From the IMG/VR virus record IMGVR_UViG_3300029549_000273: DNA of 64,000 bases; one strand, given 5' to 3'. The notes under the pieces are model-generated. The model was given only the letters and a program-made list of their open reading frames with translations. It ran no database searches and was not told the DNA's origin. This stretch comes from a virus (lineage: Duplodnaviria > Heunggongvirae > Uroviricota > Caudoviricetes). Numbering within the stretch: the stretch's first letter is position 1; each line of letters opens with the position of its first letter. Of this stretch, positions 1-64,000 are shown one piece after another. Both the position numbers and the translations under genes were made by a program.

Positions 1-928
1 CAACAGTCGCTTTCCGGTCGTTGTTGATGGCAACCATCTTTCCAAGATAGGCCTGTGCGTTGCTGTTATCCGTACACAGTAGGGCCTTCAGCACGGACGT
101 TCCTCCGGCATTATACATACGCCCAGGCGCGTTGATAAGCGGCGCGACGGTGTATGCGATAGTCTCTTCATTCATCGGAGCGCCGGAGGAGGCTGTCCAG
201 AGCAACTGATTGATGCCGGCAGGCAGATGCGCTTCCCCGCTGTTGACTCGTCGCAAGCCATTCATAACAATAGCTCGGTTATCACCCGTCAGCGGCATGG
301 AGTCCGCAATCGTGCCGATACACGCAAGTACCAGTAAATCATCCGGCATGGCACTGATGTCCGCAACGCGGAGCATATACTGCGCCAGCTTGAACGCAAG
401 ACCTGCACCGCAATATTCCTTGTATGGGCTGGAGTCTCCGTCCATGTGTGGGTCACAAATTACAGCGGCGCGTTTCGGTTCACGGCCATCTGCGAGATGG
501 TGGTCCAGCACTACGACCGTGTTGCCGTGCTCCGTGGCGGCCTTGTCCAGAACGTCGCCGGCCGCGATGCCGTTGTCTACCGTGATGATAAGGCTGTTTT
601 CGACGCCCTTCAAAATCGAATCGGATACGCCGTATCCGTCCGTAAATCTGCGGGGGATGATGGGCCGCACCTTGACGCCCATGCTATACAGGAGCCGCGT
701 CAGAATCGTGGTCGAGGTGATGCCGTCCGCATCATAGTCGCCGACAATCACGACGGGCATATTCTTGCGGATACATTCCTCAATGGTCTCCCCCGCCTGC
801 TTAATACCGCAGACTTGCTCTGCGGGCACTTCTCTCGGCGATAGCAGTTCTTCTGCGCTTTGACCCGACATACCGAGAATTGCCTCTTCGATTGTATGAT
901 AAATTGTTTTATTCTGAATCCATTCCAT
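1..928 (-). CDS. recJ: RecJ-like single-stranded-DNA exonuclease (DHH phosphoesterase family), N-terminal part only; the gene continues beyond the window edge
   Basis: The reverse translation of 928 downward reads MEWIQNKTIYHTIEEAILG...PVVIVGDYDADGITSTTIL...LDHH, which matches the DHH motifs of RecJ. The start ATG is at 926-928. The ORF runs off the window edge. Confidence 0.6.
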   Translation of the reverse strand, partial: MEWIQNKTIYHTIEEAILGMSGQSAEELLSPREVPAEQVCGIKQAGETIEECIRKNMPVVIVGDYDADGITSTTILTRLLYSMGVKVRPIIPRRFTDGYGVSDSILKGVENSLIITVDNGIAAGDVLDKAATEHGNTVVVLDHHLADGREPKRAAVICDPHMDGDSSPYKEYCGAGLAFKLAQYMLRVADISAMPDDLLVLACIGTIADSMPLTGDNRAIVMNGLRRVNSGEAHLPAGINQLLWTASSGAPMNEETIAYTVAPLINAPGRMYNAGGTSVLKALLCTDNSNAQAYLGKMVAINNDRKATV

Positions 929-1586
929 TGCTCAAGAATTCCCTTCTGCGGACAAACGCCTTCGCGCAAAGGAACTGCCCGTCGTCGCTTCTACAATAGT
1001 CGCAAAGCTCCATCCCGCCGCATGGCGTCTCAACACCATGCTCCCGTTTCTGCGCCTCTTTCAGCACCTCGTCGAGTGCTGCGAGGATATCGTCCACACT
1101 GAACAGGATGTCAGCAGGCCTCTCATTTTCCTCGCCGCAGCCGTCCGCGTATTTTGCGCTCTCCGCACAGGCCATCTGGTCACACAGCTCGTTATACTGA
1201 TTGCCGTTGTGTCCTTTCACCCAGATGAAGGTGCATTTGCGTTGTGCTGTCAGCTTATCAAGCTCCTTCCAGAGGTCCAGGTTTTTTACCGGGCCTTCCT
1301 TTCGCTTCCAGCCGTTCCGCTTCCAGCTTTTCAGCCAGCCGTCGTTAAAGGCCCGTACAACATACTGGGAGTCGCTGTATATCTTTACGCCGGTCGTGTC
1401 CTTGTCCAGCGCCTTTAATCCTTGAATCAGCCCCATCAGCTCCATGCGGTTGTTCGTCGTGTCGCTCGCGCCTCCGGACAACTCTATCTGCTTCCCATCG
1501 CAAAGGATGACAGCCGCCCAGCCGCCAGGTCCGGGATTGCCGATGCAAGAGCCGTCTGTATAGATGGTTGCCTGCTTTCCTATCAT
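909..1586 (-). CDS. rnhA: Ribonuclease HI with a roughly 90-aa Cys-containing C-terminal extension
   Basis: MIGKQATIYTDGSCIGNPGPGGWAAVI...TNNRMELMGLIQGL...IWVKGHNGNQYNELCDQMA are RNase H family motifs. The ribosome-binding site AAAGGAGAA precedes the ATG at 1586. The start chosen is the internal Met of the 249-aa ORF. Confidence 0.8.
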   Translation of the reverse strand: MIGKQATIYTDGSCIGNPGPGGWAAVILCDGKQIELSGGASDTTNNRMELMGLIQGLKALDKDTTGVKIYSDSQYVVRAFNDGWLKSWKRNGWKRKEGPVKNLDLWKELDKLTAQRKCTFIWVKGHNGNQYNELCDQMACAESAKYADGCGEENERPADILFSVDDILAALDEVLKEAQKREHGVETPCGGMELCDYCRSDDGQFLCAKAFVRRREFLSNGMDSE

Positions 1587-1646
1587 CGAAATTCTCCTTT
1601 CTGCCTGTATTCTTGAGAATACAAGCACCCTGGTTCTTTGGTTCTC

Positions 1647-1675
1647 ATTATACCACATTACTGCTAAATTGTCAA
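1647..1675 (-). promoter_or_regulatory. Sigma-70 consensus promoter TTGACA-N17-TGgTATAAT upstream of rnhA
   Basis: The reverse complement reads TTGACAatttagcagtaatgtggTATAAT. The -35 box is at 1670-1675, the -10 box at 1647-1652, and the spacer is 17 nt. Confidence 0.55.
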
Positions 1676-1765
1676 TTTATTGCGTATTTATTTGCGGGCA
1701 TTTTTCTGTTTTTCTGTGAACTTGAAAATAAAAAAAGCGGCTATGCGAAAACGCATGGTCGCTCT

Positions 1766-2125
1766 TTATGTATGGCCCAAATTTCTCTTTATATGGAAAT
1801 CTTTCCGTAGTGCATAATACAGGGTGTCTCCCTCTGCCTTAATGGTTGGCAGGCACTCTCCCGTGTTGTCTCTGGCATACGCAAGGCACAGAATCGTGCC
1901 AAACCGGCAATCGCGCAGCCGCCCTTCTGCTTGCGCACGTCTGACCAATTTCATGCTTGCTTCGGAAGATAGTTCAAGCCGATAGATTTCTTCATCGCCG
2001 ATGTGTGTCCACGAAATCACAAATGTGTCAAGCCAGTCCCCCATCCGCTCGGATTCTTTCTGCATCCAATGCCGGATTTCGGCATGGGTCGCTGTCCAAT
2101 GAATATCGAACTTCTTTGTGTTCAC
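1766..2125 (-). CDS. Hypothetical protein (119 aa), probable GTG start
   Basis: The ORF has GGAGGAGGG 7 nt upstream of the start. No recognisable motif was found. Confidence 0.45.
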   Translation of the reverse strand: MNTKKFDIHWTATHAEIRHWMQKESERMGDWLDTFVISWTHIGDEEIYRLELSSEASMKLVRRAQAEGRLRDCRFGTILCLAYARDNTGECLPTIKAEGDTLYYALRKDFHIKRNLGHT

Positions 2126-2184
2126 TATACGCCCTCCTCCTATGAGGAATGTTATCTCAAGGTTTTCGTGTGCAACACCGCTCC

Positions 2185-2307
2185 TTACCCGCAGAGTTGT
2201 TCAATCACACACCGCAAGAGTAGCAGAGCAAGGAAGGCAACACCAGCAATGATGCGGGCGCGGACGCGCTGTCTCTCTTGAATTTGTTCGAGATTGCTAT
2301 TCATCAT
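2185..2307 (-). CDS. Possible small membrane peptide (40 aa)
   Basis: The sequence is MMNSNLEQIQERQRVRARIIAGVAFLALLLLRCVIEQLCG. An AGGAG motif lies 10 nt upstream. The ORF is short and was not in the supplied ORF track. Confidence 0.2.
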   Translation of the reverse strand: MMNSNLEQIQERQRVRARIIAGVAFLALLLLRCVIEQLCG

Positions 2308-2539
2308 AGAAAAATCGCTCCTGTCTCGTTAGATTTGGTGGGGGATTATTGACTTATGTCAGAGATTGAAATTGCAGAATTTGGCTGGATGCCTATTTAG
2401 TATCATTGTCAGTTGTAATTGACACCAAATGTGCGTGTTGGCTGTGTTATTTTGCAGCGTGTGCGTGGGGCGTGGACTCCTATTTGGTGTCGATGACATC
2501 TACGGTCTACACCAAGTAGGTATGCAAAGCAGCTCCTCT

Positions 2540-4042
2540 TTACAAATTGCCCGTTATTTTTAGATTGATTTTCACCTGCTTTTTGTCGTCCACGATGATA
2601 GAATCTATAATTCTTCTGAGGTCCATATTGGTTGCAGATTGCAGGCTGAGAAACCGCTCAATTTCCGTCATCGCTTCATTCGTGATGCTTTCGATGGTCC
2701 TTTCCTGTGTGCGTTGTCCTTCGAGGAGAATAAGCTGGTCATCAATCACATTGATAGATTCGTTGATTTCTGCTGTCTTACTTTTCAACGCTTCCATCGT
2801 GATGACATCATTGGCGTACATCTCCATATACTTTTCCAACTTTGCCTTCAGCTTGACCTTTTTCGCCTCAAGCGTTTGAGCGTCTGGCTTACTTCCCTCC
2901 ACCGCATTTGCTTCCTTAAACTTGCGTGCGATTTCCTGAGCGATGGACTCTTTGTTAGAGACAACCTCTCTCAGGTAGGTGGAGAGTGTTTCAATTAGGT
3001 CATCCTCTCTGACGATTGTGTTGTTGGAACATCGTTTTGCGGTATACTGGTTGTTGGTTGGACATCGCCAGTAAATGTAATCGGAGTTTGGATAATGCGT
3101 CACTCTTCGTGAGAAGGCGCGTCCGCATTCCTTGCAGCGTATCAGGGTGCTGAATAAATGCCTGTTGCTGTATCGCCCAGTGAAATGCGTGTATTCGGTC
3201 GCGTATTGTTTTCTCCTCTGCTCCAAGATTTCCTGTGCCTGCTGGAAGCGTTCGGGCGTTATGATGGCCCATTCCGGGCGGTCATGGTGGTAATACTGTT
3301 CCTTCGGCAGCGCCTTCGTCGTTCCTTCCAGAAAGTCCACAACGGTATAGCGGTGATTGATGTAATGTCCGCTGTAAATTGGGTTCTCCAGTATTCTCCG
3401 TATGTTCCTCTGGTTCCAATCGTTACCAAACTTGGTTTTCATCTGCTTTTCGGCAAGTGTGATGGCGATAAGGCGGCATCCAAGTCCCTCGTCGATGTAG
3501 AGATGATAGATTTCTCTGACGACCTCCGCTTCCCTCTCGTTGATTTCCATAGTGAAGTTATCAATCCGGTCATATCCGAAAATTCGCGGCGGTACTCTTC
3601 CTTTCTTTGATGTAATATTCTTCCCGAACTTGACTCGCTTAGACAGGTTCGAACTTTCCTCCTGCGCCACAGCGCCGAGCAGCGTGATGACGAACTCCGA
3701 TTCGCCAAGCACTTTCTGGCTGTTATTGACAAAAATCACGTCGATTCCTCTCGATTTGAGCTGTCGAATCGACGTGAGTAGGTCTACAGTATTTCGTGCA
3801 AATCGTGAGACATCCTTGACCACAAGAAGGTCAAATAGCCCAAGTTTTGAGTCACTCAGCATTTTGTTGAACGCATCGCGCTTTTTGAGCTGTCTGCCTG
3901 TAATTCCTTCGTCCGTGTAGACATTGACCAGATGATGCCCATTCTGCTTTGCAAAATCCGAGAAAAACTCCATCTGATGCTCTAAGCTATCTAATTGCCG
4001 TTCCTCGTCGGTGCTAACTCGTGCGTACCCGCACATTCTCAT
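2540..4042 (-). CDS. Large serine recombinase (resolvase/invertase catalytic domain, recombinase domain and zinc ribbon)
   Basis: The N-terminal YARVSTDEERQLDSLEHQ carries the catalytic-Ser motif. A Cys cluster is present at CKECG...CPTNNQYTAKRC. The C-terminal coiled coil and 500-aa length are typical of phage/ICE serine integrases. A ribosome-binding site AAAGGAGG precedes the start. Confidence 0.88.
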   Translation of the reverse strand: MRMCGYARVSTDEERQLDSLEHQMEFFSDFAKQNGHHLVNVYTDEGITGRQLKKRDAFNKMLSDSKLGLFDLLVVKDVSRFARNTVDLLTSIRQLKSRGIDVIFVNNSQKVLGESEFVITLLGAVAQEESSNLSKRVKFGKNITSKKGRVPPRIFGYDRIDNFTMEINEREAEVVREIYHLYIDEGLGCRLIAITLAEKQMKTKFGNDWNQRNIRRILENPIYSGHYINHRYTVVDFLEGTTKALPKEQYYHHDRPEWAIITPERFQQAQEILEQRRKQYATEYTHFTGRYSNRHLFSTLIRCKECGRAFSRRVTHYPNSDYIYWRCPTNNQYTAKRCSNNTIVREDDLIETLSTYLREVVSNKESIAQEIARKFKEANAVEGSKPDAQTLEAKKVKLKAKLEKYMEMYANDVITMEALKSKTAEINESINVIDDQLILLEGQRTQERTIESITNEAMTEIERFLSLQSATNMDLRRIIDSIIVDDKKQVKINLKITGNL

Positions 4043-4082
4043 GTGCCGGCCTCCTTTCGATGCCAGCCAAATTCTGCTGGTT

Positions 4083-4111
4083 CGATTATACCACGCGCAT
4101 CCAGCTCGTTC
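4083..4111 (-). promoter_or_regulatory. Sigma-70-like promoter TTGAAC-N17-TGGTATAAT upstream of the serine recombinase gene
   Basis: The reverse complement reads cTTGAACgagctggatgcgcgtggTATAATcg. Confidence 0.5.
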
Positions 4112-4296
4112 AAGATGCTACCTCCGCTCGGCCGGCAAGCAGCTTTGAAAGCACGATATCTTGAATGGCCTGCATTAGTTCGTCAGGAGTCGCACCGCAT
4201 TCGATGGTAAATACCACTTGTGTTGGCTTTTTCACCTGAAACACCTCCACTGCGAATTTTATGTTTCACACGGCCGAGTATATGAGAGTGATTCGC

Positions 4297-4578
4297 TCAG
4301 TCCTCGTCCTCGTCATCATCCTTCTCCCATTTCCTACGCTTTCTGCCGTTAGGAAGCAGAAATACGGCGAGTAGGCATTCCGTCAGGACCCATATTCCAA
4401 ATTTCTTTTGAACCTCTGGGTCAAACGCCGCAGGTTGGTATCCTTCAAACAGGATTTGAGGGATATGGCGCAGGACGTCCATATAAAGCTCTCCCTGCTC
4501 GTGCCAAAAATATGCGATGCCAAGAATCAGGACACCTACTACAACGCCTTTATAGATGGCTCTACGCAATGGTAGCAC
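4297..4578 (-). CDS. Hypothetical small membrane protein with an acidic C-terminus
   Basis: 93-aa ORF with a hydrophobic core and a DDDEDED tail. Confidence 0.4.
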   Translation of the reverse strand: MLPLRRAIYKGVVVGVLILGIAYFWHEQGELYMDVLRHIPQILFEGYQPAAFDPEVQKKFGIWVLTECLLAVFLLPNGRKRRKWEKDDDEDED

Positions 4579-5050
4579 TTCCCTTCACAGGAGGCAGCTC
4601 ATGCCCCGCGTTGACGATGAACGGCATCCAGGCGTTTACCTGAATAGTTCCGTCATGCCTATTCCTGGAATAAACGATGAAAGAACCCTTCTCGTGCTTC
4701 AGGTCTACCAATGCTCTTGCGACTGCCGCAAAGTTCTTGTTTCTCATGGCGGAATACCTGGCCGCAACCTCTGCGAGAGAAGCATACGGGTTTGCCTTGA
4801 TGCAGATAGACAGGCAGGCCAGTCCAACGGATTTAGAGTGTCCTCCTTTATCGTAGAAACACACATCTTCAAAGGAACACTCCATGTCCTCGTCCTTATG
4901 CTGTTCAATTTCACTCAGTAGGCGAAGTGTCCGCTCGCTCAGGTCTGGGTCAGAAGATACCAGGGCTTTCCCCTGTTCGGACAGCAGCTTGTCAGGGAGA
5001 CTGCACCAGGCATCGACGCCCGGCTGCGTTTTCAGCGTTCGGTTTGCCAT
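4562..5050 (-). CDS. Hypothetical protein (162 aa)
   Basis: ORF that continues the minus-strand gene array. No motif was recognised. Confidence 0.45.
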   Translation of the reverse strand: MANRTLKTQPGVDAWCSLPDKLLSEQGKALVSSDPDLSERTLRLLSEIEQHKDEDMECSFEDVCFYDKGGHSKSVGLACLSICIKANPYASLAEVAARYSAMRNKNFAAVARALVDLKHEKGSFIVYSRNRHDGTIQVNAWMPFIVNAGHELPPVKGSATIA

Positions 5051-5053
5051 TTT

Positions 5054-5662
5054 TCAACTCTCTCCTTTCACCAGAAATTCAATGCTTTCCGCATTATCCA
5101 GAACCTCCGCTTGAATATAGACAATTACAGAGGTCTGCTTGCAGTTAGAGATATCCTGGCTGAACTGGAAGGCAGGATTGATTTCTGCCGGTTCGATGAC
5201 GATTTTAACGCTCTCGTCCCCGATATACTGCTCGGCGGCCACCAGATTGACCTCTGTTCCGTAGGCATCTGTAGAGAAAACAATCGCCTTATATCCGGCG
5301 GCATACCAGTCATCGACGAGCGGGACCTGTTCCGGCTCCACCTGCACGATGTCAAGGTATTCGCTCAGGTACTTTTCGTATTCTTTCTTCGTGTCCAGCA
5401 TGAAATATCCGTTCTTCTCCAGTTTCCTGTTTACCTTTGTGGAGAGCACGGACTTGCAGAAGGTTCCTTTTGCATCCATATCTGCAAGTGAATCCTCTGT
5501 ATAGGGCTGAATGGTTACTTGACCTGAGATGCCGCCTCCCGACGGCATCCCGGTCATCAGTGAGATAGCAATTCCGACAACTGCCGCAACTATCAGCGCA
5601 ACACCGGCAATAGCTGTCAGAAGTTTTGCCCTTTCTTTCGCTCTGCTGTGCATGACGGTCAA
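5054..5662 (-). CDS. Hypothetical N-terminally membrane-anchored protein
   Basis: 202-aa ORF. The N-terminal segment LLTAIAGVALIVAAVVGIAISL is predicted transmembrane. Confidence 0.5.
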   Translation of the reverse strand: MTVMHSRAKERAKLLTAIAGVALIVAAVVGIAISLMTGMPSGGGISGQVTIQPYTEDSLADMDAKGTFCKSVLSTKVNRKLEKNGYFMLDTKKEYEKYLSEYLDIVQVEPEQVPLVDDWYAAGYKAIVFSTDAYGTEVNLVAAEQYIGDESVKIVIEPAEINPAFQFSQDISNCKQTSVIVYIQAEVLDNAESIEFLVKGES

Positions 5663-6162
5663 ATTTCAACTTCGCCTGCGGGAACGGCAACGGCCACAGC
5701 GGGTTCGGTGGCAGGTGCAGCAGGCTCAACCGGTGCGACAGGCGCAACAGGCGCGGGAGTAAACTCCGCAGCTACGGGTGCAGGAGTGGCTTCCTGAACA
5801 GGAGCGGATGCGGCTACCTCAACTGCGGCAGCAGGCGCTTCCGAAGTGGGAGTAGCAGGCGCAGTCTGTTCAGCCTCCGGCTCTGCGTCCGGTACAGCAT
5901 TTACCTCCATGACCGGCGTGGCGGTCTTTACGAACAGAGCCAGGTCCATCTCATACTTCTTTGTGGACGTCTCCAGACCAGTCACGAGGAAAGAGCGGTC
6001 TGTTCCGTACTTCTTGCGCAGATAAGCGAGGGCCTGAGCGGAATCGACAGCATCTGCGACCAGTTCGGACGGACATTCCTTGAATGCCGGCATACCGTTC
6101 TCCAAAACGGCCTCGGAATAATGGATGACCGTAGCGGTCACTTTTCGTGTGATTTTTTCCAT
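5659..6162 (-). CDS. Hypothetical protein with an Ala/Pro-rich low-complexity C-terminus
   Basis: An internal start (MEKITRK) is preceded by GAAAGGAG. The longer ORF reaching 6435 would overlap tRNA-Gly and was rejected. Confidence 0.5.
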   Translation of the reverse strand: MEKITRKVTATVIHYSEAVLENGMPAFKECPSELVADAVDSAQALAYLRKKYGTDRSFLVTGLETSTKKYEMDLALFVKTATPVMEVNAVPDAEPEAEQTAPATPTSEAPAAAVEVAASAPVQEATPAPVAAEFTPAPVAPVAPVEPAAPATEPAVAVAVPAGEVEI

Positions 6163-6405
6163 GTGTAAGCTCCTTTCGGCGGGCAAAAAATTCAAAAAAT
6201 AAGCGGCATCACAAGACAAACCCGCGAAAAACGGATAGTTTGCGACGCCGCTTTTGCTGGCTGCTGCTTGCCCGTCTCTCCGGACTGTCACCGCTGCGGG
6301 GCGGCTGCTTGCGGTTAGCCCCCGTGAGTCCCCGTTTCCCCTGCCCTGATGTGCTCTATCTGTGGGCAGACCGTTCAGACGTGTACTTTGTCCGAGCACT
6401 GGACG

Positions 6406-6482
6406 TGGAGCAACGTACCGGATTCGAACCGGCACCGCCGGTTTGGAAGACCGGAGTGCTGACCGTTAAACACCAACGCTGC
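6406..6482 (-). tRNA. tRNA-Gly(TCC), CCA encoded
   Basis: The reverse complement is GCAGCGTTGGTGTTTAACGGTCAGCACTCCGGTCTTCCAAACCGGCGGTGCCGGTTCGAATCCGGTACGTTGCTCCA. The anticodon loop is CTTCCAA. Confidence 0.75.
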
Positions 6483-6646
6483 TTGTTGCAGCTCCCGACA
6501 ATCGAGGCATCGTTTACTTGCGCGTCATGGGCGCTTTCGCAAGCCGCCGTGTATACCCACCGGCTCCGCGCCTGAATTGTCGGGCATTGTCATTCTTCGT
6601 GAGGCTTTCTGCACACGCTCACATCAGCCGAGAGCGACTCGGCAAC

Positions 6647-6723
6647 TGGTTTCGGGGGCGGGACTCGAACCCGCGTCAACCGGCTTATGAGGCCGGACTG
6701 GAACCATCTCCAGGCACCCCGAT
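6647..6723 (-). tRNA. tRNA-Met(CAT); the 1:72 pair is mismatched, so it could be the initiator type
   Basis: The reverse complement is ...CCGGCCTCATAAGCCGG...GCGGGTTCGAGTCCCGCCCCCGAAACCA. The anticodon loop is CTCATAA and the T-arm is GCGGG/CCCGC. Confidence 0.65.
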
Positions 6724-6732
6724 ATATATGGC

Positions 6733-6868
6733 AGGGACGGTTGGGAATCGAACCCACCACAAGCGGTTTAAGGTGAAGAGAGGACCGTCAACCGTTGCCG
6801 TGTGGAGTCGAACCACACGGCTTGGGGAATCGAACACCCGCCCAGGTCCTCTGGTCCGGGACCGTCCC
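6733..6868 (-). ncRNA. Atypical 136-nt tRNA-like structured element with three T-arm-like hairpins and a nested acceptor-like stem
   Basis: The outer stem pairs GGGACGG with CCGTCCC, and the inner stem pairs GAGGACC with GGTCCTC. The inner span is exactly 73 nt. T-loop-like motifs are GGTGTTCGATTCC, GTGTGGTTCGACTCCACAC and GGGTTCGATTCCCAA. The element cannot be parsed as one or two canonical tRNAs by eye. Confidence 0.3.
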
Positions 6869-6949
6869 GGATGGCATAGCCCCGCTTAGATTGTCACACA
6901 CTGATATCAGGCCGGACACATCCGAGCAGTGCAGTTTTCAGCGAGGCTA

Positions 6950-7026
6950 TGGTGATGCCAGCGAGGCTCGAACTCGCACTCTTCAGCGTGAAAGGCTGAT
7001 GACTTTACCAATTCGTCTATGGCACC
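6950..7026 (-). tRNA. tRNA-Glu(TTC), CCA encoded
   Basis: The reverse complement is GGTGCCATAGACGAATTGGTAAAGTCATCAGCCTTTCACGCTGAAGAGTGCGAGTTCGAGCCTCGCTGGCATCACCA. Confidence 0.65.
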
Positions 7027-7134
7027 GAAGGAAAGAGATATGGCTGGGCAAACGGCTTTTACTGCCCTGTCGGCACGGAATGGATACCGCCCCGGTGGGT
7101 TCTCACCACTATATTCTGTTAAGCCTATCTCTTG

Positions 7135-7210
7135 TGGCGGTCCCTGCTGGACTCGAACCAGCGACTTTCTGATTAACAGTCAGACGCTCTGCCAACTGAG
7201 CTAAGAGACC
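7135..7210 (-). tRNA. tRNA-Asn(GTT), CCA encoded
   Basis: The reverse complement is GGTCTCTTAGCTCAGTTGGCAGAGCGTCTGACTGTTAATCAGAAAGTCGCTGGTTCGAGTCCAGCAGGGACCGCCA. This is a canonical cloverleaf. Confidence 0.8.
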
Positions 7211-7217
7211 AAATAAA

Positions 7218-7289
7218 GTTGGAAGCCGGACTTGACCCGGCGACCTACGCATTACAAATGCGCTACGCTACCAACTGAGCTATGTCAGC
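7218..7289 (-). pseudogene. tRNA-Thr(TGT)-like remnant abutting tRNA-Asn; the acceptor stem cannot pair
   Basis: The 5' part GCTGACATAGCTCAGTTGG...GCGCATTTGTAATGCGT and the T-arm GCCGGGTCAAGTCCGGC resemble the Thr(CGT) gene at 8295..8370. The 3' strand TTCCAAC is not complementary to the 5' GCTGACA. Confidence 0.35.
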
Positions 7290-7401
7290 ATTTTGCTCGG
7301 CTCCCGGTCGCGGACGCCTTCCTGCCAGCCGCCCAGCACTTAGCAATGATGCCAGCCGCCAATCACTTAGCTTTTTGCGCTTCCTCGCCCGCATACCGGG
7401 A

Positions 7402-7488
7402 TGGTGCTATCGAAGGGACTTGAACCCTTACGCTGTTTCCGGCAGCAGATTTTGAGTCTGCCGTGTCTGCCAATTTCACCACGATAGC
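7402..7488 (-). tRNA. tRNA-Leu(CAA), long variable arm, CCA encoded
   Basis: The reverse complement is GCTATCGTGGTGAAATTGGCAGACACGGCAGACTCAAAATCTGCTGCCGGAAACAGCGTAAGGGTTCAAGTCCCTTCGATAGCACCA. Confidence 0.8.
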
Positions 7489-7499
7489 ATATTAAGAGA

Positions 7500-7586
7500 T
7501 GGTGGGCCGTGCTGGACTCGAACCAGCCGAGCCGTGAGGCACCAGATTTACAGTCTGGCCCGCTACCTGCTACGGAATACCGGCCC
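7500..7586 (-). tRNA. tRNA-Tyr(GTA), long variable arm, CCA encoded
   Basis: The reverse complement is GGGCCGGTATTCCGTAGCAGGTAGCGGGCCAGACTGTAAATCTGGTGCCTCACGGCTCGGCTGGTTCGAGTCCAGCACGGCCCACCA. Confidence 0.75.
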
Positions 7587-7616
7587 ATATTTGCCGCCAA
7601 AGGCGGCTTGGTGTGC

Positions 7617-8270
7617 TTACCCCCAATGCTGCTGCACAGGATTTCGGGAGCAATATTCCTTATATTGCTGCAATACTTCAACGCCACGCCCCGGTGAATC
7701 GGTTCTGTAGTCTACCGAATATGCAGCAAAGGCATCTCGTACTTTAGCGGCATATTCAGTGATAGTTCCCAGCATTTTGTCCTGCTGCTGACTCATGGCC
7801 GCCATCGTATCGCCAAACTTCATGGAATATTGGGCTTCCCATTCATCCACAAAATCTTCCTTGCTGGTGTTCCAGATATACCACGGCGGACATTCGCAAT
7901 CATCAGCCTTATAGAGCATATCCATGCCCCGCATTGAGTGGTTGATATAATCCATCAATGCGTGATACAATTCGCGGTATGCTGTGGCAAACGCCTGCCT
8001 ATTTTCATCGCCGTGTTGAAAGAGATACCCCGAAATCAAAACGCTGGCATAGCTTTGTTCAACAAAGCCGTACATATCAGCCAGAATTTGTTTGCGGCGG
8101 ACAAGTTCTTCTGTTTTCTCAGGAATATCCGACAGTTTTGGAATAGCATTAAGCACCACGCTTTTTCCGACTAATGCAGCTACCGCATCCGCCGCTCGTT
8201 CGTACCGATTGTCGTACCGATTGGTGACTTTTAATGCTTGCTTTAAGTCTGCTGAATCCAACATTGCCAT
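7617..8270 (-). CDS. Hypothetical protein (217 aa) embedded within the tRNA array
   Basis: Clean ORF with AAAGGAGA 6 nt before the ATG. It is flanked by tRNA-Tyr and tRNA-Thr. Confidence 0.55.
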   Translation of the reverse strand: MAMLDSADLKQALKVTNRYDNRYERAADAVAALVGKSVVLNAIPKLSDIPEKTEELVRRKQILADMYGFVEQSYASVLISGYLFQHGDENRQAFATAYRELYHALMDYINHSMRGMDMLYKADDCECPPWYIWNTSKEDFVDEWEAQYSMKFGDTMAAMSQQQDKMLGTITEYAAKVRDAFAAYSVDYRTDSPGRGVEVLQQYKEYCSRNPVQQHWG

Positions 8271-8294
8271 TCTCCTTTTCTAATGTTTTATTTC

Positions 8295-8370
<76 letters not shown>

Positions 8371-8389
8371 ATTTTTCTCTTTGGGAGAA

Positions 8390-8464
8390 TGGCTGAGATG
8401 GCTGGATTCGAACCAGCGAGTCAGGGAGTCAAAGTCCCATGCCTTACCACTTGGCTACACCTCA
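8390..8464 (-). tRNA. tRNA-Gln(TTG), CCA encoded
   Basis: The reverse complement is TGAGGTGTAGCCAAGTGGTAAGGCATGGGACTTTGACTCCCTGACTCGCTGGTTCGAATCCAGCCATCTCAGCCA. Confidence 0.7.
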
Positions 8465-8519
8465 ATATTTCGCGGGCAGACTTTGGGACCGTCTGCCGGG
8501 GTCGTAATCTCGACGAGTG

Positions 8520-8598
8520 CGCCAGCAACGGGATTCGAACCCGTGAACTCTACATCCTTTTGGATTAAGAAGCTGAATCCGCCCAGACTTCTGCCGGC
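8520..8598 (-). ncRNA. Non-canonical tRNA-like element (79 nt, no CCA, aberrant anticodon arm)
   Basis: The acceptor pairs GCCGGCA with TGCTGGC and the T-arm is ACGGGTTCGAATCCCGT. The only plausible anticodon hairpin is TTCTT-AATCCAA-AAGGA, which lacks U33. Confidence 0.3.
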
Positions 8599-8678
8599 AT
8601 AAATAGTTTTTAGAGGAGAAAGCAGACTACAATGCCGCCTGCCAGGGCGCTTCATGAATGGAGAAAGTTGAAAAAACG

Positions 8679-9003
8679 GCGGGTGGCCGGATTTGAACCG
8701 ACGAGTGCGCTCTCCTACCAAAGCGTCCACATATATTGCTTTAAGGGGGGGATTGGCAGACTATAACGCCGCCTGCCGGGGCAGATGTATGGGTAAAAAA
8801 GGAGAAGAAAAAAATGGCGGGCGGCCGGATTCGAACCGACGAGCGTTTGCCCCTGCCGGAGCACCCGCATATATACTGAAGGAGAAAGGCAGACTACGAC
8901 GCCGCCTGCCGGGGCAGATGTATTTGAATGAAAAGGGAGAAAGAAAAAATGGCGGGCGGTCGGATTCGAACCGACGGGCATTTGCTCCTGCCGAAGCACC
9001 CGC
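8679..9003 (-). repeat. Three tandem roughly 135-bp units, each containing an anticodon-arm-less tRNA-like element (acceptor stem, small D-like hairpin, T-arm), at the 5' end of the tRNA operon
   Basis: The units lie at approximately 8690-8745 (degenerate), 8816-8868 and 8951-9003. Each has the form GCGGGTG-CU(C/U)CGGCAGG(G/A)G-...-GTCGGTTCGAATCCG(G/A)C-CGCCCGC-CA followed by a U-run. A compensatory C-G to U-A change occurs in the small hairpin between units 2 and 3. Confidence 0.45.
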
Positions 9004-9032
9004 GTGTTTTGCCTCCTTCAATTTATGTTTGT

Positions 9033-9061
9033 ATTATACCACATAACATCTTGATTGTCAA
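9033..9061 (-). promoter_or_regulatory. Consensus sigma-70 promoter TTGACA-N17-TGgTATAAT driving the tRNA operon
   Basis: The reverse complement reads ttaTTGACAatcaagatgttatgtggTATAATac. It lies immediately upstream of the first tRNA-like unit. Confidence 0.6.
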
Positions 9062-9062
9062 T

Positions 9063-9098
9063 AAAATGATGAAAAAGGCCCACAGAATTGTGTGGGCC
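9063..9098 (-). terminator. Rho-independent terminator downstream of the 9105..9305 gene
   Basis: The hairpin GGCCCACAcaattcTGTGGGCC is followed by UUUUUCAUCAUUUU on the minus strand. Confidence 0.6.
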
Positions 9099-9104
9099 TT
9101 TCGA

Positions 9105-9305
9105 TTAGTTCTCGTCAGCCAACTCGTCTGCCCAAAGCGAGAGCCAGCTGTAGATTTCGTCGCCGATGTTCTTATCGAACTCAGGATGCTCGTCGAAACT
9201 CAGCGGAGCGTCGATTTGAGAACACTCCCCCGATTCGGGTTCGTAAATGTCGATTTCAACATGGTCGTTATCCATGCGGATAGTCAGCTCAAGATTCTTT
9301 TCCAT
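9105..9305 (-). CDS. Hypothetical small acidic protein (66 aa)
   Basis: A ribosome-binding site AGGAGAAATGAGTT precedes the ATG. The protein is acidic with a DELADEN tail. Confidence 0.5.
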   Translation of the reverse strand: MEKNLELTIRMDNDHVEIDIYEPESGECSQIDAPLSFDEHPEFDKNIGDEIYSWLSLWADELADEN

Positions 9306-9320
9306 AACTCATTTCTCCTT

Positions 9321-9917
9321 TCAAAAATTAGAAAGCCCAGCGTTCGCAATCATTTCCTGTATGGGCGTCTGGCTCTTTCCCTTCATAAATCGGCCAAACG
9401 CCGGGTGGTTCTGGTATGCTTTTTCCAGCTTCGCTCTGGTCCGATGTGCTGCACGAGCTTCGCATTTGGATACGAAGTACATCATTCCGGGCAAGACCTG
9501 CCCGAAAGTGGTGTAACTGCTTTTGGGCTTGTCCTGCATGGACTTGAGGAAGTCCACAACAGCTTCTCTCTTGTCCAATTTATCAAGCGCCATTTTTCGG
9601 TAGTCGATAACAGTCGGGTCCAATACGGTGTCCCCATTGAGGATGACGACACAATGATGGGCAGGAATCGTATCTCCCACGAATAGCCATCCAGCATAAG
9701 TGTCAGCTTGATAGCCGGCGTTCCGCAATGCTTCACGCAAAATGAAAGCGTTGTGGTAACAGCCTCCAACAGTGAATTGCATCCCATCAAAAACAGAGCG
9801 GATACCGTCATCTTTGCACGGCACAGTATTGTCGTGGCTCAGGACGATGCCTGTTTTTCCGTTGAGCGGCCACATAGCAGATGGGATGATGATATCTTTC
9901 CCTCCCATGTCCGGCAA
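9321..9917 (-). CDS. Hypothetical protein (198 aa)
   Basis: ORF in the minus-strand array. The conserved Cys/His residues GGCYHNA...HHCVV suggest a possible hydrolase, but this is unverified. Confidence 0.45.
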   Translation of the reverse strand: MPDMGGKDIIIPSAMWPLNGKTGIVLSHDNTVPCKDDGIRSVFDGMQFTVGGCYHNAFILREALRNAGYQADTYAGWLFVGDTIPAHHCVVILNGDTVLDPTVIDYRKMALDKLDKREAVVDFLKSMQDKPKSSYTTFGQVLPGMMYFVSKCEARAAHRTRAKLEKAYQNHPAFGRFMKGKSQTPIQEMIANAGLSNF

Positions 9918-10094
9918 ATCGGAGACGATGACTTTTTCTTTATTGTTGGATAGTTGAATATCTATAGTGCATTCTCCTCCTTTTTAACTTCTTCTTCCAA
10001 TTAAGCGGTGGGATTGGCTGAGCTGACAAGGAGTCAGGCTCAGCCAATCCACAGTTTAGTTGTAGGAATCTACGCCTTTTTGCATTGCTCCATG

Positions 10095-10997
10095 TCAGCC
10101 CTGCCCCGGAAACGGGCCGCGAGGCATTTCCTGTTTTGAGGGTGTTTCCGCATCAGGCTTAGGTGCATCCGCTGTGGCAGGCTGAGCCTGCTCAGGCGCT
10201 TTGACCGGCCGCGCAAATGCCTTAACGGTATCCCAGAATACATCCATCTGGTCCGTACACTCACGCTCTTCCAGGTAGGTCGCAGCAAGGTCCGCCATGT
10301 GAAGCATAGCAGCGAGCGGGTAGCGATTATAGACCTCACTGGTCTCGCGCTCATTCGCAAAGTCTCCCATGTGGTAGCGGATAGCCATGCGCTCCTCCGT
10401 GGTAAGTCCCAGTACGCCGAGGAATTTCTCGATGATGGCAACGGAGGCCTCTCCGTGGCCGAACTTGTGCGTATCGGTCACGGTGTAGCTCATAACCGTC
10501 TCCCAGATGAAATCTCCGAGGCTGTCGTGCTTTACGTCCTTTTGAAGGGCGTTTTTCACCTTCTCCGCGTCATACGTCTTCCGGTTCTTCGGTTCCATCG
10601 AATAGAACCCGACCTTGCAGATGTCATGGAGAAGCGCGACGATGGCAGCGGAGTCCATCATTGCCTTGCTTTCCTCGTTCTTGAGCTGCGCGTCGGCGTC
10701 CTTCATGGAGTTGGCGTTGCCTACGATGATAGTCAGCCATACATAGACATTCCAGGAATGCTCCATCAAACCGCCAGGATAGTTCCCGTGGTACTTCGTA
10801 GATGCGGGCGCGTTGACATAGTTCATCACGCCGTTTCCACAGCCCGACTGCATCCAGTTCAGGAGTCGCTTGATGCCTGGACGACCAGTCTCAATAAGGG
10901 CTGAAGAAATGTTCTTCCAAAGAGTTGCCTTCTCTTCCGTGGTCAGGCTGTCCTTGTGTGGAACATTGGCCGCAGTCAGTTTCACATTGCTCAACAT
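10095..10997 (-). CDS. HD-domain phosphohydrolase family protein
   Basis: The signature H...HD...H...D is present: KYHGN, LLHDICK, HKFGHGE and MLHMADLA. Confidence 0.6.
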   Translation of the reverse strand: MLSNVKLTAANVPHKDSLTTEEKATLWKNISSALIETGRPGIKRLLNWMQSGCGNGVMNYVNAPASTKYHGNYPGGLMEHSWNVYVWLTIIVGNANSMKDADAQLKNEESKAMMDSAAIVALLHDICKVGFYSMEPKNRKTYDAEKVKNALQKDVKHDSLGDFIWETVMSYTVTDTHKFGHGEASVAIIEKFLGVLGLTTEERMAIRYHMGDFANERETSEVYNRYPLAAMLHMADLAATYLEERECTDQMDVFWDTVKAFARPVKAPEQAQPATADAPKPDAETPSKQEMPRGPFPGQG

Positions 10998-11012
10998 TGC
11001 ATATCCTCTCTT

Positions 11013-11396
11013 TCAAAGTTCAAAATTGTCAAGGCTGCTTTTGCGCTCCGCAACATTCTGCACCTTTTGGAGCAGTTCCTGCTTGATAGCAGGCCACGAA
11101 TGAATCAGCTCAAGGCCAGCATCCGAACGAGTGCAGAAGTCAGAGCAGCCGAATTCCTGCGTGCCGGTTGGCAGCAGGTTCATGCACAGATTCCCTGCAC
11201 CTCCGCAAACACTGCGTCCGTCTACATAGAGTCGATACTGCTTCCCGGTGGTGCCGTTGGCAAAGTGTACCACATTGCCAAAATAGACAGTAATCGCTTC
11301 ACCACAGAGCTTCGGGCTGATTTCGGCTTCGATGTATGCCTTGATTCTCTCAATGTTGGATTTCAGCTTCGCCTTTTCTTCTGTTGTCAGTTTCAT
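11013..11396 (-). CDS. Hypothetical protein (127 aa)
   Basis: ORF with a ribosome-binding site. No motif was recognised. Confidence 0.45.
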   Translation of the reverse strand: MKLTTEEKAKLKSNIERIKAYIEAEISPKLCGEAITVYFGNVVHFANGTTGKQYRLYVDGRSVCGGAGNLCMNLLPTGTQEFGCSDFCTRSDAGLELIHSWPAIKQELLQKVQNVAERKSSLDNFEL

Positions 11397-11489
11397 TTTT
11401 TCATTTCTCCTTTACAATATTTGTGGAATCGTTCATATTTGATGTTTGATATAAGCAGTGCCAATATAGATGAGTTGAAATAACTGGAA

Positions 11490-11912
11490 TTATTCCAGAT
11501 ACGGCTTGAGAAGCTGCTGACAGTTACGGATTGTCAGGCTCGACAAGATTGCGGAAGACAGCTCGTAGGGGTCATCTTCGACAGTCTCGCTGTCCCATTG
11601 CTCGTTGCCTTTGAGACGCCGACGCATCATCATCTTCACATAGCCCGCTTCATCCTCACTCGGCTCGATTTTCAGGCCATCGACTTCGCCGTTGCGTACT
11701 GCATCAACCAAATCTACGCCCATAATGTGCTCGGCAACCAAATTCTGCCAAAATTCCGCTTCTTCCCATGCGGGATGTTCTACCGTGCGGACTTTCATTG
11801 CGGATGCGGATATCTCGACCTGTGTAGCATTATCCGGCAGGCCCAGCGTATCGCAAACCTCAGACCAAGCATCGCTATTCCGGAAATCCTGTTTTGCAAG
11901 TATCAGTTTCAT
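11490..11912 (-). CDS. Hypothetical protein (140 aa); paralog of 37595..37966
   Basis: Shares the motif W.EVC..LGLP..T.QVE.S.SA.KVRT with the ORF at 37595..37966. It is preceded by leader repeat copy A. Confidence 0.5.
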   Translation of the reverse strand: MKLILAKQDFRNSDAWSEVCDTLGLPDNATQVEISASAMKVRTVEHPAWEEAEFWQNLVAEHIMGVDLVDAVRNGEVDGLKIEPSEDEAGYVKMMMRRRLKGNEQWDSETVEDDPYELSSAILSSLTIRNCQQLLKPYLE

Positions 11913-11924
11913 TTTTATTTCTCC

Positions 11925-12095
11925 TTTATAAAATAGTCTTGTTTATATAAAAGTCAGCGGTATATAGCCGCTGACAGAACTTTCTTTTTGTTTGTGATAC
12001 TTCCTTGGTATGTTCTTAGCATAGCGACAAATATGAGAAATGGCCCATTTTTGCACAAGGAACCCAAGAACCCAAGAATTCTTGCGAATTGGAAT
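11925..12095. repeat. Conserved intergenic leader module, copy A (hairpin, palindrome and iterons)
   Basis: Contains tatataaaagtcagcggtatatagccgctgaca...gatacttccttggtatgttcttagcatagc...ggaacccaagaacccaagaa. Homologous to the copies at 22.5, 28.7, 32.7, 35.9 and 38.0 kb. Confidence 0.6.
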
Positions 12096-12122
12096 GGTTT
12101 TCTGGGAATCCTCAAAATTGGA

Positions 12123-12151
12123 TTGACTTTTTAATGCAAATTTGGTATAAT
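12123..12151 (+). promoter_or_regulatory. Plus-strand sigma-70 promoter TTGACT-N17-TGgTATAAT for the only plus-strand gene
   Basis: The sequence is gaTTGACTttttaatgcaaatttggTATAATat. Confidence 0.5.
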
Positions 12152-12279
12152 ATACTTGCAACGATGGATAACACGTTTGCATCATTTTTTTCATTTCTCC
12201 CCTTCAATAATATGGTGGATGGACAGTTCTTTGTGAAACTGTGTCCATTCACCATATTTCTTTTTTGTGGAGGTTTTTA

Positions 12280-12596
12280 TGAACAAGAAGTCTTTTTCCG
12301 GCCACGATATATCGGAGGCTGCCAATCTGCCAGTTGCTCCCCTCACACCTGATGACAACGAGTTCTACGCCCTGTGCGGGTTCATCGACGATATCTTTTT
12401 ACTGCCTGAGCGCCGAGAACGCATCGTGAAACTCGCACAGGACAACCACCTACCCATCTTCATGGTTGTGAATATGGTTGAACCTTACTTTGCGCTCAAC
12501 CATATTACAGAGTATGACCACTCGCCTGATTCGTTTGAGACGGTGTTCAAGTATCTAAAGACACTCGCTGACGAGGAGGGGGAACTGTTCGAATAA
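12280..12596 (+). CDS. Hypothetical protein (105 aa), the only plus-strand gene in the window
   Basis: GGAGG lies 6 nt before the ATG (MNKKSF...). A hairpin CAGGG...CCCTG follows the stop codon. Confidence 0.5.
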
Positions 12597-12683
12597 TCTT
12601 TTTTCATCAACACGCAAAAAAACAGGGCAGCTATGCTACCCTGTTGATGTGTCTTGTTGTGTGATTCTTTCTGCTGTGGCAAC

Positions 12684-13229
12684 TCAATCTTCGCAAGGCA
12701 GGCAGGACGCATCCATAACCTGCTCGTACAGTTTCTTGAATGCCCGGATGCGCAAGTCGTAATCATAATAGACAACTTTTGATTCCACGACATCCTCCCG
12801 CTCAACAGCTGGAAGAATCTTTATGACAACGGTATTTCTTTTTTTATTGATGGCCTCTCTGTCCTGTGTGAGGACTGTGATGGCGTAGATTTCCTTCGTT
12901 CTCGGATACAATTCCAGGATAAAAGAAACCTTGTTCACCATGTCCAGAATCTGAAAACGCTGCCGCTTCTCGACATAATCATAAGACTGGCGGCGGGAAG
13001 CGCGGGATAGCACGATATCTTCGGAGACCTTATCGGCGAAGATGGCGTCTTCAAAGATGGTGCCGAGGATAATTCCAGCCTTCTCAATGGAGCAGTTTCT
13101 TTCGGTGGAGCGGTCCTCAAAGTGTTCGCTGTAGAACAGGTTCCACTCCCCATCCAGTCCGTTCGCGTGCCCCATGTAGATGGTTGTGGCATTCCGAAAT
13201 GTGGCAATTTGGGGTTCTTTCTCCTTCAT
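12684..13229 (-). CDS. Hypothetical protein (181 aa)
   Basis: ORF with a ribosome-binding site; a terminator follows downstream. Confidence 0.5.
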   Translation of the reverse strand: MKEKEPQIATFRNATTIYMGHANGLDGEWNLFYSEHFEDRSTERNCSIEKAGIILGTIFEDAIFADKVSEDIVLSRASRRQSYDYVEKRQRFQILDMVNKVSFILELYPRTKEIYAITVLTQDREAINKKRNTVVIKILPAVEREDVVESKVVYYDYDLRIRAFKKLYEQVMDASCLPCED

Positions 13230-13242
13230 GTTTTTTCTCCTT

Positions 13243-13280
13243 AAATAAAGATTGTTACAAAGAAGGAGACACCGATTTCT
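13243..13280 (-). terminator. Rho-independent terminator after the SSB-like gene
   Basis: The hairpin GGAGACACCGagaaatCGGTGTCTCC is followed by TTCTTTGT. Confidence 0.55.
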
Positions 13281-13309
13281 CGGTGTCTCCTTGCTTTGTA
13301 TGTGCCGAA

Positions 13310-13963
13310 TCAGAACGGCAGCTCACCGTCATCATCAGAGATGTCGATAAAGCCGTCGTCGTTCATAGCGGGCGCTGCGGAAGCGTATGCGGCAGGACTA
13401 CCGCCGGACGCCTGCGCGTTGCCGCCGTTCTCCAGCATGACATTTGCGTTCTCCTTTTCCACCTTATCGGCTCCCACATGGTCCTTGGCAAACAGGGACA
13501 CGCGGCCAAAAGCGGCACGCTTCTTCCCTTCCTTATCCGTATAGACGGACAGTTCGCCGGAGAGAACGATGTTCTGCTTGAAGGTCAAATTGGGGTCGCC
13601 CATGACCTGATACAGGCCCATCGTGCTGCGGTCCATGAACACGCCGGCATACAGCTTGCCATTGATAAGTTCGACGCCGGTGGTTTCCAGGAACTCCTTG
13701 AAGGTCAGGTACTTCCCATCGTAATAGACAGAAGAGAAAGGATTGCCGTTGTTGCTCTTGCGGTCATCCGGGGAGATAACAACAGTACAGGCAATCTGCT
13801 TGTACTGCTTGTTGTTCTTGGATGTGCGCTCGATGACCTTGAACGGCTTTGCCCCACTCTTGGGGAAGTGGATGCCGCACTGGAACGTGCCGGTGATGCT
13901 GACGCTCTTTTCGCCCTTATAGGTGGAGACGACGTTCAGGTTGTTGGTGTACTCAGACATGAT
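13310..13963 (-). CDS. Putative single-stranded-DNA-binding-like protein with a C-terminal acidic DDDGELPF tail
   Basis: The internal start MSEYTNNL is preceded by AAAGGAGAAAAAA. The C-terminus DISDDDGELPF resembles the SSB acidic tip. The N-terminal domain is not a textbook SSB OB-fold. Confidence 0.4.
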   Translation of the reverse strand: MMSEYTNNLNVVSTYKGEKSVSITGTFQCGIHFPKSGAKPFKVIERTSKNNKQYKQIACTVVISPDDRKSNNGNPFSSVYYDGKYLTFKEFLETTGVELINGKLYAGVFMDRSTMGLYQVMGDPNLTFKQNIVLSGELSVYTDKEGKKRAAFGRVSLFAKDHVGADKVEKENANVMLENGGNAQASGGSPAAYASAAPAMNDDGFIDISDDDGELPF

Positions 13964-14185
13964 TTTTTCTCCTTTTCGAAATAATTTTTGTGATTGTAGC
14001 TTGCACATTAAAAAAATGGGACAAGCGATTCTTCCCTGCGGACAGTTCCGAATGCGCTTGTCCCAGCGAAGTATCAAGTCAATTTCATGAGAGATACTTC
14101 TTTAATGTAACGCCATCATACCCTACGATTTTCAATTTTCAAAACCTGTCTGTCCGGAACCTGAGAACTCAAGAACCCCAGCGGT

Positions 14186-16606
14186 TCACTGGCCGAACAT
14201 GGTGCAGAAGCGATAGAGCATGACAATGGTTTCAGCTCTCGTCATGTGGTACTGCGGACCAAGCGTTTGGTTCGACTGCCCCACGACAATGCCATTGGTC
14301 GCTGCCCAGCTCAGCGGGCGAACGGCGTAAGAAGAAACCGCGTAGAAATCAGCGTAAGCGTTCAGCACGCCAGTCTCCTGATAGTAAGCGAAGCCACGGC
14401 AGGTAGCGTAGCGGTACAGGATAGCGGCTGCCTGCTCACGAGTAACGGCGGCATACGGCTTAAAGGAGTTATCACCGTAGCCGGTGACAATGCCGTTCTC
14501 CGCAGCCCAGTAGATTGCATGAGCAAAGGGAGAGGAAGCAGCGACATCGGTGAAGTAGGTGTGACGTCCGGGATTCGGGCTTCCGCAGATACGGTACAGG
14601 AGCAGAACCAGCTCACCGCGAGAAACAGGCGTATTCGGGGAGAATACGTCGTTGGACACACCGTTGACGATGCCGCGAGAAGTCATGTAGCACAGCTCAT
14701 TGTAGTACCATGCAGAGTTGCTCACGTCATAGTACGGATTCTTCCAGCCCGGAGTCCAGTCATGGTTCGGTCCACCGGGATACCTGTTGCCGGCATTGTC
14801 CCAGTACCCGTTGATTCTGGTGAACTCCACGTCGAGGCGGTGGTCATCTCTGACGTTGGTGAAGGTGTACTGATTGTTGCGGGTGGAAACCAGAGAACCG
14901 TCCACATAAACGGCAGAAATCCGATAGCCTGCATCGGGTTCAAAGTAGAACGTGCGGCTATTTCCTCTGGCAACGGTGATACTGCCGCTGTCATTTGGCG
15001 TTACCGTACCGCCATAGCTGGAGCGAATGGTGATGTCAAATCTGGAGTTAGAGGAATTACGCTTTGCGAACTCAACGTAAATCTCGTGGTCCTCGCTGAC
15101 ATCGCGGAAGGTGTAGCTGCTCTTGGTCCCAACATACTCGTTATCGACATAGACGCCGATAATCTCATAGCCACTGTTCGCATAGAAGTTGAAAGTCTTA
15201 TCCGCACCATCCCGCACGGTATTCGTGCCAGACGGAGAAATGCGGCCGCCATCGGAAGCGGAAGCGTCGATGGTATACCGGTCATTCGTCGGTTTGGAGT
15301 GATTGGAAAGAATTTCGAAATGCTCCGTGGCATACGAGCCTCGGTAACTATTGATGCCGGTAACAAAGACAGTTGCCATGCCGACCTGTCTGTTGTTGGA
15401 GAAGCTCAGAGTGTAGTCCTCGCCTTCCGTCAGACGGTTGTTATAGCGGTCATAGACCTTTACCGTCGGCTCCTGATAGGTGCCGTCATAGTAGACATCA
15501 TTGACAACTACGCGGAAGTTCGTGCTAATGACGTCATCATCGACCTTGACATCATAGTAGGTCATTGTTCCTTCACGAACCGTAATAGCATAATTTGGGT
15601 TCACAGGGAATTCCGCACGGATGCCAAAGTACGGGCCATAAGAGTAGCCCGTCTTGGAATAGACGGAATAACGAGGCGAACCGAGGCTGTCGCCGGGGGC
15701 GAGACTGCCGCTGGTGATGTCATAGCGGAAGGTCGGGTCTGTATCTCGGATGCTGCAACGCACGTCGCGGATGCGCACCGTGATGGGAGCGGCCTGGATG
15801 GTGAACTCACGCATCTCGCTGACCTTGCTGTAGCTGCCGATTCCGTTGATGGTGACGCTGGCCTTGCCAGCATTGACGTTGTTGCGGTAAACGAGATTGT
15901 AGTCCCGTCCCTCTGTCAGCGTCTTTCCGGTGGAAGCGTCCTGAACGGTGGGCTTCGGCGTCTGAGCACTGCCGTTGTAGAAGACGTTGGACGGTCCGCT
16001 GATAACGACGGTGCCGAGCGTCTGGACAATCGTCAGAGTACCGGGCAGAACCGTGATTTCGTAATCGGCGTTGTCCTGGAAGGTCGCGCTGACCGTCTTG
16101 GTGCTGTTCCCGTTATCCTTCACGGAATACTGCGGCTGTCCAAGCGAATCTCCGGAAGCAAGTGTCCCCTGAAGAATCGTGTAGGTGTAGGAGGCCGGGT
16201 CCTTGACATCCTGCACATCGTCCACCTTCACGACTAACTGAGCGGGGTGAATGGTGAACTCACAGCTGCCAACATACCCTGCATACTTTCCCATTCCGAG
16301 AATGTACGCAATTCCCGTGCCGGCGTGAACATTGTTGCTGTATTCCATCCGGAAGTCAGTACCAGCAACCAGCTCCGTACCGCCCACTGTGATTTTTGGT
16401 GTCGGCGTCTGTGCTTTTCCGTTGTAGATGATGCCGCTGCTGTCGATTTCGCCGATACTGAGGCCGGACACGGCCTGCATTACGGCATAGCCCCCTTCTG
16501 TCCTCTCCGCCCCAGCAGTGTCGAGAGCTTGTGCCGGTGCTGTGACCAGCGTAAGCGTCAGAACTGCCGAGAGTGCGGCGGAACACACACGGTTTTTCCT
16601 ATTCAT
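14186..16606 (-). CDS. Cell-surface protein with a signal peptide, repeated MBG/Ig-like domains and three C-terminal S-layer-homology (SLH) domains
   Basis: The N-terminus MNRKNRVCSAALSAVLTLTLVTAPAQA is a signal peptide. The repeat YxIxxGxLAxGDSLGxPxYSV occurs several times. The C-terminal SLH motifs include FTDV...W....GIVTGYGDNSFKP...TREQAA. Confidence 0.8.
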   Translation of the reverse strand: MNRKNRVCSAALSAVLTLTLVTAPAQALDTAGAERTEGGYAVMQAVSGLSIGEIDSSGIIYNGKAQTPTPKITVGGTELVAGTDFRMEYSNNVHAGTGIAYILGMGKYAGYVGSCEFTIHPAQLVVKVDDVQDVKDPASYTYTILQGTLASGDSLGQPQYSVKDNGNSTKTVSATFQDNADYEITVLPGTLTIVQTLGTVVISGPSNVFYNGSAQTPKPTVQDASTGKTLTEGRDYNLVYRNNVNAGKASVTINGIGSYSKVSEMREFTIQAAPITVRIRDVRCSIRDTDPTFRYDITSGSLAPGDSLGSPRYSVYSKTGYSYGPYFGIRAEFPVNPNYAITVREGTMTYYDVKVDDDVISTNFRVVVNDVYYDGTYQEPTVKVYDRYNNRLTEGEDYTLSFSNNRQVGMATVFVTGINSYRGSYATEHFEILSNHSKPTNDRYTIDASASDGGRISPSGTNTVRDGADKTFNFYANSGYEIIGVYVDNEYVGTKSSYTFRDVSEDHEIYVEFAKRNSSNSRFDITIRSSYGGTVTPNDSGSITVARGNSRTFYFEPDAGYRISAVYVDGSLVSTRNNQYTFTNVRDDHRLDVEFTRINGYWDNAGNRYPGGPNHDWTPGWKNPYYDVSNSAWYYNELCYMTSRGIVNGVSNDVFSPNTPVSRGELVLLLYRICGSPNPGRHTYFTDVAASSPFAHAIYWAAENGIVTGYGDNSFKPYAAVTREQAAAILYRYATCRGFAYYQETGVLNAYADFYAVSSYAVRPLSWAATNGIVVGQSNQTLGPQYHMTRAETIVMLYRFCTMFGQ

Positions 16607-16654
16607 GCAAAATTTCTCCTTTCAAAATTTTTGGGGTTCCGCTCTATATATTAT

Positions 16655-16690
16655 CCCACATATACACTTATTAGTCAATTTATTTCTGAC
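16655..16690 (-). promoter_or_regulatory. Promoter TTGACT-N17-GATAAT upstream of the SLH surface-protein gene
   Basis: The reverse complement reads aaTTGACTaataagtgtatatgtggGATAATat. Confidence 0.4.
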
Positions 16691-16713
16691 TGAATATCCA
16701 AAAAGGCCAAAAA

Positions 16714-16758
16714 TATACAAAAAAACTGCGCGTCCTCCTTTTTCAGGAAGACGCGCAG
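16714..16758 (-). terminator. Rho-independent terminator downstream of the recD-like gene
   Basis: The hairpin GCTGCGCGTC...GACGCGCAG is followed by TTTTTTTG. Confidence 0.6.
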
Positions 16759-16762
16759 CTTT

Positions 16763-18988
16763 TCAACTTATCACCGTGAACGCAGCGTGAAGCCGGTCGC
16801 CCAAAAGGGTGTGCCGAACATCTGTCTGGTTGTTCAGTATGGCGGTGTTGAGCGCCTCTGTTTGACCAATCAACGCGACGTTCTGCTTGGCTCTCGTCAC
16901 GCCCGTATAGATGATATTGCGCTTGAGCATAACTTTGTGTTCCTCGGATACCACCATGATGACGGTTTGGTACTCTGACCCTTGACTTTTATGCACGGTT
17001 GTGCAGTAAGCAAGGTCAAGGTCCTGCATCATCTCAGGCGTATAGTCATGGCGTTTGCCGTCCCCGTTGAATTCGATAGACGCGATGTAAGTCCATCTGT
17101 TCATATCGTCCGGGTCCGGCATTTTGCTGATTTCATGGATAACGCCAATATCGCCGTTCATAGCGATTTCCGTGTTTTTCGTCTGCATGACCAAATCACG
17201 CGGACGAAACTCCAGCTTTCGAATCTTGATGCTCTCCTCCCCTTCTATGGGTGGATTGATAAGATTCTGGAGCTGGCGGTTGAACTCGTTGACGGAGAGC
17301 AGGCCCTTGTTCCGGAACGGATTCAGCAGAATCACATTCTCCAGACCAAATTTCTTCACCGCTTTCACATAGAACGCGCAGGCGGTGCGGAGAATTTCTT
17401 CCGGTGCAGACCGCTCAATGAAACAGAATGTGTTAGTAAAAGTGAGGTTTGTGCAGCCCTGGTTGATTTTCAGGCTATTCCCAACAATGGGGTTATCCTG
17501 TGCCTGACGGAAAATGACGCTCAGTCTGGTTGTTGGAACAGCCTTGCTGCGAATCATTTCGCGAAGCACATTACCGGCACCGACAGATGGCAGCTGGTCA
17601 GGGTCGCCGACAAAGACGACCTTTGCTCCATCAGGAATCATGGACAGAAGTTTCGCAGCGATGAATTGGTCCATCATGGAGGACTCGTCAATAATAAACA
17701 AGTTTCCCTCCAGGAAGCCCTCGTTGCGGTTGTCCAGCTCCGGTACTCCGGTGTAACCGATAGCAGAATGAATGGTCTGTGCTGGAAAGCCGGTTGCCTC
17801 AGACATTCTTCTTGCGGCTCTTCCCGTCGGAGCCAGAAGCACAGCATTGGAATCTCCACCGAACACTTGCTGATGGACATAGAGAACAGCCTTTGTGACT
17901 GTTGTTTTGCCCGTGCCTGGTCCGCCAGTGATGATTTCGACCTGATGCTCAAAAACACCGTGTACGGCGTCTCGCTGGCTGTCGGCCAGCTTGAAGTTCG
18001 CATCTTCGTACTCTTCGATAAAGGTATCAATTTCTGTGATTTTAGAATCGGAAGCGCTCATAATGCGGCGAATATCTTTGACAATCCCCGTCTCCTCCTC
18101 AAAGGATTTGGTGGAATAGACCATGTTGGCTGTGACCTTGATGGCCTTCATCTTGTACGCAAGGTTCAGCGCCTCTTTGCAGCTGTCCTCGGACACTGCG
18201 TTATGGAAGCCAGCATTAAGCACCTTGGTCATCTCACCGAGCAGTTCGTCCTTTGGAACGCACACATGGCCTTCCATAGATTTTTGCTCGAAAATATAAG
18301 CAAGGGATGCGATAAGGCGTGCCGACCTCGCGGGGTCAAAATCCGGCAGCGCACGCGCCAGCCTATCCACGGTTTCGAAGCCGAAGCCGCGCACCTGCAT
18401 CAGGGAATAAGTATGATGCTCAACGGTATCCAGCGGGTCAAGCTCATTCTTGTTGCAGTAGCGTACCAAGTCGTTGAGCATCTTTGGCGTAATCGCCGCC
18501 GCTGCATCGCCGAGCTTTGCAATGATTTTCCGCTGAAACTCCGTCTCTTTCAGTCTGGTCATCAGCTTTGTTACTATTTTATCAGTAACGCCATTGACAG
18601 CCTTGAGTTGAGACGGGTCAGACTCCAGTACATTCCAGACGCCATCGCCCCATTTGGCGTAGATACGCCCGGAAACGACTTTCCCGATACCGCATTTCAA
18701 GCTGCAAAAATAAGAGACAATGGCCGCCTTACCTTTTGGCTGCTCCATATCGAAGTAGCTTACTTCGAATTGGCGTCCATACTTCCCATTCTTGCTCATT
18801 CCCCACTTTCCGTGAAGGGTGTAGATGATGTCGCTTGCCGTCGGAAGGTTGCTTCCGCACGCGACGAGATACTCACCGGTATCCGCATCCTTATAGCGGA
18901 CGACCATGAAGCCGTCCGCCGAATGGATGGTGAAGGAGTGTTTGCAGCGCACCTCCTCCTTCAGCGTCTGGTTGATATCGTTACACAA
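16763..18988 (-). CDS. recD2: RecD-like (RecD2/TraA family) ATP-dependent DNA helicase
   Basis: The Walker A motif GGPGTGKTT is present, followed by LAPTGRAARRM, IDESSM and VGDPDQLPSVGAG. The C-terminal SF1 motifs are TVHKSQGSEY and TRAKQNVALIG. Confidence 0.85.
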   Translation of the reverse strand: MCNDINQTLKEEVRCKHSFTIHSADGFMVVRYKDADTGEYLVACGSNLPTASDIIYTLHGKWGMSKNGKYGRQFEVSYFDMEQPKGKAAIVSYFCSLKCGIGKVVSGRIYAKWGDGVWNVLESDPSQLKAVNGVTDKIVTKLMTRLKETEFQRKIIAKLGDAAAAITPKMLNDLVRYCNKNELDPLDTVEHHTYSLMQVRGFGFETVDRLARALPDFDPARSARLIASLAYIFEQKSMEGHVCVPKDELLGEMTKVLNAGFHNAVSEDSCKEALNLAYKMKAIKVTANMVYSTKSFEEETGIVKDIRRIMSASDSKITEIDTFIEEYEDANFKLADSQRDAVHGVFEHQVEIITGGPGTGKTTVTKAVLYVHQQVFGGDSNAVLLAPTGRAARRMSEATGFPAQTIHSAIGYTGVPELDNRNEGFLEGNLFIIDESSMMDQFIAAKLLSMIPDGAKVVFVGDPDQLPSVGAGNVLREMIRSKAVPTTRLSVIFRQAQDNPIVGNSLKINQGCTNLTFTNTFCFIERSAPEEILRTACAFYVKAVKKFGLENVILLNPFRNKGLLSVNEFNRQLQNLINPPIEGEESIKIRKLEFRPRDLVMQTKNTEIAMNGDIGVIHEISKMPDPDDMNRWTYIASIEFNGDGKRHDYTPEMMQDLDLAYCTTVHKSQGSEYQTVIMVVSEEHKVMLKRNIIYTGVTRAKQNVALIGQTEALNTAILNNQTDVRHTLLGDRLHAAFTVIS

Positions 18989-19069
18989 AGGCTGTCACCT
19001 CCTTCCGGAGGCACAGCGTCTGTGGCTGATGTGTCTCATTTTTTCATTTCTCCTCTCATTGAAGAAGCA

Positions 19070-20437
19070 TCACTTTTTGCGAGTACGCACCTTTTTCCGT
19101 TTGATGCTGAAGACCCGTGAACTTTCCGGATTTACTGACACACACTGATTGTACGCATCAGGGAAGCGGATTTTCAGAGTTTCCATATCCACGTTCGTTC
19201 TCGAACGCGGACTCCATTTGACTTCCATAAACTCATTGTCGGGAAGATTGATACGTCCCTCTACGGCGTCGTTCAGCTTGAGCATGAACAATTCAGAGAT
19301 AGCATCCTGGCGCTCTTTGATGGCATCGACTTCCTTCTGCTTCGCGACGCGGTTTTCACCAAGCGTGAGCCACTCATTTGCGGCGGCCAGCATATCCAAG
19401 TCGTGCGTCATATCGACAGCATCGGCACTGGGGTCTGCATAGCCGCTGTGATAGGTTCGGATGACTTCGATATCCTTCTTCGGGATACCGGAAGCCTCCG
19501 GCTCCACATTCGGCTCCACATAGGTGTTCCACCACTCTTCTCCGTTTGCCAGCTGGTCGTCTTCCGCCAGCTTATCGCGCTCGACGCAGCGGGCGACGAA
19601 CTGCTCGCCGCTGTACGCACTGCCGACGTAAAGTCCCCCAACGATAAGGTCAACAATGAACAGGCAGCCAATGTATGTTCCCTGCACGCGGTCATCATCC
19701 AGCACTGCCGGATACTGGCGCGTCTGCGGGACATAAGAGCGGGGAATCTTGCCGTCTTTCCATGCGTCCCAGTTTTCCGCGACGGTCGTTTTCGCCTCAA
19801 AGACAAAGATGCGGCCATCCGGCGAGATGACAATGCCATCAATGTTCGCCGTCTGATGCGGGTACTTCCGGGAACGGAACATCCGTGTTTCGGGAATCCG
19901 CTTGAAGCCAGTCAGCTTCAGAAAGGCGTCAATGACTCTATCTTCCATGATGTGTCCACGCTCGAAGACGGCCTGGGCATCATTAGACGGAATGAGTTCA
20001 GGGGTGCCCACCTTGTCGTGGTAGGTCTCCTGCGCCGTTTTGTACCGGCTCTCGCCACGGATGGCGGCGGCGTCAGAGCCGCCGATGCCGAAGTGACGAA
20101 GGGCCTCCCACTCTTTCGTCTGCACGAAAGCGCAGTCAACGACGACCTCCGCATTCGGCCACTCGAAGCGATGCTCGATAGGCTTCCCGTCGTAGCTGTT
20201 CTGAACCCACATGGCAAGTTCCACGCTGTCCATCCGCTCGAACAGGTCAAAGCTGTTGTCAAACAGGATTTTGGCCGTCTTCGCGAACGCCGCGCCGTCC
20301 ATGCCGGACTTTGCGAGCGCGTCATCGAGTTTTGCCATACGGGCCTTAATGACTTTCACCGTGTCCTCGAAGTAGGACCGTTTTCCCGCACAGATATGCG
20401 GGCAGGAATCAGGCAGATTGCATTCAAAATAACTCAT
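19070..20437 (-). CDS. YqaJ-like (lambda-exonuclease fold, PD-(D/E)XK) recombination exonuclease domain protein with a C-terminal extension
   Basis: HFGIGGSDAAAIRGESRYKT matches the YqaJ viral-recombinase motif, and downstream D/E/K residues are present. Confidence 0.55.
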   Translation of the reverse strand: MSYFECNLPDSCPHICAGKRSYFEDTVKVIKARMAKLDDALAKSGMDGAAFAKTAKILFDNSFDLFERMDSVELAMWVQNSYDGKPIEHRFEWPNAEVVVDCAFVQTKEWEALRHFGIGGSDAAAIRGESRYKTAQETYHDKVGTPELIPSNDAQAVFERGHIMEDRVIDAFLKLTGFKRIPETRMFRSRKYPHQTANIDGIVISPDGRIFVFEAKTTVAENWDAWKDGKIPRSYVPQTRQYPAVLDDDRVQGTYIGCLFIVDLIVGGLYVGSAYSGEQFVARCVERDKLAEDDQLANGEEWWNTYVEPNVEPEASGIPKKDIEVIRTYHSGYADPSADAVDMTHDLDMLAAANEWLTLGENRVAKQKEVDAIKERQDAISELFMLKLNDAVEGRINLPDNEFMEVKWSPRSRTNVDMETLKIRFPDAYNQCVSVNPESSRVFSIKRKKVRTRKK

Positions 20438-20440
20438 TTC

Positions 20441-20995
20441 TTATTCTCCTTTTTTGAAATTCGGATTGAACGTGCTGTTGTATGCAGCGGTTCCGTTCCA
20501 GTCATCGTAGAGGACGGTTTCCGTCTGCGTCCCATTCCGAAACGTGACGTTCGGGCGGATGCAGTTCCCGTCCATCCACGAGGCACCGCATTCGTGGCAG
20601 GTCAGCCAACGAGCGAACGGTTCGTTGCAAAGTTTCCGCATGAGGTAGCCGCCGGTGTCGAGTCTGCGCCAGATTTCTGTGCATTCGCCATCCATGTCGC
20701 AAACGAACTCGACATCAATGGTCTTCGGCGGATTGCGTGTCTGGTCGTTCTTGTATGCGTTCCACGACACGCTCGGAAACCACTCTTTGCAAACCTCGCT
20801 ATACTCCATCTTTGAATTTTCTGCAATGTACTGTTCACCGAGCAGCTCCACATCTTCTTCTTTCATATAGAGCTTTCCGGTGTTGCCCGCGTCATCAGTG
20901 AACACAACCGCTTTTCGTTCTGCCAGAACGATGTCCGCGTTATCGCCATACGGAACAGCTTCTTCCTTTGTGATGTCTCTGATTTCAACTTTCAT
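20441..20995 (-). CDS. Hypothetical protein (184 aa)
   Basis: The ORF has AGGAGAATAAGAA upstream. No motif was recognised. Confidence 0.45.
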   Translation of the reverse strand: MKVEIRDITKEEAVPYGDNADIVLAERKAVVFTDDAGNTGKLYMKEEDVELLGEQYIAENSKMEYSEVCKEWFPSVSWNAYKNDQTRNPPKTIDVEFVCDMDGECTEIWRRLDTGGYLMRKLCNEPFARWLTCHECGASWMDGNCIRPNVTFRNGTQTETVLYDDWNGTAAYNSTFNPNFKKGE

Positions 20996-21240
20996 TTCTC
21001 ATTCTCCTTTTTGTACTTTTTCTTCGCACATTCCGGGCAGAGGACGTTTTCGCCGCTCTGCATCATGGTCATGTAGATTTCCTGTCCAAACGCGCTGATG
21101 AAGCACTTGGAGCAAAAAACCTTTCCGCATCCTTCCGCCTCACACGACCACAGTTCCCCGTGGACGTCATCGGAGGCGTCCCACTTCGCGTTGTGGCCGC
21201 AGAAATCGCAGGTGTAGGTATCTGTCTTTTCGACATACAT
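20992..21240 (-). CDS. Small Cys-rich zinc-ribbon protein (82 aa)
   Basis: The start MYVEK follows AAAGGAGAA. CxxC pairs occur at CDFCG...C..C...CSKC...CPEC. Confidence 0.45.
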   Translation of the reverse strand: MYVEKTDTYTCDFCGHNAKWDASDDVHGELWSCEAEGCGKVFCSKCFISAFGQEIYMTMMQSGENVLCPECAKKKYKKENEK

Positions 21241-21299
21241 AAGCAGTTCTCCTTTCATGGGCGGCGGTGTGGGATTGCTCCGCACACCGCCGTAATCAC

Positions 21300-22496
21300 T
21301 TACTTCCAAGCAACTGTTCCACCGATGTCATAATCGGACCAGTTGAGGTTCAGCGTCTTTCCGATAAGCTCTTCCAACTCCAGAACCTTCGCATCGCTCG
21401 CACCTGCGTGCTTGGCGTAGGTGGGGATTTGTGCCATGCTCAGGTAGATGTCCAGCGCAGACATACGCGGCGAGTTGATAACGAAGGTGTCAACCTCCTC
21501 ACGCGCCGGGTCAGCGTACTTTCTGGGAATTTTCAGGTAGGAGCAGATACCGACGAGGCAGTTGACGGGATTGGAGATTTCCATGCTTCCCATCTTCTGC
21601 ATCATGGCAGCGCCATCCTCAAACAGCGCGTACAGTCCGTCCGCTTCATCCTCGAACTTCTCCAGTCCGTACTTCCCTGCCGCCAGCTTCTTGTGCTCGA
21701 CGCGAATGCCCTTTCCAATGGCGAAGGAGAAGGCCCCGCCTGGGGACATCAGCTTCGGCATCAGAATTGCCGAACTGGTCGCTGTGTCGCTGGTAGACAG
21801 TCGAACAACGGGCATCCAGTTGACAGCATGATTGCGGGAGACCGCGTTCGAAAGCGCCTTCTGGTACTTGTCAATGAGGTCGTCACGGACGTCGGGCAGC
21901 TCCCACACAGCGCTGGTATAGCTATGGGAATTGAACCCTTCCTTGAACTTCGGGACGCCGAATCGGTTGTTCAGCTTCTCCTTCGTGATACGGACCAACT
22001 CGCTGATGCGCATAATGGCGTAACCGTCGGATGCGCCGCTGTGCAGCGCGGACAGTTTGCCATAACGCAGCAGGAGAAGCCCGTTTCCCTTGGCATACCG
22101 CAGAGCGATATTCAAGCACTGCGCAAGGTCGGCAAACCCTTCCGCTTTCACCATGTTCGCATTGGCGGGGCCAATCAAACCGGCGGTGGTGTAGAGTGTC
22201 GCACGACCGGTATCACGCAGGCACCAGGTTGTGCCCTGATACTGAACCATGAGGTTCGTACCGTAACCACCATGCAAATCGTTGACGGCGGTATCATGTG
22301 CCGTATCATGGTCAACGCCATACTTTGCCACAGCGTCCGCTACGAACATCGGCCCATCCAGAGGAATGACCTGAAGCTCTTTGCGAGGGATTTCGGGGAG
22401 CCACTCGCTGTTGTTTTCCATGTCCCGGATAGAGTCGATAAATTCCGACTCGTCATGGAACATTTCTTGGAAATCGTCAAAAATCTTGCTGCTCAT
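21300..22496 (-). CDS. Hypothetical protein (398 aa)
   Basis: The ORF has AAAAGGAGAAATGAAAAAATG upstream. It is preceded by leader repeat copy B. Confidence 0.55.
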   Translation of the reverse strand: MSSKIFDDFQEMFHDESEFIDSIRDMENNSEWLPEIPRKELQVIPLDGPMFVADAVAKYGVDHDTAHDTAVNDLHGGYGTNLMVQYQGTTWCLRDTGRATLYTTAGLIGPANANMVKAEGFADLAQCLNIALRYAKGNGLLLLRYGKLSALHSGASDGYAIMRISELVRITKEKLNNRFGVPKFKEGFNSHSYTSAVWELPDVRDDLIDKYQKALSNAVSRNHAVNWMPVVRLSTSDTATSSAILMPKLMSPGGAFSFAIGKGIRVEHKKLAAGKYGLEKFEDEADGLYALFEDGAAMMQKMGSMEISNPVNCLVGICSYLKIPRKYADPAREEVDTFVINSPRMSALDIYLSMAQIPTYAKHAGASDAKVLELEELIGKTLNLNWSDYDIGGTVAWK

Positions 22497-22514
22497 TTTT
22501 TCATTTCTCCTTTT

Positions 22515-22690
22515 CGTGAATTATTAGGTGATATATAAAAGCCAGTATCCGCAAGGGATACTGACTGAACTTTCTTTATGTATGTGATACTTCCTTTGTA
22601 TGGTCTCAGCATACCGGCGGATGAAGAAAACGCCTTATTCTCCTTTCAAGAACCCAAGAACCGAGGAACTTTACGGCCCAGTAAGGCAAC
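22515..22690. repeat. Conserved intergenic leader module, copy B
   Basis: Contains tatataaaagccagtatccgcaagggatactgactgaactttctttatgtatgtgatacttcctttgtatggtctcagcataccggcgg...caagaacccaagaaccgaggaac. Confidence 0.6.
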
Positions 22691-22859
22691 GAAGCCTTTC
22701 CTCCCGGAAAAACAGTGCAAATATGCCCTCTCATGGTGCATTTCTGCTCTTGCATGGACCTTTGGAATCCGGACAAAAAAGCGAGCAGGCATTAAGCCTG
22801 CTCGCGGTTTGCTGTTCGCTGAATGCGGATTCAGTTTTAGCCCCGAAGGGTGGCAAAAA

Positions 22860-23159
22860 CTATTTATCGCATTGGCTCTCAAGATAATCCACATCATCCA
22901 CATATCCGGATACGCGGATATGCAGAAAGTTTTCGTCAGGCTCTACACCAACGACATCGTAGCTGATTTCCGATAGGCAGCAATTCAGCCCGACGAGACG
23001 CTCGGTAAGAATATCATCGAATCCTTCCATGTCATTTTCAATGATGTCATCCAGCGAGATGCCAACGACACCGGAAATTTGGCCGTCATCATCGAGATTT
23101 TTCAGAATTTCTGCGGCGGTGTAAGGCTGTTCCATAACCGTGTAGTTTAAGAGTCCCAT
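22860..23159 (-). CDS. Hypothetical acidic protein (99 aa)
   Basis: ORF with a ribosome-binding site. Acidic. Confidence 0.45.
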   Translation of the reverse strand: MGLLNYTVMEQPYTAAEILKNLDDDGQISGVVGISLDDIIENDMEGFDDILTERLVGLNCCLSEISYDVVGVEPDENFLHIRVSGYVDDVDYLESQCDK

Positions 23160-23203
23160 TTTGCTTCTCCTTTTGTGTTTTATTTCTGTTCCGGAAAGAT
23201 AAT

Positions 23204-24958
23204 TCAGGGGTTTGCGGCAAAAAGCAGGTTACTGATTTCTCCGCACACAGCGTAGATGCCGGCGGTATCTTTCTTTCCGCTGGCTCCGGAGGTAAGTACG
23301 ACCACGCCGCAGCCCGTGTCAGGATTGTAGCACATGAGGTTGTACGCACCGTATGCGCTGCCGGTGTGATAGAACAATCTGCTCTGCCCATAGGTATTGG
23401 CTCGCAGACGCAGAGGCTGGCACTGGTAGAATCCGCCGGACACAGCCTTATCGCCGTGTGACTCCAATGTGGAGGCGATGGACGGAGAAAGGTACTGTGC
23501 GCCCTCGTATTTGCCATCACCGGCAAGCAACGCCACAATTTTTCCAAGGTCGTAGGCGCTGATGGTGAGTCCGCCTGCGAATCCACTGCCGTCCGTACCG
23601 GGCAGTTCGTCATCAATAGCCTTGAGCATTTCCTGGTAGGACAGGCCCGTGCTGCCATCGGCACGGTAGAGCACCGCCAGTTTTTTCGTATCGGATACAC
23701 TCCCTGTTCGGAATGCCGCGTCGATGGACAGTGGACGGTAGAGGTAATGTCCAAGCAGCTCGTCCATCGTGCAGCTGTTTGCTCGCTCGACCGCAAGCCC
23801 CAGTGCAGAGAAGGCGTAGTTGTTATACAGCCAGTTTTCCAAGTTGCCGGAACAGACCTCGCGTGTCGCAGACGAAGACATGAGTCGCGTCTTCATCCCC
23901 TCATAGCTTCTTGATACATCCTCCGGTGCCCTGAGAGAAGATGTATGTGTGAGAACGGAACGGACTGTAATGTGGTCTCCTTCCTGTGCTTTGTGGATGG
24001 GAAAACCGAGGTAGGTGTCCAGCTCTGTATCGAGAGTCATCGTTCCTTCTTCTGCGGAAAGGCTCGCTGCCATACCAACAAGCACTTTTGAGATGGATGC
24101 AGCCCGAACTTTCGTATCTGCTGTCATGGCTGATACTCCGCGAACCGCCTCTCCATACGCAAAGGTATCTGATACATGGCCGTCCTTAATGTACGCAATC
24201 GACAGACCGACCGCACCGTACTTTTTTGCAATCGCATTGATTCTGTTTTGCAACGCTGCGTGCTGTTCTGTGGCCTGCACCACGGCTGACGCCGGGATTG
24301 TCCGGACAACAGGTCCGTTATTCTGGAGCCAGCAGCCGAGTGCGAGAATCATATCGACAGCTTCTTTATGATTCATCGTGCCTTTCGGCTCGAATCCTTT
24401 TTCTGAAGCGGTCAGGATGCCGTTCTCCATGCACCATTTCACAGCTCTTCTCGCGTAAAGCGGGACCTGCGCGGCGTCAGCGCACGCAAGCAGCGTGCGG
24501 GATGAAAGCGGAGCGGCGTCACAGCCCATCGCCTTCGCCAGACGGGCAGCCATCACAGCGGCCTCATTCCGTGTCAGCGGTGTGTCCGGCTCCAGTACGC
24601 CGGCCGCCGTGCCATTTATGATTCCGTTTGCCTTTGCCCAGCTCACCTGAAGCGCGTAGTATGCGTTCTCCGGAACATCGGGGAACGATGTGCTCTGAAC
24701 CGTATCAAGCTCCGGGTTTGCGAGGTTCACCAGCATGGTCAGGAACTGCGCCCGTGTGGTCTCACCTTCTGTCTCAAGCATTTCTTCCGGGATACCGTCC
24801 GGCACGCCGGCTTCAAGACTCTGAGTCGGCTCAGTGTTATACGTTGCGTCTCGCACCTCCGTATCGGTCTCAAATTCTAATGCTGCGGAGCTTGGCGTCG
24901 CGAAAAGCAGCAGCAAAAAAGCCGCAGCAAATGCGGTAAATTTTCTTTTCACGTTCAT
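23204..24958 (-). CDS. Secreted SLH-domain protein fused to a serine-hydrolase (beta-lactamase/DD-peptidase family) domain
   Basis: A signal peptide is present. The SLH-like motifs are FPDVPENAYYALQVSWAKANGIINGT and LTRNEAAVMAARL. The S-x-x-K motif is SISKVLVG. Confidence 0.7.
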   Translation of the reverse strand: MNVKRKFTAFAAAFLLLLFATPSSAALEFETDTEVRDATYNTEPTQSLEAGVPDGIPEEMLETEGETTRAQFLTMLVNLANPELDTVQSTSFPDVPENAYYALQVSWAKANGIINGTAAGVLEPDTPLTRNEAAVMAARLAKAMGCDAAPLSSRTLLACADAAQVPLYARRAVKWCMENGILTASEKGFEPKGTMNHKEAVDMILALGCWLQNNGPVVRTIPASAVVQATEQHAALQNRINAIAKKYGAVGLSIAYIKDGHVSDTFAYGEAVRGVSAMTADTKVRAASISKVLVGMAASLSAEEGTMTLDTELDTYLGFPIHKAQEGDHITVRSVLTHTSSLRAPEDVSRSYEGMKTRLMSSSATREVCSGNLENWLYNNYAFSALGLAVERANSCTMDELLGHYLYRPLSIDAAFRTGSVSDTKKLAVLYRADGSTGLSYQEMLKAIDDELPGTDGSGFAGGLTISAYDLGKIVALLAGDGKYEGAQYLSPSIASTLESHGDKAVSGGFYQCQPLRLRANTYGQSRLFYHTGSAYGAYNLMCYNPDTGCGVVVLTSGASGKKDTAGIYAVCGEISNLLFAANP

Positions 24959-25033
24959 AAAAAATATTGGCCGCTCCTCCCCCCACGCCTTTCGGCGCGT
25001 GGGGGAGAAACGGCATTCTCCTTTCCGATAAAA

Positions 25034-25579
25034 TTATTGCCATCTCACGGCATGGTAGATTCCCGCTCCCTGTTCCGGGTCATTTTTGCTTGCTGGAAGG
25101 TCTTCATAGTGGACGCCCCGCATCTTCCGGGTAATCTTGATGGGATACGGAAGAGCTGCGTTGTCCTCGTTGTAGCAGGCAATGTCGATGCCGACGCCGC
25201 GAAGCTCGGCACTATAGGGCCGGTATAAGCTGACGGGTTCCCTCAGATGCTTGTCGAGCGCGTCACGCAGCTGCTCAAACGGGATGGACAGGTCTGCAAT
25301 GACCGGATACCATCTGAAATCCTTCAGACGGTACTGCTTTACGCTCCCGTTGTAGAAGCGGTGGATATGCGGAAGCAGGAAGTCCGGATTCTCCGCGATG
25401 AATGCGCGGTTCCACCGAACGACCAGTTCGTACACATCCTGCCCGTTGAACTCGCCGTAGCCTTCATAGCATGGCTCGTGGATAAAGGTCCCGTCCGGGC
25501 AGGCAATATAGCCTGCCCGGTCAGTACGCAGGTTCTGTGTGTTGTCAGTATCGGCAAAAAGCCAGGAAAAGCATCCCAT
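25034..25579 (-). CDS. Hypothetical protein (181 aa)
   Basis: The internal start MGCFSWLF is preceded by GGGGAGG. The longer upstream extension was rejected. Confidence 0.5.
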   Translation of the reverse strand: MGCFSWLFADTDNTQNLRTDRAGYIACPDGTFIHEPCYEGYGEFNGQDVYELVVRWNRAFIAENPDFLLPHIHRFYNGSVKQYRLKDFRWYPVIADLSIPFEQLRDALDKHLREPVSLYRPYSAELRGVGIDIACYNEDNAALPYPIKITRKMRGVHYEDLPASKNDPEQGAGIYHAVRWQ

Positions 25580-25595
25580 GTCTCCGCCTCCCCTC

Positions 25596-26012
25596 TCACG
25601 CCGCGTTGGAACGAATGTCCGTGAGGATACGCTCCAGCGCCTTGTATACGCCGGACGGCGTAAGCGCGTGCTGTTCCTTCGACAGGTCATTCCCTCTCCC
25701 GTGGTTCCACAGGAGAAGTGTGAAGATTTCAGGGTGCTCCGCAAACACGCGGCCATATACGGCCTTCGTATCGGCGTTCAGGATGGACACGGTAGCATTC
25801 ATCCCCCGGTTCTTGAGCGCACGGCAGATGCGCCGTGCCTCCAGACGGAGCGCCTGCTTGGATTCATCCAGCAGCTTCCCATCCTCGCTCATGTCGAAGT
25901 AAATGGTTAGGTTGCCATTGAACGCACCATGCACAGCGCCGCCATCCACGATATCGAACAGCTTCACGTTCTCAATGTCATATTCAAAACGCACCAATGT
26001 TCTCATTGTCAT
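25596..26012 (-). CDS. Hypothetical protein (138 aa)
   Basis: The ORF has AAAGGAGAGAAATG upstream. Confidence 0.5.
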   Translation of the reverse strand: MTMRTLVRFEYDIENVKLFDIVDGGAVHGAFNGNLTIYFDMSEDGKLLDESKQALRLEARRICRALKNRGMNATVSILNADTKAVYGRVFAEHPEIFTLLLWNHGRGNDLSKEQHALTPSGVYKALERILTDIRSNAA

Positions 26013-26791
26013 TTCTCTCCTTTCCCTTCTTCAAAAATGATTTTGGCTGCCTTGCGAAGCTCCGCGACCTTTTTTGCTTTATTTCCCGTGTCATCCAGGT
26101 CGAAAGTAAGGGCAGCATCCTTGAACCGCGTACAGCCATTCAGAGCGTCATCCCAGAGCGCACCGCGTTCCTCCTGTGCCTTGCTGAGCAGCGCCGCCTT
26201 ATCCGAAGACGCGGCGAGTTGCTTCTTCAGCGCGGGGAAATCGCGTTCGTCCATTTCGCAGGCGTTCGTATACTCGAAACGCTCATAGAGCGAATCAAGG
26301 TACTGGGTGGCTTTTTTTGTTAAGCCAAAACCCCTTACATAGACGTCTTTCCCGGCAGAATCGCTCAGGAAGCAGAGGCTCGGATTGGACTGCGCGGAGA
26401 ATTCGTAGACCGCCTCGCAGACAACCTGCAAATTTTCCATGCTTTCTTTACGATTGGGGACATCTTTCCCTTCCAGATGTTTGGTCAGGAACTCCTCCAA
26501 GCCTTTGCGCTCCTCAGACGGGAATAACCATGTGGCTCGCCACGAATTCCGCAGTAAGACGGGGTAGACCGCGCCGCCGACGAGAATGGCGAATTCATCC
26601 GCCGCGTCATCTCCGAAGAACTCAAGAGCGCTTCTGAGCCACGGCAGCAAGGCAGAAGAAACTACATCTTCGGCGATATCCGCCGCTCGTGTTTCTTCCT
26701 GAATACCCTGTACGCAACGCGCCATAATCGTGAGGTCGTAGATACTCTGCGGCTTTCCGATGTGCCACGCATCGAAGATTGTCATGCTCAT
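26009..26791 (-). CDS. Hypothetical protein (260 aa)
   Basis: ORF with an ATGA stop/start overlap with both neighbours. Confidence 0.5.
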   Translation of the reverse strand: MSMTIFDAWHIGKPQSIYDLTIMARCVQGIQEETRAADIAEDVVSSALLPWLRSALEFFGDDAADEFAILVGGAVYPVLLRNSWRATWLFPSEERKGLEEFLTKHLEGKDVPNRKESMENLQVVCEAVYEFSAQSNPSLCFLSDSAGKDVYVRGFGLTKKATQYLDSLYERFEYTNACEMDERDFPALKKQLAASSDKAALLSKAQEERGALWDDALNGCTRFKDAALTFDLDDTGNKAKKVAELRKAAKIIFEEGKGEK

Positions 26792-26792
26792 T

Positions 26793-27707
26793 TTACGCCT
26801 CCCTTTCCGCCTGCTGCATCAGCTGGGCAAGGATATCGTAGGCGTCTGTACCCTTTACCTTGTTGAGCAGTGCCATTGTGTCCGCATAACGTTCTCTGAT
26901 GACAGGCATACCGCAGAGCGCGGAACGAACCTGAAAATATCCCGGCGTCCGCTTGGCGGCAGCCAGCAGATGTGCTACGTTGCAGACACTCAACTCTTCT
27001 GCGCATCCGGCCCACTCGAAGGAGTCTCGGCCGATGGGTGCGCCGTTGCGGGGTGGAGTATTCCGCTCAATGGCGTCCAGGTACTCCTGCGTGTAACGCT
27101 CGGTGGAGGTGTCTTGAAGCGCCTCATAGGCCATCTTGAACGCGGCCAGCCACAGCCAAATGCGGTGTGCGATGGTTCGTCCCATATACGGGACGGTCTC
27201 CACGCCGTCCTCGTCCATCTCCAGCCATGCGGAGAAGGCAACGGGATTTGCCACGAAGCCCTTCTCAGAGTTGAAGCTGCCCAGCAGGTCCGTTTCTCTC
27301 TCGTCGAGGTCGTCCTGATACTCTGTTTCTCCGTTTGCGAGCATATCGGGATGATTGTCCCTATACTCTTCCAGCAACATGGTCTTGCGCTCACGAAGCT
27401 CACCCTTGGCCGTTTCGTAATCAAAGAAGTAGTCGTCCGTTGTGCAGACAAACTTCTCCATGAAATAGCCGGGTTTCTTCCAGTAGCCGGAAAGAGCCTT
27501 CAAAGTGGCAGTCTCCGTCAGGCAAATGACCGCAGAGCCAAGGTCTCCGGTGATATACACATGATAGCCGTCCATCACCGCACGAATCGCGTACGCCTGC
27601 GTCCCTGGCTGTCTCCAGTTCAGAACGCGCACGTTTTCGTCCAGAATGTCGAGGCGTGCCTTGTGGTTTGCGAATCGCTTTTCAGCTTTTACCATTTCCT
27701 GATTCAT
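26793..27707 (-). CDS. Hypothetical protein (304 aa)
   Basis: ORF with AAAGGAGAAGTAAAAAATG upstream. Confidence 0.5.
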   Translation of the reverse strand: MNQEMVKAEKRFANHKARLDILDENVRVLNWRQPGTQAYAIRAVMDGYHVYITGDLGSAVICLTETATLKALSGYWKKPGYFMEKFVCTTDDYFFDYETAKGELRERKTMLLEEYRDNHPDMLANGETEYQDDLDERETDLLGSFNSEKGFVANPVAFSAWLEMDEDGVETVPYMGRTIAHRIWLWLAAFKMAYEALQDTSTERYTQEYLDAIERNTPPRNGAPIGRDSFEWAGCAEELSVCNVAHLLAAAKRTPGYFQVRSALCGMPVIRERYADTMALLNKVKGTDAYDILAQLMQQAEREA

Positions 27708-27729
27708 TTTTTACTTCTCCTTTCCGCGT

Positions 27730-27921
27730 TCAGCAGTAGCTGCGTGCAAAATCCCGGTAAGCGTTGATACTCATTTCACAGTCATCGACCAGTCGATTGA
27801 TGACGGAGATTTCGTCCTCGGCAACACCGGAATCCTGAAGCTGCTTGAGCTTCTCGTTCACTTTCTCTACGGTCTCACAGGTAGTGAACCGGTGAGAATG
27901 GAAATCCAAAACATAAAACAT
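27730..27921 (-). CDS. Hypothetical small protein (63 aa)
   Basis: ORF with GAAAGGAGAAGATTTCT upstream. Confidence 0.4.
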   Translation of the reverse strand: MFYVLDFHSHRFTTCETVEKVNEKLKQLQDSGVAEDEISVINRLVDDCEMSINAYRDFARSYC

Positions 27922-27943
27922 AGAAATCTTCTCCTTTCGGTTT

Positions 27944-28174
27944 TCAAATGGTTGTGTTGTAATCCTTCGTCTTCACTTGGATGATAATTTGCGTACATTT
28001 GACAGTCACGAATGTCACTTTTGCTTCCAGGATACCCGGCATAGCGACTGCCGGAATCTGGTATAGGCTGCGAAAATGCCCAATCTCCTGCAAGCCGACG
28101 CGAACTACGACAGGGATTTCATCGCTGGCGGCACCGATTTGGCTGCAAAAGTCGAAAACAGTCAGTTTCTTCAT
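27944..28174 (-). CDS. Hypothetical small protein (76 aa)
   Basis: The internal start MKKLTVF is preceded by GGGGGATAACCCT. Confidence 0.35.
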   Translation of the reverse strand: MKKLTVFDFCSQIGAASDEIPVVVRVGLQEIGHFRSLYQIPAVAMPGILEAKVTFVTVKCTQIIIQVKTKDYNTTI

Positions 28175-28189
28175 AGGGTTATCCCCCAC

Positions 28190-28735
28190 TCAGTTCCAGC
28201 AGAGATTCCTGATTTCGCGGTCAGACAGACCAATCGTTCCATCCAGCATCTCCGTCAAGAACTCATACTGCTCGTCGCCAGTCATGCGGTCGGCATACTC
28301 CAAAACATTGTGGATAATGCGACCCGCCGTGCCGTCGATGTCGAAGTTGTTCAGAAGCCACTCGTAAGTGCCTTCGAGGCCGCAGGCTTCAGTCTCCTCG
28401 TCATCTGTGTTGGCGTCGCCATTTTCAAGAGCGTCAGCAAGGTCGTTGAGCATCTCTTGGATGGCGTCAGCGTCTTCCACCAACGTCTTGATGTCTGGCA
28501 CACCACTCACGCTGCTCTGCGCATCGACCAACATCTTGACGTGTTCCTCGGTATCGAAGCTGTCCGCGTAAGAACGGACTTCGGCTGCAAGACTCTCGGC
28601 GTCAGATGCGTCTTTCGTCAGAACCGTGAAGGAGAAATCTTCCCCCGCCGGACTGCACTGGTTAAATTCGATGCTATCGCTGTCCATATCGACTGCCCAT
28701 CCGTAGCTTTCTGCAATTTGAATCATTTTTTCCAT
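28190..28735 (-). CDS. Hypothetical acidic protein (181 aa)
   Basis: ORF with AAAAAAGGAGAATTAAAAAATG upstream. It is preceded by leader repeat copy C. Confidence 0.5.
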   Translation of the reverse strand: MEKMIQIAESYGWAVDMDSDSIEFNQCSPAGEDFSFTVLTKDASDAESLAAEVRSYADSFDTEEHVKMLVDAQSSVSGVPDIKTLVEDADAIQEMLNDLADALENGDANTDDEETEACGLEGTYEWLLNNFDIDGTAGRIIHNVLEYADRMTGDEQYEFLTEMLDGTIGLSDREIRNLCWN

Positions 28736-28744
28736 TTTTTAATT

Positions 28745-28925
28745 CTCCTTTTTTGAAATTTTTTTGATATATAAAAGCCAGTATCCGTATGGACGCTGAC
28801 TGAATTTTCTTTGTGTTTGTGATACTTCTTTTGTATGGTCTCAGCATACCGGCAGGCACGGAAAACTCCGCATTTTGCAAATTGGAACCTAAGAACCGAG
28901 GAACCTCAAATCTGGAGTGTGAAAA
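28745..28925. repeat. Conserved intergenic leader module, copy C
   Basis: Contains gatatataaaagccagtatccgtatggacgctgactgaattttctttgtgtttgtgatacttcttttgtatggtctcagcataccggcagg...ggaacctaagaaccgaggaacc. Confidence 0.6.
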
Positions 28926-28938
28926 GACAAAAAGAAAA

Positions 28939-28964
28939 AGCGCCGCCCACAAAGGGGCGGCGCT
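28939..28964 (-). terminator. Rho-independent terminator after the 28970..29182 gene
   Basis: The hairpin AGCGCCGCCCCtttgtGGGCGGCGCT is followed by TTTTTCTTTTTG. Confidence 0.55.
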
Positions 28965-28969
28965 CAGGT

Positions 28970-29182
28970 TTAAGACTTGGGAATGGCCTCCAGAAAGGGT
29001 TCGACCTTCTGGAACACCTTCTCAGAGCAGAGAACATTATTTCCGTTGCCAAGGTGCAGTTCCACGCGGTCGCCGATTCTGTTCCAGACCTTCTCCCCGT
29101 GCAGTGTATAGACGGGTAGGCTGCCGTATCTGCCGGCTTCCACGGTATGCAGCAGAGACGTCAGGTTCTTGATTTTATACAA
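28970..29182 (-). CDS. Hypothetical small protein (70 aa)
   Basis: ORF followed by a terminator. Confidence 0.45.
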   Translation of the reverse strand: MYKIKNLTSLLHTVEAGRYGSLPVYTLHGEKVWNRIGDRVELHLGNGNNVLCSEKVFQKVEPFLEAIPKS

Positions 29183-29936
29183 GGGCCGTCACCTCTGTCA
29201 TTTCCCCGTCGCAACGGAGAATCTTGAAGACCGCCATATCCACATTGGGATATGCCTCGGCAATCTTCTGGGCAACCTCGGCCTTGGAGGCTGCGTATAC
29301 GTCCATGACGAGCATGGGACCACCGCAGTCCGCCCAGTTGCCCTCCTGGGATTCATCCATCGGGTCAGCATCCTCGGACAGCTGCTTGGGGAAGTAGCCC
29401 TGCGCGTCGCGCACATACGAGCTATTCAGGAACACAAGATAGCGGCATTCCGCAACCTTGTCCCTGACTCGCTCAAAGAAGGCGCTGGCATCGAAGAGCT
29501 TTACCGCTTCCTCAAAGTGACTCGCACACTCCTGCGCAGGGACAAACAGGGCAATTTCGTCACCCTCCGGGTCGGTATCCTCGCCGAACAGAACGGTCCC
29601 CCACGGCTTGCACTGTCTGGTCAGTTCCGTTGCAATGCTGCGGAGCGCTTTCCTCGCCTTCTGTTTGGCGTCCTTGACAGCAGGGACATCCATCCAGTTA
29701 CTGTTGAACATCGTCGTGAGGAGCATCCCATCCTCGCCACTGTAAGTGACCGTATAGAGATTTGCGTCGTAGCCGGTGCTGAGCTGATAGTGTTCGTACA
29801 GTTCCTTCACCGCAGCGGGAAGCCGCTCAGAGTCACCTGTCGAAAACCCAGAACCGGGATAGTTTACCTCGCCCTCGGCGTTACACCAGTAATACATGGA
29901 ATCGGTCTGATATGCTTTGTTTAAACTTTTAATCAT
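29175..29936 (-). CDS. Hypothetical protein (253 aa)
   Basis: ORF with AAAAGGAGAAATGAAAAATG upstream. Confidence 0.5.
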   Translation of the reverse strand: MIKSLNKAYQTDSMYYWCNAEGEVNYPGSGFSTGDSERLPAAVKELYEHYQLSTGYDANLYTVTYSGEDGMLLTTMFNSNWMDVPAVKDAKQKARKALRSIATELTRQCKPWGTVLFGEDTDPEGDEIALFVPAQECASHFEEAVKLFDASAFFERVRDKVAECRYLVFLNSSYVRDAQGYFPKQLSEDADPMDESQEGNWADCGGPMLVMDVYAASKAEVAQKIAEAYPNVDMAVFKILRCDGEMTEVTALV

Positions 29937-29965
29937 TTTTCATTTCTCCTTTTTCCGTATTTTTC

Positions 29966-30511
29966 TTATTCATTGCCCGCCCGGATAACCGCAGCGACGG
30001 CCTCTGGCGTCGCGCCGATGGCATCCGTATAGTTGATGAACTCGTCCTCGGCATAGTCGCGTCCGCCCACGATGTAGGCAGAAACTACCATAGTCCAGAG
30101 GTGTTTGAAATCCTCAACGGACATATCGGCTGGCCGCTTAGCCAGCAGCCTTGGATGGGTCTTGGCAACAATGTCCAGCAGGGCATCTTCGTCGATGGTC
30201 TTGCTGTACGCATAGATCTCCTTGTCGTTCAGGAGTCGTTCGACCTGTGCGGCCAGGATTTCGACGCGCTCATAAGCGGTCAGCGCCCCGGCACCGTCGT
30301 CAGGACCGCAGCCGTTGTCCAGCTGGGCTTGGAATGCGGCCAAGTCCTCGTCCCAACAGGCGGTGTGTGCCAAGTAATAATAGGCGTTCTCGGCAGCCAC
30401 ATTGACGTCGAACCTGGAGTCATACTCCAGCTCGTCCAGTGCCCTGTCGATGACCTCCCGAACCCGTTTAAGGGTGAGAGAGGAGGATTCGTAGTCTTTC
30501 AGCAATTTCAT
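29966..30511 (-). CDS. Hypothetical protein (181 aa)
   Basis: ORF with GAAAGGAGACAGAAGC upstream. Confidence 0.5.
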   Translation of the reverse strand: MKLLKDYESSSLTLKRVREVIDRALDELEYDSRFDVNVAAENAYYYLAHTACWDEDLAAFQAQLDNGCGPDDGAGALTAYERVEILAAQVERLLNDKEIYAYSKTIDEDALLDIVAKTHPRLLAKRPADMSVEDFKHLWTMVVSAYIVGGRDYAEDEFINYTDAIGATPEAVAAVIRAGNE

Positions 30512-30539
30512 GCTTCTGTCTCCTTTCGAGTCAAGAAAA

Positions 30540-31970
30540 TCAGTTGTTGGGCTTCAGAATATCGGGTATCCAGTTTTCAGCAGATGGCCTGCGGAGGCTC
30601 TCCGGCACGCAATCATAGAACGCCGAATTTTCCGCCACAGCCATGTCGATAATCCAGAAATCGTCACCATTCTGCATCACGTCGATGCTCCACTGGCCTT
30701 GCAGGTCAAGCGCCGGCAGGAATTCCCGAATGTGTTCCACCACGGAATCGACATTCTCATGGTAGCGCCGCATCAAGGTCGCTTCGTGACTTTTGAAAAT
30801 CACATAATCGTGCATCTGATGCGGACTGTTTGCGTCCGAGCATGAACCAAAGCGATTGAGCATAGTCTTCGGCTCCCAATAGGGAGAGACACCGATGACA
30901 GCATCGCTGTCACAGTCAACAAATACGCGATATTCCGTATGAAGCGGCAAACCATGATAGATACAGGGATTTCCCTCTTTATCTGGAATGAATTCCCGCA
31001 CGACCCACTCATTTGTCGTTGAGACCCCATAAATGCAGGGAAAGCTAAGGGGACCGGCCATCTGTAACGCCTGATGGTGGATGTAGAGCAAATACTCGCC
31101 AAGTTCTCGAACCTCTTTTTCTCCGTGTACCAGGCAATTCCGGAAGTCGAACTTCGATGAATAGGTGCCGGTTTTCACGAAGTAATCCCGCTCGTCATTC
31201 AGGCGAAATACAGCGTGCGCCCAGTTATCGACGATTTGGATGGTCGAAGGCGTTAGGCTGTGATAGTCCAGACGAGTCATCTGTAAGAGCGTCAGGGGGA
31301 CCTTGGCTATCGTCGTTGCCGGAATCCGGAAGAATCCAGAATCCCGGTAGGCACGCACAAGCTCCGGGAACCAATGTCCGATGGAGTTGCGATTCTGCCC
31401 GATGATGCGGTAGGCCAGCGCATCAAGGTCAAGGATGTCCAGTCCCTGCCGAAAGCGGTTATACGCATCCCGACGCTCCTTCGGCGTCTTCCCGTTCTGC
31501 ATCTTGTCGTAGTAGAACAGGAGCGCAGCTGAGGCAGTGATGTCAAGGTCTCGCTTCATCAGTTCCCCACTCAGCTGCGGTCGCAGCGAAGCGGGAATTC
31601 GCAGCAGGTCCTGATTGGTGACAGGAGCATTTTTCTCCGGTGCGTTGGAAAGCGATTTTTCAATTTTGTCTGTTTTTCCATCATAAGTGTAGGTCAGCGT
31701 TTGCCCGATAAGCTCCTTCACGATGCGCTCCGTAAGAGCTTTCAGCTCTTCCGGGCTGTCGTCGCCGAGCCGCTCGTTTTTCGCCGCTGCCTGCCTGGAA
31801 TTGACCTCGAAAATGCTTTCTGGCTCAGTCTGCAACGCAGCTTTGGAATAAGCCTTCTCGAAGGCGTCCAGTGCATCAGGACTGACGCGCAGGATTTCCG
31901 CGATTCGGTCTCTGCTAATGTAGAATTTCTGTGCGGATGTCTGAGCAAACAGATTGTCTAAACCAAACAT
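30540..31970 (-). CDS. Hypothetical protein (476 aa), possibly an ATP-grasp-like fold
   Basis: Large ORF. The C-terminal motifs are only weakly suggestive. Confidence 0.45.
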   Translation of the reverse strand: MFGLDNLFAQTSAQKFYISRDRIAEILRVSPDALDAFEKAYSKAALQTEPESIFEVNSRQAAAKNERLGDDSPEELKALTERIVKELIGQTLTYTYDGKTDKIEKSLSNAPEKNAPVTNQDLLRIPASLRPQLSGELMKRDLDITASAALLFYYDKMQNGKTPKERRDAYNRFRQGLDILDLDALAYRIIGQNRNSIGHWFPELVRAYRDSGFFRIPATTIAKVPLTLLQMTRLDYHSLTPSTIQIVDNWAHAVFRLNDERDYFVKTGTYSSKFDFRNCLVHGEKEVRELGEYLLYIHHQALQMAGPLSFPCIYGVSTTNEWVVREFIPDKEGNPCIYHGLPLHTEYRVFVDCDSDAVIGVSPYWEPKTMLNRFGSCSDANSPHQMHDYVIFKSHEATLMRRYHENVDSVVEHIREFLPALDLQGQWSIDVMQNGDDFWIIDMAVAENSAFYDCVPESLRRPSAENWIPDILKPNN

Positions 31971-31982
31971 CTTCAGCCCTCC

Positions 31983-32729
31983 TTATGAGATTTGAGAATC
32001 GGCGTTCTTCACATAGTCTTTCACTTTCTTCTGAAGCTGGTTGACCTTGCAAATCACGTTCTCCTCGTCGTCGATATCCTCGTAACTGCTGTCACAGCCG
32101 TCTACCACATTACCGTTTGCGGCAATGTAGAGCGTATCGAAGGCAATGCTGTTGTACTCTGTGGAGTAATCCGTTACCAGCTCGTCCATGTCGGTCCTGA
32201 GCACCTCCGGTGCTCTTACGCCGATGCCGTTCTTGTTGGCACGTCCGGTATTTAACAGCCAATTCAAATCGTCATCCTTGACCGAATGCTGTTTACCCTG
32301 GCCGAAGAAGGACAAGCCGCTCAGAATTTTCGCGTTGTCATTGTCGCGGAACGCCTCGTGGAACATATCCACAGAGACATCGACCTCGCACATATCCTGC
32401 TCTTCCATCTTAGCATACGATTCCAGCAGCGTCAGCGCGAGGTCGCGCATCTGCTCCTTCGACGTCGCTCCGTTGGTGGCGACATAGAAAGCAGCCGGCA
32501 TCGTGTCATAACGCTCCGCAAGCTCAAAGTACCGCTTGATGGCCGGAACATTCAAAGACGGCTCGCCGCCCGTGAAAATGACGGAAGCAGGGTGGATATG
32601 CTTAGCGATGCCCGACAGAACTGCTGTTGAGATGTCAAGATTTTGCGCATCTCCGCGCAGGCAGTGGTTGCATTTCATGTTGCAGCGACGAGTGACCTCA
32701 ATGGCGAGGTAATTTACATAAATCTCCAT
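31983..32729 (-). CDS. Radical SAM domain protein
   Basis: The CNMKCNHC sequence is a CxxxCxxC motif right after the start, and VIFTGGEPSL is glycine-rich. The internal start MEIYVNY is 9 nt after GGAG. Confidence 0.6.
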   Translation of the reverse strand: MEIYVNYLAIEVTRRCNMKCNHCLRGDAQNLDISTAVLSGIAKHIHPASVIFTGGEPSLNVPAIKRYFELAERYDTMPAAFYVATNGATSKEQMRDLALTLLESYAKMEEQDMCEVDVSVDMFHEAFRDNDNAKILSGLSFFGQGKQHSVKDDDLNWLLNTGRANKNGIGVRAPEVLRTDMDELVTDYSTEYNSIAFDTLYIAANGNVVDGCDSSYEDIDDEENVICKVNQLQKKVKDYVKNADSQIS

Positions 32730-32744
32730 TTTCATTTCTCCTTT

Positions 32745-32915
32745 TTTGTGATGGTTATGTGATATATAAAAGCCAGCACCCACGCGGGCGCTGACTGAAC
32801 TTTCTTTTTTGTTTGTGATACTTCTTTGGTATGGTCTCAGCATACCGGCGGAAGTAGAAATTGCCGCATTCACCTTCCAAGAACCTGAGAACTGAAGAAC
32901 CGGAGAACTGCAAAG
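32745..32915. repeat. Conserved intergenic leader module, copy D
   Basis: Contains gatatataaaagccagcacccacgcgggcgctgactgaactttcttttttgtttgtgatacttctttggtatggtctcagcataccggcgg...aagaacctgagaactgaagaaccggagaac. Confidence 0.6.
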
Positions 32916-32919
32916 AAAA

Positions 32920-32945
32920 AGCGCCGTCCATTACGGGCGGCGCTT
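32920..32945 (-). terminator. Rho-independent terminator after the 32951..33868 gene
   Basis: The hairpin AGCGCCGCCCgtaatgGACGGCGCT is followed by a U-run. Confidence 0.5.
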
Positions 32946-32950
32946 TTTCA

Positions 32951-33868
32951 TCAAATTTTGTGGGTGCAGTACGGGCAGCGCTCGTCTGTTGCGTAGCAGA
33001 TGCACTCGGTATCATCCTGCCAGGGGTGGCAGGTATTGATGCGGAACCGTGCGGAAAGCGCGGTTTCCAGATAGTCGGTCACAGGACCAATGGCGGCCAT
33101 ATCCCAGCGAAGCGGAAGCCCGTCGTCGGCATCCTCCTGTAAGGAGTGTTCGCCGGCGGCTTCCTTCGCCTCGTCCGTAGCGTCAGACAGGAGGCCCTCC
33201 GGAAGCGCGTTGACGTGTTCCACGGAAAACTCATTCACAGCTGCGAGAAGAGCCTCTTTCGGCGCTTCCCCGTTTACGCTGTGGCCTGTGACAACCGCGC
33301 AGATGAAGTCGAACACTGCGTTGTCGATGCGGTCGCCGGCCTCGGCGAGGAGGTCGTTGTCCTTGACAGGCTCCCTGCGGATGGTGCCATGCGTCCACGG
33401 CCCTGTGTAGGTGCCGATGCTTGGCAGGCGCTCCAGCAGGGCTGCTTTCATGCCGTCAAGGTACGCCTTGTAGTGCTTCCTCTGGAAACCCTCCGAACAG
33501 GGGTTATCCTTCTGAAGCAGTTCCACGGCATAGGCCCAGTCGCTGTCCTCAATGCCGATGTAAAACAGGCTGCTTTCGAGGATGACGCGCACATTGCGGC
33601 CAAGCCACTTGTCCTGCTTGACACGCGCAAAGCTGGGATACCTGTGCGTGAAGTTCTCCACAAAGCACTCCAGCACATCCTCCAGCTCGTTCGCACTGCC
33701 TTCGTCATCGAAGAGCCAGCCGTTGCCGGACAAATCCTTGGCGCTGAGGTCTTTCTGGAGGATGGTATCCTCACAGTCATCCTCGCGGCGAAGCACTGTG
33801 GTATAGTCGCTGTCGATATAGAACAGGCCCTCATACGGACCGCTCACACAAACATTACCTTTTCCCAT
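32951..33868 (-). CDS. Hypothetical protein (305 aa), Cys-rich C-terminus
   Basis: ORF with a ribosome-binding site. The C-terminus is CHPWQDDTECICYATDERCPYCTHKI. Confidence 0.5.
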   Translation of the reverse strand: MGKGNVCVSGPYEGLFYIDSDYTTVLRREDDCEDTILQKDLSAKDLSGNGWLFDDEGSANELEDVLECFVENFTHRYPSFARVKQDKWLGRNVRVILESSLFYIGIEDSDWAYAVELLQKDNPCSEGFQRKHYKAYLDGMKAALLERLPSIGTYTGPWTHGTIRREPVKDNDLLAEAGDRIDNAVFDFICAVVTGHSVNGEAPKEALLAAVNEFSVEHVNALPEGLLSDATDEAKEAAGEHSLQEDADDGLPLRWDMAAIGPVTDYLETALSARFRINTCHPWQDDTECICYATDERCPYCTHKI

Positions 33869-33906
33869 TTTTTCATTTCTCCTTATTGTTAAAAAATCGT
33901 AGATTC

Positions 33907-34110
33907 TCAGATGTCGTCATCACCGACATCGAACCCCAAATGACAGAATCCAAACTCGTCGGACAGCCAGTTGGAAATCGTGTCGAGCCATTCTTCCCTA
34001 CTTGCAAAATGGGACTGGTCGAATCTGCTTGGCAGCTCAACTTCCTTCGGCAGGGAGGCTCTTGCCTCCCTGTCGCCGTCGGTGTCCCAAAGGATATTGC
34101 GGATTTTCAT
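33907..34110 (-). CDS. Hypothetical small protein (67 aa)
   Basis: The internal start MKIRNIL follows AAAGGAGAAATA. Confidence 0.4.
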   Translation of the reverse strand: MKIRNILWDTDGDREARASLPKEVELPSRFDQSHFASREEWLDTISNWLSDEFGFCHLGFDVGDDDI

Positions 34111-34121
34111 TATTTCTCCTT

Positions 34122-34526
34122 TCAGTCGGCGGACACATACCACCAGCCGGTGTATCTGTCTTCTTCGTGATTTCTTTCGTCCTCCTTGTGGTCGTAGTAG
34201 CCGGTGTGGAGGTCAAAGGCCTCCCCTCGTTCGTTGTAAAGCTGCCACAGGAGGTCGCACAGCGCGTTCGCGGCAGATTCTGTCTTGCACAGAATCTGGT
34301 CCCCATCGCTCCAGACTTCGCCATCGGAATAGTCGCGAACCCGCGCACAGATGAACGAAAAGAAATCCTTTTCTGCATAGCTGTCGCAGTTCACGGAGAT
34401 ATCGAGCGTTTTGCTGACATTCTCAATCTCGTCGTAGTGTCCTTTGACGAGATAGTTGTTCACGATGAACTGCATCCGCTTGGAGCACACGCCCACATGA
34501 GTGCAGTTGAGACAAGTCTTCTGCAT
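34122..34526 (-). CDS. Hypothetical protein (134 aa)
   Basis: ORF with GAAGGAGGATTGCTG upstream. Confidence 0.5.
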   Translation of the reverse strand: MQKTCLNCTHVGVCSKRMQFIVNNYLVKGHYDEIENVSKTLDISVNCDSYAEKDFFSFICARVRDYSDGEVWSDGDQILCKTESAANALCDLLWQLYNERGEAFDLHTGYYDHKEDERNHEEDRYTGWWYVSAD

Positions 34527-34527
34527 A

Positions 34528-35202
34528 TCAGCAATCCTCCTTCATCATGAAATCCTTCATAGCGTAGTCCTGGCAGCCGTCATCGCCCAGTCTCGGAGCC
34601 TTTCCGGTGACGAAGGGCAGCTTGCAGATGCCGTGCGGATTGAAGACACAGAACTCCGTGTCGCATTCCGTACACAGCTTCTCCAGTTCGGCGTAGTTAT
34701 CCCGTTCCTGGTCGGAACTGCACTCAATCTTCGTCAGATATTTCAGGCTGGCATTCATGGTATTCCCGGTTTTGAGCAGGTAGTTGAACATACCGTTTCC
34801 GGTATCGTCCCTCTCCACGCTCAGGAACCTCACGGTTGCAGCCTCAGAACGAGGCAGCAGCTCGACGATTTTGACCGTGGCACGGGAAGCATTCTCCGTT
34901 CCAAAGCCATAGGTACAGACATCGCCGGCCTTCAGCTCCTGTGCAGGCTGATTGTGACGGCAGGTATCGGTCTCGGAGTTGTAATCGCAGTTCTCCACGC
35001 ACTTGTCCTCCGGATGCTGGCAGGCGTCACAGAGCATCAGCCGCTTGCCGCAATGAGGGCAGAACGCCTTGTAGCCGTCTGCGGCCACATTCCATCGCAT
35101 CTCAACCTCTGCTTCGCAATGCGGGCAGACCTCTGTCACGATATACTCGCGGTCTTTGCAGGAACCGGTGGTTTTCTCACTAATATTAGTCATAATTCTC
35201 AT
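34528..35202 (-). CDS. Cys-rich protein with multiple zinc-ribbon-like CxxC pairs
   Basis: Contains CPHCEAE...CPHCGKR...CDAC...C..C..C and CTEC...C. Confidence 0.5.
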   Translation of the reverse strand: MRIMTNISEKTTGSCKDREYIVTEVCPHCEAEVEMRWNVAADGYKAFCPHCGKRLMLCDACQHPEDKCVENCDYNSETDTCRHNQPAQELKAGDVCTYGFGTENASRATVKIVELLPRSEAATVRFLSVERDDTGNGMFNYLLKTGNTMNASLKYLTKIECSSDQERDNYAELEKLCTECDTEFCVFNPHGICKLPFVTGKAPRLGDDGCQDYAMKDFMMKEDC

Positions 35203-35217
35203 TCTCCTTCTTTTTTG

Positions 35218-35916
35218 TCAGTCACGCCAGTATGCGCCGTCTTTCGCTTCGCCCTTCGGGAAAACGGTATACTCTGTTCCGTGCAGCACGATGTACTCAT
35301 GGTTCAGAACATTGACAGAATCTCCAACGTCAATGGTCTGAATGTTGAATACCTGCTTTGTGTCCAGACAGACGTCTGCCTTTGTCGCCGCAATGCAATT
35401 TCCGCCGTCCCAAACGGAGACATAAGGGATGTTGCGAACGATGGAAGGCTCTTCCTCAGTGCTCTGCTCAGCTTTCTCCAGAGCTGCCCGTACCTCGCCA
35501 ATCTGCCAAGAAGGCATCAACGGGAATCCGGCTCTCGTATAGAGACCGCCGCCCGCCTCCGCCTTCTCCAAGGCGGCCTTTGCGGCGTCCTCGGATGCGA
35601 AGATGGTGTACTGGCTGACCTCGATACCGGGCAAGTAGGAAAACGTCTTCGTTTTACCATCAGAGCATTCGACTTCGGTCATTCCCGAATAGGCAACGCC
35701 CGTCCAGCCAAACCAACCGGGTTCCACAAATTCGGAGAAGGTCACAGTAGACACCGTTACTTTTACGACCGCCAACTCTCTCGTGGACGGACGATACAGC
35801 CGACCGTATTTGTTGACTTTCTGCTTAAAGGTGATTGCGTACACCTCGGAGCCAATGCCGATGGGAACGCCGTCAGCAGTCTTGCACGCTGGTAAGAGAT
35901 ATGCCTTGTTCTTCAT
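35218..35916 (-). CDS. Hypothetical protein (232 aa)
   Basis: ORF with AAAGGAGAAACGAAAAAAATG upstream. It is preceded by leader repeat copy E. Confidence 0.5.
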   Translation of the reverse strand: MKNKAYLLPACKTADGVPIGIGSEVYAITFKQKVNKYGRLYRPSTRELAVVKVTVSTVTFSEFVEPGWFGWTGVAYSGMTEVECSDGKTKTFSYLPGIEVSQYTIFASEDAAKAALEKAEAGGGLYTRAGFPLMPSWQIGEVRAALEKAEQSTEEEPSIVRNIPYVSVWDGGNCIAATKADVCLDTKQVFNIQTIDVGDSVNVLNHEYIVLHGTEYTVFPKGEAKDGAYWRD

Positions 35917-35934
35917 TTTTTTCGTTTCTCCTTT

Positions 35935-36100
35935 TTGTTTATGAAATTTTTATATATAAAAGCCAGCATCCGCAACGGACGCTGACTGAACTTTCTTTGT
36001 GTTTGAGATACTTCTTTTGTATGATTTCAGCATACCGGCAGAAGAGAAAAAATCACCTATTTCCTGATGGAGAACCTAAGAATATGAGAACTCGATTGTG
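35935..36100. repeat. Conserved intergenic leader module, copy E
   Basis: Contains tatatataaaagccagcatccgcaacggacgctgactgaactttctttgtgtttgagatacttcttttgtatgatttcagcataccggcag...ggagaacctaagaatatgagaac. Confidence 0.6.
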
Positions 36101-36154
36101 GCAAAACATGGAAAAAGCGCCGGCGGATATTTTCATCCACCGACGCTTCAGTTG

Positions 36155-37150
36155 TTAAGTCGCGTGGAGCTTCCACTCGCTCTTCTCGCGGTCCACCGTA
36201 TAGATGAATGGCAGCGTGCCAGCCATCTCCCAGTTGATATACTTGCTGGGTTCCTGCGTTGTGACGACGCGATTGATGACGATGTGGCCTTCCCTGTCGG
36301 ACTCGACATACTTGCCGTCACCGTCCTCGATAAAGGAGTTGACGCTGAAATCCTGACCGGAACGGTACTGCTTCAGCTCAATCGCCATCCAGATGACCTC
36401 ATGGAAGCCAGCCTTAGCGGCCTCAATGGTATCGGCAGCGAATTTGTACCCGTAGCAGCCATCGCCGTCTTCCAGCATGATGCTGTTCACATATTTCTGC
36501 TCTTCCGCATCCCACTCCTTCAGGAGCTTCTTGTAGTCCATCTTCTCGTAGGTAGGACGGATGATGCGAAGCACTGCTTCCTGCTCGTCCTTTGATAAGG
36601 GGCGCACTGCCTCTACACAGACATCACCGAGCCACAGAGATACCGTGAGGTATGGCTTTGCGAGCTTGGTGCAGTATTCGTCTACATCCGCATAGATGTT
36701 ACAGTAGGAATCGTTCTGCTCCGTTTCAAAAAAGGTTCCGAATAGTCGGTCCACATCGGAAATGCCTTCCAGCATGACGTTCCACGTCTGCGTTTCATCG
36801 TCAAATAGGAAAGCATCGTTATTATAACGGTCAACGCAGAAATCAGAGTCGGTGATTTCTGCTCCCATGAGCTTCAGGGAGTCGATTTTTGCCAGTGACT
36901 TTCCCTTCTCTTCCTCTGAGCTTTCAACGAGACGAAGAGATGACGTAAGGAAATTTGACCGCTTCTCGTCCTGAAACAGCACCTCTACCATCTGGAGGTA
37001 AGGCTTGGTCTTCAGAAGGGCCATGATTCTGCCCGTCTGGTTATGGCGCTTGTTGCCGGAGGTGATGACCTGTACGGCGTCGAACAGGTGAAGGTTGATG
37101 CCATTGACATCCTTTACTTCGCTCCACTTCGGCATGATTCTATTATTCAT
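36155..37150 (-). CDS. Hypothetical protein (331 aa)
   Basis: ORF with AAAAAGGAGAAATGAAACATG upstream. A terminator follows it. Confidence 0.5.
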   Translation of the reverse strand: MNNRIMPKWSEVKDVNGINLHLFDAVQVITSGNKRHNQTGRIMALLKTKPYLQMVEVLFQDEKRSNFLTSSLRLVESSEEEKGKSLAKIDSLKLMGAEITDSDFCVDRYNNDAFLFDDETQTWNVMLEGISDVDRLFGTFFETEQNDSYCNIYADVDEYCTKLAKPYLTVSLWLGDVCVEAVRPLSKDEQEAVLRIIRPTYEKMDYKKLLKEWDAEEQKYVNSIMLEDGDGCYGYKFAADTIEAAKAGFHEVIWMAIELKQYRSGQDFSVNSFIEDGDGKYVESDREGHIVINRVVTTQEPSKYINWEMAGTLPFIYTVDREKSEWKLHAT

Positions 37151-37167
37151 GTTTCATTTCTCCTTTT

Positions 37168-37581
37168 TTAAGTCCACATCAAATTTATGCCGCCAACCTG
37201 CTCCACACGCTCTGTGATTTTCTGCGCGTCCTTCATACCGGGAATCGCGAATCTTGCGTTCCAAGCACGAATCAAATCCGACAAGGTTTTATCCTTGACG
37301 GGCACGGCAAAATCACAGCAGAAGTTGTATAGGGGCTGGTCCAGCATTTCCTCGTACACATCTTCGGTTCCTTCCACAATACGAATCCGCTTGGCTGTAT
37401 CGTGGATGTTGATGCGTCCGAGGTAGAGATGTCCGTGCAGTTCCTTCAGAGCCTTCAGCTTTTCTCGGTTCAGGTCGTTCAGAACACTGTCGGCCTCCGG
37501 CAGATTCAAAATGCCGCCGACGGAACGGATATGCTCCATCTCGGCTTGCATAAGCTGGTCGATTTTTTCCTGTGCGTTCAT
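37168..37581 (-). CDS. Hypothetical protein (137 aa)
   Basis: The internal start MNAQEKI follows GAAAGGAGAAAAC. Confidence 0.45.
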   Translation of the reverse strand: MNAQEKIDQLMQAEMEHIRSVGGILNLPEADSVLNDLNREKLKALKELHGHLYLGRINIHDTAKRIRIVEGTEDVYEEMLDQPLYNFCCDFAVPVKDKTLSDLIRAWNARFAIPGMKDAQKITERVEQVGGINLMWT

Positions 37582-37594
37582 GTTTTCTCCTTTC

Positions 37595-37966
37595 TCAAGC
37601 TGCCATCTGGTACAGCCATGCTTCAAAGTCTTCATAGTCCATCAGCCGTCCATCCACCTCGACGAATCCAGGCTGCGTTGTGCCGCGAACAACGGAAAAG
37701 GAATCTCCGCCGCCACAGAAAACGCGAATGTTCGTTCTGGAGATGCTCTCGCAGCGCAAGAAATACGAGCCGAGGCGTTCCCAAATTCGGGACATCTCCT
37801 CGTCGGTCGCTTCCCAACTGCGGTTTTGGCTGGTACGGACCTTTGTTGCGGATACGGACAACTCAACCTGCTCCGTATCTTCCGGCAGCCCAAGCTCCGC
37901 GCAGACCTCTTTCCACTTTGTTTCGTCACCGAAACCCCTCTTAAACATCATTGCTTTCATGTTCAT
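37595..37966 (-). CDS. Hypothetical protein (123 aa); paralog of 11490..11912
   Basis: Shares the motif W.EVC.ELGLPEDTEQVELSVSATKVRT with 11490..11912. It is preceded by leader repeat copy F. Confidence 0.5.
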   Translation of the reverse strand: MNMKAMMFKRGFGDETKWKEVCAELGLPEDTEQVELSVSATKVRTSQNRSWEATDEEMSRIWERLGSYFLRCESISRTNIRVFCGGGDSFSVVRGTTQPGFVEVDGRLMDYEDFEAWLYQMAA

Positions 37967-37974
37967 TTCTCCTT

Positions 37975-38130
37975 TTTGTTTATGAATTTTTTATATATAA
38001 AAGCCAGCATCCGCAACGGACGCTGACTGAACTTTCTTTGTGTTTGAGATACTTCCTTTGTATGCTCTGAGCATACCGGCAAATATGGAAACACGCCTAT
38101 TTTAATGTTGGGAACCTGAGAACCGAAGAA
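37975..38130. repeat. Conserved intergenic leader module, copy F
   Basis: Contains tatatataaaagccagcatccgcaacggacgctgactgaactttctttgtgtttgagatacttcctttgtatgctctgagcataccggc...gggaacctgagaaccgaagaatac. Confidence 0.6.
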
Positions 38131-38207
38131 TACATATCGTCACGCGCAATGTCCGCTTCACGCTGGCGGAACTGCTCGATTGGATTTAAGAAACGGAGAA
38201 TAGCAAA

Positions 38208-38233
38208 AAAACGCCGCCCATCTGGGCGGCGTT
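38208..38233 (-). terminator. Rho-independent terminator after the sigma-factor gene
   Basis: The hairpin AACGCCGCCCagatGGGCGGCGTT is followed by TTTTTTGC. Confidence 0.55.
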
Positions 38234-38235
38234 TC

Positions 38236-39347
38236 TTATTCAAGAAAGTCCTGAAGCATCTTCCCTGCCTTTCCGTTGCGTAGCTTATCGAGTGTTTTAT
38301 CTGTAACCTGACGGACACGCTCTCGCGTTAAGTCCATTTCGTCCCCGATTTCTTTGAGGGTATAAGCACAACCATCCTCCAATCCGAATCGTAAGCGAAG
38401 CACACAGGCGTCTCGTGCGGGCATATCGTGCAGGATTTTGTCCATCGTTTCCCATAGTGCCTTCCCTGACGTTGAAATTTCCGGGTTATCCCACTCGTTA
38501 TGGCTTGGGATGAATTCCGAAAGCGGTGTGTTGGAATCGCTTGCGGCGTCCGAATTGACGGGCGCATCCAACGAGTCCGGCTTCCGGTACTGGAGCGAGT
38601 GTTGGATGATGCGCAGTTTTTTCTGCTGCTCCCTTTTTGAAAGGGAATCCCACGCATCCCCCTCCATGTATTTTGCGATTTCTAAAGGGTCATCACAAGG
38701 TAAGCCTTTTTGCTGCATTTGTTCTTTTGCATTATTGACGCTCCGCCTGCCCTCCGCAACATAGATGGGCTTGCGAATGGCTGGGTCCGTCGTGGCAAGC
38801 GCTCTTGTGATGTTTTGCCTTATCCAGAAGGTTGCGTAGGTGGAAAACTTCACATTCCTCGAAATGTCAAAAGAGTCGATGGAACGCATGAGGCCAATGT
38901 TGCCCTCCTGAATGAGGTCCATGAACACCATAGAATCGGCTGAGTTTATATATTTCTTTGCGATGGACACAACAAGCCGAAGATTGCCCTCAACAACCTT
39001 ATCTTTCGCCCGTCTTCCTGCTTCTATGGCCTTCATCAGGTCTTTCTTGATTTCGGGGTCAACTGCATTCCCGCTCTCCTCGGCAATTACCCGCAGCGTT
39101 TCGAGCTGTTCGGCAGCGGCATTCCCCTTCTGCACTTTTTCAATACAGCGATTCGCTTCCACCTGCGGCATAATGGGAATACTGCCAATTTGGCTGAGAT
39201 ACATCGCCACATGGTCGCCGATATTTCCCGGCTGCTTCGCTTCGGTCTCCTGTTCATTCGAAGCTGCGATTTCTTCTGTTTCAGGCTGCCTTTCAATGGC
39301 TTCATAGGCAAGCGCACGGTCAGCGGCTAAATTACTGGTATTCGTGA
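38236..39347 (-). CDS. sigA: RNA polymerase sigma factor, sigma-70 family (RpoD/SigA-like), about 370 aa, probable GTG start
   Basis: Region 1.2 is VAMYLSQIG. Region 2 is NLRLVVSIAKKYINSADSMVFMDLIQEGNIGLMRSIDSFDISRNVKFSTYATFWIRQNITRAL. Region 4 is YTLKEIGDEMDLTRERVRQVTDKTLDKLRN. The ATG of the listed ORF sits inside the promoter, so the start was moved to the in-frame GTG at 39347. Confidence 0.7.
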
Positions 39348-39379
39348 TGTCAACCACCCCCCCTTCATTGAATGCAGCA

Positions 39380-39408
39380 ATTATACCACACAATAGCTTA
39401 CTTGTCAA
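39380..39408 (-). promoter_or_regulatory. Consensus promoter TTGACA-N17-TGgTATAAT for the sigma-factor gene
   Basis: The reverse complement reads gaTTGACAagtaagctattgtgtggTATAATtg. Confidence 0.5.
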
Positions 39409-39456
39409 TCAAAAGGCCGCCAGCGATGTGCTGACGGCCTTCCAGGATGGGAGAGA

Positions 39457-39960
39457 CTATTTTTGCTGTTGTGCTCGGAGTTGCTCCACCTCCGCCCTCC
39501 AGCGCGGTGTGGCCGTACTGATTGCCTCAACGGTACTTGGCGTGGTGGAGAGAGCCAGAATATCGGCTTTCGTCTTCACTCCTTCCAGACGGCGACACAT
39601 CTCCTCGTAGGTCGTGCTGTTGTCTGCCGTAATCCAACAACCGCAGATGTCGTTTGAGCCGTCCTCGTTGTGCCGGCTGGCGGTAGTGGGAATCTCAATG
39701 CACCAGAGGGCGAACTCGGAATATTCGGTGCTGCGGAATACATCCTGCACAAAGGGGTTTGTTTTCTTGAGCTGCTCCACAAGAGGACGCACGCAGTTTT
39801 TTTCCTGTTCATCCCTCCTTTGCGCAAGCCATATATTTTGCAATTCGAGAAAATGCGTTTCCTCGCCGCTTAATCTTTTTCCGTCAACTGCCTTCTGAAT
39901 GAGGTGTTCTCCCCGTTCCAAAAGCTCTTCAATCGTTGGGAACTTACCGTTTTCAAACAT
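39457..39960 (-). CDS. Hypothetical protein (167 aa)
   Basis: ORF with a ribosome-binding site. Confidence 0.45.
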   Translation of the reverse strand: MFENGKFPTIEELLERGEHLIQKAVDGKRLSGEETHFLELQNIWLAQRRDEQEKNCVRPLVEQLKKTNPFVQDVFRSTEYSEFALWCIEIPTTASRHNEDGSNDICGCWITADNSTTYEEMCRRLEGVKTKADILALSTTPSTVEAISTATPRWRAEVEQLRAQQQK

Positions 39961-39965
39961 TGATA

Positions 39966-40493
39966 TTACACCTCCGAAATTTCGATTCCGTACTTTTCCA
40001 ACATGAGTTTGCGTTTCATGAGATACTTTTCGGTTCGTTTTCCCTTCGCGTCTTCCACGATGCGTTTACCGTTGCGAAGGTATACGAAATCTGCCTTGTA
40101 GACCATTGGTCGAACCCGCTTGCCATTTGGCCGTGTATAGCCCTCGACCAGCGTGAAGTCCTGCTGGAGCCGCAGGTCCTGGATTGCACCGCCCTTGTAC
40201 TGCAAATAAAGTTCATCGAAGCGGCGTGCCTCCCGCTTGCTGGGGAATTTCACGGTTTCTCCATCCACCACGCGGAAAACCTTTACATTGCGATATTTGG
40301 ATGGCTCAGCAGAGTCCGCTTCTTTCGGCTGTTTTTGCCTTTTCTGTGCTTCCGACTGTTTTTTTGTTCGCTGCTGGTTCTGTTCGCGCTTCTGCTCGTC
40401 GAGCTTTGCACGCACCTGAATCTGTGCGGAAAGCGGCAGGCTATTGATGTCAATACCCACCTTCAGTTCCTCCGCCTGTTTGTGGCGCAGCAT
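39966..40493 (-). CDS. DUF1064-like (phage-associated putative PD-(D/E)XK nuclease) protein with a Lys/Gln-rich N-terminus
   Basis: The pattern FPSKREARRFDELYL...Q..F.L..........YKADFVY....K.VEDAKG.RT was matched from memory of the DUF1064 family. Confidence 0.35.
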   Translation of the reverse strand: MLRHKQAEELKVGIDINSLPLSAQIQVRAKLDEQKREQNQQRTKKQSEAQKRQKQPKEADSAEPSKYRNVKVFRVVDGETVKFPSKREARRFDELYLQYKGGAIQDLRLQQDFTLVEGYTRPNGKRVRPMVYKADFVYLRNGKRIVEDAKGKRTEKYLMKRKLMLEKYGIEISEV

Positions 40494-40836
40494 TTTGGTT
40501 GCTTCCTTCTCGCAGCAGAATCAAATTCATGACCCTCCATACCGTCCAGATACACAGATGGCGAACTATGCTTCTGCTGGTGCCGTGCAGGTCGGCGATT
40601 TGCGAAAACGTCATTCTGTCACGAAAATACTTTTGGACGATATCGCGGTTTCGCTCAGGAAGTGTGTCCAGCGCTTCATCGAACATCTCGTTAAAGCCCG
40701 GTGTAAATGAAATTTGATTCTTACCCCAGGCTGAAATTTGATTTTTACACCAGGCAAAGGATGTATCGTACATAATGGCCGCCTTCCGCCACTCCTCCGG
40801 GGCGAACTCAGGCTGGTTAATCTTGTCTGTCTTCAT
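40450..40836 (-). CDS. Small sigma-70 region-4-like helix-turn-helix protein (128 aa)
   Basis: The internal start MKTDKIN follows GGAGGTG. The helix-turn-helix motif is LPERNRDIVQKYFRDRMTFSQIADLHGTSRSIVRHL. A tandem 24-bp duplication produces a KNQIS repeat. Confidence 0.5.
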   Translation of the reverse strand: MKTDKINQPEFAPEEWRKAAIMYDTSFAWCKNQISAWGKNQISFTPGFNEMFDEALDTLPERNRDIVQKYFRDRMTFSQIADLHGTSRSIVRHLCIWTVWRVMNLILLREGSNQNAAPQTGGGTEGGY

Positions 40837-42079
40837 GGTCAGCACCTCCGTCCATCTTGGCCCCGCAATCCTCGCAGTATTTTTTGGTAGGCTTGTCCCA
40901 ACTGCCCTCAGTGGTAATGACAAAGCCGCACGCAGGGCAACACCACTCGTCCCCGCCAAGATGCGCCCAGCGGGTGTGCATTACCGGGGCCACGTCAGTG
41001 GCGGGAAAATCTCTTCGTGAGCTGCGCCACAGCATGAGCAGCATCTCGCTGACCGGTCTGGTTCGGTCCTTCCTCACGGCTTTCCTCACGCATCGCAGAT
41101 GCCCGCCGTCCGGGCAAAGCACACCGACGCCGTATGGGACAGTATCCTTCACCGCTTCGAAGACGTCTGCGGGCATAACGTAGTAGTTGTAGTCCGCGAT
41201 GAAGTTGTGCCCGTTAGGAGATTTGAAATCCTCCACAGAGGACTTGACCTCGTAGGCGTAGAAGTCCCCCTTCTCAATGCCGGAGGTCGAATTGTTGAGC
41301 GGCTGAAAGCGCATATAGTCCACGCGGATTTTGTGGTTCGTAGAGTAGTCGAATGTGACCTCTCTCGCCCAGTAGATGCGTGGGTCGTTGCGCGGGTCGA
41401 TGTATCGCTCCAGCATGGCAGAGAGCTGGCGAGTGTGTTCCTTCCGGGTGAAGGCATCACTCGTTTCCGGACAGAATTGAGCTGGCTTTCCAAGGATGAA
41501 ATGGAACGGCAGAGCCTTTTCCAGTACGTCGATAATATTCTGAAGGGTCCCCTGCCCGCATTGGCGCAGATTCTTCAGTTTGCCGCTCTCTATCAGTCGA
41601 ACAACATCGCCGATACTTTGGGCACCACTGAACATAAGGCAGTTCTTGGTGCGAGTCGAGAAATTGAGGCACTGAAACGGAACAGAATCGCACAACTCCT
41701 CGATTTTTTTCCAGTTGCCATTCTCAATGGCCTCCTTCAAAGCAGAGGCGAGAGGGCTGCCTGCAAACCGGCGCATTTCTTTCAGGATACCCCCCGCATA
41801 TTTGGGGTGACGCAGCCTCCTTATGGCGAGGTCGAAGCAAGAGTAGAACTTGCCGATGTCAATTTCCAGTGCGTTTGCGCATTGTGTTGGTGTAAGACCG
41901 TCGCGGTAGCGTTTTAAGATAGCTTCCCGCTCCAACTCAGGGAATGTGGCGATGGCAGCGTCTACAGCTGCGTCGAAAGAGTCAGAGAACTCAGCACACG
42001 GCATACACAAGCAATCCTGCATCAAATTCTTTCGCCATTCTACTGACGAGCGAAGCAGGAAACGCTCCTCAGTGTTCAT
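40817..42079 (-). CDS. Multi-domain protein: sigma-r4-like helix-turn-helix, RNA-polymerase-alpha-CTD-like helix-hairpin-helix, and a C-terminal zinc ribbon
   Basis: The helix-turn-helix is AILKRYRDGLTPTQCANALEIDIGKFY. The helix-hairpin-helix is FSTRTKNCLMFSGAQSIGDVV...GQGTLQNIIDVL. The C-terminus is CPACG...CEDCG. Confidence 0.5.
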   Translation of the reverse strand: MNTEERFLLRSSVEWRKNLMQDCLCMPCAEFSDSFDAAVDAAIATFPELEREAILKRYRDGLTPTQCANALEIDIGKFYSCFDLAIRRLRHPKYAGGILKEMRRFAGSPLASALKEAIENGNWKKIEELCDSVPFQCLNFSTRTKNCLMFSGAQSIGDVVRLIESGKLKNLRQCGQGTLQNIIDVLEKALPFHFILGKPAQFCPETSDAFTRKEHTRQLSAMLERYIDPRNDPRIYWAREVTFDYSTNHKIRVDYMRFQPLNNSTSGIEKGDFYAYEVKSSVEDFKSPNGHNFIADYNYYVMPADVFEAVKDTVPYGVGVLCPDGGHLRCVRKAVRKDRTRPVSEMLLMLWRSSRRDFPATDVAPVMHTRWAHLGGDEWCCPACGFVITTEGSWDKPTKKYCEDCGAKMDGGADHEDRQD

Positions 42080-42291
42080 TCCGCTCCAACCTCCTCGTCA
42101 TACTCTTCCGGGGTGATGATTTCTATGTCTTCCGCACTGTAGCCCAGTGCGTCAAGACACAGAAGTTCCGCGACCTTCTCTTTGTTGATGGATGCAGCAA
42201 TTTCCTCGTATGAGATATCCCTCTCTGCCGCCTCAAAGCTCAGCTGTACCACAAATGTGGGCAGCCGAAAACAAACTCTGTAATTTGCCAT
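42076..42291 (-). CDS. Hypothetical small acidic protein (71 aa)
   Basis: ORF with AAGGAGGGATTCAAAAAATG upstream. Confidence 0.4.
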   Translation of the reverse strand: MANYRVCFRLPTFVVQLSFEAAERDISYEEIAASINKEKVAELLCLDALGYSAEDIEIITPEEYDEEVGAE

Positions 42292-42306
42292 TTTTTGAAT
42301 CCCTCC

Positions 42307-42804
42307 TTAAAAATCGTGGACGTACTGCCAACTCTGCGGTGCTCTCGCAAGTGCGAAGCAGTCGAGGCTCTTGGGCCGGTCATAGGTCTGCACATCAGAG
42401 ATGTGCCATCCGTATCCCACGCGGCCACAGAGGTAGTCCTCTGCTTGCTTCACGGTGAGGCAGGCGTCCTCATACAGTTTCCCCGCTGGGGTGTAGTTTC
42501 CAGGTTGTGCGTTGACACAGTATTGAAGCGGCGCGTTGCTGCCCATATAGCCCACGCGCACCACACGGTCAATTTCGGTACAGGTAAACTCCCCTACCAC
42601 AAGACCGTTTGCCTTGTAGATTTTGCCGCCGCTATGGATTTCAAGAATTTCACCGGGCTTCTTTGTACCCTTGCAGGAGCAGTAGAGAAATACCATGAAG
42701 GGCGGCGTAAGGTTCGGTCTGGACAGGCGCAGCTCCACGGTCTTCTGGCCCGACAGGATTTTCTGGAGCCACTCAGGTCGGATGCTGAGCATGATGTTTT
42801 TCAT
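42307..42804 (-). CDS. ASCH-domain protein
   Basis: The internal start MKNIMLSIRPEWLQKILSGQKTVELR is the typical ASCH N-terminus. A ribosome-binding site GAAAGGAG precedes it. Confidence 0.55.
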   Translation of the reverse strand: MKNIMLSIRPEWLQKILSGQKTVELRLSRPNLTPPFMVFLYCSCKGTKKPGEILEIHSGGKIYKANGLVVGEFTCTEIDRVVRVGYMGSNAPLQYCVNAQPGNYTPAGKLYEDACLTVKQAEDYLCGRVGYGWHISDVQTYDRPKSLDCFALARAPQSWQYVHDF

Positions 42805-42959
42805 AGGAAAACTCCTTTCCGACGGCAAAAGCCGCCTTGTCTTGCTTGACAAAGCGGCTTGCTGGTGTATAATAAAAGCAGAAAGGCGATACCGATAAGC
42901 GGTCAGCCTAAGAGAATAGAGTCAAACGAAATGACCGTCTTCCTTTGGCGAGGGGCGGT

Positions 42960-43052
42960 CATTTTCGTTTGCAAATCTGAACTATCAGACCCACAAGGCC
43001 GATGATAACAAGAGAATACGCAAAAAGCGATTCGTAAGTAACCATTGGCATC
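42960..43052 (-). CDS. Small hydrophobic peptide (31 aa), candidate type I toxin-like
   Basis: The sequence MPMVTYESLFAYSLVIIGLVGLIVQICKRK follows GGAGGGAGGTG. A hairpin ATGACCG...CGGTCAT plus a U-run follows it. A convergent plus-strand promoter lies at 42852-42880. Confidence 0.3.
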
Positions 43053-43187
43053 ACCTCCCTCCACAGGGAAGTGCCGACCGCCTACCGTATATGGTAACGC
43101 CTTTCTGGCTCCTTTTGGAGCATTGTTATCTTACCAAAAAGGCCCCGCTTTGTCAATTTCCACCGCCCACGGTTTATCCGCAGGTGG

Positions 43188-44582
43188 TTATTTTTTTGCC
43201 TCGGCTGCTGCATGGGGAAGCCGCACCCAGCCGCCCTTATGACGAACAAGCTGGATTTTCTTCATGCTGACCATAAGCGGCTTTCCATCCGTGAGTAGGC
43301 TTAATGCCCTGCCATAGCTGGAGCAGCCCTTGGAAACGTATTTGCGATTGCCGTAGACCACGATATCTCCCGGCTGCATGGCATATCTCTGCTTTCTGGT
43401 CGAGGTTCGGCCCTTTGACTTCTTACAGCCACGGAACCGGCGCAGATTTTCGCCGTCAAGGTTATGATTGCGGTTCGTCCTGCCGGAGGACAGCTCGTTG
43501 CCAGAACGGATAACTCCCTTTTCCCGTGTGTCGTAATATTTGGCGTCATAGAATTTGGATAGGACTCTGTTGTTTCGCCTGTATTTCTGGAAGACCTCTG
43601 TTTCGCATCTGGCTTCCGGACGCAGCTCGCCCATGCAGTAGGCATCCGTAGCGCAGGAATACGGGAGGCCGAGGTTGGTGCGGACGCGCTTGGAGATGAC
43701 GCCATAGGTCATGTGTACTTCCGCAACACCCTGGAAGCGAGCCATCGCACGCTGATAGAGAATCCAGCGCACGCTATTCATAAACGCTTCGCCGGTATAT
43801 TTCCGCAGAGGCTTATCGAAGCCCCACAGCTTCCCGCCCTCCTTGTGATTGGCAGGTGTGTTGCACTTCTCGCAGCAGGTCGCAAGCTCCCTCATGCTGT
43901 TCCCATGCAGACCCTTCCAGTAGTAGGCGTGATGGACATGAAGGATAGCGCCGTCTTTCAGGCCTCTCTTGCAATACACACAGGTATAGTGGTCCCGTTC
44001 AAAGACCGCTTCCCGCAGCGTATCGTAGCCGTACTGCGGTCCATGCTGATAGTCCTTGCCCTGCGGGACAGGTTCCCCTGCCTCCAGCGCCGCAAGGAGC
44101 TGTGTATCGTATGTCGCGGCCTTGATAAAGACATCCGTGACAGGCATGACAGACAGATAACGGGAGATAATATCCAGGTGCCGCTCCACCTTGTTGTCCA
44201 GAGACGGAGCAATCCAACCGGGCTTTTTGCCTGATACACGGTTATTGAACCGTGCAGCCCGATACCGCAGGCGGTTTCTGCGCGTCCGGCGGTACGCTCG
44301 GCAGTCGTCATGGCGAGAGCGCTCGTTCGTGAGCATATCATATTGCTGCGATACGACCTCTTTTGCCTTTGTCTTAATGCTGACGCCGATATGCTCATAT
44401 CCGGTGCCGACGCACATTTCGATGGGCTGGGTATAGGTACTGGTATCGTAGGTCAGCTGGATGGTGAACGGGTTCCGCTTCGCAATCACAGCGCGGCCAT
44501 CCTTCAACAGATGGCGCACTTTGCCGTAATTTTCGGTCGGCATCAGCCGTTCACCGTTTGCACTTAAAACACATACTGGCAT
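43188..44582 (-). CDS. iscB: IscB-family (OMEGA-type) RRXRR/HNH protein with apparently degenerate RuvC catalytic residues
   Basis: The N-terminus MPVCVLSANGERLMPTENYGKVRHLLKDGRAVIAKRNPFTIQLTY is a PLMP/RRXRR domain. The arginine-rich bridge helix is RAYRRTRRNRLRYRAARFNNR. The HNH motif is CVYCKRG...HVHHAYYWKG...CCEKCN. The IscB-like C-terminus is GDIVVYGNRKYVSKGCSSYGRALSLLTDGKP. Aligned against an IscB sequence recalled from memory, the RuvC-I Asp is Gly, the RuvC-II Glu is Lys, and the RuvC-III His is Cys. Confidence 0.6.
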   Translation of the reverse strand: MPVCVLSANGERLMPTENYGKVRHLLKDGRAVIAKRNPFTIQLTYDTSTYTQPIEMCVGTGYEHIGVSIKTKAKEVVSQQYDMLTNERSRHDDCRAYRRTRRNRLRYRAARFNNRVSGKKPGWIAPSLDNKVERHLDIISRYLSVMPVTDVFIKAATYDTQLLAALEAGEPVPQGKDYQHGPQYGYDTLREAVFERDHYTCVYCKRGLKDGAILHVHHAYYWKGLHGNSMRELATCCEKCNTPANHKEGGKLWGFDKPLRKYTGEAFMNSVRWILYQRAMARFQGVAEVHMTYGVISKRVRTNLGLPYSCATDAYCMGELRPEARCETEVFQKYRRNNRVLSKFYDAKYYDTREKGVIRSGNELSSGRTNRNHNLDGENLRRFRGCKKSKGRTSTRKQRYAMQPGDIVVYGNRKYVSKGCSSYGRALSLLTDGKPLMVSMKKIQLVRHKGGWVRLPHAAAEAKK

Positions 44583-44616
44583 CTTATTTTTTCCTTTCAC
44601 GCTGCGGGTGCAGTTT

Positions 44617-44775
44617 CCTGTCATTCGGTGGGGGACGTCAACTGCGTGATGCTCCGTTTGCGGGGGGGGCTGCGGTATAGCTACCTGTCATTTGGTGGGG
44701 GACGTCAACCTGTCAATCCGGATTGCAATTTAATCGTACGGTATAGCTCCCTGTCATTTGGTGGGGGACGTCAAC
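44617..44775 (-). repeat. CRISPR-like mini-array of three 26-bp direct repeats with 41- and 40-nt unique spacers, abutting and overlapping the iscB start
   Basis: The repeat CCTGTCAT(T/C)TGGTGGGGGACGTCAAC is at 44617-44642, 44684-44709 and 44750-44775. The spacers share only a terminal cggtatagct. No cas1/cas2 is present. Confidence 0.45.
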
Positions 44776-44804
44776 TGAAGTTGAGTTTGCCGAGTATATT
44801 CCAA

Positions 44805-45105
44805 ACGACAAACCAAAAAGGTAAATCAGCACTTACCGCTCACGCGGCGTTACTGTGGTCCACATCGCCAAGGATATACCGGGTTTGATGGTACGCACAC
44901 TTCTCCTTCCCCTCAGAGATGTTTAATACGCACCCGCAGAGCGGCGGACTTGTGGAGTATCCGCCGGTGCCTATGTATTCCGGCATATCGTAGCCTTGCG
45001 GCTGAGGCTTATTGACGAGGCTTACTCTCCTTGCGGGTCATAAGCCACACCAAATGACAGGAGGCTGAGCCGGAGTTTCCGGCGCACCCGCCCGCCATTC
45101 GGCGG
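44805..45105 (-). ncRNA. Structured roughly 300-nt RNA element (copy A) with GNRA-capped hairpins, an anti-repeat complementary to the mini-array repeat, and a 3' intrinsic terminator; candidate omega-RNA/tracr-like RNA
   Basis: On the minus strand it contains CCCGCCgaatGGCGGG, GCCGGaaacuCCGGC, AGCCgcaaGGCU, and the segment CCUGUCAUUUGGUG, which is complementary to the repeat CACCAAAUGACAGG. It ends with the hairpin GGUAAgugcugauUUACC followed by UUUUUGGUUUG. An identical copy is at 46160-46465. Confidence 0.4.
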
Positions 45106-45112
45106 GGTAAAG

Positions 45113-45463
45113 CTAAAGAGCAGCGTCCTGATTGACAGGACATTCGAGACTCATGTTTTTTCTCTTCTCACAGGACTCTGCCTGCGACCACAAGCTGTTT
45201 GGCAGATTGAGCACCGTTACGAGGACATCCCCGGCAAACAGATAGACGTGCCGGTGATATACTCGAATATTGTTGATGGTTTTGTTTTTGAAGCGGATGG
45301 ATGTAAGGTATCCATTCAGGTGGCCTCTGGTCTCCGAGTGCTTCACGCCAAAGTCAAAGGCTTTCTGTGCATTGCGCACGGCTGCTCTTTTGCCGAGACC
45401 AGCACGCTGTTTTGTACGCTTCCTCGCGTGTTTACTTACCTGCGCTGACATGGTTCGTATCAT
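45113..45463 (-). CDS. Hypothetical basic protein (about 115 aa)
   Basis: The ORF MIRTMSAQVSKHARKRTKQRAG... is Lys/Arg-rich. The start is uncertain and it overlaps its neighbour. Confidence 0.3.
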   Translation of the reverse strand: MIRTMSAQVSKHARKRTKQRAGLGKRAAVRNAQKAFDFGVKHSETRGHLNGYLTSIRFKNKTINNIRVYHRHVYLFAGDVLVTVLNLPNSLWSQAESCEKRKNMSLECPVNQDAAL

Positions 45464-46034
45464 TCTGATGGACAGACACCGCGTTGCGATTGGCCTGCCG
45501 AATGAGCGACAGGATATCGTCCAGCCTGTTTCCGCCAAAGTACACAAGTAATGGCTGATACAGCGCCAATACCGCCACAACAAAGCAGACGGCATCAGCA
45601 GTACCCGCAGGGAAATCCGCCCGTGCCATAACTACAGAATACAGGCTTGCCAGCAGTACAATCGCCGCTGTGAGGGAAAGAACGGTATGGAAGAATAAAG
45701 CGAGCGCCTTACTCACAGCACCGCAGTTGGCGAACTTCTTCTCCACGAAATACTTCGCAGCCGGCAAGCCCACCAGGACTGCCAGCAGCACAAGCTGGAT
45801 ACCAAGAGAGACTTTGGGAATCTGGAACTCCCGGCTCTGGAAGAACAGCGTCACGCGGCTGCCGACGTTCAGTGTTTCAATGAGTAGGAATAGCCACAGA
45901 ACCGCAAGCACCAGCGGTCTCGGCGCATTGAGCTTGCCCACGGCGAAATCGCACAACACCCATAGCACAATGAGTACCGCAAGCTGCGGCATCATGAGCC
46001 GCCCTAATTCCAGAGCAAAACTAACAAAAGTCAT
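45432..46034 (-). CDS. Hypothetical polytopic membrane protein (200 aa)
   Basis: Multiple hydrophobic segments. It is flanked by the two copies of the 300-bp RNA element. Confidence 0.5.
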   Translation of the reverse strand: MTFVSFALELGRLMMPQLAVLIVLWVLCDFAVGKLNAPRPLVLAVLWLFLLIETLNVGSRVTLFFQSREFQIPKVSLGIQLVLLAVLVGLPAAKYFVEKKFANCGAVSKALALFFHTVLSLTAAIVLLASLYSVVMARADFPAGTADAVCFVVAVLALYQPLLVYFGGNRLDDILSLIRQANRNAVSVHQNDTNHVSAGK

Positions 46035-46063
46035 TGTTCATTCCTCCTGAAAAATTTACCGAT

Positions 46064-46135
46064 TCCTGTCATTTGGTGGGGGACGTCAATCCTGCGGGCC
46101 AGATGATACTCCCTGTCATTTGCTGTGGCACATCA
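46064..46135 (-). repeat. Second mini-array of two repeats (one degenerate) of the CCTGTCATTTGGTGGGGGACGTCAA motif
   Basis: The motifs cctgtcatttggtgggggacgtcaat and cctgtcatttgctgtggcacatcaac are separated by 21 nt. Confidence 0.35.
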
Positions 46136-46159
46136 ACGATTAAAAAGACGAGAATTCCC

Positions 46160-46465
46160 CTACTTGAGAAAACCAAAGATTTGGTAAATCAGCACTTACC
46201 GCTCACGCGGCGTTACTGTGGTCCACATCGCCAAGGATATACCGGGTTTGATGGTACGCACACTTCTCCTTCCCCTCAGAGATGTTTAATACGCACCCGC
46301 AGAGCAGCGGACTTGTGGAGCATCCACCGGTGCCTATGGATTCCGGCATATCGTAGCCTTGCGGCTGAGGCTTATTGACGAGGCTTACTCCCCTTGCGGG
46401 TCATAAGCCACACCAAATGACAGGAGGCTGGGTCGGAGTTTCCGGCGCACCCGCCCGCCATTCGG
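46160..46465 (-). ncRNA. Second copy (copy B) of the roughly 300-nt structured RNA element, more than 95% identical to copy A
   Basis: Near-identical to 44805-45105 with a handful of substitutions. It is the same terminator-capped structured element. Confidence 0.4.
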
Positions 46466-46477
46466 CGGGAGTGCAGA

Positions 46478-46849
46478 CTAATTGTTGTAGGAATTGAAGG
46501 GGCAAAGCATACACTTTTGCAGGTCCTCGCCGCAGAACTGGCAGAAATCCACCTCGCTTTCCCGCATCTTCTCAAAGATGGCGGCGAAGTTCGGCCAGTG
46601 GAAGCCCAGCGCCTTTCCGAGACTGTCGAGAAGCACATCCTGTGATAGGGCGGAAAACAATTCCGCGTCGCACAGCGGTTCGTCTGTCTCCGAATTGATG
46701 GGACAGACGATAACAGAGCCGCCGGTGATGTCTTCCCGCCATTGCGGCGGTGTTTCCCGGATGGTGTTGCCCTCCGTGTCCACAGTTTTTCTGGCCACCG
46801 TGTAGACGCCGCGCTGCACTACGACCGTGCTGCTCTTTGCATCCGGCAT
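46478..46849 (-). CDS. Hypothetical protein (123 aa) with C-terminal Cys pairs
   Basis: ORF with C-terminal CQFCGEDLQKCMLCP. Confidence 0.45.
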   Translation of the reverse strand: MPDAKSSTVVVQRGVYTVARKTVDTEGNTIRETPPQWREDITGGSVIVCPINSETDEPLCDAELFSALSQDVLLDSLGKALGFHWPNFAAIFEKMRESEVDFCQFCGEDLQKCMLCPFNSYNN

Positions 46850-46851
46850 TT

Positions 46852-48740
46852 TCAGTCTCCTTTCCCCGCCGCCAGCAGGCGCGGCACAAACTCAGATACT
46901 TCCAGTTTTTCTTGGTACATCTTCCGGCAGGTGATGATTTCCAGCTCATGCCGTGCCCGCGTCGCTCCGACGTAGAACGCTCGCGCATCCTCTTCGTCAT
47001 CCTCCGCGTCGCGGTCATCGCTGTCACCGGGAATGATGCCAGATACCATGTCGATTAAGATGACCTTATCGAACTCCAGACCTTTACTGGAATGGATGGT
47101 GGTAACGGTCACATTGGAATCCTCGCAGCCCTTATATTCCGTGATGTTTTTGAGTGCGGCGAGGAAGTCCGGAATGGTCGAATACTTCTCCGCTACCATT
47201 TTCAAAATGCTGATACGCAGACTGATAAACTGCTCGGAAGCACCGGCGTCAATTTTCTTCGTCAGCCAGTTGCTCCAATAGTCGAGCATGAACAGAATGT
47301 AGTCGATAGCCTCAGCAGGCTTCTTCTTCGCAAGGTCGGAAAAGTCCCTCGGCAGGCATTCTATTTTCCATGCGTATCCCTTGCCGCCTGCAAATTTCAT
47401 CGCGGCGCTGAATACGTTCCGGCACTCCCCTTCTTCAACCGCCTCGATAATGCGCTTGGCGGTGACGCCCTTCATGTAAAGGCCCATTTTGTAGTACAGA
47501 TGCCCAAAAGCGGTGGTGTCAGCAGGGTTCAGGGCCAGAAGCATAAAGTCGAGCAGGTCCCGAATGACGTAGTTCGTCATGAAGGTCCCCGTCGCATCTC
47601 TGGTTTGAACCTGAATGCCGTTCATCTGGAGCAGATTGATAAGAGGGATGGCAGAGTCGTTATTCCGATACAGAATTGCCAGGGATTCATCCGGCTTCTG
47701 ATTCCGGATGCGCTCCAGCAGAAGCTCCGCCTGCTGTTCCATGCGGTCGATGCAGGTCACGACGATGGCTCCGTCCTTTTGGGACTGGGCACGCATATTC
47801 TTGTCGAGTCGTCTCGTATTCAGTTTGATGAACTGATTGGCCGCTGAGACGATGTTCCTGTCGCTGCGGTAATTGGTCTCCATACGCAGGATACAGGGTT
47901 CGTTATAGTTGCTCTGGAAGTCCAGCAGTGCGGCAGGATACGCGCCTCGGAAGCCGTAGATGCTCTGGTCTTCGTCTCCGACCATGAAGATATTGCCATT
48001 CCGCCCAACCAGCTTCTGGACGATAAGGTGCTGGACATACGAGGTGTCCTGCGCCTCGTCCACACTCACATAGCGGAACTTCTCATGCGCCCGCTGTAAG
48101 ATGTCCGGGTATTCATCCAGCAAATCATTTGCCATGAGAAGCTGGTCATCAAAATCCATCAAATCATGCTCGCTCATGTAGAGCTTGTACGCCTGGTAAA
48201 AAGCAGAAAAATCAAGGCTGTTTTCTTCGATGGCCTCAATTTCCTGAAAGGTCATGAGCTTGTTTTTTACTTTGCACACCTTCTGCGCGAGAGACCGCAC
48301 CTGTGAATCACTGGGATACTCCGGAAGCATCTTAGCCGCAATAGCACGGACGATGCTCTCGTTGTTCGGCACCAGCTTTGGTACATGAATGTACTTCTCT
48401 TTCGCACAAGTATTGATGACGGACAGGCAGAAGCTGTTGATAGTGGAGAATGCCGGTATCCGTTCCGGGGCAAACTTCTTTATGAAACGCTCCTTCATTT
48501 CCTTTGCCGCAGCGCGGGTATAAGTGATGGTCAGGATATTCTCCGGCTTTACGCCTGCGACATACATGAGATAGCCGGTTCTCGCTACGATGACCGTAGT
48601 TTTTCCGCTTCCCGGCACAGCAAGGAGCAGCGTTGCTCCATTCACGCGCCGGACAGCGGCTTCCTGCTGTTCGTTGAGTCCGCAAATATTGAATTTTTGG
48701 CAAAAAGTGTGGTAATCCAATGCAGCGCACCCCCGAACTT
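46852..48740 (-). CDS. UvrD/PcrA-family SF1 DNA helicase, probable TTG start
   Basis: Contains LNEQQEAAV...LLLAVPGSGKTT, TITYTRAAAKEM and later SF1 motifs. The consensus promoter lies inside the longer ATG-less N-terminus, so the start was set at the TTG 8 nt after GGGGGTG. Confidence 0.8.
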
Positions 48741-48750
48741 TTATATTTAC

Positions 48751-48779
48751 ATTATACCACACATTAGCTTGATTGTCAA
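48751..48779 (-). promoter_or_regulatory. Consensus promoter TTGACA-N17-TGgTATAAT for the helicase gene
   Basis: The reverse complement reads aTTGACAatcaagctaatgtgtggTATAATgt. Confidence 0.5.
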
Positions 48780-48955
48780 TTCGTTTCAGAAAAGCTAAGC
48801 GCCCCAAGACAAGGAGCGCTTGGCTTGCTGGCTGACGTCTACTGCTTCTCAATATAGCCGCTGACAGGCTCTGCGTACATATTGTCGTCTGTGACAGGCT
48901 GGTAGCTTTGGGTTTTCAAACACAGTATATCACATAGAATTTTGTGTGCAAATAG

Positions 48956-49153
48956 TTACCGCTGCGAATGATGATGCCGCTTGCGTCGTGCAATTTGGTA
49001 TTCGTCGAATGCTTTAAGCGGTTTCTGAGCCTCGTCAATCATATTCTTTTCCGCCGTCAGCGCCTTCTGAAACTCCGCCCATGCAGAACAAGCCTCCGGC
49101 TTATGGCATCCGGGAGTGCGGTCTGGGCAGTCGAGACAAGGAGAATTAACCAT
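48956..49153 (-). CDS. Small Cys-rich protein (66 aa)
   Basis: The start MVNSPCLDCPDRTPGCHKPEAC follows AAAGGAGG. Confidence 0.35.
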   Translation of the reverse strand: MVNSPCLDCPDRTPGCHKPEACSAWAEFQKALTAEKNMIDEAQKPLKAFDEYQIARRKRHHHSQR

Positions 49154-51365
49154 GGGCCTGCGCCTCCTTTCCAAGCGCCGTCGCGAAGCGTTTGGCCTGG
49201 TATTCCGTAATGGTTCGGACACCGGCGCGTAACTTCCACTCGGACAGCTTTACCGGCCATTCCGCGTCCTGGCAGATACTGGTGTCCACGGCGTCCAGAA
49301 GCATTTTTTCCTTCGCTTCCCTTTTTCGGATGAAATCCAATGCTGTCTTGAGATAGCGGATGGCGTAGGCATAGTCCACGGCAATGCCGCCGATGCGCCA
49401 GTTACCGAGAGATTTGTTTGTGACCACATATTCCAGCCAGACCGAATTGAGGTAAGTCAGGTTGATGTACTCGCCATCGTATAGCTCGAAATTCGCACGG
49501 GCATTTGCGGCGCTTGTACGGTTCCAATTCCATTCGCCGCTCTTTTCAGCGGACACGAACACATGGCGCTCCGGCTCTGTCTGATAGTGCCGGAGAATGA
49601 TTTCGCCCTCTTGCGGCTTGAAGTATTTCGCTTTTGCCGTACCTTTGAACATCGCATTTGGGCGTTCAAATTCCACCATCTCAACCGGCGGGTCATATTC
49701 GACCAGATTCGCTTTATATAGCGCACAATCATCCACAGCACAGTCATGTGTGCGATTACGCTCGCCGCGTCCACGCACATTCTCCCATGCTCGCGGATAG
49801 ATAGTGGGGCTGTCCGTTTCAGGAACAAGATGCTGTGTCGTAAGCAGCATATCTCCCTGTTGGACTTTCTGATTGCATCGAGCGATGATATCCGTAAAGG
49901 AGCCGTACTTATTGTCTGAAATCCACTTATCCGCAACGGAGAAGATGACATACTCCGACTGTTTGGCAAGCGTAACGCCCTTCGGCAGCGGGAGCAGTGC
50001 GGAGTGGTCCACGACGCCTTGCAGGATGTTGTAGACGAAGGTGCGGGATACAAGGCCGTCCAGAATTCGCTTGCGCTGTTCTCTCTGCTCTTTCACATAC
50101 CGTTTACGCTCTGACTCAAAGATGAATTCCTTCGGCTCCTCCGGCACGGTCTCTGTAACGACCTGCGCTCTGGTGAGAATCAGGTCGTCACTGATATGGA
50201 CGCGGTTTTCATCCGTCCAGCCAAGGTAGAGATTTTCACCGTTTCGGATGATAATGCCAACGGTCTTGCCGTGGTAGTAGTCGTAGCGGTCGAGCATATT
50301 GTGGTACGGTCTGCCCTCATTGTCCATTGCGCGTCCGATGGATTTTCCGGTGCGGCTGAGGCGCACGAGCATGATGCAGCGTTCGTTCGGTGCGAAGGTG
50401 TCCAGCGCGTATGGAGAGTGCTTGAGGAAGCTCTCAAACATATCCAGCTCATTCCACTGAATTTCATACAGGGACGCGAGCCTCCCTAAATCCTCGTCGA
50501 GGAAGCGAAGTTTCTGATGCACGACGATAGGCTCCGTGTCCGGCGCGTTCTTGCCGGAGCGGATGCGGGTGAAATTGACGACTTCTCCGGCATAACAGCG
50601 GATGGCATAGATTTGGGAGTCCAGCAGGTAGATTTGTCCCTCCAGCTGTTCCTTTTTCTCTTCCATCTCCTCCATTTTGCGGTTCAGTTCCGCCATGAGC
50701 TTATCTTTCTTCTGCCAAAGCTCCTGCTTGAGGGCCTCAATTTGCGCTGTCAGTTCTGCAAGTTCGCCGGTCTTTGCGCCTTCGACATCCTTCATCTCAC
50801 TTTTCAGCTTCTCAATTTCGGTCTGGTGAGTGCTAAGCTGTTCCTTGACCGTTTTCTGAGACAGCGCGGTTCCCGCACCCACCGGAATGATGCTCATATC
50901 GCAGACGGCCGCCGAGCCAAGCTCCGCCATCGCCTGTGCAGGCGTCAGGTCGGAGTAGTCTCTGTCCGGCGTATAGGTCATGTACTTCTCAGGCTCCATG
51001 ACAATGATGCCCTTCTGCGGATTGCCGATGTATAAAAACGCTGCTTCCTTCGACCAGAGAGCTGCGCGGATAGGCTGTTCAAACTCCTCCGCGAAGTGGA
51101 AGAACTGAAGCATTTTTTCGGAAACCGATGCTCTCTGCTTCTCCCAATTCTCTTCCGTCTGATGGCCGAAAAAGCTGAAGGTGTTGCGGCCAATATCGTA
51201 GAGGTCAACGCCCGCGTTCTTTGCCGCCTCTTTCGTCAGTCTTGAACAGACGTCGGAAATCTCTTTTGCGTCAGCCATGGAGAGAGTGCGATACCACGCC
51301 AAATAGGCGCTCACGCCCTCCTTCGCCACCTTTACGGTGCCGTTGTTGTAAATAGGTTCCTGCAT
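49146..51365 (-). CDS. Large hypothetical protein (739 aa) with a central coiled-coil
   Basis: The long ORF has a coiled-coil segment EIEKLKSEMKDVEGAKTGELAELTAQIEALKQELWQKKDKLMAELNRKMEEMEEKKEQLEGQIY. No catalytic motif was recognised. Confidence 0.55.
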   Translation of the reverse strand: MQEPIYNNGTVKVAKEGVSAYLAWYRTLSMADAKEISDVCSRLTKEAAKNAGVDLYDIGRNTFSFFGHQTEENWEKQRASVSEKMLQFFHFAEEFEQPIRAALWSKEAAFLYIGNPQKGIIVMEPEKYMTYTPDRDYSDLTPAQAMAELGSAAVCDMSIIPVGAGTALSQKTVKEQLSTHQTEIEKLKSEMKDVEGAKTGELAELTAQIEALKQELWQKKDKLMAELNRKMEEMEEKKEQLEGQIYLLDSQIYAIRCYAGEVVNFTRIRSGKNAPDTEPIVVHQKLRFLDEDLGRLASLYEIQWNELDMFESFLKHSPYALDTFAPNERCIMLVRLSRTGKSIGRAMDNEGRPYHNMLDRYDYYHGKTVGIIIRNGENLYLGWTDENRVHISDDLILTRAQVVTETVPEEPKEFIFESERKRYVKEQREQRKRILDGLVSRTFVYNILQGVVDHSALLPLPKGVTLAKQSEYVIFSVADKWISDNKYGSFTDIIARCNQKVQQGDMLLTTQHLVPETDSPTIYPRAWENVRGRGERNRTHDCAVDDCALYKANLVEYDPPVEMVEFERPNAMFKGTAKAKYFKPQEGEIILRHYQTEPERHVFVSAEKSGEWNWNRTSAANARANFELYDGEYINLTYLNSVWLEYVVTNKSLGNWRIGGIAVDYAYAIRYLKTALDFIRKREAKEKMLLDAVDTSICQDAEWPVKLSEWKLRAGVRTITEYQAKRFATALGKEAQAHG

Positions 51366-51385
51366 GGTCGGTCCCTCCCTGTGCT

Positions 51386-51598
51386 TCAGAAAATCAGACT
51401 ACCCAAGGCGTCGTAGTCTGTGCTGCTTTTGAGTTTGGCGTAGCCGCCGTCCTCGCTAACGCTCCAGAGCGTGAAGGTTGGTGTATGGCCATCGTCACGC
51501 CTCTGTGTGATGGCATAGTGTGCTCCGTCCCGTGCGGTGATGGACACACCAGGGTATCGTGTCTCCTCCGGAGGAAGACTATTCTGCGCTTTTGCCAT
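51386..51598 (-). CDS. Hypothetical small protein (70 aa)
   Basis: The start MAKAQNS follows GGAGGAGGG. This is the C-terminal part of a longer spurious frame. Confidence 0.4.
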   Translation of the reverse strand: MAKAQNSLPPEETRYPGVSITARDGAHYAITQRRDDGHTPTFTLWSVSEDGGYAKLKSSTDYDALGSLIF

Positions 51599-52022
51599 CA
51601 GGCTTTCCCTCCTCCGTACTGGTTTTGATAGCACCGCACTCAACCAGAATGCGGTATATCTCATGGACAGCCGCATCCGAGACAGTGTATGTTCGCCAGC
51701 AACTGAATGGGTCGTATCCGTAAAAATCAGCATCAACGATTTTCTTGATGGCAGAGCGCTCGTCTGCGGTGCGAACCGCTTCCTCATAGGCTGCCATATC
51801 CGGATAGAGCACATAGCCGCCATTGCATTCATTCCGGTCGATGTATTCACCAGTCTTGCGGCTGAAGGCGTCGTTGCCGATGTAGAAATACTTCTTGCCG
51901 ACTTTTGTAACGGTTCTTGTGATTGGCGTTCTGCCGCCAGCGGTCCTTGCAAAATTGCCATACGGCATGAGCACGAGTTCGCGCCCGACACTAATGGTAG
52001 AGAGCCAGAGTTTGTCCTGCAT
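51579..52022 (-). CDS. Hypothetical protein (147 aa)
   Basis: ORF with AGAGGAGGACGATACT upstream. Confidence 0.5.
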   Translation of the reverse strand: MQDKLWLSTISVGRELVLMPYGNFARTAGGRTPITRTVTKVGKKYFYIGNDAFSRKTGEYIDRNECNGGYVLYPDMAAYEEAVRTADERSAIKKIVDADFYGYDPFSCWRTYTVSDAAVHEIYRILVECGAIKTSTEEGKPDGKSAE

Positions 52023-52048
52023 AGTATCGTCCTCCTCTTCAAGGAAAG

Positions 52049-52579
52049 TTAATCAGCCACTTTGCTTATGACAATTTCTCCGTCTGAGCACTCAATGACG
52101 GAATAGGCTCCCTCACTCGAAATAATAATTGGCGCTCCTGCCTGAAACGTGAGAGTGTCTGGTTCCGTTTTGTTTGATTCTTTGCTGTTAGAAGCTGTAA
52201 TGCAAACGAGTGCAGCTGTAGCCGAAAGCAGAAATAAAGCCCTCTGCACAATTACCTTCCTCTCAGGGGTTTGCACTCGGTAGAGATGCACGAGTTCACA
52301 AACCGCGCAAACGCCGAAGCCAATGCTTCCAATAACGGAAACAAAGAGAAAGATAATATACGCCGCAAGAAGTGCCATAGAATCATTCAGAAAAAAGTAA
52401 AAGTCTGAAAGCAAATCCCACGCGCAGGCCGATGCAACACACAAAATCGCGGCCGCGACAATACAGCAAAGCGCAAATGCAGCTGATTCGAGTGCGCTGG
52501 CGTTTGTCATGTCCGTATCTGTATCGTCATCAAGCCCCTGCCGCATAAGCCAAAGGGACATGATAATCGGAAAGTTCAA
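52049..52579 (-). CDS. Hypothetical membrane protein (176 aa)
   Basis: Several hydrophobic segments. Confidence 0.5.
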   Translation of the reverse strand: MNFPIIMSLWLMRQGLDDDTDTDMTNASALESAAFALCCIVAAAILCVASACAWDLLSDFYFFLNDSMALLAAYIIFLFVSVIGSIGFGVCAVCELVHLYRVQTPERKVIVQRALFLLSATAALVCITASNSKESNKTEPDTLTFQAGAPIIISSEGAYSVIECSDGEIVISKVAD

Positions 52580-52599
52580 AATGATATCCTCCTGTCCGG

Positions 52600-53280
52600 C
52601 TATGGAAGTTCCCAGTGAATTGGTGTGCTTCCCATCTGTTCCAACAATCTGTTAGTTTGAGAAAAAGGTCTGCTGCCGATGAATGCTTTTACTACATCGT
52701 TTCCTTTTCGCGCCCCAAGGGGACTTGGATGACTTGAAAATACCACACCCTTATCAGGCAGTTGTGAAATTGGAATTCCGGCAAGAAAGGCTCTTGCCTG
52801 TCCGCCCCATGTGATGAACACAATCGGCTGCGGCAGCTTCGCACACGCCGCGAATACCGCCTGCGTGAAATTCTGCCACCCCCAGTTTCTATGGCTGTTT
52901 GCGGTCCCATCCTGTACTGTAAGTACGGTATTGAGCATGAGTACGCCTTGTTCCGCCCAGTGAGTCAGGTCTCCACTTTTCGGATACGGACAACCAATGT
53001 CACTGACCAGTTCCTTGAAGACGTTTTTGAGCGACGGTGGAAAAAGCACACCACGGTTTACTGAAAAGCACAGCCCGTTCGCCTGCCCCGCCTCGTGATA
53101 TGGGTCTTGCCCGACAAGGCATACCTTCACCTTCTCCGGCGTGGTAAGCTCCAACGCACGGAATATCTGCTCCTGCGGCGGGTATATTGTGCGACCCGCT
53201 TCGCGCTCACAGGCAGCCCGCTTGGCAAGCTCAGCTCCAAGCGCCTGTACATCCTGTGGGATTACATCGCTCCACATCAC
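52600..53280 (-). CDS. ung: Uracil-DNA glycosylase (family 1)
   Basis: Contains the motifs GQDPYH, LCFSV...LNTVLTV and HPSPL. Confidence 0.85.
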   Translation of the reverse strand: MMWSDVIPQDVQALGAELAKRAACEREAGRTIYPPQEQIFRALELTTPEKVKVCLVGQDPYHEAGQANGLCFSVNRGVLFPPSLKNVFKELVSDIGCPYPKSGDLTHWAEQGVLMLNTVLTVQDGTANSHRNWGWQNFTQAVFAACAKLPQPIVFITWGGQARAFLAGIPISQLPDKGVVFSSHPSPLGARKGNDVVKAFIGSRPFSQTNRLLEQMGSTPIHWELP

Positions 53281-53315
53281 TGGAAAATCACATCCTCCGT
53301 TTACTTTATGCTTAT

Positions 53316-53344
53316 ATTATACCACACATTAGCTCAAAAGTCAA
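53316..53344 (-). promoter_or_regulatory. Consensus promoter TTGACT-N17-TGgTATAAT for ung
   Basis: The reverse complement reads aTTGACTtttgagctaatgtgtggTATAATat. Confidence 0.5.
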
Positions 53345-53376
53345 TTTAATGCGTATGGAAACGGCCTTCGCGTGAT

Positions 53377-53916
53377 TCACGCGAAGTACCACTCCCCATT
53401 GCTGAATTCAACGAACTCTTCCTCGGCGGCGAAATGCACCTCCAAAAAAAGCTCTCCTTCGCCATTATCTACGACCACCACATCGTAGTCGTCGTCTCCA
53501 TAGTAGGAGATGATATCGTGATGCTTATTCGCTTTCTCGTCGATGATGCACATATCGCGCGGCACCTTGTAGAGCAACGCTCCATCCTTCCGCCGCGTAC
53601 AGCACGCGGCATCGTAGAAAAGGAAAGTCTCTCTGTTGTCTTCGTCGGCGTTTTTGAATTCCCTAATACCGTTCTTTTCCTTCTCCGCAAGTTCGTTAAG
53701 CAAAGCTACGACCTTCAGCGTTTTTACATTCAACATAGAGTTCCTCCTCAGTAATTCGTACAGCATCCCATAGAGATACTCCGGCGGGCTGCATTTCTCC
53801 TGCTCCCAGTTTCGGACTGTTCCCAGAGGAATTCCGGTGGTAAGGGCAAATTCACGCTGGGACAGCTTAAAATCCTGACGCTGCTTTCGGATGCGGTTCT
53901 GCTCGTGTTCAATCAT
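53377..53916 (-). CDS. XRE-family helix-turn-helix transcriptional regulator with a C-terminal domain
   Basis: The helix-turn-helix is LSQREFALTTGIPLGTVRNWEQEKCSP. The start is uncertain (MIEHEQ or the upstream MVEISM). Confidence 0.5.
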   Translation of the reverse strand: MIEHEQNRIRKQRQDFKLSQREFALTTGIPLGTVRNWEQEKCSPPEYLYGMLYELLRRNSMLNVKTLKVVALLNELAEKEKNGIREFKNADEDNRETFLFYDAACCTRRKDGALLYKVPRDMCIIDEKANKHHDIISYYGDDDYDVVVVDNGEGELFLEVHFAAEEEFVEFSNGEWYFA

Positions 53917-54089
53917 ACTTATTTCAACCACCCTTAATAATTTGTAGTGCGCAATCTAAGTATTTTTCAATATAGCACCGGCATTCTGACTTGTCAAGCG
54001 CAATATCCAAAATGTGTAAAAAATCACTCCCCCGTTGTCGAGGGAGTGATGTGTTCTGTTTGGAAGGGTCTGCCGCAGTCAGCTATGTA

Positions 54090-55583
54090 TTATTCAGCCT
54101 TGCCGTCCGCGTCATTCTTGGCAGGCGGTTCCTGCGGCTGTGTGGGAGCTGCCGTATTGTCCGGCTTGTCCATGACGATGACAGGAGAGGTCTGCTGGGC
54201 CGTGAGCTTGCCGCCGATGGCTCCGGCAATAAGAGACTTAATATCCAACCCCATTCCGGAAGAAAGGCCCTCTGTGACCTGTGTGGTGCCGTTGATGATG
54301 TCACCCAGCAGCTTCGCACTGTTGCCTTCGCCGTACATCGTGATTTTATCCACCTTGCTGAGAGGTTCAGCGACATTCTTGGCGATTTCCGGCAAAGCGT
54401 TCATAATCATCTCAACGATGGCCGCGTCGCCGTATTTCTTCATAGCTTCTGCCTTCTTGTCGATACCTTCTGCTTCAGCAACGGCCTTGGCACGAATGAC
54501 ATTGGCTTCCGCCTCACCGACGGCAGCAATACCAGCAGCTTCCTGCTCGCGGGCGTACTTTACGGCGTCGGCTTCCGCTCTCTTTGCATCCGCCTCACGT
54601 TGGCGCTCGAAAAGCTGCGCCTCCGCGTCCTTCTGACGTCGGTAGAGGTCGGCATCCGCCTGTGCGCGGACCTCCGCATCCAGAGACTGCTTCTTAACTT
54701 CGACCTCTTTGTTTTTCAGCTCCGCTTCGCGTTCCGCCTTGGCGATTTGCGCATTGACGGTAGCCGTCTCAATGGAGCGCTGCTGTTCCTGCTGCTGGAT
54801 GGTATACGCGGCATCGGCCTCGGCCTTCTTCGTATCCTCCTGAACCTTGAGTTCAGCTTTGCGGATGGAGAGGTCATTCAGCTTCTGAGCGATTTGCATT
54901 TCGGACTCGACTTTGGCATCGTTAGACGCCTTGGCCGCCTGCGCCTGAGCGATAGCCACGTCACGCTCCGCCTCAGCTTTGGCGATGGCAGCATCCTTCT
55001 GGATTTTGCTCATATTGTCCTGACCGAGGGAGTTGATTAAGCTGTTTTCGTCCGTGACACGCTGGATATTGCAGGAGATGATTTCGATACCGAGCGCACT
55101 CATATCTGTCTGTGCTTTTGACTGTACCTCGTCACCGAATTTCTTTCGGTCATTGCAGATTTCCTTGAGAGAGATGGTGCCGATGATTTCGCGCATATTG
55201 CCCTGGAGAGAATCCGCGATGGCGCAGCTGAAATCCGCTTCTCGCATATTCAGAAAGTTCTTCATGGCGAGCTGGATGCCTTCCGGGTCCGTCTTGACTC
55301 TGACCTTGGCAACCGCGTCCACATCGACGCCGATGAAGTCGTTGGTCGGGATATAGCCTTCCGACTTGATGTCGATGGAGATTTGCCGGACAATGAGCTT
55401 ATCTACACGCTCCAGAAACGGAATTCGGATACCCGCTCGCCCAATCAGAACGCGGGGCCTTTTTCGTATACCGGAAATGATGTAGGCCACATCGGGCGGA
55501 GCCTTTACATAGCCAAGAAGAAAGATAATCACCACAAGGGCCACTACTGCAATTACAGGCAGCAGCTTCACGAGATTTTCCAT
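54090..55583 (-). CDS. Flotillin-like SPFH/band-7 domain protein
   Basis: An N-terminal transmembrane segment is followed by an SPFH domain and a long Ala/Glu/Lys-rich coiled-coil. The layout resembles FloT/YuaG. Confidence 0.75.
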   Translation of the reverse strand: MENLVKLLPVIAVVALVVIIFLLGYVKAPPDVAYIISGIRKRPRVLIGRAGIRIPFLERVDKLIVRQISIDIKSEGYIPTNDFIGVDVDAVAKVRVKTDPEGIQLAMKNFLNMREADFSCAIADSLQGNMREIIGTISLKEICNDRKKFGDEVQSKAQTDMSALGIEIISCNIQRVTDENSLINSLGQDNMSKIQKDAAIAKAEAERDVAIAQAQAAKASNDAKVESEMQIAQKLNDLSIRKAELKVQEDTKKAEADAAYTIQQQEQQRSIETATVNAQIAKAEREAELKNKEVEVKKQSLDAEVRAQADADLYRRQKDAEAQLFERQREADAKRAEADAVKYAREQEAAGIAAVGEAEANVIRAKAVAEAEGIDKKAEAMKKYGDAAIVEMIMNALPEIAKNVAEPLSKVDKITMYGEGNSAKLLGDIINGTTQVTEGLSSGMGLDIKSLIAGAIGGKLTAQQTSPVIVMDKPDNTAAPTQPQEPPAKNDADGKAE

Positions 55584-55606
55584 TATTTATTACCTCCAGT
55601 TTTATT

Positions 55607-55635
55607 TTGTAAATATATTATACCGCATAACACCT
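55607..55635 (-). promoter_or_regulatory. Consensus promoter TTGACT-N17-cGgTATAAT for the flotillin gene
   Basis: The reverse complement reads aTTGACTcgtgaggtgttatgcggTATAATat. Confidence 0.45.
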
Positions 55636-55738
55636 CACGAGTCAATTTAGCGTAGAGGCAGACAGGTGAGACGCTGAACACGTCCCACCTGTCTGCCCAA
55701 ACCATATAACTTCAATCATGTGCGGCCTTTTGCACGTC

Positions 55739-56143
55739 TCACTCAATAGAGTCTTCCGGCTCTAAGGCTGCTCCGCAATGCACACAACGGTTCGACATGG
55801 TAGCGCAGTATCCACAGAGGACATCAGCCGGAGTATCAGCGCAGGTGATATGCCTGCCGCAGACCTGACAAAAGCCGTCTGAGAAAGCGTGGAGAACGAT
55901 GCGGTTTTTACACTTGCGGCATTCCTGCGGACCGGCAAAGCGCTGGACCCGTCCGACTTGCCCATCCTCCAGCATGACCTTAATACCGCGTGGATGTGTT
56001 GGACTGTTGGTGAGAATCCGCTTCACGACGCCGCGTGTGAGTTTACCTGTCGGCTGGTCTGCTTTGAGTACGATATCTACTGGCATACCTGGGTGAATGG
56101 ACGCCCGTTTGGTACAGGTTGGTTCAGGGATTTTATTTGTCAT
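55739..56143 (-). CDS. Hypothetical protein (134 aa) with an N-terminal YwbE-like domain and C-terminal CxxC pairs
   Basis: The N-terminal GMPVDIVLKADQPTGKLTRGVVKRILT is followed by several CxxC pairs. Confidence 0.4.
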   Translation of the reverse strand: MTNKIPEPTCTKRASIHPGMPVDIVLKADQPTGKLTRGVVKRILTNSPTHPRGIKVMLEDGQVGRVQRFAGPQECRKCKNRIVLHAFSDGFCQVCGRHITCADTPADVLCGYCATMSNRCVHCGAALEPEDSIE

Positions 56144-57872
56144 TTTGAGGGACCCCTCTCACTTTGGCCTTTTCGATTTTTCCAATCACTTCTGTTACCT
56201 TCTGTGCAGTCAGAGGGCTGGTGGTAGATTTATCCAGTGCGTCCAGCAGTTCCGGCAGCTCGCCGAGTTTTACGACCGGGATTTCGCTGTTGTCCGCATC
56301 CTGCAATTTTACATTCGGGTTGGCAAGGCAGATGATGCCGCATACCGGAACATCCTCACCAACAATTTTCGACAGTAAGGCAGCGTGACGCTTAACTTGG
56401 AAAGCGGGGCTTTCCGTTGTGGTGAAATGCCCTGCATTTCGCATATCCCGGTCCCAATAGTTCGTGTCATCGACGCGGATGGTTCCAACGTAGTTTTTGG
56501 TCTCAATATGAATGACGCCGGCAGGTCCTACGAGAAGGTGGTCGATTTCCTGCGGCTCTTTCATATAGTCCCACGCGGCAATACGGATACATCCTCCGCT
56601 GTACTTGCTCACGCAGTCTGCCGCGATGCTGCGGTATGCGCTGTGCTCTGCAAGCCACCACTTGAGTTTGTAATTCACTTCCTTCTCACCGGCTTCGCCC
56701 AGTTCTCGTGCTTTGCGCTCCCTCTCCTCCTGCTCCTGCTCCACACGAGCGGCTTCCGCCGCCGCGCTGGCGATTTGATTGCGGTAGTTCGAGCACACGC
56801 TTTCCGCGAGACCAGTCACGCCTTCCAGTATCAGATTAAGCTGACTATTGAGTTGAAAATGCTTGGCTTCTATTTCGCTGCACAAGTGCAAGATGTTTTT
56901 CGATTTTTCGAGAAGCACACACTCACCGAGCGTAAGGTCGGAGTAAGCGTCGCAGAAGGCATCTGGGATATTGAGCCTGCACTTCTCCATTATCCAGCTT
57001 TTTACTTCCGCTCTCTTCTGTGCTCTGACACAGCAATACTCCGGATGCGTCCGCTCCAACGTGTCGATGTACTGTCGCGCATGGGCGATGATGCCGCTTC
57101 GCTCCGCAGCAATCGCTGCTTCCTCGGCCTGCTTCGCCTCCGCTTCCCGGCATCTGGCCTCTTCCTGCCTGCGTTGCCGCTCCTCACGGATATGCTGCGC
57201 GGTCTTCCCGCTTACGCCAGGTTTGAACTCGTACATCTTGCCGGTCGCAAACAGGGCTTTCAGCAGGACGGAGACATAATAGGCGCTGTACGGAATCAGC
57301 AGGACAATGCCAAGGTAGCAGAACACATAGGATACGACGCCGAGAGCCTTCCACAACGAGACGACCAGGACGAAGGCCGCAACGTAGGCGGCCAGATAGA
57401 TAAGGCATTTTGTCCTCTGATTTTTGTCGCGAGTCATGGTCAAGAATTTGCTCTGCTCCACATAATCCGCATACTGTTCATCCGATACGACTTTCTGCCA
57501 CTCGTCCGCCATGCTGCGGTTTGCAAAGAAGAAGGTTCGGAGCATTAACAACAAACCGATAACCGCCAGCAAAATGAAGGCCACAATGCAGACACAAAGG
57601 AGTGCGAGCACAGCGCTAATCACCTTGAGGATACCGTGACCGAGCAGTTCGGCGAGCCATCCGCACAGCAGGGTCGCCAGAATTCCGCCCATGCCGATGC
57701 AGAAGGTCTTAGTGAGCAGTGCGGCTTCCTTTTTCAGTGTTGCCTTGACTGTACTGTAGTATGTTTCCGCAGACCTTATCCCCTCGTCGTTCTCCACAAT
57801 TTCCCGTGCGGCATCCATGTACTTATGAAGCCGGTCAACAAACCAATCTTTGATGGAATCCAACATAAGCAA
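56133..57872 (-). CDS. Membrane protein with a C-terminal NERD (nuclease-related) domain
   Basis: Several transmembrane segments at the N-terminus. The NERD-like segment is HLLVGPAGVIHIETKNYVG. Confidence 0.55.
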   Translation of the reverse strand: MLMLDSIKDWFVDRLHKYMDAAREIVENDEGIRSAETYYSTVKATLKKEAALLTKTFCIGMGGILATLLCGWLAELLGHGILKVISAVLALLCVCIVAFILLAVIGLLLMLRTFFFANRSMADEWQKVVSDEQYADYVEQSKFLTMTRDKNQRTKCLIYLAAYVAAFVLVVSLWKALGVVSYVFCYLGIVLLIPYSAYYVSVLLKALFATGKMYEFKPGVSGKTAQHIREERQRRQEEARCREAEAKQAEEAAIAAERSGIIAHARQYIDTLERTHPEYCCVRAQKRAEVKSWIMEKCRLNIPDAFCDAYSDLTLGECVLLEKSKNILHLCSEIEAKHFQLNSQLNLILEGVTGLAESVCSNYRNQIASAAAEAARVEQEQEERERKARELGEAGEKEVNYKLKWWLAEHSAYRSIAADCVSKYSGGCIRIAAWDYMKEPQEIDHLLVGPAGVIHIETKNYVGTIRVDDTNYWDRDMRNAGHFTTTESPAFQVKRHAALLSKIVGEDVPVCGIICLANPNVKLQDADNSEIPVVKLGELPELLDALDKSTTSPLTAQKVTEVIGKIEKAKVRGVPQNDK

Positions 57873-57957
57873 TCACCCCCAAAAGCTATGTCTTCATTCT
57901 ACCGTATATCTCGGTTTCTGACAAGCTGACTTTTTGGCTTCGCAGCTTCGCATTCGC

Positions 57958-58443
57958 TCAGCAGAATTCGGGAACGAGGACACGGACATCTTCCAGATTT
58001 TTATTGAACATTTTTGCGACCATTTCACCTTGGCCGCTGAACAGCACCTTGGAAATTGCGTACTTTGCGTATTTGCCACCCCATGCGTGGGAGAACGGAT
58101 AGGTATAGCAGATTTCAGATTTTCCTTCGTCTTCCTCAAAACCGTCCCACACCACATTCGTTTCCAGCATAACAACGGGCAGGTTCGTTTCGACTTCTTT
58201 GATGACCTCCGGGATACTACCCCACAGAACAATCCACTTATAGAGCATATTGGAGTTCATAGGGCTGTCATCGTTCTCATAGATGTGTGCATCCATTACT
58301 TCCCCATGTCCACTGTTCGGGCTTGCCTTCAGGTAGCGGAGTGATTTCAGTCTTACGCTCGTACACACTCCGTTCTCGCCGGTCACATCGAACTCGGCTT
58401 CCCTGACATCGCTTTTGATTCGTACTAAATATTTCTGTTCCAT
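57958..58443 (-). CDS. Hypothetical protein (161 aa)
   Basis: ORF with a ribosome-binding site. Confidence 0.45.
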   Translation of the reverse strand: MEQKYLVRIKSDVREAEFDVTGENGVCTSVRLKSLRYLKASPNSGHGEVMDAHIYENDDSPMNSNMLYKWIVLWGSIPEVIKEVETNLPVVMLETNVVWDGFEEDEGKSEICYTYPFSHAWGGKYAKYAISKVLFSGQGEMVAKMFNKNLEDVRVLVPEFC

Positions 58444-58463
58444 GCTGTATCCTCCTCATGCAG

Positions 58464-59852
58464 TTAAGAGACTGTCATGTATTTGACATCCTGCTCCATT
58501 GCTTCATAGTACGGTATCTGCCATTCTTCGCACAGAATTCCATACTCTACCTGCGTCTTTTCCGAGACTGCTTTCAATGTATCGACTCGCCGGATATCCA
58601 TAATGGTTCCCACGGATATCAACAAGCCGGCTTTGGTCTTGAGCGGAAATAGCTTCGCACTCACATCGGTGTTCTTCGTATAGATGCCGCTCTCGACCGC
58701 CGCCTCTATAATGTCCATTTCCTCCGCATCGACGTCAGTCTCTGCCAGCGTCCGCATCTGTGCAACGCCCTTTCTATCCAGCGTCAGCACATAAAGGTGG
58801 TCTAAGCCCTTTCCGAGATACTCTTTCCGCTTTCGCCTTTTCAACTTATCGCTGTAAATGTCGGCCAGGTCTTTTGCGTTCTTTACAATGAGTATTCCGT
58901 TGTTTTGCTGAGAGATGGTTCCGGCTCTGTTCGCGTTTCTGGAAAAGCCGTTTTTCAGTGTGATTTCCTTGGATACAATGTGCTCGTGCCAATCCATGCC
59001 GTTCGCGTTTGCGAGATAGACAATGTAGCTATGAAAACAGCCGATTAAAAGACCGCTGAGCCTGCACATCATAAGCCCGCGTGCTGCCTGCTTCTTCCGC
59101 TCCTCGGACAGCGTTGACAGCTCGACCCGTTTAACTTCATCGGACGAATAGAATATGGGGCCATCTTTCTTTTCCCCTCTGTTCCGAATCGTTATATTTC
59201 CGTTAGTTGCTTCCATTATCATCTTCATCAATGGCGTTCCGTCATCTGCTGCGCAGGTCACAACTTCGTACTCGGCTTCGCATTCCTCCTCCTCGTAATC
59301 GTCCTCGTCGTTGTCCGCACCATCTTCCCCAAGAATGCTCTCAATGTCGTCGAGCCACCAGCGGTCGGATTGCTCGTCGGTGTTCATCTTCTGTTTGGAG
59401 GCTAAAACACTCTTCTCCATTTCCTCCTCGCTCCTGACTATAAACATCATCTTTCCGCTGATGCCAGCTTCCACCGCCATCTGCATTGATACTGTTGACC
59501 GAAGGAACCGTTCCGCGTAATTCGTTGAAAAGCGCGTGCCTTTGATTTGCACTCTTTCGGAGTCCTCGACGCTGAGATTGGAAAGCCATTGGATTTTATG
59601 TGAGCATTTCTGCTTGAGGTATTCAATGCCGATTGGTGTTATAGTGAGATACGTCAGTTGATGTTTGCGAGATACGCCTTTGATGTTGTATGTCATTCGC
59701 CCATCACTGATGGTTCGTTCTTCCAACCCGCGTTCAACAGCACGATAGATGGCATCTTTTGAAAAGTTGAGCAAGAGAAGGGATTTCTTGGTCGCATAAT
59801 TGAACACAAGCAGTTGGTATAGGATGCTTTCATAGCAGGTCAATCGCTCCAT
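58464..59852 (-). CDS. Hypothetical protein (462 aa), possibly a DNA-binding or replication-initiation protein of a mobile element
   Basis: The N-terminus looks like a winged helix. A long acidic linker EDGADNDEDDYEEEECE follows. The local GC content is lower than the rest of the window. Confidence 0.45.
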   Translation of the reverse strand: MERLTCYESILYQLLVFNYATKKSLLLLNFSKDAIYRAVERGLEERTISDGRMTYNIKGVSRKHQLTYLTITPIGIEYLKQKCSHKIQWLSNLSVEDSERVQIKGTRFSTNYAERFLRSTVSMQMAVEAGISGKMMFIVRSEEEMEKSVLASKQKMNTDEQSDRWWLDDIESILGEDGADNDEDDYEEEECEAEYEVVTCAADDGTPLMKMIMEATNGNITIRNRGEKKDGPIFYSSDEVKRVELSTLSEERKKQAARGLMMCRLSGLLIGCFHSYIVYLANANGMDWHEHIVSKEITLKNGFSRNANRAGTISQQNNGILIVKNAKDLADIYSDKLKRRKRKEYLGKGLDHLYVLTLDRKGVAQMRTLAETDVDAEEMDIIEAAVESGIYTKNTDVSAKLFPLKTKAGLLISVGTIMDIRRVDTLKAVSEKTQVEYGILCEEWQIPYYEAMEQDVKYMTVS

Positions 59853-60143
59853 CTTTGAGACCTCCTCTCTTTCATTCTTTTACAGGCTCTTTTACCGAGC
59901 CGCTCAGCGGCTGTTATCGACCTCTGCCTATGCGGAAATAAGCGCCTGATTTCTCTGACAGTTACCAAGATGGCAGCAGATGGCTTAAAAGTCCAAAAAA
60001 TGATTGCTTTCTCCGCTGACTCCTGAGCATGACGGAAAATTCCGCTGACCGTGCTTTGGAGCCTTTGCAAAATCACGGTTTTTACGGCTTTTTTGTATAC
60101 AAATAAACCGTTTTTGCGAATGTCGATTTTTTTGTATGCTTTT

Positions 60144-60962
60144 TCAGCCTTTTTTTGCCGGTGAATCAGCAAAATTCTGATGGAAAATTTGAATGATTTC
60201 GTGCGGATTTGCGGACGAAAATTTGTCCGGACAGACGCAAATGTAGGTTCCTCGTGGAACATCATCGGAGCGAAAACCCGTCATGTGAAAGCTGGTTTTT
60301 TCTGCGGAGTCATCGCAAAAAGTATGCAGGCAAATGGTGTCTGTGATTGCTTTTGTGTCGAAATTATCGCAGTCAACAACGATATTTTCCGAGCAAGGAA
60401 ACACAAAAATATAGTTGATGCTTTGACTTGGGAACGGGGGAATTTCGTTGTCAAGAAGCATCAGGCTCTCGTGCAAAGACTGCGTAAAAAAGGAGAAGAA
60501 CCGCTTCAAAGCAGAGGCCTTTTCGATATGTGTAAGTGCGTAACTTCGGCTCCAAATGACAGGCAACATCGGCAACTTTATTAGCAGCTTTCCCTCCGAG
60601 AGGAAAGTGCGGATTCCCTCGATTTCAGCGCCAAATGCAAGATAGTTTTCCCTCTGAACAGCTGCTTGCGAAAGAAGTCCGCCTGCGGTATTCGGTGCGA
60701 TGATTGCTTGATACAGCGAGTGTGTGTGGACGAGTCCTGAAACGTAGAAGGACTTCACAATTTTCTGCGCGTCGATTTGATTTGCTTCGCGTTCAAGAAA
60801 GCCGTGGTCGTGCTCCACTTTTTCAGACAGCTTCAACACACTTCCTGCAAGGTTATTCAGCGCATTTGCTTCCCCTGCAACTTCCTCTGCCACGGACTTT
60901 GCCTCGTCGATTTGCATGAGCGTCAACACGAATTCTTCATCCGGCAAAGTTGAATTCACCAT
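60144..60962 (-). CDS. Hypothetical protein (272 aa)
   Basis: ORF in the conjugation-linked, lower-GC segment. Confidence 0.45.
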   Translation of the reverse strand: MVNSTLPDEEFVLTLMQIDEAKSVAEEVAGEANALNNLAGSVLKLSEKVEHDHGFLEREANQIDAQKIVKSFYVSGLVHTHSLYQAIIAPNTAGGLLSQAAVQRENYLAFGAEIEGIRTFLSEGKLLIKLPMLPVIWSRSYALTHIEKASALKRFFSFFTQSLHESLMLLDNEIPPFPSQSINYIFVFPCSENIVVDCDNFDTKAITDTICLHTFCDDSAEKTSFHMTGFRSDDVPRGTYICVCPDKFSSANPHEIIQIFHQNFADSPAKKG

Positions 60963-61576
60963 GAGACATACCTCGGAATATTGTTATTATCCAGCGTACA
61001 GAAACAGTCAAACCCACGGTAAAGGCGGCTATTTTCGTCCAGGCATTCTTTCATAATTGCCTCGCCGGTTTCCTTATTATTTACCAGTGCGATGTGCGTA
61101 GCTTCCTCCTCAATGGCGCTCCGTTCGCATTTGCTTCGCTTGTAAACAACAGCCTTTGCGATGTCAACGGTGTTGCAGACGGCAATATCATACGGAATAT
61201 ACCGCTCCTCACCGTTCTCGTCCAACGTGTTCGCGATGAAGGAGAACTGCATCGGATGGTCCAGCGAGGTTACATCCAGAATAGCGTCGCATCCGACACG
61301 AGCAATCACCCAAAACGCACGGATTTTCGCCTTCACATATTCAGGTCTCAGCCTCGATGTTTTCAGGCCCATCCGGTGAAACCAAATCAGCTCGTAGTCC
61401 TGTTCGTCGATGTCAAGGACTCGTTGGCTTGCCAGCGCATTGATAAGAAAATCAACCTGCGCTTGCGTAAGCTGCGAAGAGAAAAAGCGATACAACCCGC
61501 TTCGACTCAGCACAGTACATGACCTCATGAGACATTTCAAATTGTCAACAGGAGCTTCATATAACATAGTCAGCAC
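60956..61576 (-). CDS. Hypothetical protein (206 aa)
   Basis: ORF whose start and stop overlap its neighbours, indicating translational coupling. Confidence 0.45.
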   Translation of the reverse strand: MLTMLYEAPVDNLKCLMRSCTVLSRSGLYRFFSSQLTQAQVDFLINALASQRVLDIDEQDYELIWFHRMGLKTSRLRPEYVKAKIRAFWVIARVGCDAILDVTSLDHPMQFSFIANTLDENGEERYIPYDIAVCNTVDIAKAVVYKRSKCERSAIEEEATHIALVNNKETGEAIMKECLDENSRLYRGFDCFCTLDNNNIPRYVSW

Positions 61577-61606
61577 CTCTCTTGTAAATAGTTTTTTCCA
61601 TTGAAA

Positions 61607-63997
61607 TCAGCGCCTGAAGGCAGCGCAAGTACGCTTCTGCTCAATTCGGCGCTTCGCAGCGGCTCTTGCTTTTGGGTCAGTCGTTATCAGGTATTCTTCC
61701 GTATCCGTCGCCTTAACATTGATGAAAATGTGGTTCTCATTTGCGGTCAGGAGACAGGTTCCACGGTCCATGGTTTTTACACGCTTGAGTTCCTCGTCGG
61801 TCAGACCAATCGCATCCGCAATCGCGTTTGCTTCCTCTTTTTCACTGCGCAAAATCATTTTGATTTTGGCGTTTCCGATGATGGCGGTGCCAATTCCCGC
61901 AGAGAAGAAGTCTGCGATATTCTGCGTGGCAGCGACGGCGCTTCCACCGAAGCCTCGGATAGTACGGAAGATTTCGACCACGAAATTGGCGGCTTCGATA
62001 GGTGCATCGGAGCAGACCAAGCGCCAAGTCTCGTCAATGAAAACACACTTGTTGACGTTCCGATTTTCTTTGCATTTATCCCAAACATAATCCAATGCAA
62101 GGAACATAGCCACAGGAAGAAAGTCTTTCTGCGCATCGGAAACATCCAGCACTACGAACTTGTTGTTAAGGTTCACATTGGTTTGCGCGTTGAACGAAGA
62201 TGCAGAACCTGTGGTGTATCGCGTCAGCAAACGGCACAAACGATTTGCTGGTGCGCCCATCTTTTCCAGCTCAGAATATACATCCGAAAGGATAGGCATT
62301 TTACGGTATTTCTTCTTGTCGTTGGGGTCCAACAGGCTCTTGTTCTTATGGGTAATTCCGAAATTGCCGTAAGTTTTCAGCAGCGCGTCATCCACATACT
62401 GCACCTCTTCTGGCGTCATGTCCGGGATAATCAGCTTAAAGAAAATGAGAAGCTGCTGGATTTTCTGTGCCAAAATCGAGCCGGAAGTGACCAACGCACC
62501 ATCGTCATCGTAGACGTTGCCCTCTTCTTTCTTGCGTATCTCCATGATATTGATATTCTGTCCGGAGCCAGGTTTGATTTCAATGAAACTGCCCCCGACC
62601 TTCTCACAAAGCGGCAGGAACTCCTTGCCTTTCAGCGGCGCGATAATGAAGGTTTGAACCCCCTTCTCCCGCATTCTCAAAGCCAGAACCTGCGTGGTGA
62701 AGGTCTTACCGGAACCAGAGGAGCCGACAATATTGATGTTGGCATTGATGTATTGCTGGCGGTCGAAGAAGTTGACCAGAACCGGTGATTTGAACACATC
62801 ATCCACGCCCAGCATCACGCCGTCCTTATCGCACAGCTCCGAAGATGTGAACATATAGGTGGACGCAAAATCGGAACACAGAATATTTCTGCGGCTCTTA
62901 CGGAATAGGTTTTTGTCATACTCACATACGGGAATGGTGGAGCGAAACGCTTCTGCTTGCTGGAAAGTACAAGGCTTGAGAGTCAATTCTCTCTCAATGA
63001 AAATGCGCCGGATTTCCTTGAATTTGTAGTCAATTTCTCGCTCGCTTTCGCCTGTAATAGTGAGCATTGTAGACATATAGGCAAATTCGTCGCCGGCCGC
63101 GAGAGAGCTTTTCAGATAGTATCCTGCGTCCACCGCAGCCTTCACATCATCGTAGTCACTACTGGTGGTTTCTGTGTTGCGGAAGCGCATTGCATTGAAC
63201 CGCAGGCCATGATGCAGTGCCGTTTGAATTTTCTCCGGCGAAATCTTCTGAAGCCAAACATCCACATCAATCCCCTCTCCCAGCCCTGCCAGCAGCTGCA
63301 TCCAGCCGCCAAGAACGCGCACAGGATAGGCATTGCTCGGAAGATAGCAGCACATATAGTAGATGCCATCCACGATGATATATCGGGGACTTGACTCCGT
63401 ATCAATACAGTACGGAGCAAGCACATCATTGACAGGAAGATGCGCCGCGCTATCTCGCGTGAAGTCGATGTTTGCCGCCGTATATCGGGCAACAACATCC
63501 GCCATTCTCTCGTCAAACGGGTGGTTCGCGCTCTGTGCTCTGGACATAATATCGTAAAGCGTGGAAAGCACATAGACGTCATCGTGAGGCCTTGAAATCA
63601 TAATGTTGCCGCAGGCCCGAAGGTTGCTTCTGATGGCGTCCTCCTGTCTCGTAATGGTGCTTCTGATTTCATTCCATGATGGTGAACGATGTGCGAATCC
63701 ATCTTCTTCCTCATACTGGAATGCAAGAAAGAAGCGACGGGATACGCCTTGCGATGCGCCAAATTCTGACATCATGTCGATTTGCTCCCGCATCAGTTCA
63801 CGGGTTCCTTCATTCTTTTCATGGCGCACGCTTTCCACCATGCCGGAAATATAGTGTTCGACATTTGCGCGATTGGACAGAACTTTGATTTGGACAACGC
63901 TTGGAAACGAGCGGATTGCGGCCGCATATTGTGCCGTAATCATGTTCTTATCCTCGTTTGACCGTAAGCCGTAGTTGATAGGAGAGAACTCCATCAA
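61607..63997 (-). CDS. VirB4/TraE-family conjugative transfer ATPase (TcpF/Orf16-like)
   Basis: The 796-aa ORF has Walker A IVGSSGSGKTFTTQ and a Walker B-like VFIDETWRL. The AAA-like / DUF87 architecture is typical of Gram-positive type IV secretion ATPases. The start is near the window edge. Confidence 0.8.
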   Translation of the reverse strand: MMEFSPINYGLRSNEDKNMITAQYAAAIRSFPSVVQIKVLSNRANVEHYISGMVESVRHEKNEGTRELMREQIDMMSEFGASQGVSRRFFLAFQYEEEDGFAHRSPSWNEIRSTITRQEDAIRSNLRACGNIMISRPHDDVYVLSTLYDIMSRAQSANHPFDERMADVVARYTAANIDFTRDSAAHLPVNDVLAPYCIDTESSPRYIIVDGIYYMCCYLPSNAYPVRVLGGWMQLLAGLGEGIDVDVWLQKISPEKIQTALHHGLRFNAMRFRNTETTSSDYDDVKAAVDAGYYLKSSLAAGDEFAYMSTMLTITGESEREIDYKFKEIRRIFIERELTLKPCTFQQAEAFRSTIPVCEYDKNLFRKSRRNILCSDFASTYMFTSSELCDKDGVMLGVDDVFKSPVLVNFFDRQQYINANINIVGSSGSGKTFTTQVLALRMREKGVQTFIIAPLKGKEFLPLCEKVGGSFIEIKPGSGQNINIMEIRKKEEGNVYDDDGALVTSGSILAQKIQQLLIFFKLIIPDMTPEEVQYVDDALLKTYGNFGITHKNKSLLDPNDKKKYRKMPILSDVYSELEKMGAPANRLCRLLTRYTTGSASSFNAQTNVNLNNKFVVLDVSDAQKDFLPVAMFLALDYVWDKCKENRNVNKCVFIDETWRLVCSDAPIEAANFVVEIFRTIRGFGGSAVAATQNIADFFSAGIGTAIIGNAKIKMILRSEKEEANAIADAIGLTDEELKRVKTMDRGTCLLTANENHIFINVKATDTEEYLITTDPKARAAAKRRIEQKRTCAAFRR

Positions 63998-64000
63998 CTT

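Follow-up and report, generated by a model that had tools for sequence, protein, structure and literature searches.

Six near-identical modules, each in front of an unrelated operon, recur on the minus strand of the 64,000-nucleotide stretch of DNA analysed here (the window). Each is a cassette of about 170 bp that holds regulator-type sites, a promoter, an 8-base signal, a terminator hairpin and a ribosome-binding site. We propose that the modules probably make up an attenuation or antitermination regulon of these operons, in which an activator-dependent promoter is followed by a terminator in the leader. The proposal builds on features established at the level of sequence: the repeat family itself, homology to canonical promoters, a fixed geometry, a covarying hairpin and terminator features.

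A family of minus-strand modules

All six copies lie where the first-pass annotation had placed them, at about 11.93–37.98 kb, and we name them by position: 38.0 (37960–38132), 35.9 (35916–36092), 32.7 (32729–32909), 28.7 (28735–28905), 22.5 (22496–22670) and 11.9 (11912–12080). The lower coordinate of each span is that of the ATG of the first gene. The annotation had counted at least six copies; these six stand, and we add a seventh, divergent minus-strand member at 13.96–14.18 kb (13960–14177, with its ATG at 13960). A 33-nt core of the module matches the window six times against none expected, and a covariance model recovered the same six modules at E ≤ 1e-17, with no other match in the window below E = 0.1. 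The conserved stretch of about 40 nt that had been described is present and near-invariant in each of the six. Module 32.7 marks the start of a radical-SAM operon, the operon of module 22.5 extends to a RecE-like exonuclease and a RecD2-like helicase, and the last gene behind module 11.9 is an HD-domain (MOBH-like) relaxase candidate (10095–10997).

The family extends well beyond the window. At least 15 modules are found on a 570-kb Oscillospiraceae contig (JAWQDX010000001.1), copies are spread across about 135 kb, and all 35 paralogue-level representatives lie on the gene strand. The host of this large mobile element is a common gut Oscillospiraceae bacterium. The module has no match in Rfam or in the plasmid and phage databases searched: with Rfam 15 at the gathering threshold, only tRNAs and two HEARO RNAs in the window were reported, and an E-value-mode search over 35.9–38.25 kb gave no match inside any module.

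Just upstream of module 38.0 the window encodes a SigA-like sigma factor (38236–39357, minus strand, probable GTG start at 39357). A search of related genomes, as the first-pass annotation had suggested, succeeded through this gene. Its orthologues P0122, P0126 and P0127 (34–49% identical) led to three distant relatives, in all of which homologous modules adjoin the sigma gene, with covariance-model scores of 51–54 bits in L078 and 20–31 bits in L081 and L082. We infer a functional link between the sigma factor and the modules.

Promoter, repeats and the invariant element

The modules of the relatives fix the anatomy of those in the window. L081 and L082 have TTGACT-N17/18-TGGTATAAT where the window has TATGCT; because TATGCT aligns with this canonical promoter (TTGACT-N17-TGGTATAAT), it is the −10 box. 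The hexamer is TATGCT at 38070–38075 in module 38.0 and lies at 36029–36034, 32839–32844, 28843–28848, 22608–22613 and 12018–12023 in modules 35.9, 32.7, 28.7, 22.5 and 11.9; some copies have TATACT or TATGAT instead, the latter in the seventh module (14115–14120). In all lineages a Y-A step follows exactly 7 nt past the hexamer, and transcription would start at the A of a conserved CA. The start sites so predicted are 38063, 36022, 32832, 28836, 22601 and 12011, with 14108 in the seventh module. A palindrome had also been claimed for this region. Its 8-bp arms occur as written only in copy 38.0, and the GTATG/CATAC found elsewhere undergoes no compensatory change, is broken in 3 of 15 copies and is not conserved in relatives. 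As a separate element it is not supported: it consists of the −10 hexamer and the start site.

Upstream of the −10 box, GGTTCY units with 8-bp phasing occupy about −70 to −48 (38111–38132, 36071–36092, 32880–32909, 28884–28905, 22649–22670 and 12059–12080, and 14156–14177 in the seventh module). Two or three direct repeats had been described; the repeats are real and number two to four per module, with four in module 32.7. Eleven of the 13 occurrences of the pattern GTTCYNNRGTTCY in the window, against 0.29 expected, fall inside modules, and the RNase H promoter has GGTTC units too, in inverted orientation, between +1 and +45. Residues for canonical −35 and −10 recognition are present in the sigma factor, although the module promoters of the window lack a −35 box. 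The GGTTCY repeats look like regulator sites that stand in for the lost box, and an activator presumably acts at the module promoters; the earlier suggestion of operator sites for a dedicated regulator is plausible for these repeats. Plain promoters without a leader are present as well, for example before UvrD and before the sigma gene, whose perfect TTGACA-17-TGnTATAAT (39380–39408, minus strand) has no leader module. The leader is thus an add-on.

Within the predicted transcript, GAAGTATC occupies +9 to +16 (38048–38055, 36007–36014, 32817–32824, 28821–28828, 22586–22593, 11996–12003 and, in the seventh module, 14093–14100). It accounts for nine occurrences in the window against 1.4 expected, seven of them at this position of modules. 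All seven positions of GAAGTAT are invariant at 2.0 bits each, and the C that follows carries 1.7 bits. In 29 of 32 copies GAAGTAT lies 14 nt past the −10; in relatives it lies 12–16 nt past it, and its distance to the hairpin ranges from 18 to 36 nt. Only its spacing to the promoter is kept, whereas the distances to the hairpin and to the Shine–Dalgarno sequence (SD) are not. The AAGTAT at +10 to +15 has the A at position 2 and the T at position 6 that form a −10 signature. A −10-like element in transcribed DNA pauses elongation complexes that retain sigma (PMC9191641), and Bacillus subtilis sigma-A remains on elongating polymerase (PMC12478191). The bases at +23 to +26, where a pause would be expected, are ACAA and do not match the TNYG consensus of scrunched sigma-dependent pauses (PMC9191641), and invariance over 7–8 bases exceeds what sigma region 2 alone would need. 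A role for GAAGTATC as a pause or loading site, and the identity of any factor that acts there, are speculative.

The leader hairpin and what it may do

A hairpin with a covarying stem had been claimed downstream of the element, and the compensatory changes are borne out. Among 15 paralogues, 95.8% of cells pair and 7 of 11 pairs are compensatory; none of 500 shuffles did as well, and slid controls were 27–51% paired. Across 61 distinct copies, 96.4% of cells are paired and 67 are compensatory. G-U cells number 21 and A-C cells 5, a bias that favours RNA of the sense strand; the covariation is thus real and strand-specific, and a sense-strand structure is selected. The leader RNA folds with z = −4.3, and the roughly 36 nt ahead of the hairpin are predicted to be unstructured. 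In the window the hairpins (38003–38027, 35962–35986, 32772–32795, 28777–28800, 22541–22565 and 11953–11975 in modules 38.0 to 11.9) have 9–12 pairs and a dG of −10 to −19 kcal/mol and are followed by UUUUAUAUA; stems overall have 9–16 pairs, then U4–U7, then a stretch of A and U only. The sequence reported after the hairpin, GCTTTTATATA, is present, as is the ribosome-binding site AAGGAGAA, which lies about 27–31 nt past the start of the U-run (SD at 37969–37972, 35928–35931, 32738–32741, 28745–28748, 22507–22510 and 11921–11924, and 13969–13972 in the seventh module) and is followed by the ATG.

This layout fits an intrinsic-terminator leader (attenuator): a G+C-rich stem-loop stands directly before a U-run, between the promoter and the start codon, with the −10 box 48 nt upstream of the stem and a predicted start site. 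The hairpin at +37 to +61 would therefore be an intrinsic terminator that acts in vivo. Nearly every copy directly follows the terminator of the previous operon. The first-pass annotation had placed such a terminator in every copy, which holds for five of the six. A strong intrinsic terminator at 38198–38241 (minus strand) closes the sigma gene and shortly precedes module 38.0, with equivalents at 36114–36149, 32915–32949, 28938–28965 and 22781–22805; module 11.9 instead adjoins a divergent plus-strand promoter. Behind these terminators transcription must restart. The seventh module has retained repeats, −10 box, GAAGTATC and a terminator, here a stronger one (about 14017–14065, 11-bp basal stem, U7), but its leader is non-homologous and pairs GAAGUAUC with GAUACUUC, its perfect complement in RNA. 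In at least one paralogue (L014, near 3408) no terminator can be recognised behind the promoter and GAAGTATC.

Among the roles first suggested, an attenuator or antiterminator leader fits best, given the sigma-A promoter upstream and the textbook terminator of the relatives, though not in the form of a conserved alternative pairing. AAAGGAAGUAUC can pair with the 3′ arm of the hairpin in some copies. However, the arm varies against an invariant GAAGUAUC, and neither CCGCUG-type stems nor the relatives retain the pairing.

There is a modest chance that the cassette is a promoter and leader without regulated antitermination: a leaky terminator or insulator with a low fixed output, or a stabilizing or processing structure in which a protein or RNase that affects stability or translation would recognize GAAGUAUC in the RNA. 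The terminator may indeed be leaky in the window, where only four U precede AUAUA. Pfam and NCBIfam searches found no NusG/RfaH-like, Q-like or other known antiterminator domain, and no antiterminator gene, among the window ORFs. The operons at 28–39 kb showed no strong internal terminators, so that processive antitermination is not required, and the perfect complement to GAAGUAUC in the seventh module hints at a role in RNA. However, the relatives and the seventh module have full-strength terminators (U5–U7), which would block expression unless there is a mechanism of relief. The tie of GAAGTAT to the promoter is unexpected for a site that serves only RNA stability or translation, and the leaderless promoters of the same elements argue that the leader adds regulation.

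It is improbable that the short terminated transcripts are themselves the product, as multi-copy small RNAs of about 65–70 nt with GAAGUAUC as a 5′ seed and a terminator hairpin. With their promoter, conserved 5′ sequence and terminator the modules have the anatomy of a small-RNA gene, and in L082 a second promoter, of the plain kind, stands between the module at 4368 and the next gene. Against this, nearly every copy comes directly behind the terminator of the operon before it, with a consensus SD and start codon at a fixed 27–31 nt downstream, the layout of a cis-acting leader. The complement GATACTTC occurs on the sense strand of the window only inside the seventh module, and the remaining extra match to GAAGTATC, at 46895, is sense-oriented and so not a target.

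A DNA-level role is very unlikely, whether as an Frpo/ssi-like single-strand promoter or priming signal, as replication iterons, or as a promoter with TATATA as its −10 and the conserved box as operator region. The element does carry conjugation-type genes, a VirB4/TraG-like ATPase besides the relaxase candidate, and TATATA is conserved past the hairpin. Yet as single-stranded DNA the 200-nt module folds no better than shuffles (z of +0.11 for the minus and +1.18 for the plus strand), where Frpo/ssi would require a long imperfect hairpin that rebuilds a −35 and −10. This, with the spread of copies over some 135 kb, speaks against the single-strand promoters of a leading region that had been suggested, and iterons in the replication sense found no support. 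Because loop lengths vary, TATATA has no −35 box at constant spacing; the relatives have a perfect −35 and extended −10 promoter ahead of GAAGTAT and the hairpin, and the stem accepts G-U over A-C. A dispersed MITE or IS remnant, which a multi-copy repeat of this length might suggest, can practically be dismissed: no inverted repeat was common to even three modules, neither shared terminal inverted repeats nor target duplications were seen, all copies keep one orientation and their register with SD and ATG, the upstream boundary fades gradually, the stem changes by compensation around an invariant box, and orthologous positions are partly retained in the relative with the 49% identical sigma factor.

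A candidate read-through switch and its relatives

In the regulon that we favour, each cassette would restart transcription beyond the terminator of the preceding operon, with the GGTTCY units probably bound by an element-encoded regulator whose binding compensates for the absent −35 box. Transcription would begin at the A of CA and run through GAAGTATC and about 20 nt of A/C-rich unstructured leader, and the hairpin and UUUUAUAUA would stop most transcripts at about +65 to +70. The consensus SD and the first gene lie downstream of this terminator and would be expressed only when RNA polymerase reads through. For this, the early elongation complex would be modified at GAAGTATC, a sigma-dependent pause or factor-loading site comparable to that of lambda Q at pR′ or RfaH at ops. 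At least 15 operons, those for DNA processing and transfer included, may thereby be coupled to one switch. On a further reading, which we think unlikely, the cassettes would work with the SigA paralogue of the element as a late switch of gut megaplasmid-like elements that is self-contained and needs no host function. A sigma-containing early elongation complex would be caught at GAAGTATC and made terminator-resistant there by retained sigma or by an element protein. If true, a Q-like antitermination regulon would exist outside phages, with at least 15 loading sites and no relation to known antiterminator families.

The lambdoid pR′/Q/tR′ switch shares a short conserved element within about 15 nt of the promoter with the A2/T6 signature, an intrinsic terminator ahead of the regulated genes and a short terminated RNA expected without the factor. 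It is present in one copy, whereas here there are at least 15 per element, on a Firmicute mobile element rather than a phage, with eight nearly invariant bases and no TNYG consensus; no window ORF matches a Q-like family in Pfam or NCBIfam. RfaH/ops (JUMPStart), LoaP and UpxY follow the same logic of a many-leader regulon: a short DNA element in the leaders of several long operons, including those of plasmid transfer, recruits a NusG paralogue to the early elongation complex and suppresses termination. GAAGTATC is unrelated to ops (GGCGGTAGnnTG), the window encodes no NGN/KOW (NusG-like) protein, and in the modules the terminator comes straight after each element, with the entire promoter and leader as one conserved cassette. 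The conAn (pLS20 family) and canT (Tn916) systems belong to the same host phylum and kind of element, and there terminators silence transfer genes until element-encoded antitermination acts (PMC8191782, PMC11658703). In those systems a single large structured RNA serves each operon (with the ConAn1 protein), and antitermination is processive (PMC8191782, PMC11658703), in contrast to an unstructured leader of only about 36 nt repeated before many operons; we found no large structured cis RNA of the conAn2, canT or put type upstream of the terminators, and no Rfam match. Short units recur at many promoters in the RK2 KorA/KorB and pSM19035 omega regulons (for omega, 7-bp heptads, direct or inverted), much as the 8-bp units here are direct in modules and inverted at the RNase H promoter, which suggests one regulator for the whole backbone; here, however, the entire promoter and leader are conserved, not only the operator.

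By description, the element resembles the Hodor conjugative megaplasmids of the human gut, very prevalent Bacillota elements with contigs above 200 kb that are often filed as viral and encode a MOBH-like HD relaxase with a separate helicase, a VirB4-like ATPase and SLH/MBG surface proteins (preprint PMC12934698). The GC content of L078 is 46.9%, against 47.1% for Hodor group G1, whereas that of the window is 52%, against 44.6–47.1% for Hodors (PMC12934698). The preprint says nothing of a sigma factor or of repeated promoters (PMC12934698). As a lead only, the putative 171–172-bp AT-rich oriT upstream of the Hodor relaxase gene could be such a module, and where related megaplasmids have AT-rich 170-bp spacers at this place, these may be promoters and not oriT.

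The element is extremely common: an unchanged copy of one of its proteins turns up in more than 9,000 blocks of the assembly collection, where the contigs are 200–440 kb long. Almost all genes of the element are uncharacterized. A cassette before most operons of the transfer and DNA-processing region offers a handle on how these giant gut elements are switched on, and its GGTTCY units and GAAGTATC are defined baits with which to fish for the regulators. It is also a natural portable promoter, 5′ UTR and ribosome-binding-site part for the hard-to-engineer Oscillospiraceae. Most likely, one shared read-through switch governs the module-headed operons; if the read-through factor is new, it would bring the kinds of antitermination system in Gram-positive mobile elements to four.

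Module copies and the element that carries them

The first-pass annotation had described a family of leader modules upstream of unrelated minus-strand genes, and we recovered six minus-strand copies, at 11.93, 22.5, 28.74, 32.73, 35.92 and 37.96 kb, by repeat search, alignment and pattern search. A 33-nt core gave six matches in the window versus 0 expected, and a covariance model made from 15 paralogues scored the same six copies at 100–118 bits, with no other match in the window below E = 0.1. The parts proposed for each copy were present: GGTTCY units phased at 8 bp (GTTCYNNRGTTCY occurs 13 times in the window versus 0.29 expected), a near-invariant box, a hairpin of variable sequence followed by GCTTTTATATA, and a ribosome-binding site (AAGGAGAA) with an ATG at the module end. 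The terminator of the preceding operon, also thought to belong to every copy, was found as a strong one (ΔG −21 to −25 kcal/mol, with a T-run) upstream of five of the six, but not of all. The repeat pattern exposed a seventh, divergent module at 13960–14177 on the minus strand, with three repeat units of identical type, TATGAT and GAAGTATC at unchanged spacing; its leader is not homologous to the others and its terminator is stronger, with U7.

Of about 185,000 reference genomes, a single one contains the core motif: Oscillospiraceae bacterium CM18GR_63, where the motif is confined to one 570-kb contig, in at least 15 copies on a single strand between 237 and 372 kb. Neither megablast of 20 kb nor blastn of one module matched phage or plasmid collections, and Rfam, in gathering and E-value modes, found nothing within the modules. 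Near 3408–4603 of L014, a stretch of contig JAWQDX010000001.1 (about 339–341 kb), a paralogue has repeats, TATGCT and GAAGTATC, and no terminator hairpin or U-run is recognisable before its Shine–Dalgarno sequence (SD); the promoter part is thus able to occur without the terminator part.

The window's genes are nearly all on the minus strand, and they include a serine recombinase, RNase H, an HD-domain MOBH-like relaxase candidate, SLH/MBG surface proteins, a RecD2-like helicase, a RecE/YqaJ-like exonuclease, a radical-SAM enzyme, a SigA-like sigma factor, UvrD, flotillin and a VirB4/TraG-like ATPase. An IscB-type (RRXRR) gene (43188–44624, minus) is accompanied by HEARO/omega RNAs at 44853–45016 and 46216–46435, the second with no intact IscB beside it. 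A minus-strand tRNA array at 6406–8464 comprises eight tRNAs by ARAGORN (Gly, Met, Glu, Asn, Leu, Tyr, Thr and Gln) and nine by Rfam; a mobile element other than a large phage or megaplasmid seldom carries such an array. One window protein was unchanged in 9,131 blocks of an assembly collection, on contigs of 200–440 kb, and pieces of the element are classed as viral in IMG/VR. The element resembles the Hodors, highly prevalent conjugative megaplasmids of the gut, as these are described in a 2026 preprint (PMC12934698). The preprint, in which a sigma factor and promoter repeats go unmentioned, proposes a 171–172-bp AT-rich oriT upstream of the relaxase gene; here, the spacer of the relaxase operon (11912–12080) is a promoter/leader module of about equal size and AT content.

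Probable promoter anatomy and candidate regulators

A homologue search with the sigma factor gave only 99–100% identical variants, and a 50%-representative search uncovered distant relatives. Its orthologue group comprises P0122, P0126 and P0127 (49, 39 and 38% identity in the representative search; 34–37% for the latter two by pairwise BLASTP), all of which score above the general SigA background; P0122 is absent from IMG/VR. Contigs of these relatives (L078, L081 and L082–84) carry syntenic gene arrays on one strand, with UvrD upstream, encode an alpha-CTD-like protein and all contain homologous modules. In L081 and L082 the module reads TTGACT-N17/18-TGGTATAAT; (A)ARGAAGTAT 12–16 nt further on; an A/C-rich spacer of 26–36 nt; a stem of 9–16 bp; T5–T7, then ATATA(C/A); and a ribosome-binding site.

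TATGCT of the window aligned to TATAAT of the relatives, with the critical T-12, A-11 and T-7 kept; the hexamer is TATACT in L078 and two paralogues, and a conserved pyrimidine-A lies six bases after it. Because of this alignment and the pyrimidine-A that follows, we read what had been taken for a palindrome as a −10 hexamer plus start site. The palindrome itself had to be abandoned, whether as an RNA stem or as an operator: GGTATG/CATACC lacks compensatory changes, three copies do not keep it intact, and its right arm, CATAC, is unconserved in L078. The cassette is very probably a promoter plus leader. A sporulation-sigma (E/K/G) reading of CATACA and GTATG was rejected on inspection of the sequence, the spacings being unsuitable. 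A search of IMG/VR for the canonical-type module pattern gave three chance matches inside coding sequence and nothing else. The best plasmid match to the sigma factor, OY725880.1 (Subdoligranulum), has no modules and no such promoters, and its sigma is probably a host SigA.

The window also has perfect leaderless promoters, TTGACA-17-TGnTATAAT, before the sigma, RNase H, recombinase and other genes. That of UvrD, at 48779, lies near the gene start and inside the listed open reading frame (ORF); the true UvrD start is probably further downstream. Plain promoters precede the sigma gene, UvrD and a tRNA in the relatives, and the existence of leaderless promoters in both settings makes the leader a separable add-on. 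At 4368–4600 of L082, a complete module (promoter, GAAGTAT and terminator) precedes not a gene but a second, plain consensus promoter, which in turn lies before UvrD; this arrangement could represent tandem promoters or a stand-alone short RNA.

Module promoters of the window and L078 lack a −35 box; they have instead a GGTTCY array between −70 and −48 and, judged by sequence, are laid out like activator-dependent promoters. The RNase H gene (909–1585, minus; promoter region 1585–1675) has a perfect TTGACA-17-TGGTATAAT promoter followed, at about +1 to +45, by inverted copies of the module repeat unit, GAGAACCAAAGAACC and then an 8-bp palindrome, TGTATTCT/AGAATACA. These inverted units may be an operator at which the module regulator acts as a repressor. 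As the module repeat units recur here in inverted form, they suggest a single DNA-binding regulator that would activate at modules and may repress at RNase H. Ribbon-helix-helix regulators, omega and MetJ among them, typically have arrays of 7–8-bp units in either orientation as their sites.

Directly upstream of module 38.0 lies the gene for the SigA-like sigma factor (38236–39357, minus). The TTG at 39408, at which its ORF is listed to start, is in fact the −35 box of the gene's own promoter, which matches the consensus, and the start is likely the GTG at 39357. Against solved SigA structures the protein scores about 170 bits, and it falls below the RpoD family cut-offs; only about 46 residues precede region 1.2, most of region 1.1 is missing, and an insertion of roughly 15 residues (beginning WDSLSKREQQKKL) is common to it and its orthologues in related elements. 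Comparison of sigma residues with promoter type across four lineages gave no clean covariation pattern. A 420-aa protein encoded at 40817–42079 (minus) has a sigma-region-4-like HTH, a domain like the RNA polymerase alpha-CTD and, at its C terminus, a zinc ribbon; we consider it a candidate adaptor for transcription from the modules. An HTH protein encoded at 53377–53931 is a further candidate for binding to the GGTTCY array or GAAGTATC. Shorter homologues of the 420-aa protein are encoded close to the sigma gene in L078 and L082/L083; L081 has an alpha-CTD-domain protein by Pfam, but no BLASTP match to the 420-aa protein. A single gene of the region is clearly on the opposite strand (12267–12596, plus, in the interval 12123–12596); it has a consensus TTGACT-17-TGnTATAAT promoter back-to-back with module 11.9 and encodes an acidic protein of about 105 aa with no family match; we rejected it as a regulator, as it has no DNA-binding signature. 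An 83-codon minus-strand ORF through module 11.9 (11943–12194) is probably spurious.

The leader hairpin and the GAAGTAT element

The covariation reported for the hairpin was borne out in the 15 paralogues: its 11 pairs were 95.8% paired, with 7 pairs changed on both sides in 20 cells. None of 500 shuffles reached the observed pairing, compensatory pairs, compensatory cells or covariation score, though 42 of them did match the number of further pair types. When the partner was shifted by 1–3 columns as a control, pairing fell to 27–51%. Across 61 distinct sequences, pairing was 96.4%, with 67 compensatory cells. G-U and U-G cells far exceed A-C (21 versus 5), which indicates selection on the gene-sense strand, as for a transcript.

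GAAGTATC lies at +9 to +16, with all seven positions of GAAGTAT invariant (2.0 bits each) and the next C at 1.7 bits. Its spacing to the −10 is 14 nt in 29 of 32 copies, and that to the hairpin varies from 18 to 36 nt across lineages. Seven of its nine occurrences in the window (1.4 expected) are at +9 to +16. That its distance from the promoter is constant suggests some event on the early elongation complex. With A at position 2 and T at position 6, AAGTAT bears the signature of a −10-like pause element; such elements pause sigma-carrying complexes and act as Q loading points (PMC9191641), and sigma-A of Bacillus subtilis stays on elongating polymerase (PMC12478191). We tentatively regard GAAGTATC as a loading or pause site, a reading we hold to be somewhat doubtful. 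Three features speak against a simple sigma-dependent pause: there is no TNYG pause-site consensus, all 7–8 bases of GAAGTATC are invariant and no known antiterminator domain is encoded among the window ORFs. A STAB-SD reading of AAGGAAGU was rejected, since the invariant GAAGUAU differs from the SD core.

Proposed terminator read-through and its alternatives

The hairpin and an A/U-only stretch sit between promoter and ribosome-binding site, and the hairpin is a predicted intrinsic terminator, of moderate strength in the window, with U4, and strong in the relatives and the seventh module (U5–U7). Genes behind it would therefore need read-through, and we consider terminator-based control of the modules reasonably likely. 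Of the roles suggested in the first-pass annotation, the attenuator or antiterminator leader fits best. No alternative RNA pairing is conserved across module copies, and that of GAAGUAUC with the 3′ arm is not kept from copy to copy. Because the leader upstream of the hairpin is also short and predicted to be unstructured, protein-mediated relief is likelier than a riboswitch-like one. A leader peptide was also rejected: in some copies a 27-codon frame starts at the ATG in GGTATGCT, but it has no SD, two copies read ATA in place of ATG, and indels in the loop disrupt the frame. In the proposed mechanism, RNA polymerase would be modified as an early elongation complex at GAAGTAT and would then read through the terminator.

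The main alternative is that the hairpin serves as a leaky insulator, or as a stabiliser without a switch. A small-RNA family is possible, but fits poorly with the fixed register with start codons. Single-strand promoters of a leading region are not supported, with z = +0.11 and +1.18 for ssDNA folding and copies spread over 135 kb. Nor is a MITE, as the copies share no terminal inverted repeats and keep constant orientation and register.

In its working, the cassette is nearest to the lambdoid pR′-pause-tR′ unit, and it is like RfaH/ops in regulon logic; as in the conAn and canT systems, terminators would guard transfer genes (PMC8191782, PMC11658703). The cassette fails defining features of each of the lambdoid Q unit, RfaH/ops, conAn and canT. 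It is without an Rfam family and without a match in annotated plasmids or phages, and its interest would rise if the read-through factor were new.

Follow-up and report, generated by a model that had tools for sequence, protein, structure and literature searches.

What is an IscB-like protein doing next to a CRISPR-like array and a structured RNA in a viral genome, and how would it act without an intact RuvC site? The locus lies in a 64,000-nt stretch of viral DNA, the window of this analysis. It belongs to an element that is classed as viral in IMG/VR and is integrated in the gut bacterium Oscillospiraceae bacterium CM18GR_63. The element carries a serine integrase, RecE, tail and lysin genes, sigma factors, and nine tRNAs. 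Residence in an IS200/IS605 transposon is not what we observe. Each element has one iscB, its omega-RNA has no transposon-end 5' segment in cis, neither a TnpA/Y1 transposase nor transposon ends were found near iscB, and no TnpA/Y1 was found among the window ORFs. The features of the locus are collected in Table 1.

Table 1. Features of the iscB locus, numbered by position in the 64,000-nt window.
Feature	Position	Strand	Description
iscB ORF	43188..44582	(-)	464 aa; RuvC-inactivated, HNH-retaining IscB; N-terminus MPVCVLS
Repeat R3, terminal (trailer)	44607..44642	(-)	core 26 nt GTTGACGTCCCCCACCGAATGACAGG; degenerate last 10 nt AAACTGCACC
Spacer 2	44643..44673	(-)	31 nt; GCAGCCCCCCCCGCAAACGGAGCATCACGCA
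Repeat R2	44674..44709	(-)	36 nt; GTTGACGTCCCCCACCAAATGACAGGTAGCTATACC
Spacer 1	44710..44739	(-)	30 nt; GTACGATTAAATTGCAATCCGGATTGACAG
Repeat R1	44740..44775	(-)	36 nt; closest to leader
Leader	44776..44819	(-)	omega-RNA 3' end to array; starts with U-run
Omega-RNA body, copy 1	44820..45063	(-)	tracrRNA-like; HEARO match, alignment and co-fold
Weak terminal hairpin, copy 1	44837-44820	(-)	end of omega-RNA body
HEARO core, copy 1	45016-44853	(-)	Rfam HEARO, 91.8 bits
P1 3' strand CGUCAAU, copy 1	45017-45011	(-)	inside omega-RNA body
Hairpin B, copy 1	45046-45019	(-)	inside omega-RNA body
Anti-repeat CCUGUCAUUUGGUG, copy 1	45061-45048	(-)	perfect complement of repeat
Two GC-rich hairpins	45064..45105	(-)	CCCGCC-GAAU-GGCGGG and GCCGGA-AACU-CCGGC; directly 5' of anti-repeat; sequence reading
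Predicted membrane protein	45432..46034	(-)	200 aa; downstream of array 2; without Pfam family
Array 2	46065..46137	(-)	degenerate repeat 46137-46112, 21-nt interval, core ATTGACGTCCCCCACCAAATGACAGG at 46090-46065
Omega-RNA body, copy 2	46216..46435	(-)	HEARO, 93.7 bits; same anti-repeat at 46424-46411

The 464-aa protein is an IscB, as the preliminary description of this DNA had proposed from the sequence alone. Pfam matches RRXRR to residues 3-181 (E 5.8e-41), with a weak HNH match. L13-M14-P15-T16 is invariant in the family alignment, and both the PLMP/RRXRR N-terminus and the arginine-rich bridge helix are present. The closest solved structures are IscB-omegaRNA complexes (phmmer against PDB, 1e-30 to 8e-29), and an AF2 model (pLDDT 73.6) retrieved the same class of complexes in Foldseek (8csz, E 8e-25, TM ~0.5). 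These comparisons reveal a split RuvC, an inserted HNH, and a C-terminal TAM-interacting domain. Cas9 chains match over the RuvC/HNH parts only, the best matches being IscB, and at 464 aa the protein falls short of a Cas9 with its REC lobe and ~700 aa or more.

The RuvC site is destroyed. In a HMMER alignment with OgeuIscB, in which D61, E193, H340, D343, and H247 have catalytic roles (PMC9640706), the RuvC-I aspartate D61 is replaced by G59, the RuvC-II glutamate E193 by K154, and the RuvC-III histidine H340 by C310. A 121-sequence MAFFT alignment agrees, with D/E/H at these positions in 112-114 of the 120 homologs. The fourth residue, D313 (OgeuIscB D343), is retained, and the catalytic D/E/H/D set of an IscB is incomplete. 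Of the 100 family-conserved columns, 91 are kept, and six of the nine changes fall in RuvC motifs. The loss of D/E/H to G/K/C, already suspected in the preliminary description, thus survives proper alignment and the conserved-column check.

The HNH domain, on the other hand, is kept. H217-H218 (HVHH), invariant across the alignment, align with OgeuIscB H246-H247, and the HNH catalytic histidine is thus retained. The zinc-finger cysteines are present as CxxC at 201-204 and CxxC at 237-240 (CEKCN). The CxxC/HVHH/CxxCN motif described earlier is therefore seen in alignment with homologs, with one departure: the last metal ligand is N241, where the family has H. This counts against the reading we prefer; the same asparagine occurs in a relative with intact RuvC (P0051).

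The substitutions recur in related elements. G/K/C, HVHH, and CEKCN were present in all 13 intact iscB copies found elsewhere, and dN/dS across eight distinct intact alleles was 0.08-0.2 (about 0.1) at dS 0.05-0.07. iscB evolves under purifying selection. Three of the ~17 alleles are broken, one by a 167-bp deletion (L001) and two by frameshifts (L002 and L094), which again counts against the preferred reading.

The array upstream of iscB was originally described as three 26-bp repeats with 41- and 40-nt spacers. The three copies are real: they lie at 44617-44642, 44684-44709, and 44750-44775, with a spacing of 67 and 66 nt, and matches to the 26-mer with up to three mismatches are expected 0.00 times in shuffled sequence. 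The lengths had to be revised. The full repeat is 36 nt, consisting of the 26-mer and a further [C/T]AGCTATACC, and the spacers are 30-31 nt. A gap of 24 nt separates R3 from the iscB start codon downstream. The 3' end of spacer 2 directly adjoins GUUGAC, where the guide is predicted to lie. Array 2 sits 31 nt upstream of the next ORF, which encodes the predicted membrane protein, and this adjacency is kept in all related loci. The leader occurs in three different versions across related elements. Tandem Repeats Finder reported none on the arrays, as it should with unrelated spacers; find_repeats recovered the repeat families.

In 23 related contigs of prophage or virus origin, an array has 1-9 repeats (the maximum in L086) with a 66-nt period. 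Together these arrays hold at least 18 different 30-nt spacers, and iscB is 97-100% identical among the loci. Towards the trailer, spacers (s05 and s02) are common to loci, and those at the leader end are variable. Spacer 2 also occurs in the arrays of L003, L085, L097, and others, L001 and L002 are without the unit of R2 plus spacer 2, and the L091 counterpart of array 2 has two additional 30-nt spacers. Constant-length repeats, unrelated spacers of constant length, and strain-variable content with polarity are what is expected of a CRISPR array. The possibility that the repeats are IS ends that recur at other IS copies is ruled out by the 66-nt period and the unrelated 30-nt spacers, and further by spacer content that differs among elements otherwise 97-100% identical. 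Within IMG/VR, this repeat was found only in the same element family. Some arrays contain truncated units with 9-nt and 15-nt 'spacers', and some have small indels exactly at spacer-repeat junctions; these indels would shift the guide and count against the preferred reading.

Searches for spacer targets gave no protospacer in INPHARED or PLSDB (blastn, 17 concatenated spacers), where the gut virome is poorly covered. Exact 20-24-mers of six spacers returned only the arrays themselves from IMG/VR, again with poor coverage of the gut virome, and blastn-short found no protospacer in the window or the fetched loci. The predicted guides, that is, the spacer 3' ends, had no match at up to two mismatches within the window. 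A 13/14 complementarity between spacer 1 and a hairpin at 45126-45139 includes a repeat base and was judged to be at chance level (~0.06 expected). Neither cas1/cas2 nor any other cas gene was found among the 66-69 ORFs of the 64-kb window by PADLOC or among the Pfam matches listed. The missing protospacers and cas genes, within the scope of these searches, count against the preferred reading.

The structured RNA upstream of the array is a HEARO RNA, the Rfam family of IscB omega-RNAs, and both copies exceed its gathering score of 83. A HEARO RNA upstream of iscB on the same strand is what a cognate omega-RNA would look like. The second copy, accompanied by two repeats and a different gene, had been overlooked when a single structured RNA was described. 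The intrinsic terminator placed at the end of this RNA did not hold up: we found only a weak 5-bp hairpin and a U-run (44837-44809), which the scan did not pick up. The pair of GC-rich hairpins 5' of the anti-repeat is duplicated together with both omega-RNA copies and may be a 5' stabiliser or insulator. Alignment with the canonical omega-RNAs of active relatives showed that the body has neither a guide nor the 5' strand of helix P1 in cis. The first hairpin has lost its 5' strand as well, and the repeat supplies both missing strands.

Two segments of the repeat pair with the body: GUUGACG with CGUCAAU, forming helix P1, and CACCAAAUGACAGG with the anti-repeat CCUGUCAUUUGGUG. In the co-fold, the minimum-energy structure contains a 14-bp repeat/anti-repeat duplex, hairpin B, and a 7-bp P1, with a ddG of -24.4 kcal/mol compared with -6.5 +/- 2.6 for shuffled repeats. 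All seven P1 pairs form. Three of these pairs differ from the family consensus in both partners, and relative to canonical relatives P1 carries two fully compensatory base-pair changes. Repeat variants have their densest substitutions in the unpaired linker, and 19 of 27 substitutions in the paired region keep pairing. The strand-aware co-fold supports the tracrRNA-like geometry suggested earlier, and the perfect complementarity is also confirmed, although it involves the 3' half of the 26-mer on the transcribed (-) strand and not the 5' half. As with a type II tracrRNA, the anti-repeat pairs with the repeat and the predicted guide lies 5' of the repeat.

Active relatives place these segments within a canonical omega-RNA. 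In their IS copies, the junction between guide and scaffold lies immediately 5' of GUCAAY, which pairs with GUUGAU located just before UAGCC. Here, the body carries GUCAAU in the 3'-strand position and the repeat opens with GUUGAC. The repeat then reads CCCCCACC, homologous in the family alignment to CCCACC of the canonical first hairpin. By its sequence, the repeat represents the 5' end of the omega-RNA scaffold, detached from the rest and comprising the 5' strands of P1 and of the first hairpin. The Cas9 repeat:anti-repeat duplex is the counterpart of the IscB guide-adaptor hairpin (PMC9640706).

Taken as a whole, the locus probably encodes a prophage-borne CRISPR-associated IscB with a trans-acting split omega-RNA, which would be guided by crRNAs to nick the target strand or to bind DNA. 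For the split RNA with its array we consider this very likely; for the crRNA-guided nicking or binding, we lean towards it. The omega-RNA would be split at the guide-adaptor region into a two-copy tracrRNA-like body gene and an array, lying between body and iscB, with repeats of 36 nt and spacers of 30 nt; each unit of a spacer and the following repeat would give one crRNA. Repeat GUUGACG with body CGUCAAU would rebuild P1, and repeat CACCAAAUGACAGG would join anti-repeat CCUGUCAUUUGGUG, both pairings restoring the three-way junction, a feature built in cis by canonical relatives. The spacer 3' end would thereby take the usual guide position of an omega-RNA, and the rebuilt RNA would load onto an IscB with a destroyed RuvC (G/K/C) and a retained HNH catalytic histidine. 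Because of this combination, the complex would at most nick the crRNA-paired strand, or only bind, at spacer-matching DNA beside a TAM, and its likely use would be conflict with other mobile elements or the silencing of targets. The data show the protein identity with its substitutions, the purifying selection, the two HEARO RNAs without the cis 5' strands, the complementarity with its P1 changes, and the array structure with its spacer turnover; RNA transcription and processing, RNP assembly, nicking or binding, targets, role, and the origin of new spacers are inferred.

The anti-repeat could be read in another way, as the guide of a self-targeting repressor resembling TldR, which we consider highly improbable. 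CCUGUCAUUUGGUG would then be the omega-RNA guide and the repeats would be operators of iscB and the membrane-protein gene, with the nuclease-impaired IscB autoregulating both genes through roadblock or promoter occlusion. The 14-nt complementarity is perfect at five sites, all intergenic and directly upstream of genes. All five are oriented for a strong dCas9-type roadblock with the TAM side facing the oncoming polymerase, and every site is flanked by a conserved 12 nt that can be read as a TAM. However, the family alignment and the IS boundaries mapped in multi-copy relatives locate the guide 5' of the P1 strand and assign the complementary segment to the first internal hairpin, as its 3' strand; on these grounds CCUGUCAUUUGGUG was rejected as a self-targeting guide. 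The supposed TAM, GGGGACGTCAAC, is accounted for by the linker and by the P1 5' strand, which pairs with the body through compensatory changes. Operators do not explain why unrelated 30-nt spacers between the sites turn over among strains, and the base changes A->G, C->U, and G->A in the repeats are of kinds that wobble pairing tolerates in RNA. A TTGACG hexamer resembling a -35 element opens the repeat, but a sigma-70 scan was blank at array 1 and gave a single 9/12 match, in the degenerate repeat of array 2, and a general role of the repeats as promoters is unsupported. TldR itself has a fixed guide against a promoter or operator, and here the repeat-complementary segment falls outside the guide position. 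The domesticated regulator suggested in the preliminary description is unsupported, and the predicted guides have no match in the window at up to two mismatches.

Decay would be another account: an IscB IS immobilised in a prophage, neutral loss of RuvC, and repeats that are functionless leftovers or duplications of transposon ends. The origin of the repeat in the omega-RNA/IS end, the absence of TnpA and transposon ends nearby, the three disrupted iscB alleles, the junction indels, and the truncated units would all fit. We nevertheless regard decay as very unlikely. The ORF remains intact at only 57-59% identity to the closest active relative, dN/dS is 0.08-0.2, and the losses among conserved positions (91 of 100 kept) are concentrated in the RuvC pocket. 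Both RNA partners have kept their complementarity, with compensatory changes, and the spacers are uniform at 30 nt, mutually unrelated, and polarised in their conservation. An anti-CRISPR decoy by biomimicry of host CRISPR, in which the RuvC-dead effector and the tracr-like RNA would capture and neutralise host crRNAs carrying the same repeat, appears unlikely to us. It has a precedent in phage type II-C2 Cas9 (PMC10910872; PMC12669027), which is phage-borne, has a dead RuvC, an active HNH, and a tracrRNA-like gene whose anti-repeat matches host repeats, and is a proposed hijacker of host crRNAs. The two tracr-like genes and the absence of adaptation genes in the window would also suit a decoy. 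However, II-C2 loci have no array and their Cas9 is full-size and occurs with an SNF2 helicase, whereas this IscB has its own variable arrays directly beside the effector gene, a repeat homologous to the omega-RNA 5' end of its own family, and a repeat seen in IMG/VR only inside the same element family.

The split-RNA IscB can also be compared with systems in which cleavage is lost or impaired. TldR and the DNA-binding-only Cas12c and Cas12m are likewise transposon-derived and RNA-guided and act by binding, a possible mode here. They belong to the TnpB/Cas12 lineage, with a single RuvC and fixed promoter guides, whereas this protein has an HNH and variable spacers. A RuvC-inactivated, apparently HNH-active IscB has been reported with an inactivated Cas12 and an HTH protein and was read by its authors as a nickase (PMC10910872). 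The dead RuvC and retained HNH are alike, but a Cas12 or HTH partner was not detected among the neighbours or window ORFs.

Two groups of IscB systems come closest in architecture. The canonical OMEGA IscBs (OgeuIscB and the active relatives L004-L044) are of the same family, with 50-59% identity to the closest members, and share the omega-RNA core of pseudoknot AAGCC, central stem, and conserved GGCGAUGUGGAC motif. They have a single cis omega-RNA, a guide taken from the transposon-end flank, intact D/E/H, and several copies per genome; unlike them, the present locus has a single copy per element, no flanking transposon ends or TnpA, a split RNA, and an array. The CRISPR-associated DelIscB (Altae-Tran et al. 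2021), as far as it is described in PMC12660989 and PMC11610941, resembles it in effector size (~460 aa), in having a HEARO-type ncRNA that contains an anti-repeat, and in placing a CRISPR-like array upstream of the ORF and the guide 5' of the repeat. In those accounts, the DelIscB array is upstream of the scaffold, a single ncRNA contains both the anti-repeat and the last repeat with which it pairs, and the enzyme cleaves dsDNA. The order is reversed here, with the scaffold gene ahead of the array, so that repeat and anti-repeat can pair only over a long range or in trans. Further differences are the presence of the P1 5' strand within the repeat, the dead RuvC, the two scaffold genes, and the prophage location. 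CRISPR-associated IscBs and RuvC-dead IscB/Cas9 variants are each already known separately; their combination and this gene layout had no match in the literature searched.

Short virus-borne mini-CRISPR arrays without adaptation genes were reportedly described by Medvedeva et al. and Faure et al. in 2019 and linked to conflict between viruses. Such arrays are said to copy host repeats and to depend on host effectors. The element studied here, by comparison, encodes both an effector and a tracr-like RNA of its own and, having an array as well, would constitute a complete example of a phage-borne system guided by RNA.

These features bear on how one transposon guide RNA turned into the two-part crRNA:tracrRNA of Cas9. 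For the DelIscB-type ncRNA, a 2025 study stated that processing into two parts is unknown (PMC12660989). In this locus, each part has its own gene, the position of the break is resolved to single base pairs, and unsplit relatives are available for comparison. A small Cas9 ancestor, a split guide RNA, and a strain-variable array occur together, and the passage of a transposon guide RNA into CRISPR is therefore open to direct study. The isolate Oscillospiraceae bacterium CM18GR_63 carries the element, which makes the predictions experimentally testable. At 464 aa, the natural RuvC-dead, HNH-retaining protein is also a compact candidate nickase or programmable binder.

A bolder possibility, which we offer tentatively and with more doubt than conviction, is that an omega-RNA split into a tracrRNA gene and a crRNA array independently of Cas9, in a temperate phage. 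The array would still gain and lose spacers without cas1/cas2 in the 64-kb window, and the HNH-only nickase or binder would act against competing mobile elements. In a separate locus (L105), tandem omega-RNA 'arrays' adjoin another RuvC-degenerate IscB. If the possibility is true, it would, together with L105, mark a stepwise route from the fixed-guide RNA of a transposon to a multi-guide CRISPR locus.

The 464-aa protein encoded by iscB carries an RRXRR domain (Pfam, E 5.8e-41) and a weak HNH match. Its top phmmer matches among all PDB chains were IscB-omegaRNA complexes (1e-30 to 8e-29), with IsrB and small Cas9s ranking behind them. An AlphaFold2 model using 28 homologs (mean pLDDT 73.6) retrieved the same complexes in Foldseek (8csz, E 8e-25, TM ~0.5). 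These searches support the IscB identity proposed in the preliminary description.

The catalytic residues of OgeuIscB are D61, E193, H340, and D343 in RuvC and H247 in HNH (Kato et al., PMC9640706). In a HMMER alignment, its GIDPG, VVLEL, and DHYLDAYC segments correspond to CVGTG, VFIKA, and SCATDAYC in the window protein. When aligned by MAFFT with its 120 top-scoring database homologs, the protein has G59, K154, and C310 where D is found in 113, E in 112, and H in 114 of the 120 sequences, respectively, while D313, H217, and H218 are invariant. The earlier reading of the RuvC D/E/H residues as G/K/C stands in both alignments. In 114 RuvC-intact homologs, 100 alignment columns reach 95% conservation or more, and the window IscB keeps 91 of them. 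Six of the nine changed columns fall in the RuvC-I, -II, and -III motifs (D59G, E154K, G156A, F158Y, K308Y, and H310C), a seventh is H241N at the last HNH ligand (likewise N in the RuvC-intact relative P0051), and two are conservative substitutions. Judged from these residues, RuvC is predicted to be dead and HNH looks intact, the predicted loss being targeted to one active site as opposed to general decay.

The nearest RuvC-intact homolog is only 57-59% identical, and all homologs more than 95% identical to the window IscB carry G/K/C. G/K/C, HVHH, and CEKCN are kept in 13 of 13 intact iscB copies, and eight distinct intact alleles taken from other contigs give a dN/dS of 0.08-0.2 at dS 0.05-0.07. 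Three of ~17 alleles are broken, with omega-RNA bodies and arrays still present at these loci. Some hosts can evidently do without the effector.

Two omega-RNA genes match HEARO, the Rfam family now called IscB omega-RNA, over the gathering score. These matches confirm the structured RNA of the preliminary description, which had missed the second copy; its intrinsic terminator proved to be a weak hairpin and U-run that failed a terminator scan. Two repeat copies lie 3' of omega-RNA copy 2, followed by the membrane-protein ORF. Neither this protein nor the adjoining small ORF has a family match, and both are always downstream of array 2 in related elements. GC-rich hairpin pairs are located 5' of the anti-repeat in both omega-RNA copies, in each case immediately following the stop codon of the ORF upstream; their only Rfam match was sub-threshold, to the dauA motif (22.9 bits, gathering score 45).

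One possible arrangement takes CCUGUCAUUUGGUG, just 5' of a hairpin, as an omega-RNA guide and the repeats as its DNA targets, which would be autoregulatory and TldR-like. This reading failed, as it is contradicted by the guide/scaffold junction mapped in multi-copy relatives. For this mapping, active relatives with several identical IS copies in one genome were compared (a Faecalibacterium MAG has three and a Lachnospiraceae MAG six); identity between copies starts exactly at GUCAAU-AACCCC or CUCACU-AACCCC. The terminal hexamer pairs with AUUGAU or AGUGAG, directly 5' of the (U/A)AGCC pseudoknot strand. The plan shared by 16 relatives runs from the guide through the P1 5' strand (GUCAAY), UA, a first hairpin from CCCACC, a second hairpin from GGGCUUG, and the P1 3' strand (GGUUGAU) to UAGCC. 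The window omega-RNA body contains the first-hairpin 3' strand (CCUGUCAUUUGGUGUGG), the second hairpin (GGCUUA...UAAGCC), and the P1 3' strand CGUCAAU plus AAGCC. Measured against this plan, the gene lacks the P1 5' strand and the first-hairpin 5' strand. The repeat, GUUGACG-UCCCC-CACCAAAUGACAGG, consists of a P1 5' strand complementary to CGUCAAU, a CCCACC-type segment, and then the missing hairpin strand.

In an RNAalifold analysis of 13 such 5' domains, with the window sequence joined artificially, P1 is a consensus helix. The window sequence keeps 7 of 7 pairs, three of them changed on both sides (C-G to U-A, A-U to G-C, and the seventh pair). By our estimate, the chance of seven bases pairing at that exact place is ~0.375^7, or ~0.001. 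When the body was co-folded in RNAcofold with a crRNA-like fragment (repeat 3 together with 20 nt of spacer 2), the minimum-energy structure contained the 7-bp P1, the second hairpin intact, and an anti-repeat duplex of 14 bp. The co-fold ddG was -24.4 kcal/mol, versus -6.5 +/- 2.6 (minimum -14.6) in 200 shuffled repeats, bearing out the repeat/anti-repeat pairing suggested earlier. Among 22 repeat variants, substitutions are densest at the unpaired linker (positions 8-12), and 19 of 27 paired-segment substitutions preserve pairing. According to Kato et al. (PMC9640706), the counterpart of the Cas9 repeat:anti-repeat duplex in IscB is the guide-adaptor hairpin. The break in the window omega-RNA falls in this same hairpin, so the guide would be the spacer 3' end, directly 5' of GUUGAC. 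This would place the guide 5' of the repeat, as in type II crRNA.

The three-repeat array of the preliminary description is present, with 36-nt repeats (GTTGACGTCCCCCACCAAATGACAGG[C/T]AGCTATACC) and 30-31-nt spacers (period 66-67 nt) in place of 26-nt repeats and 41- and 40-nt spacers. Scans of genome, viral, and metagenome collections yielded 23 related loci. Their sources include the isolate genome of Oscillospiraceae bacterium CM18GR_63 (570-kb contig), as well as IMG/VR viral contigs ranging from 27 to 136 kb and contigs from human-gut metagenomes. iscB is 97-100% identical among the loci and the arrays are unlike, with one (L091) to nine repeats (L086, 66-nt period) and at least 18 distinct spacers. 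The spacer adjoining the degenerate terminal repeat is widely common: spacer s05 is trailer-most in L003, L086, L089, L090, L094, and L097, and s02 holds the trailer-most position or the one next to it in arrays that include those of the window, L003, and L085. Spacers on the omega-RNA side vary by locus. The middle unit of the window array is missing in L001 and L002, and array 2 of L091 has two additional spacers. Such features are typical of a working CRISPR array, with the caution that some units are truncated ("spacers" of 9 or 15 nt) and that small indels lie exactly at spacer-repeat junctions. Such indels would shift the predicted guide register and are unexplained if the spacers are under selection.

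Spacer 1 includes the palindrome CAATCCGGATTG. Its 3' 14 nt are complementary at 13 of 14 positions to a terminator-like hairpin located where the ORF upstream of omega-RNA copy 1 ends (window 44711-44725 against 45126-45139), a match we judged near chance level. The sigma-70-like promoter match falls within the first, degenerate repeat of array 2, with a predicted start a few bases upstream of the next repeat. The arrangement resembles that of some type II-C arrays, in which promoters are embedded in the repeats.

In the mechanism we propose, the body and array would be transcribed from the minus strand, and every repeat would pair with a body RNA. RNase III processing is probable by analogy with type II systems. 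The rebuilt RNA would load onto IscB, and the 3' 16-20 nt of the spacer would direct an R-loop next to a TAM. With RuvC predicted dead, the displaced strand would not be cuttable. Given the residue analysis and what is established about the RuvC and HNH domains, the paired strand may be nicked by HNH; alternatively, the complex may do no more than block its target. PADLOC and Pfam models turned up no cas gene, cas1 and cas2 included, among the 66-69 window ORFs, and TnpA was found neither near iscB nor in the window ORFs. Searches for protospacers returned none in INPHARED phages, PLSDB plasmids, the window, or the fetched loci, and an exact-match scan of IMG/VR with six spacers also returned none.

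The window is a phage-like integrated element. Its genes, nearly all on one strand, include a large serine recombinase, RecE/YqaJ, a RecD-like helicase, tail/lysin proteins, and UvrD, together with several sigma-factor-like proteins. One 420-aa sigma-like protein joins a sigma-70 region-4-like segment to an RNA polymerase alpha C-terminal domain, an unusual fusion. The element also carries a tRNA gene cluster, typical of large phages.

Positions of features in the window (no prefix) and in related loci (L-numbers)
Feature	Position	Strand	Details
IscB ORF	43188-44582	-	464 aa, start MPVCVLS
L001 iscB disruption	L001:10812		167-bp deletion = window 43565-43731
L002 iscB disruption	L002:~1130		frameshift
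L094 iscB disruption	L094:2103-3502		frameshift
Omega-RNA copy 1, HEARO match	44853-45016	-	Rfam 91.8 bits, gathering score 83
Omega-RNA copy 2	46216-46435	-	HEARO 93.7 bits (gathering score 83), near-identical to copy 1
GC-rich hairpin pairs	45064-45105 and 46427-46470	-	CCCGCC-GAAU-GGCGGG, GCCGGA-AACU-CCGGC
Multi-pass membrane protein (200 aa) and overlapping/adjacent small ORF	45113-46034	-	between omega-RNA copies
Junction indels	L103:205-300, L098:640-720, L095:5560-5610		spacer 1 -4 nt; spacer 2 +2 nt (…CACGCACA)
Sigma-70-like promoter match	46103-46131	-	GTGCCA-17-TATCAT, 9/12; region's only one
Sigma-factor-like genes (n=3)	40817-42079, 40450-40959, 38236-39408	-	just downstream of iscB
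Nine-tRNA cluster	6412-8464	-	Rfam tRNA, 30-73 bits
P0067, second RuvC-degenerate IscB	L105 (contig k141_1054384) 957-2312		D->S, E->G, H kept; last HNH ligand N
P0051, RuvC-intact relative	L106:5600-7359 and L107		54% identity, last HNH ligand N

RuvC-inactive, HNH-active IscB has been read as a nickase, and a phage Cas9 with the same pattern has been described (Altae-Tran et al. 2023, PMC10910872); a 2025 classification places this phage Cas9 in II-C2 (PMC12669027). CRISPR-associated IscBs are already known, for example DelIscB (PMC12660989). DelIscB has its array 5' of the scaffold in one ncRNA, whereas in the window the scaffold gene comes first and the array lies between scaffold and iscB. 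DelIscB also cuts both strands, in contrast to the window IscB with its predicted RuvC inactivation. Absent from the literature searched is the combination of scaffold-first order, an array before iscB, the P1 5' strand in the repeat, and a duplicated scaffold gene with predicted RuvC inactivation, purifying selection on the protein, and phage residence; the lineage may still be among previously listed loci.

The RuvC-intact relative P0051 has a single canonical cis omega-RNA (P1 GUCAUG/CAUGAU). Its context is phage-like, with a DUF1064 gene just downstream, as in the window, which suggests a long-standing presence of IscB at this site in related phages. Upstream of P0067 (L105:1-960), the full-length omega-RNA occurs three times in tandem, repeating every ~320-360 nt, and an additional short copy of the omega-RNA 5' end lies 20-31 nt upstream of each full-length copy. 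In organization, these tandem omega-RNAs may be intermediate between a lone omega-RNA and an array.

Follow-up and report, generated by a model that had tools for sequence, protein, structure and literature searches.

Cas9 is regarded as a descendant of IscB and, to our knowledge, few IscB loci with arrays are known. In type II CRISPR-Cas9 systems crRNAs and tracrRNAs work in pairs, following a dual-RNA logic, and the arrays consist of 36-nt repeats and spacers of about 30 nt. Very short arrays, called mini-CRISPR arrays, are also found in viruses; they come with no adaptation genes, carry repeats of the host type, depend on the Cas effectors of the host and are thought to serve competition between viruses. 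The closest described relatives of the locus presented here are the CRISPR-associated IscB systems (Altae-Tran et al. 2021, via PMC11610941; DelIscB, PMC12660989), in which a compact IscB lies next to a short repeat/spacer array, the non-coding RNA upstream combines an omega scaffold with an anti-repeat, and a duplex replaces the closed hairpin. The present locus shares these traits. It differs in belonging to an Oscillospiraceae phage or prophage, in having its array 3' of the tracr-like omega RNA and before the ORF, in the twofold occurrence of the module and in the loss of three RuvC catalytic residues. Stand-alone (orphan) omega RNAs have been reported in genomes carrying IscB (PMC11610941). 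Like them, the second module of this locus (copy B) has no IscB ORF directly after it and would act in trans, but it is located about 1.4 kb from its own IscB and in the same orientation, belongs to the tracr type without a guide and has a mini-array of its own. With type II CRISPR-Cas9 the locus has in common the dual-RNA logic and an array in which relatives agree in the spacers of one end while those of the other end are unique, whereas the effector is a 464-aa IscB, an omega RNA of 250-300 nt serves as tracrRNA, and no cas1, cas2 or csn2 was found in the window, that is, in the whole stretch of 64,000 nucleotides that was analysed.

Phage Cas9 proteins with an inactive RuvC, an active HNH and a tracrRNA have been described, as has a RuvC-inactive IscB beside Cas12; the phage Cas9 loci contain no arrays and were proposed to hijack host crRNAs (PMC10910872). 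Loss of RuvC with retention of HNH is common to those proteins and to the IscB studied here, and the Cas9 case also shares the phage origin and the tracr-like RNA; our locus differs from it in having its own variable arrays and an IscB as effector. TldR proteins, nuclease-dead TnpB repressors encoded in prophages, have no nuclease domain left and use a single fixed guide (PMC10705468). The resemblance lies in a prophage-borne relative of transposon nucleases with an inactivated RuvC, placed beside a guide RNA and non-transposon genes. However, IscB keeps its HNH here and the arrays are variable; the TldR-like pattern (all nuclease activity lost, a fixed guide matching a promoter) is not seen, the HNH histidines being conserved and the guides varying. 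Virus-borne mini-CRISPR arrays, which are among the subjects of a review (PMC11656645), are likewise very short and come with no adaptation genes, but in the present case the phage itself encodes the effector and the tracr-like RNA.

The element at 46471→46054 (minus strand) is interpreted here, with a probability of about 0.56, as an orphan, the second of two guide-RNA modules belonging to a CRISPR-associated IscB that the phage encodes; it would add tracr-omega RNA and crRNAs in trans. This reading builds on the identities of its parts, their pairing, their variation in the population, their recombination and their linkage to this iscB locus only.

According to the ORF list and the coordinates of the window, all relevant features lie on the minus strand, in the 5'→3' order 123-aa gene, copy B, array B, membrane gene, basic gene, copy A, array A and iscB (Table 1). 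The surroundings are those of a phage or prophage, with genes all on one strand, a serine integrase, nine tRNAs and sigma factors; a RecE-like exonuclease and a tail lysin are further phage-type genes around the locus. An iscB locus 99% identical to this one, with both omega/array modules, is contained in a 571-kb contig of Oscillospiraceae bacterium CM18GR_63 (JAWQDX010000001.1), and the locus is thus phage- or prophage-borne in Oscillospiraceae. The initial annotation, made from the sequence of the window, had noticed that the two copies flank a membrane protein gene and a basic protein gene and that each begins right after a stop codon; both observations hold, the copies starting 7-9 nt past the stop. 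It had also placed the module upstream of iscB, which stands, whereas its distance of 1.3 kb must be corrected to 1.48 kb, measured from the end of array B to the likely iscB start at 44582. The product of the membrane gene matched no Pfam or PHROG family, and the gene is also present in a related locus, L015, without either omega/array module. The basic protein has 12 homologues with 74-99% identity, several of them partial, one of which is named from Oscillibacter sp. MCC667.

Table 1. Features of the iscB locus, listed in the direction of the minus strand; positions are those of the window
Feature	Position	Strand	Remarks
123-aa gene	46849→46478	-	ORF upstream of copy B
Module B, 5' part	46428..46471	-	Common to copy A at 45106→45065; resembles array repeat
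Repeat-like hairpin in module B 5' part	46469→46454	-	CCCGCCGAATGGCGGG
Second small hairpin in module B 5' part	46447→46434	-
Omega RNA copy B, tracrRNA-like	46183..46427	-	HEARO, 93.7 bits; 0-6 differences per 306 nt between relatives
Omega B anti-repeat	46424→46408	-
Omega B hairpin b	46407→46392	-
Omega B P1 3' strand	46380→46374	-	CGTCAAT; rest of scaffold follows
Leader, omega B to array B	46138..46182	-	…GGGGAATTCTCGTCTTTTTAATCG; also found ahead of array A in L003 and L020
Array B repeat 1	46112..46136	-	Degenerate, TTGATGTGCCACAGCAAATGACAGG; 4 mismatches to consensus
Array B spacer SB	46090..46111	-	22 nt, GAGTATCATCTGGCCCGCAGGA; in all module B copies examined, 4 segregating sites
Array B repeat 2	46065..46089	-	Perfect consensus
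Membrane gene	45432..46034	-	200-aa polytopic membrane protein; ORF
Basic gene	45113..45451	-	112-aa basic protein; phrog_16724, function unknown, E 1.2e-16
Omega RNA copy A with 5' hairpin block	44820..45106	-	HEARO, 91.8 bits
Omega A anti-repeat	45061→45045	-
Omega A P1 3' strand	45017→45011	-
Array A	44617..44774	-	Repeats 44774→44750, 44708→44684, 44641→44617
Sites of motif CCTGTCATTTGGTGGGGGACGTCAA	44617, 44684, 44750, 46065
iscB	43188..44582	-	464 aa; Pfam RRXRR PF14239, E 5.8e-41; phrog_119, HNH endonuclease

The base-by-base alignment of the two copies (A, 45106→44820; B, 46469→46183; minus strand) runs over 287 nt without gaps, with 7 mismatches, 97.6% identity and an offset of 1363 nt, in agreement with the near-identity noticed at the outset. 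Both copies are HEARO RNAs, that is, the omega RNA of IscB: their scores against RF02033 of Rfam (Table 1) exceed the gathering threshold of 83. The match of copy B extends from 46435 to 46216; it does not include model positions 1-5, which form the 5' strand of helix P1, and the P1 pairs are marked as non-canonical. In the match of copy A most of the 5' domain of the model is skipped as a local deletion. The block shared by A and B begins 45 nt upstream of the anti-repeat. Copy A has the position typical of HEARO elements, directly upstream of an IscB ORF in the same orientation, if the array between them is disregarded; copy B does not, since two unrelated ORFs come next and iscB starts 1.48 kb further on. 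Neither is a single molecule with a 5' guide and P1 closed in cis, whereas the canonical relatives have the P1 5' strand.

With up to 3 mismatches allowed, the window contains four copies of the motif CCTGTCATTTGGTGGGGGACGTCAA, where 0 would be expected from shuffles, and a fifth, degenerate copy with 4 mismatches is found at 46112-46136. The motif copies that had been reported to follow copy B on the minus strand are there, as one degenerate and one perfect repeat 22 nt apart. In array A, 41 and 42 nt lie between successive copies. A complete repeat, of about 36 nt, consists of (G)TTGACGTCCCCCACCAAATGACAGG followed by NAGCTATACC, and the spacers measure about 30 nt. Repeat 2 of array B ends 11 nt upstream of the ribosome-binding stretch TTTTTCAGGAGG of the membrane gene (Shine-Dalgarno GGAGG). 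As in CRISPR-associated IscB, the adjacent array, of 3 repeats for array A in the window, has unique spacers of similar length.

All copies of the repeat that were found lie in this iscB locus. A 22-nt degenerate repeat pattern was found in 6 of 2.9 million viral contigs of IMG/VR, all six with iscB, and the exact 25-mer repeat in 4 of those six; the exact anti-repeat gave 15 metagenome matches, every one in this same phage locus. Together with the HEARO identity, this supports the initial proposal of an iscB-linked guide-RNA module and not a generic repeat. Dispersed copies apart from iscB were looked for, and every copy found in public collections belongs to this iscB locus.

The omega RNA of this locus is split in the manner of a tracrRNA: it has neither a guide of its own nor the 5' strand of P1, and the repeats supply both. 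The UUGACG of the repeat is complementary to CGUCAA of the scaffold, forming helix P1, and CCCACCAAAUGACAGG of the repeat is complementary to the anti-repeat CCUGUCAUUUGGUGUGG at the 5' end of the scaffold, forming the hairpin that is closed in ordinary omega RNAs. The anti-repeat expected of a CRISPR-associated IscB is therefore present, in a duplex of 15-16 bp plus a P1 of 7 bp. Cofolding of the repeat with the 5' region of the tracr-like RNA gave -49.5 kcal/mol, compared with -31.4 ± 2.5 kcal/mol for shuffled repeats, and the predicted structure is that of the HEARO 5' domain, with P1, an intermolecular hairpin a and hairpin b. The degenerate repeat 1 of array B still pairs with the anti-repeat and the P1 strand (-45.3 kcal/mol). 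When the 418-nt module B is folded alone, the anti-repeat pairs with the last repeat, repeat 2, in the minimum-energy fold (z = -4.2). The nearest RuvC-intact homologues, at 50-59% identity, have an ordinary single-molecule omega RNA immediately upstream and no array, and for this reason the split form is taken to be derived, with the repeat corresponding to the 5' end of the omega RNA. Moreover, the 5' sequence of the omega RNAs of canonical homologues (GUCAAUAACCCCACCC...) resembles the repeat; the repeats are accordingly multiplied omega RNA 5' ends, and the scaffold now serves as tracrRNA. The logic of a tracr-like scaffold plus repeats is as described for CRISPR-associated IscB (PMC11610941, PMC12660989).

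The effector has the PLMP/RRXRR N-terminal region, the split RuvC fold and the HNH insert of IscB proteins, and it matched solved IscB structures at E 1e-30; the true start is most likely the ATG at 44582 (MPVCVLSANGERLMP). Its protein cluster comprises about 2,000 member sequences. Catalytic residues were assigned from those established for OgeuIscB, in the residue numbering of that protein. Three of them are replaced: D by G in RuvC-I, E by K in RuvC-II and H by C in RuvC-III, positions that hold D in 113, E in 112 and H in 114 of 117 aligned sequences. The last RuvC aspartate is kept, and the HNH histidines are kept in all 117. Since the RuvC D/E/H/D plus HNH H set for double-strand cleavage is incomplete, the protein would be expected, from its sequence, to nick the target strand or merely to bind it, and no double-strand break is expected. 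The protein is nevertheless maintained by purifying selection, as pN/pS within the clade is 0.09-0.22 for pairs with more than 10 synonymous differences.

For comparison, 20 related loci from gut metagenomes, viral contigs and one Oscillospiraceae prophage were assembled. The sources were six IMG/VR contigs (IscB 98-100% identical), one genome, the helicase-anchored L015 and 15 human-gut metagenome loci with the exact anti-repeat; more distant helicase relatives (L017-L019) differ in gene content and gave no information on the module. Relatives as close as 98-100% identity in IscB carry different sets of spacers in array A. Its 17 spacer families give 32 ordered spacer pairs with 0 order conflicts, and the most widespread spacer is always the terminal, iscB-proximal one. 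Spacers are therefore turned over in a consistent order, as in adaptive arrays, and array A is a polarised CRISPR-type array with internal deletions; in L003 it reaches at least 9 repeats, with a period of about 66 nt. Array B usually has the same two repeats across relatives. In L024, array B has 4 repeats with two extra 31-nt spacers, and array A a single repeat. The B spacer seems less constrained than the omega RNA, as it is only 22 nt long and has 4 segregating sites.

The loci fall into four architectures, which exist side by side. Two modules with the two-gene cassette between them are found in the window and in L002, L004, L013, L023, L025, L028 and L030. The cassette with module A and a mere scar of module B is found in L020 and L027; the scar in L020 joins the 5' hairpin block of module B to the last repeat (CTCCCGCCGAAT followed directly by AAATGACAGGAATCAGTAAAT), and L027 has, besides the scar, a fragment of a different, canonical omega RNA. 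In L022 and L031 there is no cassette, and a single chimeric B/A omega RNA directly follows the 123-aa gene. Finally, L015 has the cassette and no module B; a deletion has taken module A and the greater part of iscB, leaving the 5' hairpin block and the final 83 nt of iscB, and a TCAG microhomology marks the deletion junction. Module B is hence dispensable in some lineages, being reduced to scars in L020 and L027 and absent from L015. The scars and chimeras show that the two-module state preceded the variants of L020, L027, L022 and L031.

Within loci, copies A and B are at least 96.5% identical (3-10 mismatches over 287 nt), and 16 of the 287 columns vary across 16 omega copies. Loci that have diverged to pS 0.1-0.4 in their cassette genes (from about 0.1 for the membrane gene to 0.39 for the basic gene) show 0-6 differences over 306 nt in omega B, a constraint for which Poisson P values reach 1e-10 or less. 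The alleles of the A type and the B type form a mosaic, and in L023 and L030 both copies of one genome share derived states; such mosaic alleles, homogenised within single genomes, point to gene conversion between A and B. The two A/B differences inside a HEARO helix are C→U changes that retain G.U pairs. The earlier suggestion of a recent duplication does not fit, because both copies are present in lineages with a diverged cassette, yet they are alike and mosaic. As the bracketed genes have diverged at pS 0.1-0.4, the near-identity of A and B reflects constraint and homogenisation of old copies. The copies are direct repeats that recombine, with the results seen here, namely homogenised copies and loss of the two-gene cassette.

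The conservation of omega B could, by the same token, be due to gene conversion from a selected omega A, without any function of B's own. Copy B would then be a functionless duplicate of module A, produced by illegitimate or homologous recombination and kept only by conversion from the selected A. The demonstrated A/B conversion speaks for this possibility, together with the presence/absence polymorphism of module B (absent or a scar in L015, L020 and L027) and the minimal array B, with its degenerate first repeat and truncated, variable 22-nt spacer. It has to face, however, a near-invariant omega B between two strongly diverged flanks, two array B repeats that are both competent for pairing, an array B enlarged with full-length spacers in L024, and two in-helix differences that are C→U changes keeping G.U pairs. 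On balance we consider a functionless copy rather improbable, and an orphan module acting in trans remains the preferred reading.

The initial annotation had also considered that the copies might be the ends of a composite mobile unit. What stands of this idea is that the direct repeats mediate cassette loss, as seen in the chimeric single omega RNA of L022 and L031; a transposase, a target-site duplication and inverted ends were all looked for and none was found. No transposase gave a Pfam match among the 8 ORFs scanned between 40.8 and 51.4 kb, and no target-site duplication was seen at module B in the comparison with L015, the B side being clean. A transposon insertion with L015 as 'empty site' was rejected, the A side being a deletion and the B side being without duplication. 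The copies, as direct repeats of an RNA gene, do not have the form of an IS200/IS605-type (ISC) or composite transposon. A related explanation takes the omega copies as recombination handles: an excised circle with omega RNA, array and the two genes would integrate into related phages with a single omega RNA, and the genes would hitch-hike with the IscB locus. It would account for the cargo-less, single-module genomes with a chimeric B/A omega RNA (L022, L031), for the module B with an A-type leader in L034 and for highly divergent cassette alleles within otherwise similar loci. But losses alone are directly documented, with no circle junction or integration event seen and no recombinase linked to the unit, and the pairing-competent array B is left unexplained, so that we regard handles as the main role of the copies as unlikely.

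The position of the modules raises the further question of a role in cis. Each of them stops 11-35 nt short of the ribosome-binding site of the ORF that follows in the same orientation, and the long-range pairing of anti-repeat and repeat would enclose the whole omega RNA just upstream of that site. Module B could thus be a 5' leader of the membrane and basic genes, in which cleavage of the duplex or binding of IscB would set mRNA stability or translation, with module A doing likewise for iscB. However, the same genes do without module B in L015, L020 and L027, and no regulatory element was identified. A cis-acting leader is accordingly very unlikely. Equally little credence is given to counter-defence by mimicry, according to which the extra tracr-like RNA, together with an effector impaired in cleavage, would tie up host crRNAs that have a matching repeat, as was put forward for RuvC-dead phage Cas9 with a tracrRNA (PMC10910872). 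The phage context, the RuvC-dead, HNH-intact effector, the two tracr-like copies and the type II-like geometry of the arrays (36-nt repeats, 30-nt spacers) would suit it, but the phage possesses arrays itself, whose spacers are turned over in order, and no host locus with the repeat or anti-repeat was found among the 15 metagenome matches, all of which are the phage locus. The structured 3'UTR/terminator cassette reused after two genes, which was among the initial proposals and has in its favour that the copies start 7-9 nt past a stop codon and open with a GC-rich hairpin, is hardly credible, because that hairpin has no U-tract and is itself repeat-derived, the terminator scan called no terminator-like site inside either copy (the nearest, 45142→45124, being within the basic gene), and the copies have a specific RNA-family score and a putatively functional anti-repeat.

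Under the reading preferred here, of module B as an orphan guide-RNA module, read-through or local transcription would give tracr-omega RNA and pre-crRNA from both modules, and the repeat:anti-repeat duplexes would form in cis or after processing. No promoter could be assigned: a scan for the sigma-70 consensus gave 3 sites against 2.5 expected, which is chance level, with one weak match in array B. Each repeat would restore the 5' domain of the omega RNA, with the preceding spacer at the usual guide position, and the single IscB about 1.5 kb downstream would be loaded in trans. Module B would in this way add tracr dosage and one or two guides (crRNAs), and the complex would nick the target strand, or only bind it. 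The cassette between B and A, once lost, might in principle be regained by recombination. Transcription, processing and IscB loading are all presumed here from the arrangement and pairing of the parts.

Targets and adaptation genes were also sought. The 20-nt repeat-proximal parts of all spacers were compared with the window and all related loci at up to 3-4 mismatches, all spacers joined were compared with GenBank phages by blastn, and exact 17-24-mers of four spacers with IMG/VR; apart from the arrays themselves, nothing beyond chance-level 17-18-mers came up. The chance-level matches include L011, which comes from a giant-virus MAG, and L012. Guide seeds of 10-12 nt had no match in the window but one weak 10-mer at 45130. 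No protospacer was thus found within the window, the related loci, GenBank phages or IMG/VR. The 64-kb window, which is part of the phage, contains no recognisable cas1, cas2, cas4 or csn2; no Cas model was among the PADLOC matches of its 66 non-helicase ORFs at E <= 1e-5, and no Cas family among the 25 families listed of the 79 matched by all 70 ORFs.

A broader reading, which we put forward tentatively, is that a lineage of gut phages independently built a working CRISPR-like system out of an IscB omega RNA, whose 5' end was multiplied to give the 36-nt repeats, with a tracr scaffold, polarised spacer gain without phage cas1/cas2 and an HNH-only nickase. Its role would be competition, or nick-driven homing, between phages, and module B would be an additional, functional source of guides and, through recombination, would shuffle the neighbouring genes as well. 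The locus differs from the published cases, with the 2021 catalogue of CRISPR-associated IscB compared through secondary descriptions, in the carriage by a phage, the 3' array, the duplicated module in concerted evolution bracketing cargo and the HNH-only effector; it may already be listed in that catalogue.

The locus shows in natural population data how an array-bearing IscB behaves at an early stage, when the descent of the repeats from the omega RNA 5' end can still be recognised, the scaffold has the role of tracrRNA and spacers are gained and lost. It also shows that a guide module can be duplicated, homogenised and used as a substrate for recombination. An effector that has lost RuvC and yet is under purifying selection suggests that this human-gut phage, a very common one, has a natural RNA-guided nickase. 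If its function were confirmed, the system would provide a compact natural nickase with its dual-RNA design, a test case for spacer acquisition without linked cas1-cas2, and an example of phages using RNA-guided nicking against their competitors.

The RNA-guided nuclease relative IscB encoded in the window (464 amino acids) carries substitutions at three of its four RuvC catalytic positions. An aspartate is replaced by glycine within CVGTG, a glutamate by lysine within VFIKAA, and a histidine by cysteine within SCATDAYC; in an alignment of 117 sequences, 112-114 keep D, E and H there. Its HNH histidines are retained, as are the zinc-binding cysteines, and comparisons of iscB inside the clade, restricted to pairs that differ at more than 10 synonymous sites, give a pN/pS of 0.09-0.22. 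Judged from its residues, the protein would probably act as a natural nickase or as a binder. Mechanical ORF calling extends iscB over 44583-44624 (minus strand), placing its start at 44624, within the last array repeat; a real start at 44582 is indicated by N-terminal conservation, by the ribosome-binding site GAAAGGAAAAAATAAGATG and by the relatives.

Coordinates of the features discussed (positions in the window unless a related phage locus, L005 or L015, is named)
Feature	Coordinates	Strand	Remarks
iscB	43188-44582	-	RuvC substituted, HNH histidines kept
Spacer S2	44642-44683	-	
Hairpin CCCGCCGAATGGCGGG opening each omega RNA copy	46454-46469 and 45091-45106	-	
Bracketed membrane and basic genes	45113-46034	-	
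Nine-tRNA gene cluster	6412-8464	-	Rfam tRNA, 30-73 bits
Serine integrase gene	2540-4042		adjoins tRNA cluster
Additional canonical IscB elements	L015 1244-2834; L015 15989-17564; L005 6685-6908		HEARO match

The array of module A, the omega RNA copy directly upstream of iscB, contains the spacers S1 and S2. S2 includes a run of 7 or 8 C, depending on the relative, and terminates 3' in either CGCAG or CGCACAG, differences that are slippage-type variation within a spacer. The final 10 nt of S1 (GATTGACAGG) match 45118-45139 on the plus strand, where 13 of 16 positions agree in the extended match; the site falls within the hairpin in the 3'-terminal part of the basic gene and precedes module A by about 60 nt. 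This match is probably due to chance, because a 10-mer match is expected 0.12 times and the sequence has TGACAGG in common with the repeat.

At the position of module B, the second copy, the related locus L027 (~370-480) holds a scar and the first ~85 nt of an omega RNA of the other, canonical family, which begins GTCAATGTAACCCCCACGGCTGAAGCCGGGGGCTTGTGG and is preceded by CTCCCGCCGAATAA. Two different omega RNA types have occupied this one intergenic site. The hairpin CCCGCCGAATGGCGGG resembles the array repeat, a degenerate form of which reads CCCGCCGAATGACGGG in L003, and in L020 it marks one end of a deletion. Possibly the hairpin is what is left of an ancestral repeat formerly located 5' of the anti-repeat, the repeat's complement in the omega RNA.

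Both genes bracketed by the modules have strongly divergent alleles in loci that are alike elsewhere, with 30/77 synonymous and 33 non-synonymous differences in the basic gene and 16/154 and 18 in the membrane gene. For members of a conserved locus, their evolution is fast. The basic protein belongs to phrog_16724; no Pfam or PHROG family was assigned to the membrane protein.

The tRNA cluster beside the serine integrase gene is typical for a large temperate phage. A PADLOC scan of the window ORFs gave single matches to MzaA (1.1e-37), PDC-M11B (1.6e-11) and a viperin-like pVip model (1.5e-06), and the two UvrD/RecD-type helicases matched many models of the GajB type. Defence or counter-defence may be among the functions that the phage encodes.

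Elsewhere in their genomes, related phages contain up to two additional canonical IscB elements, whose HEARO matches score 98-124 bits; in L015 each HEARO match is followed by a 430-amino acid IscB with an intact GVDAGSK motif. Neither of these two elements is present in the window. This lineage of phages seems to be a hotspot of IscB elements.
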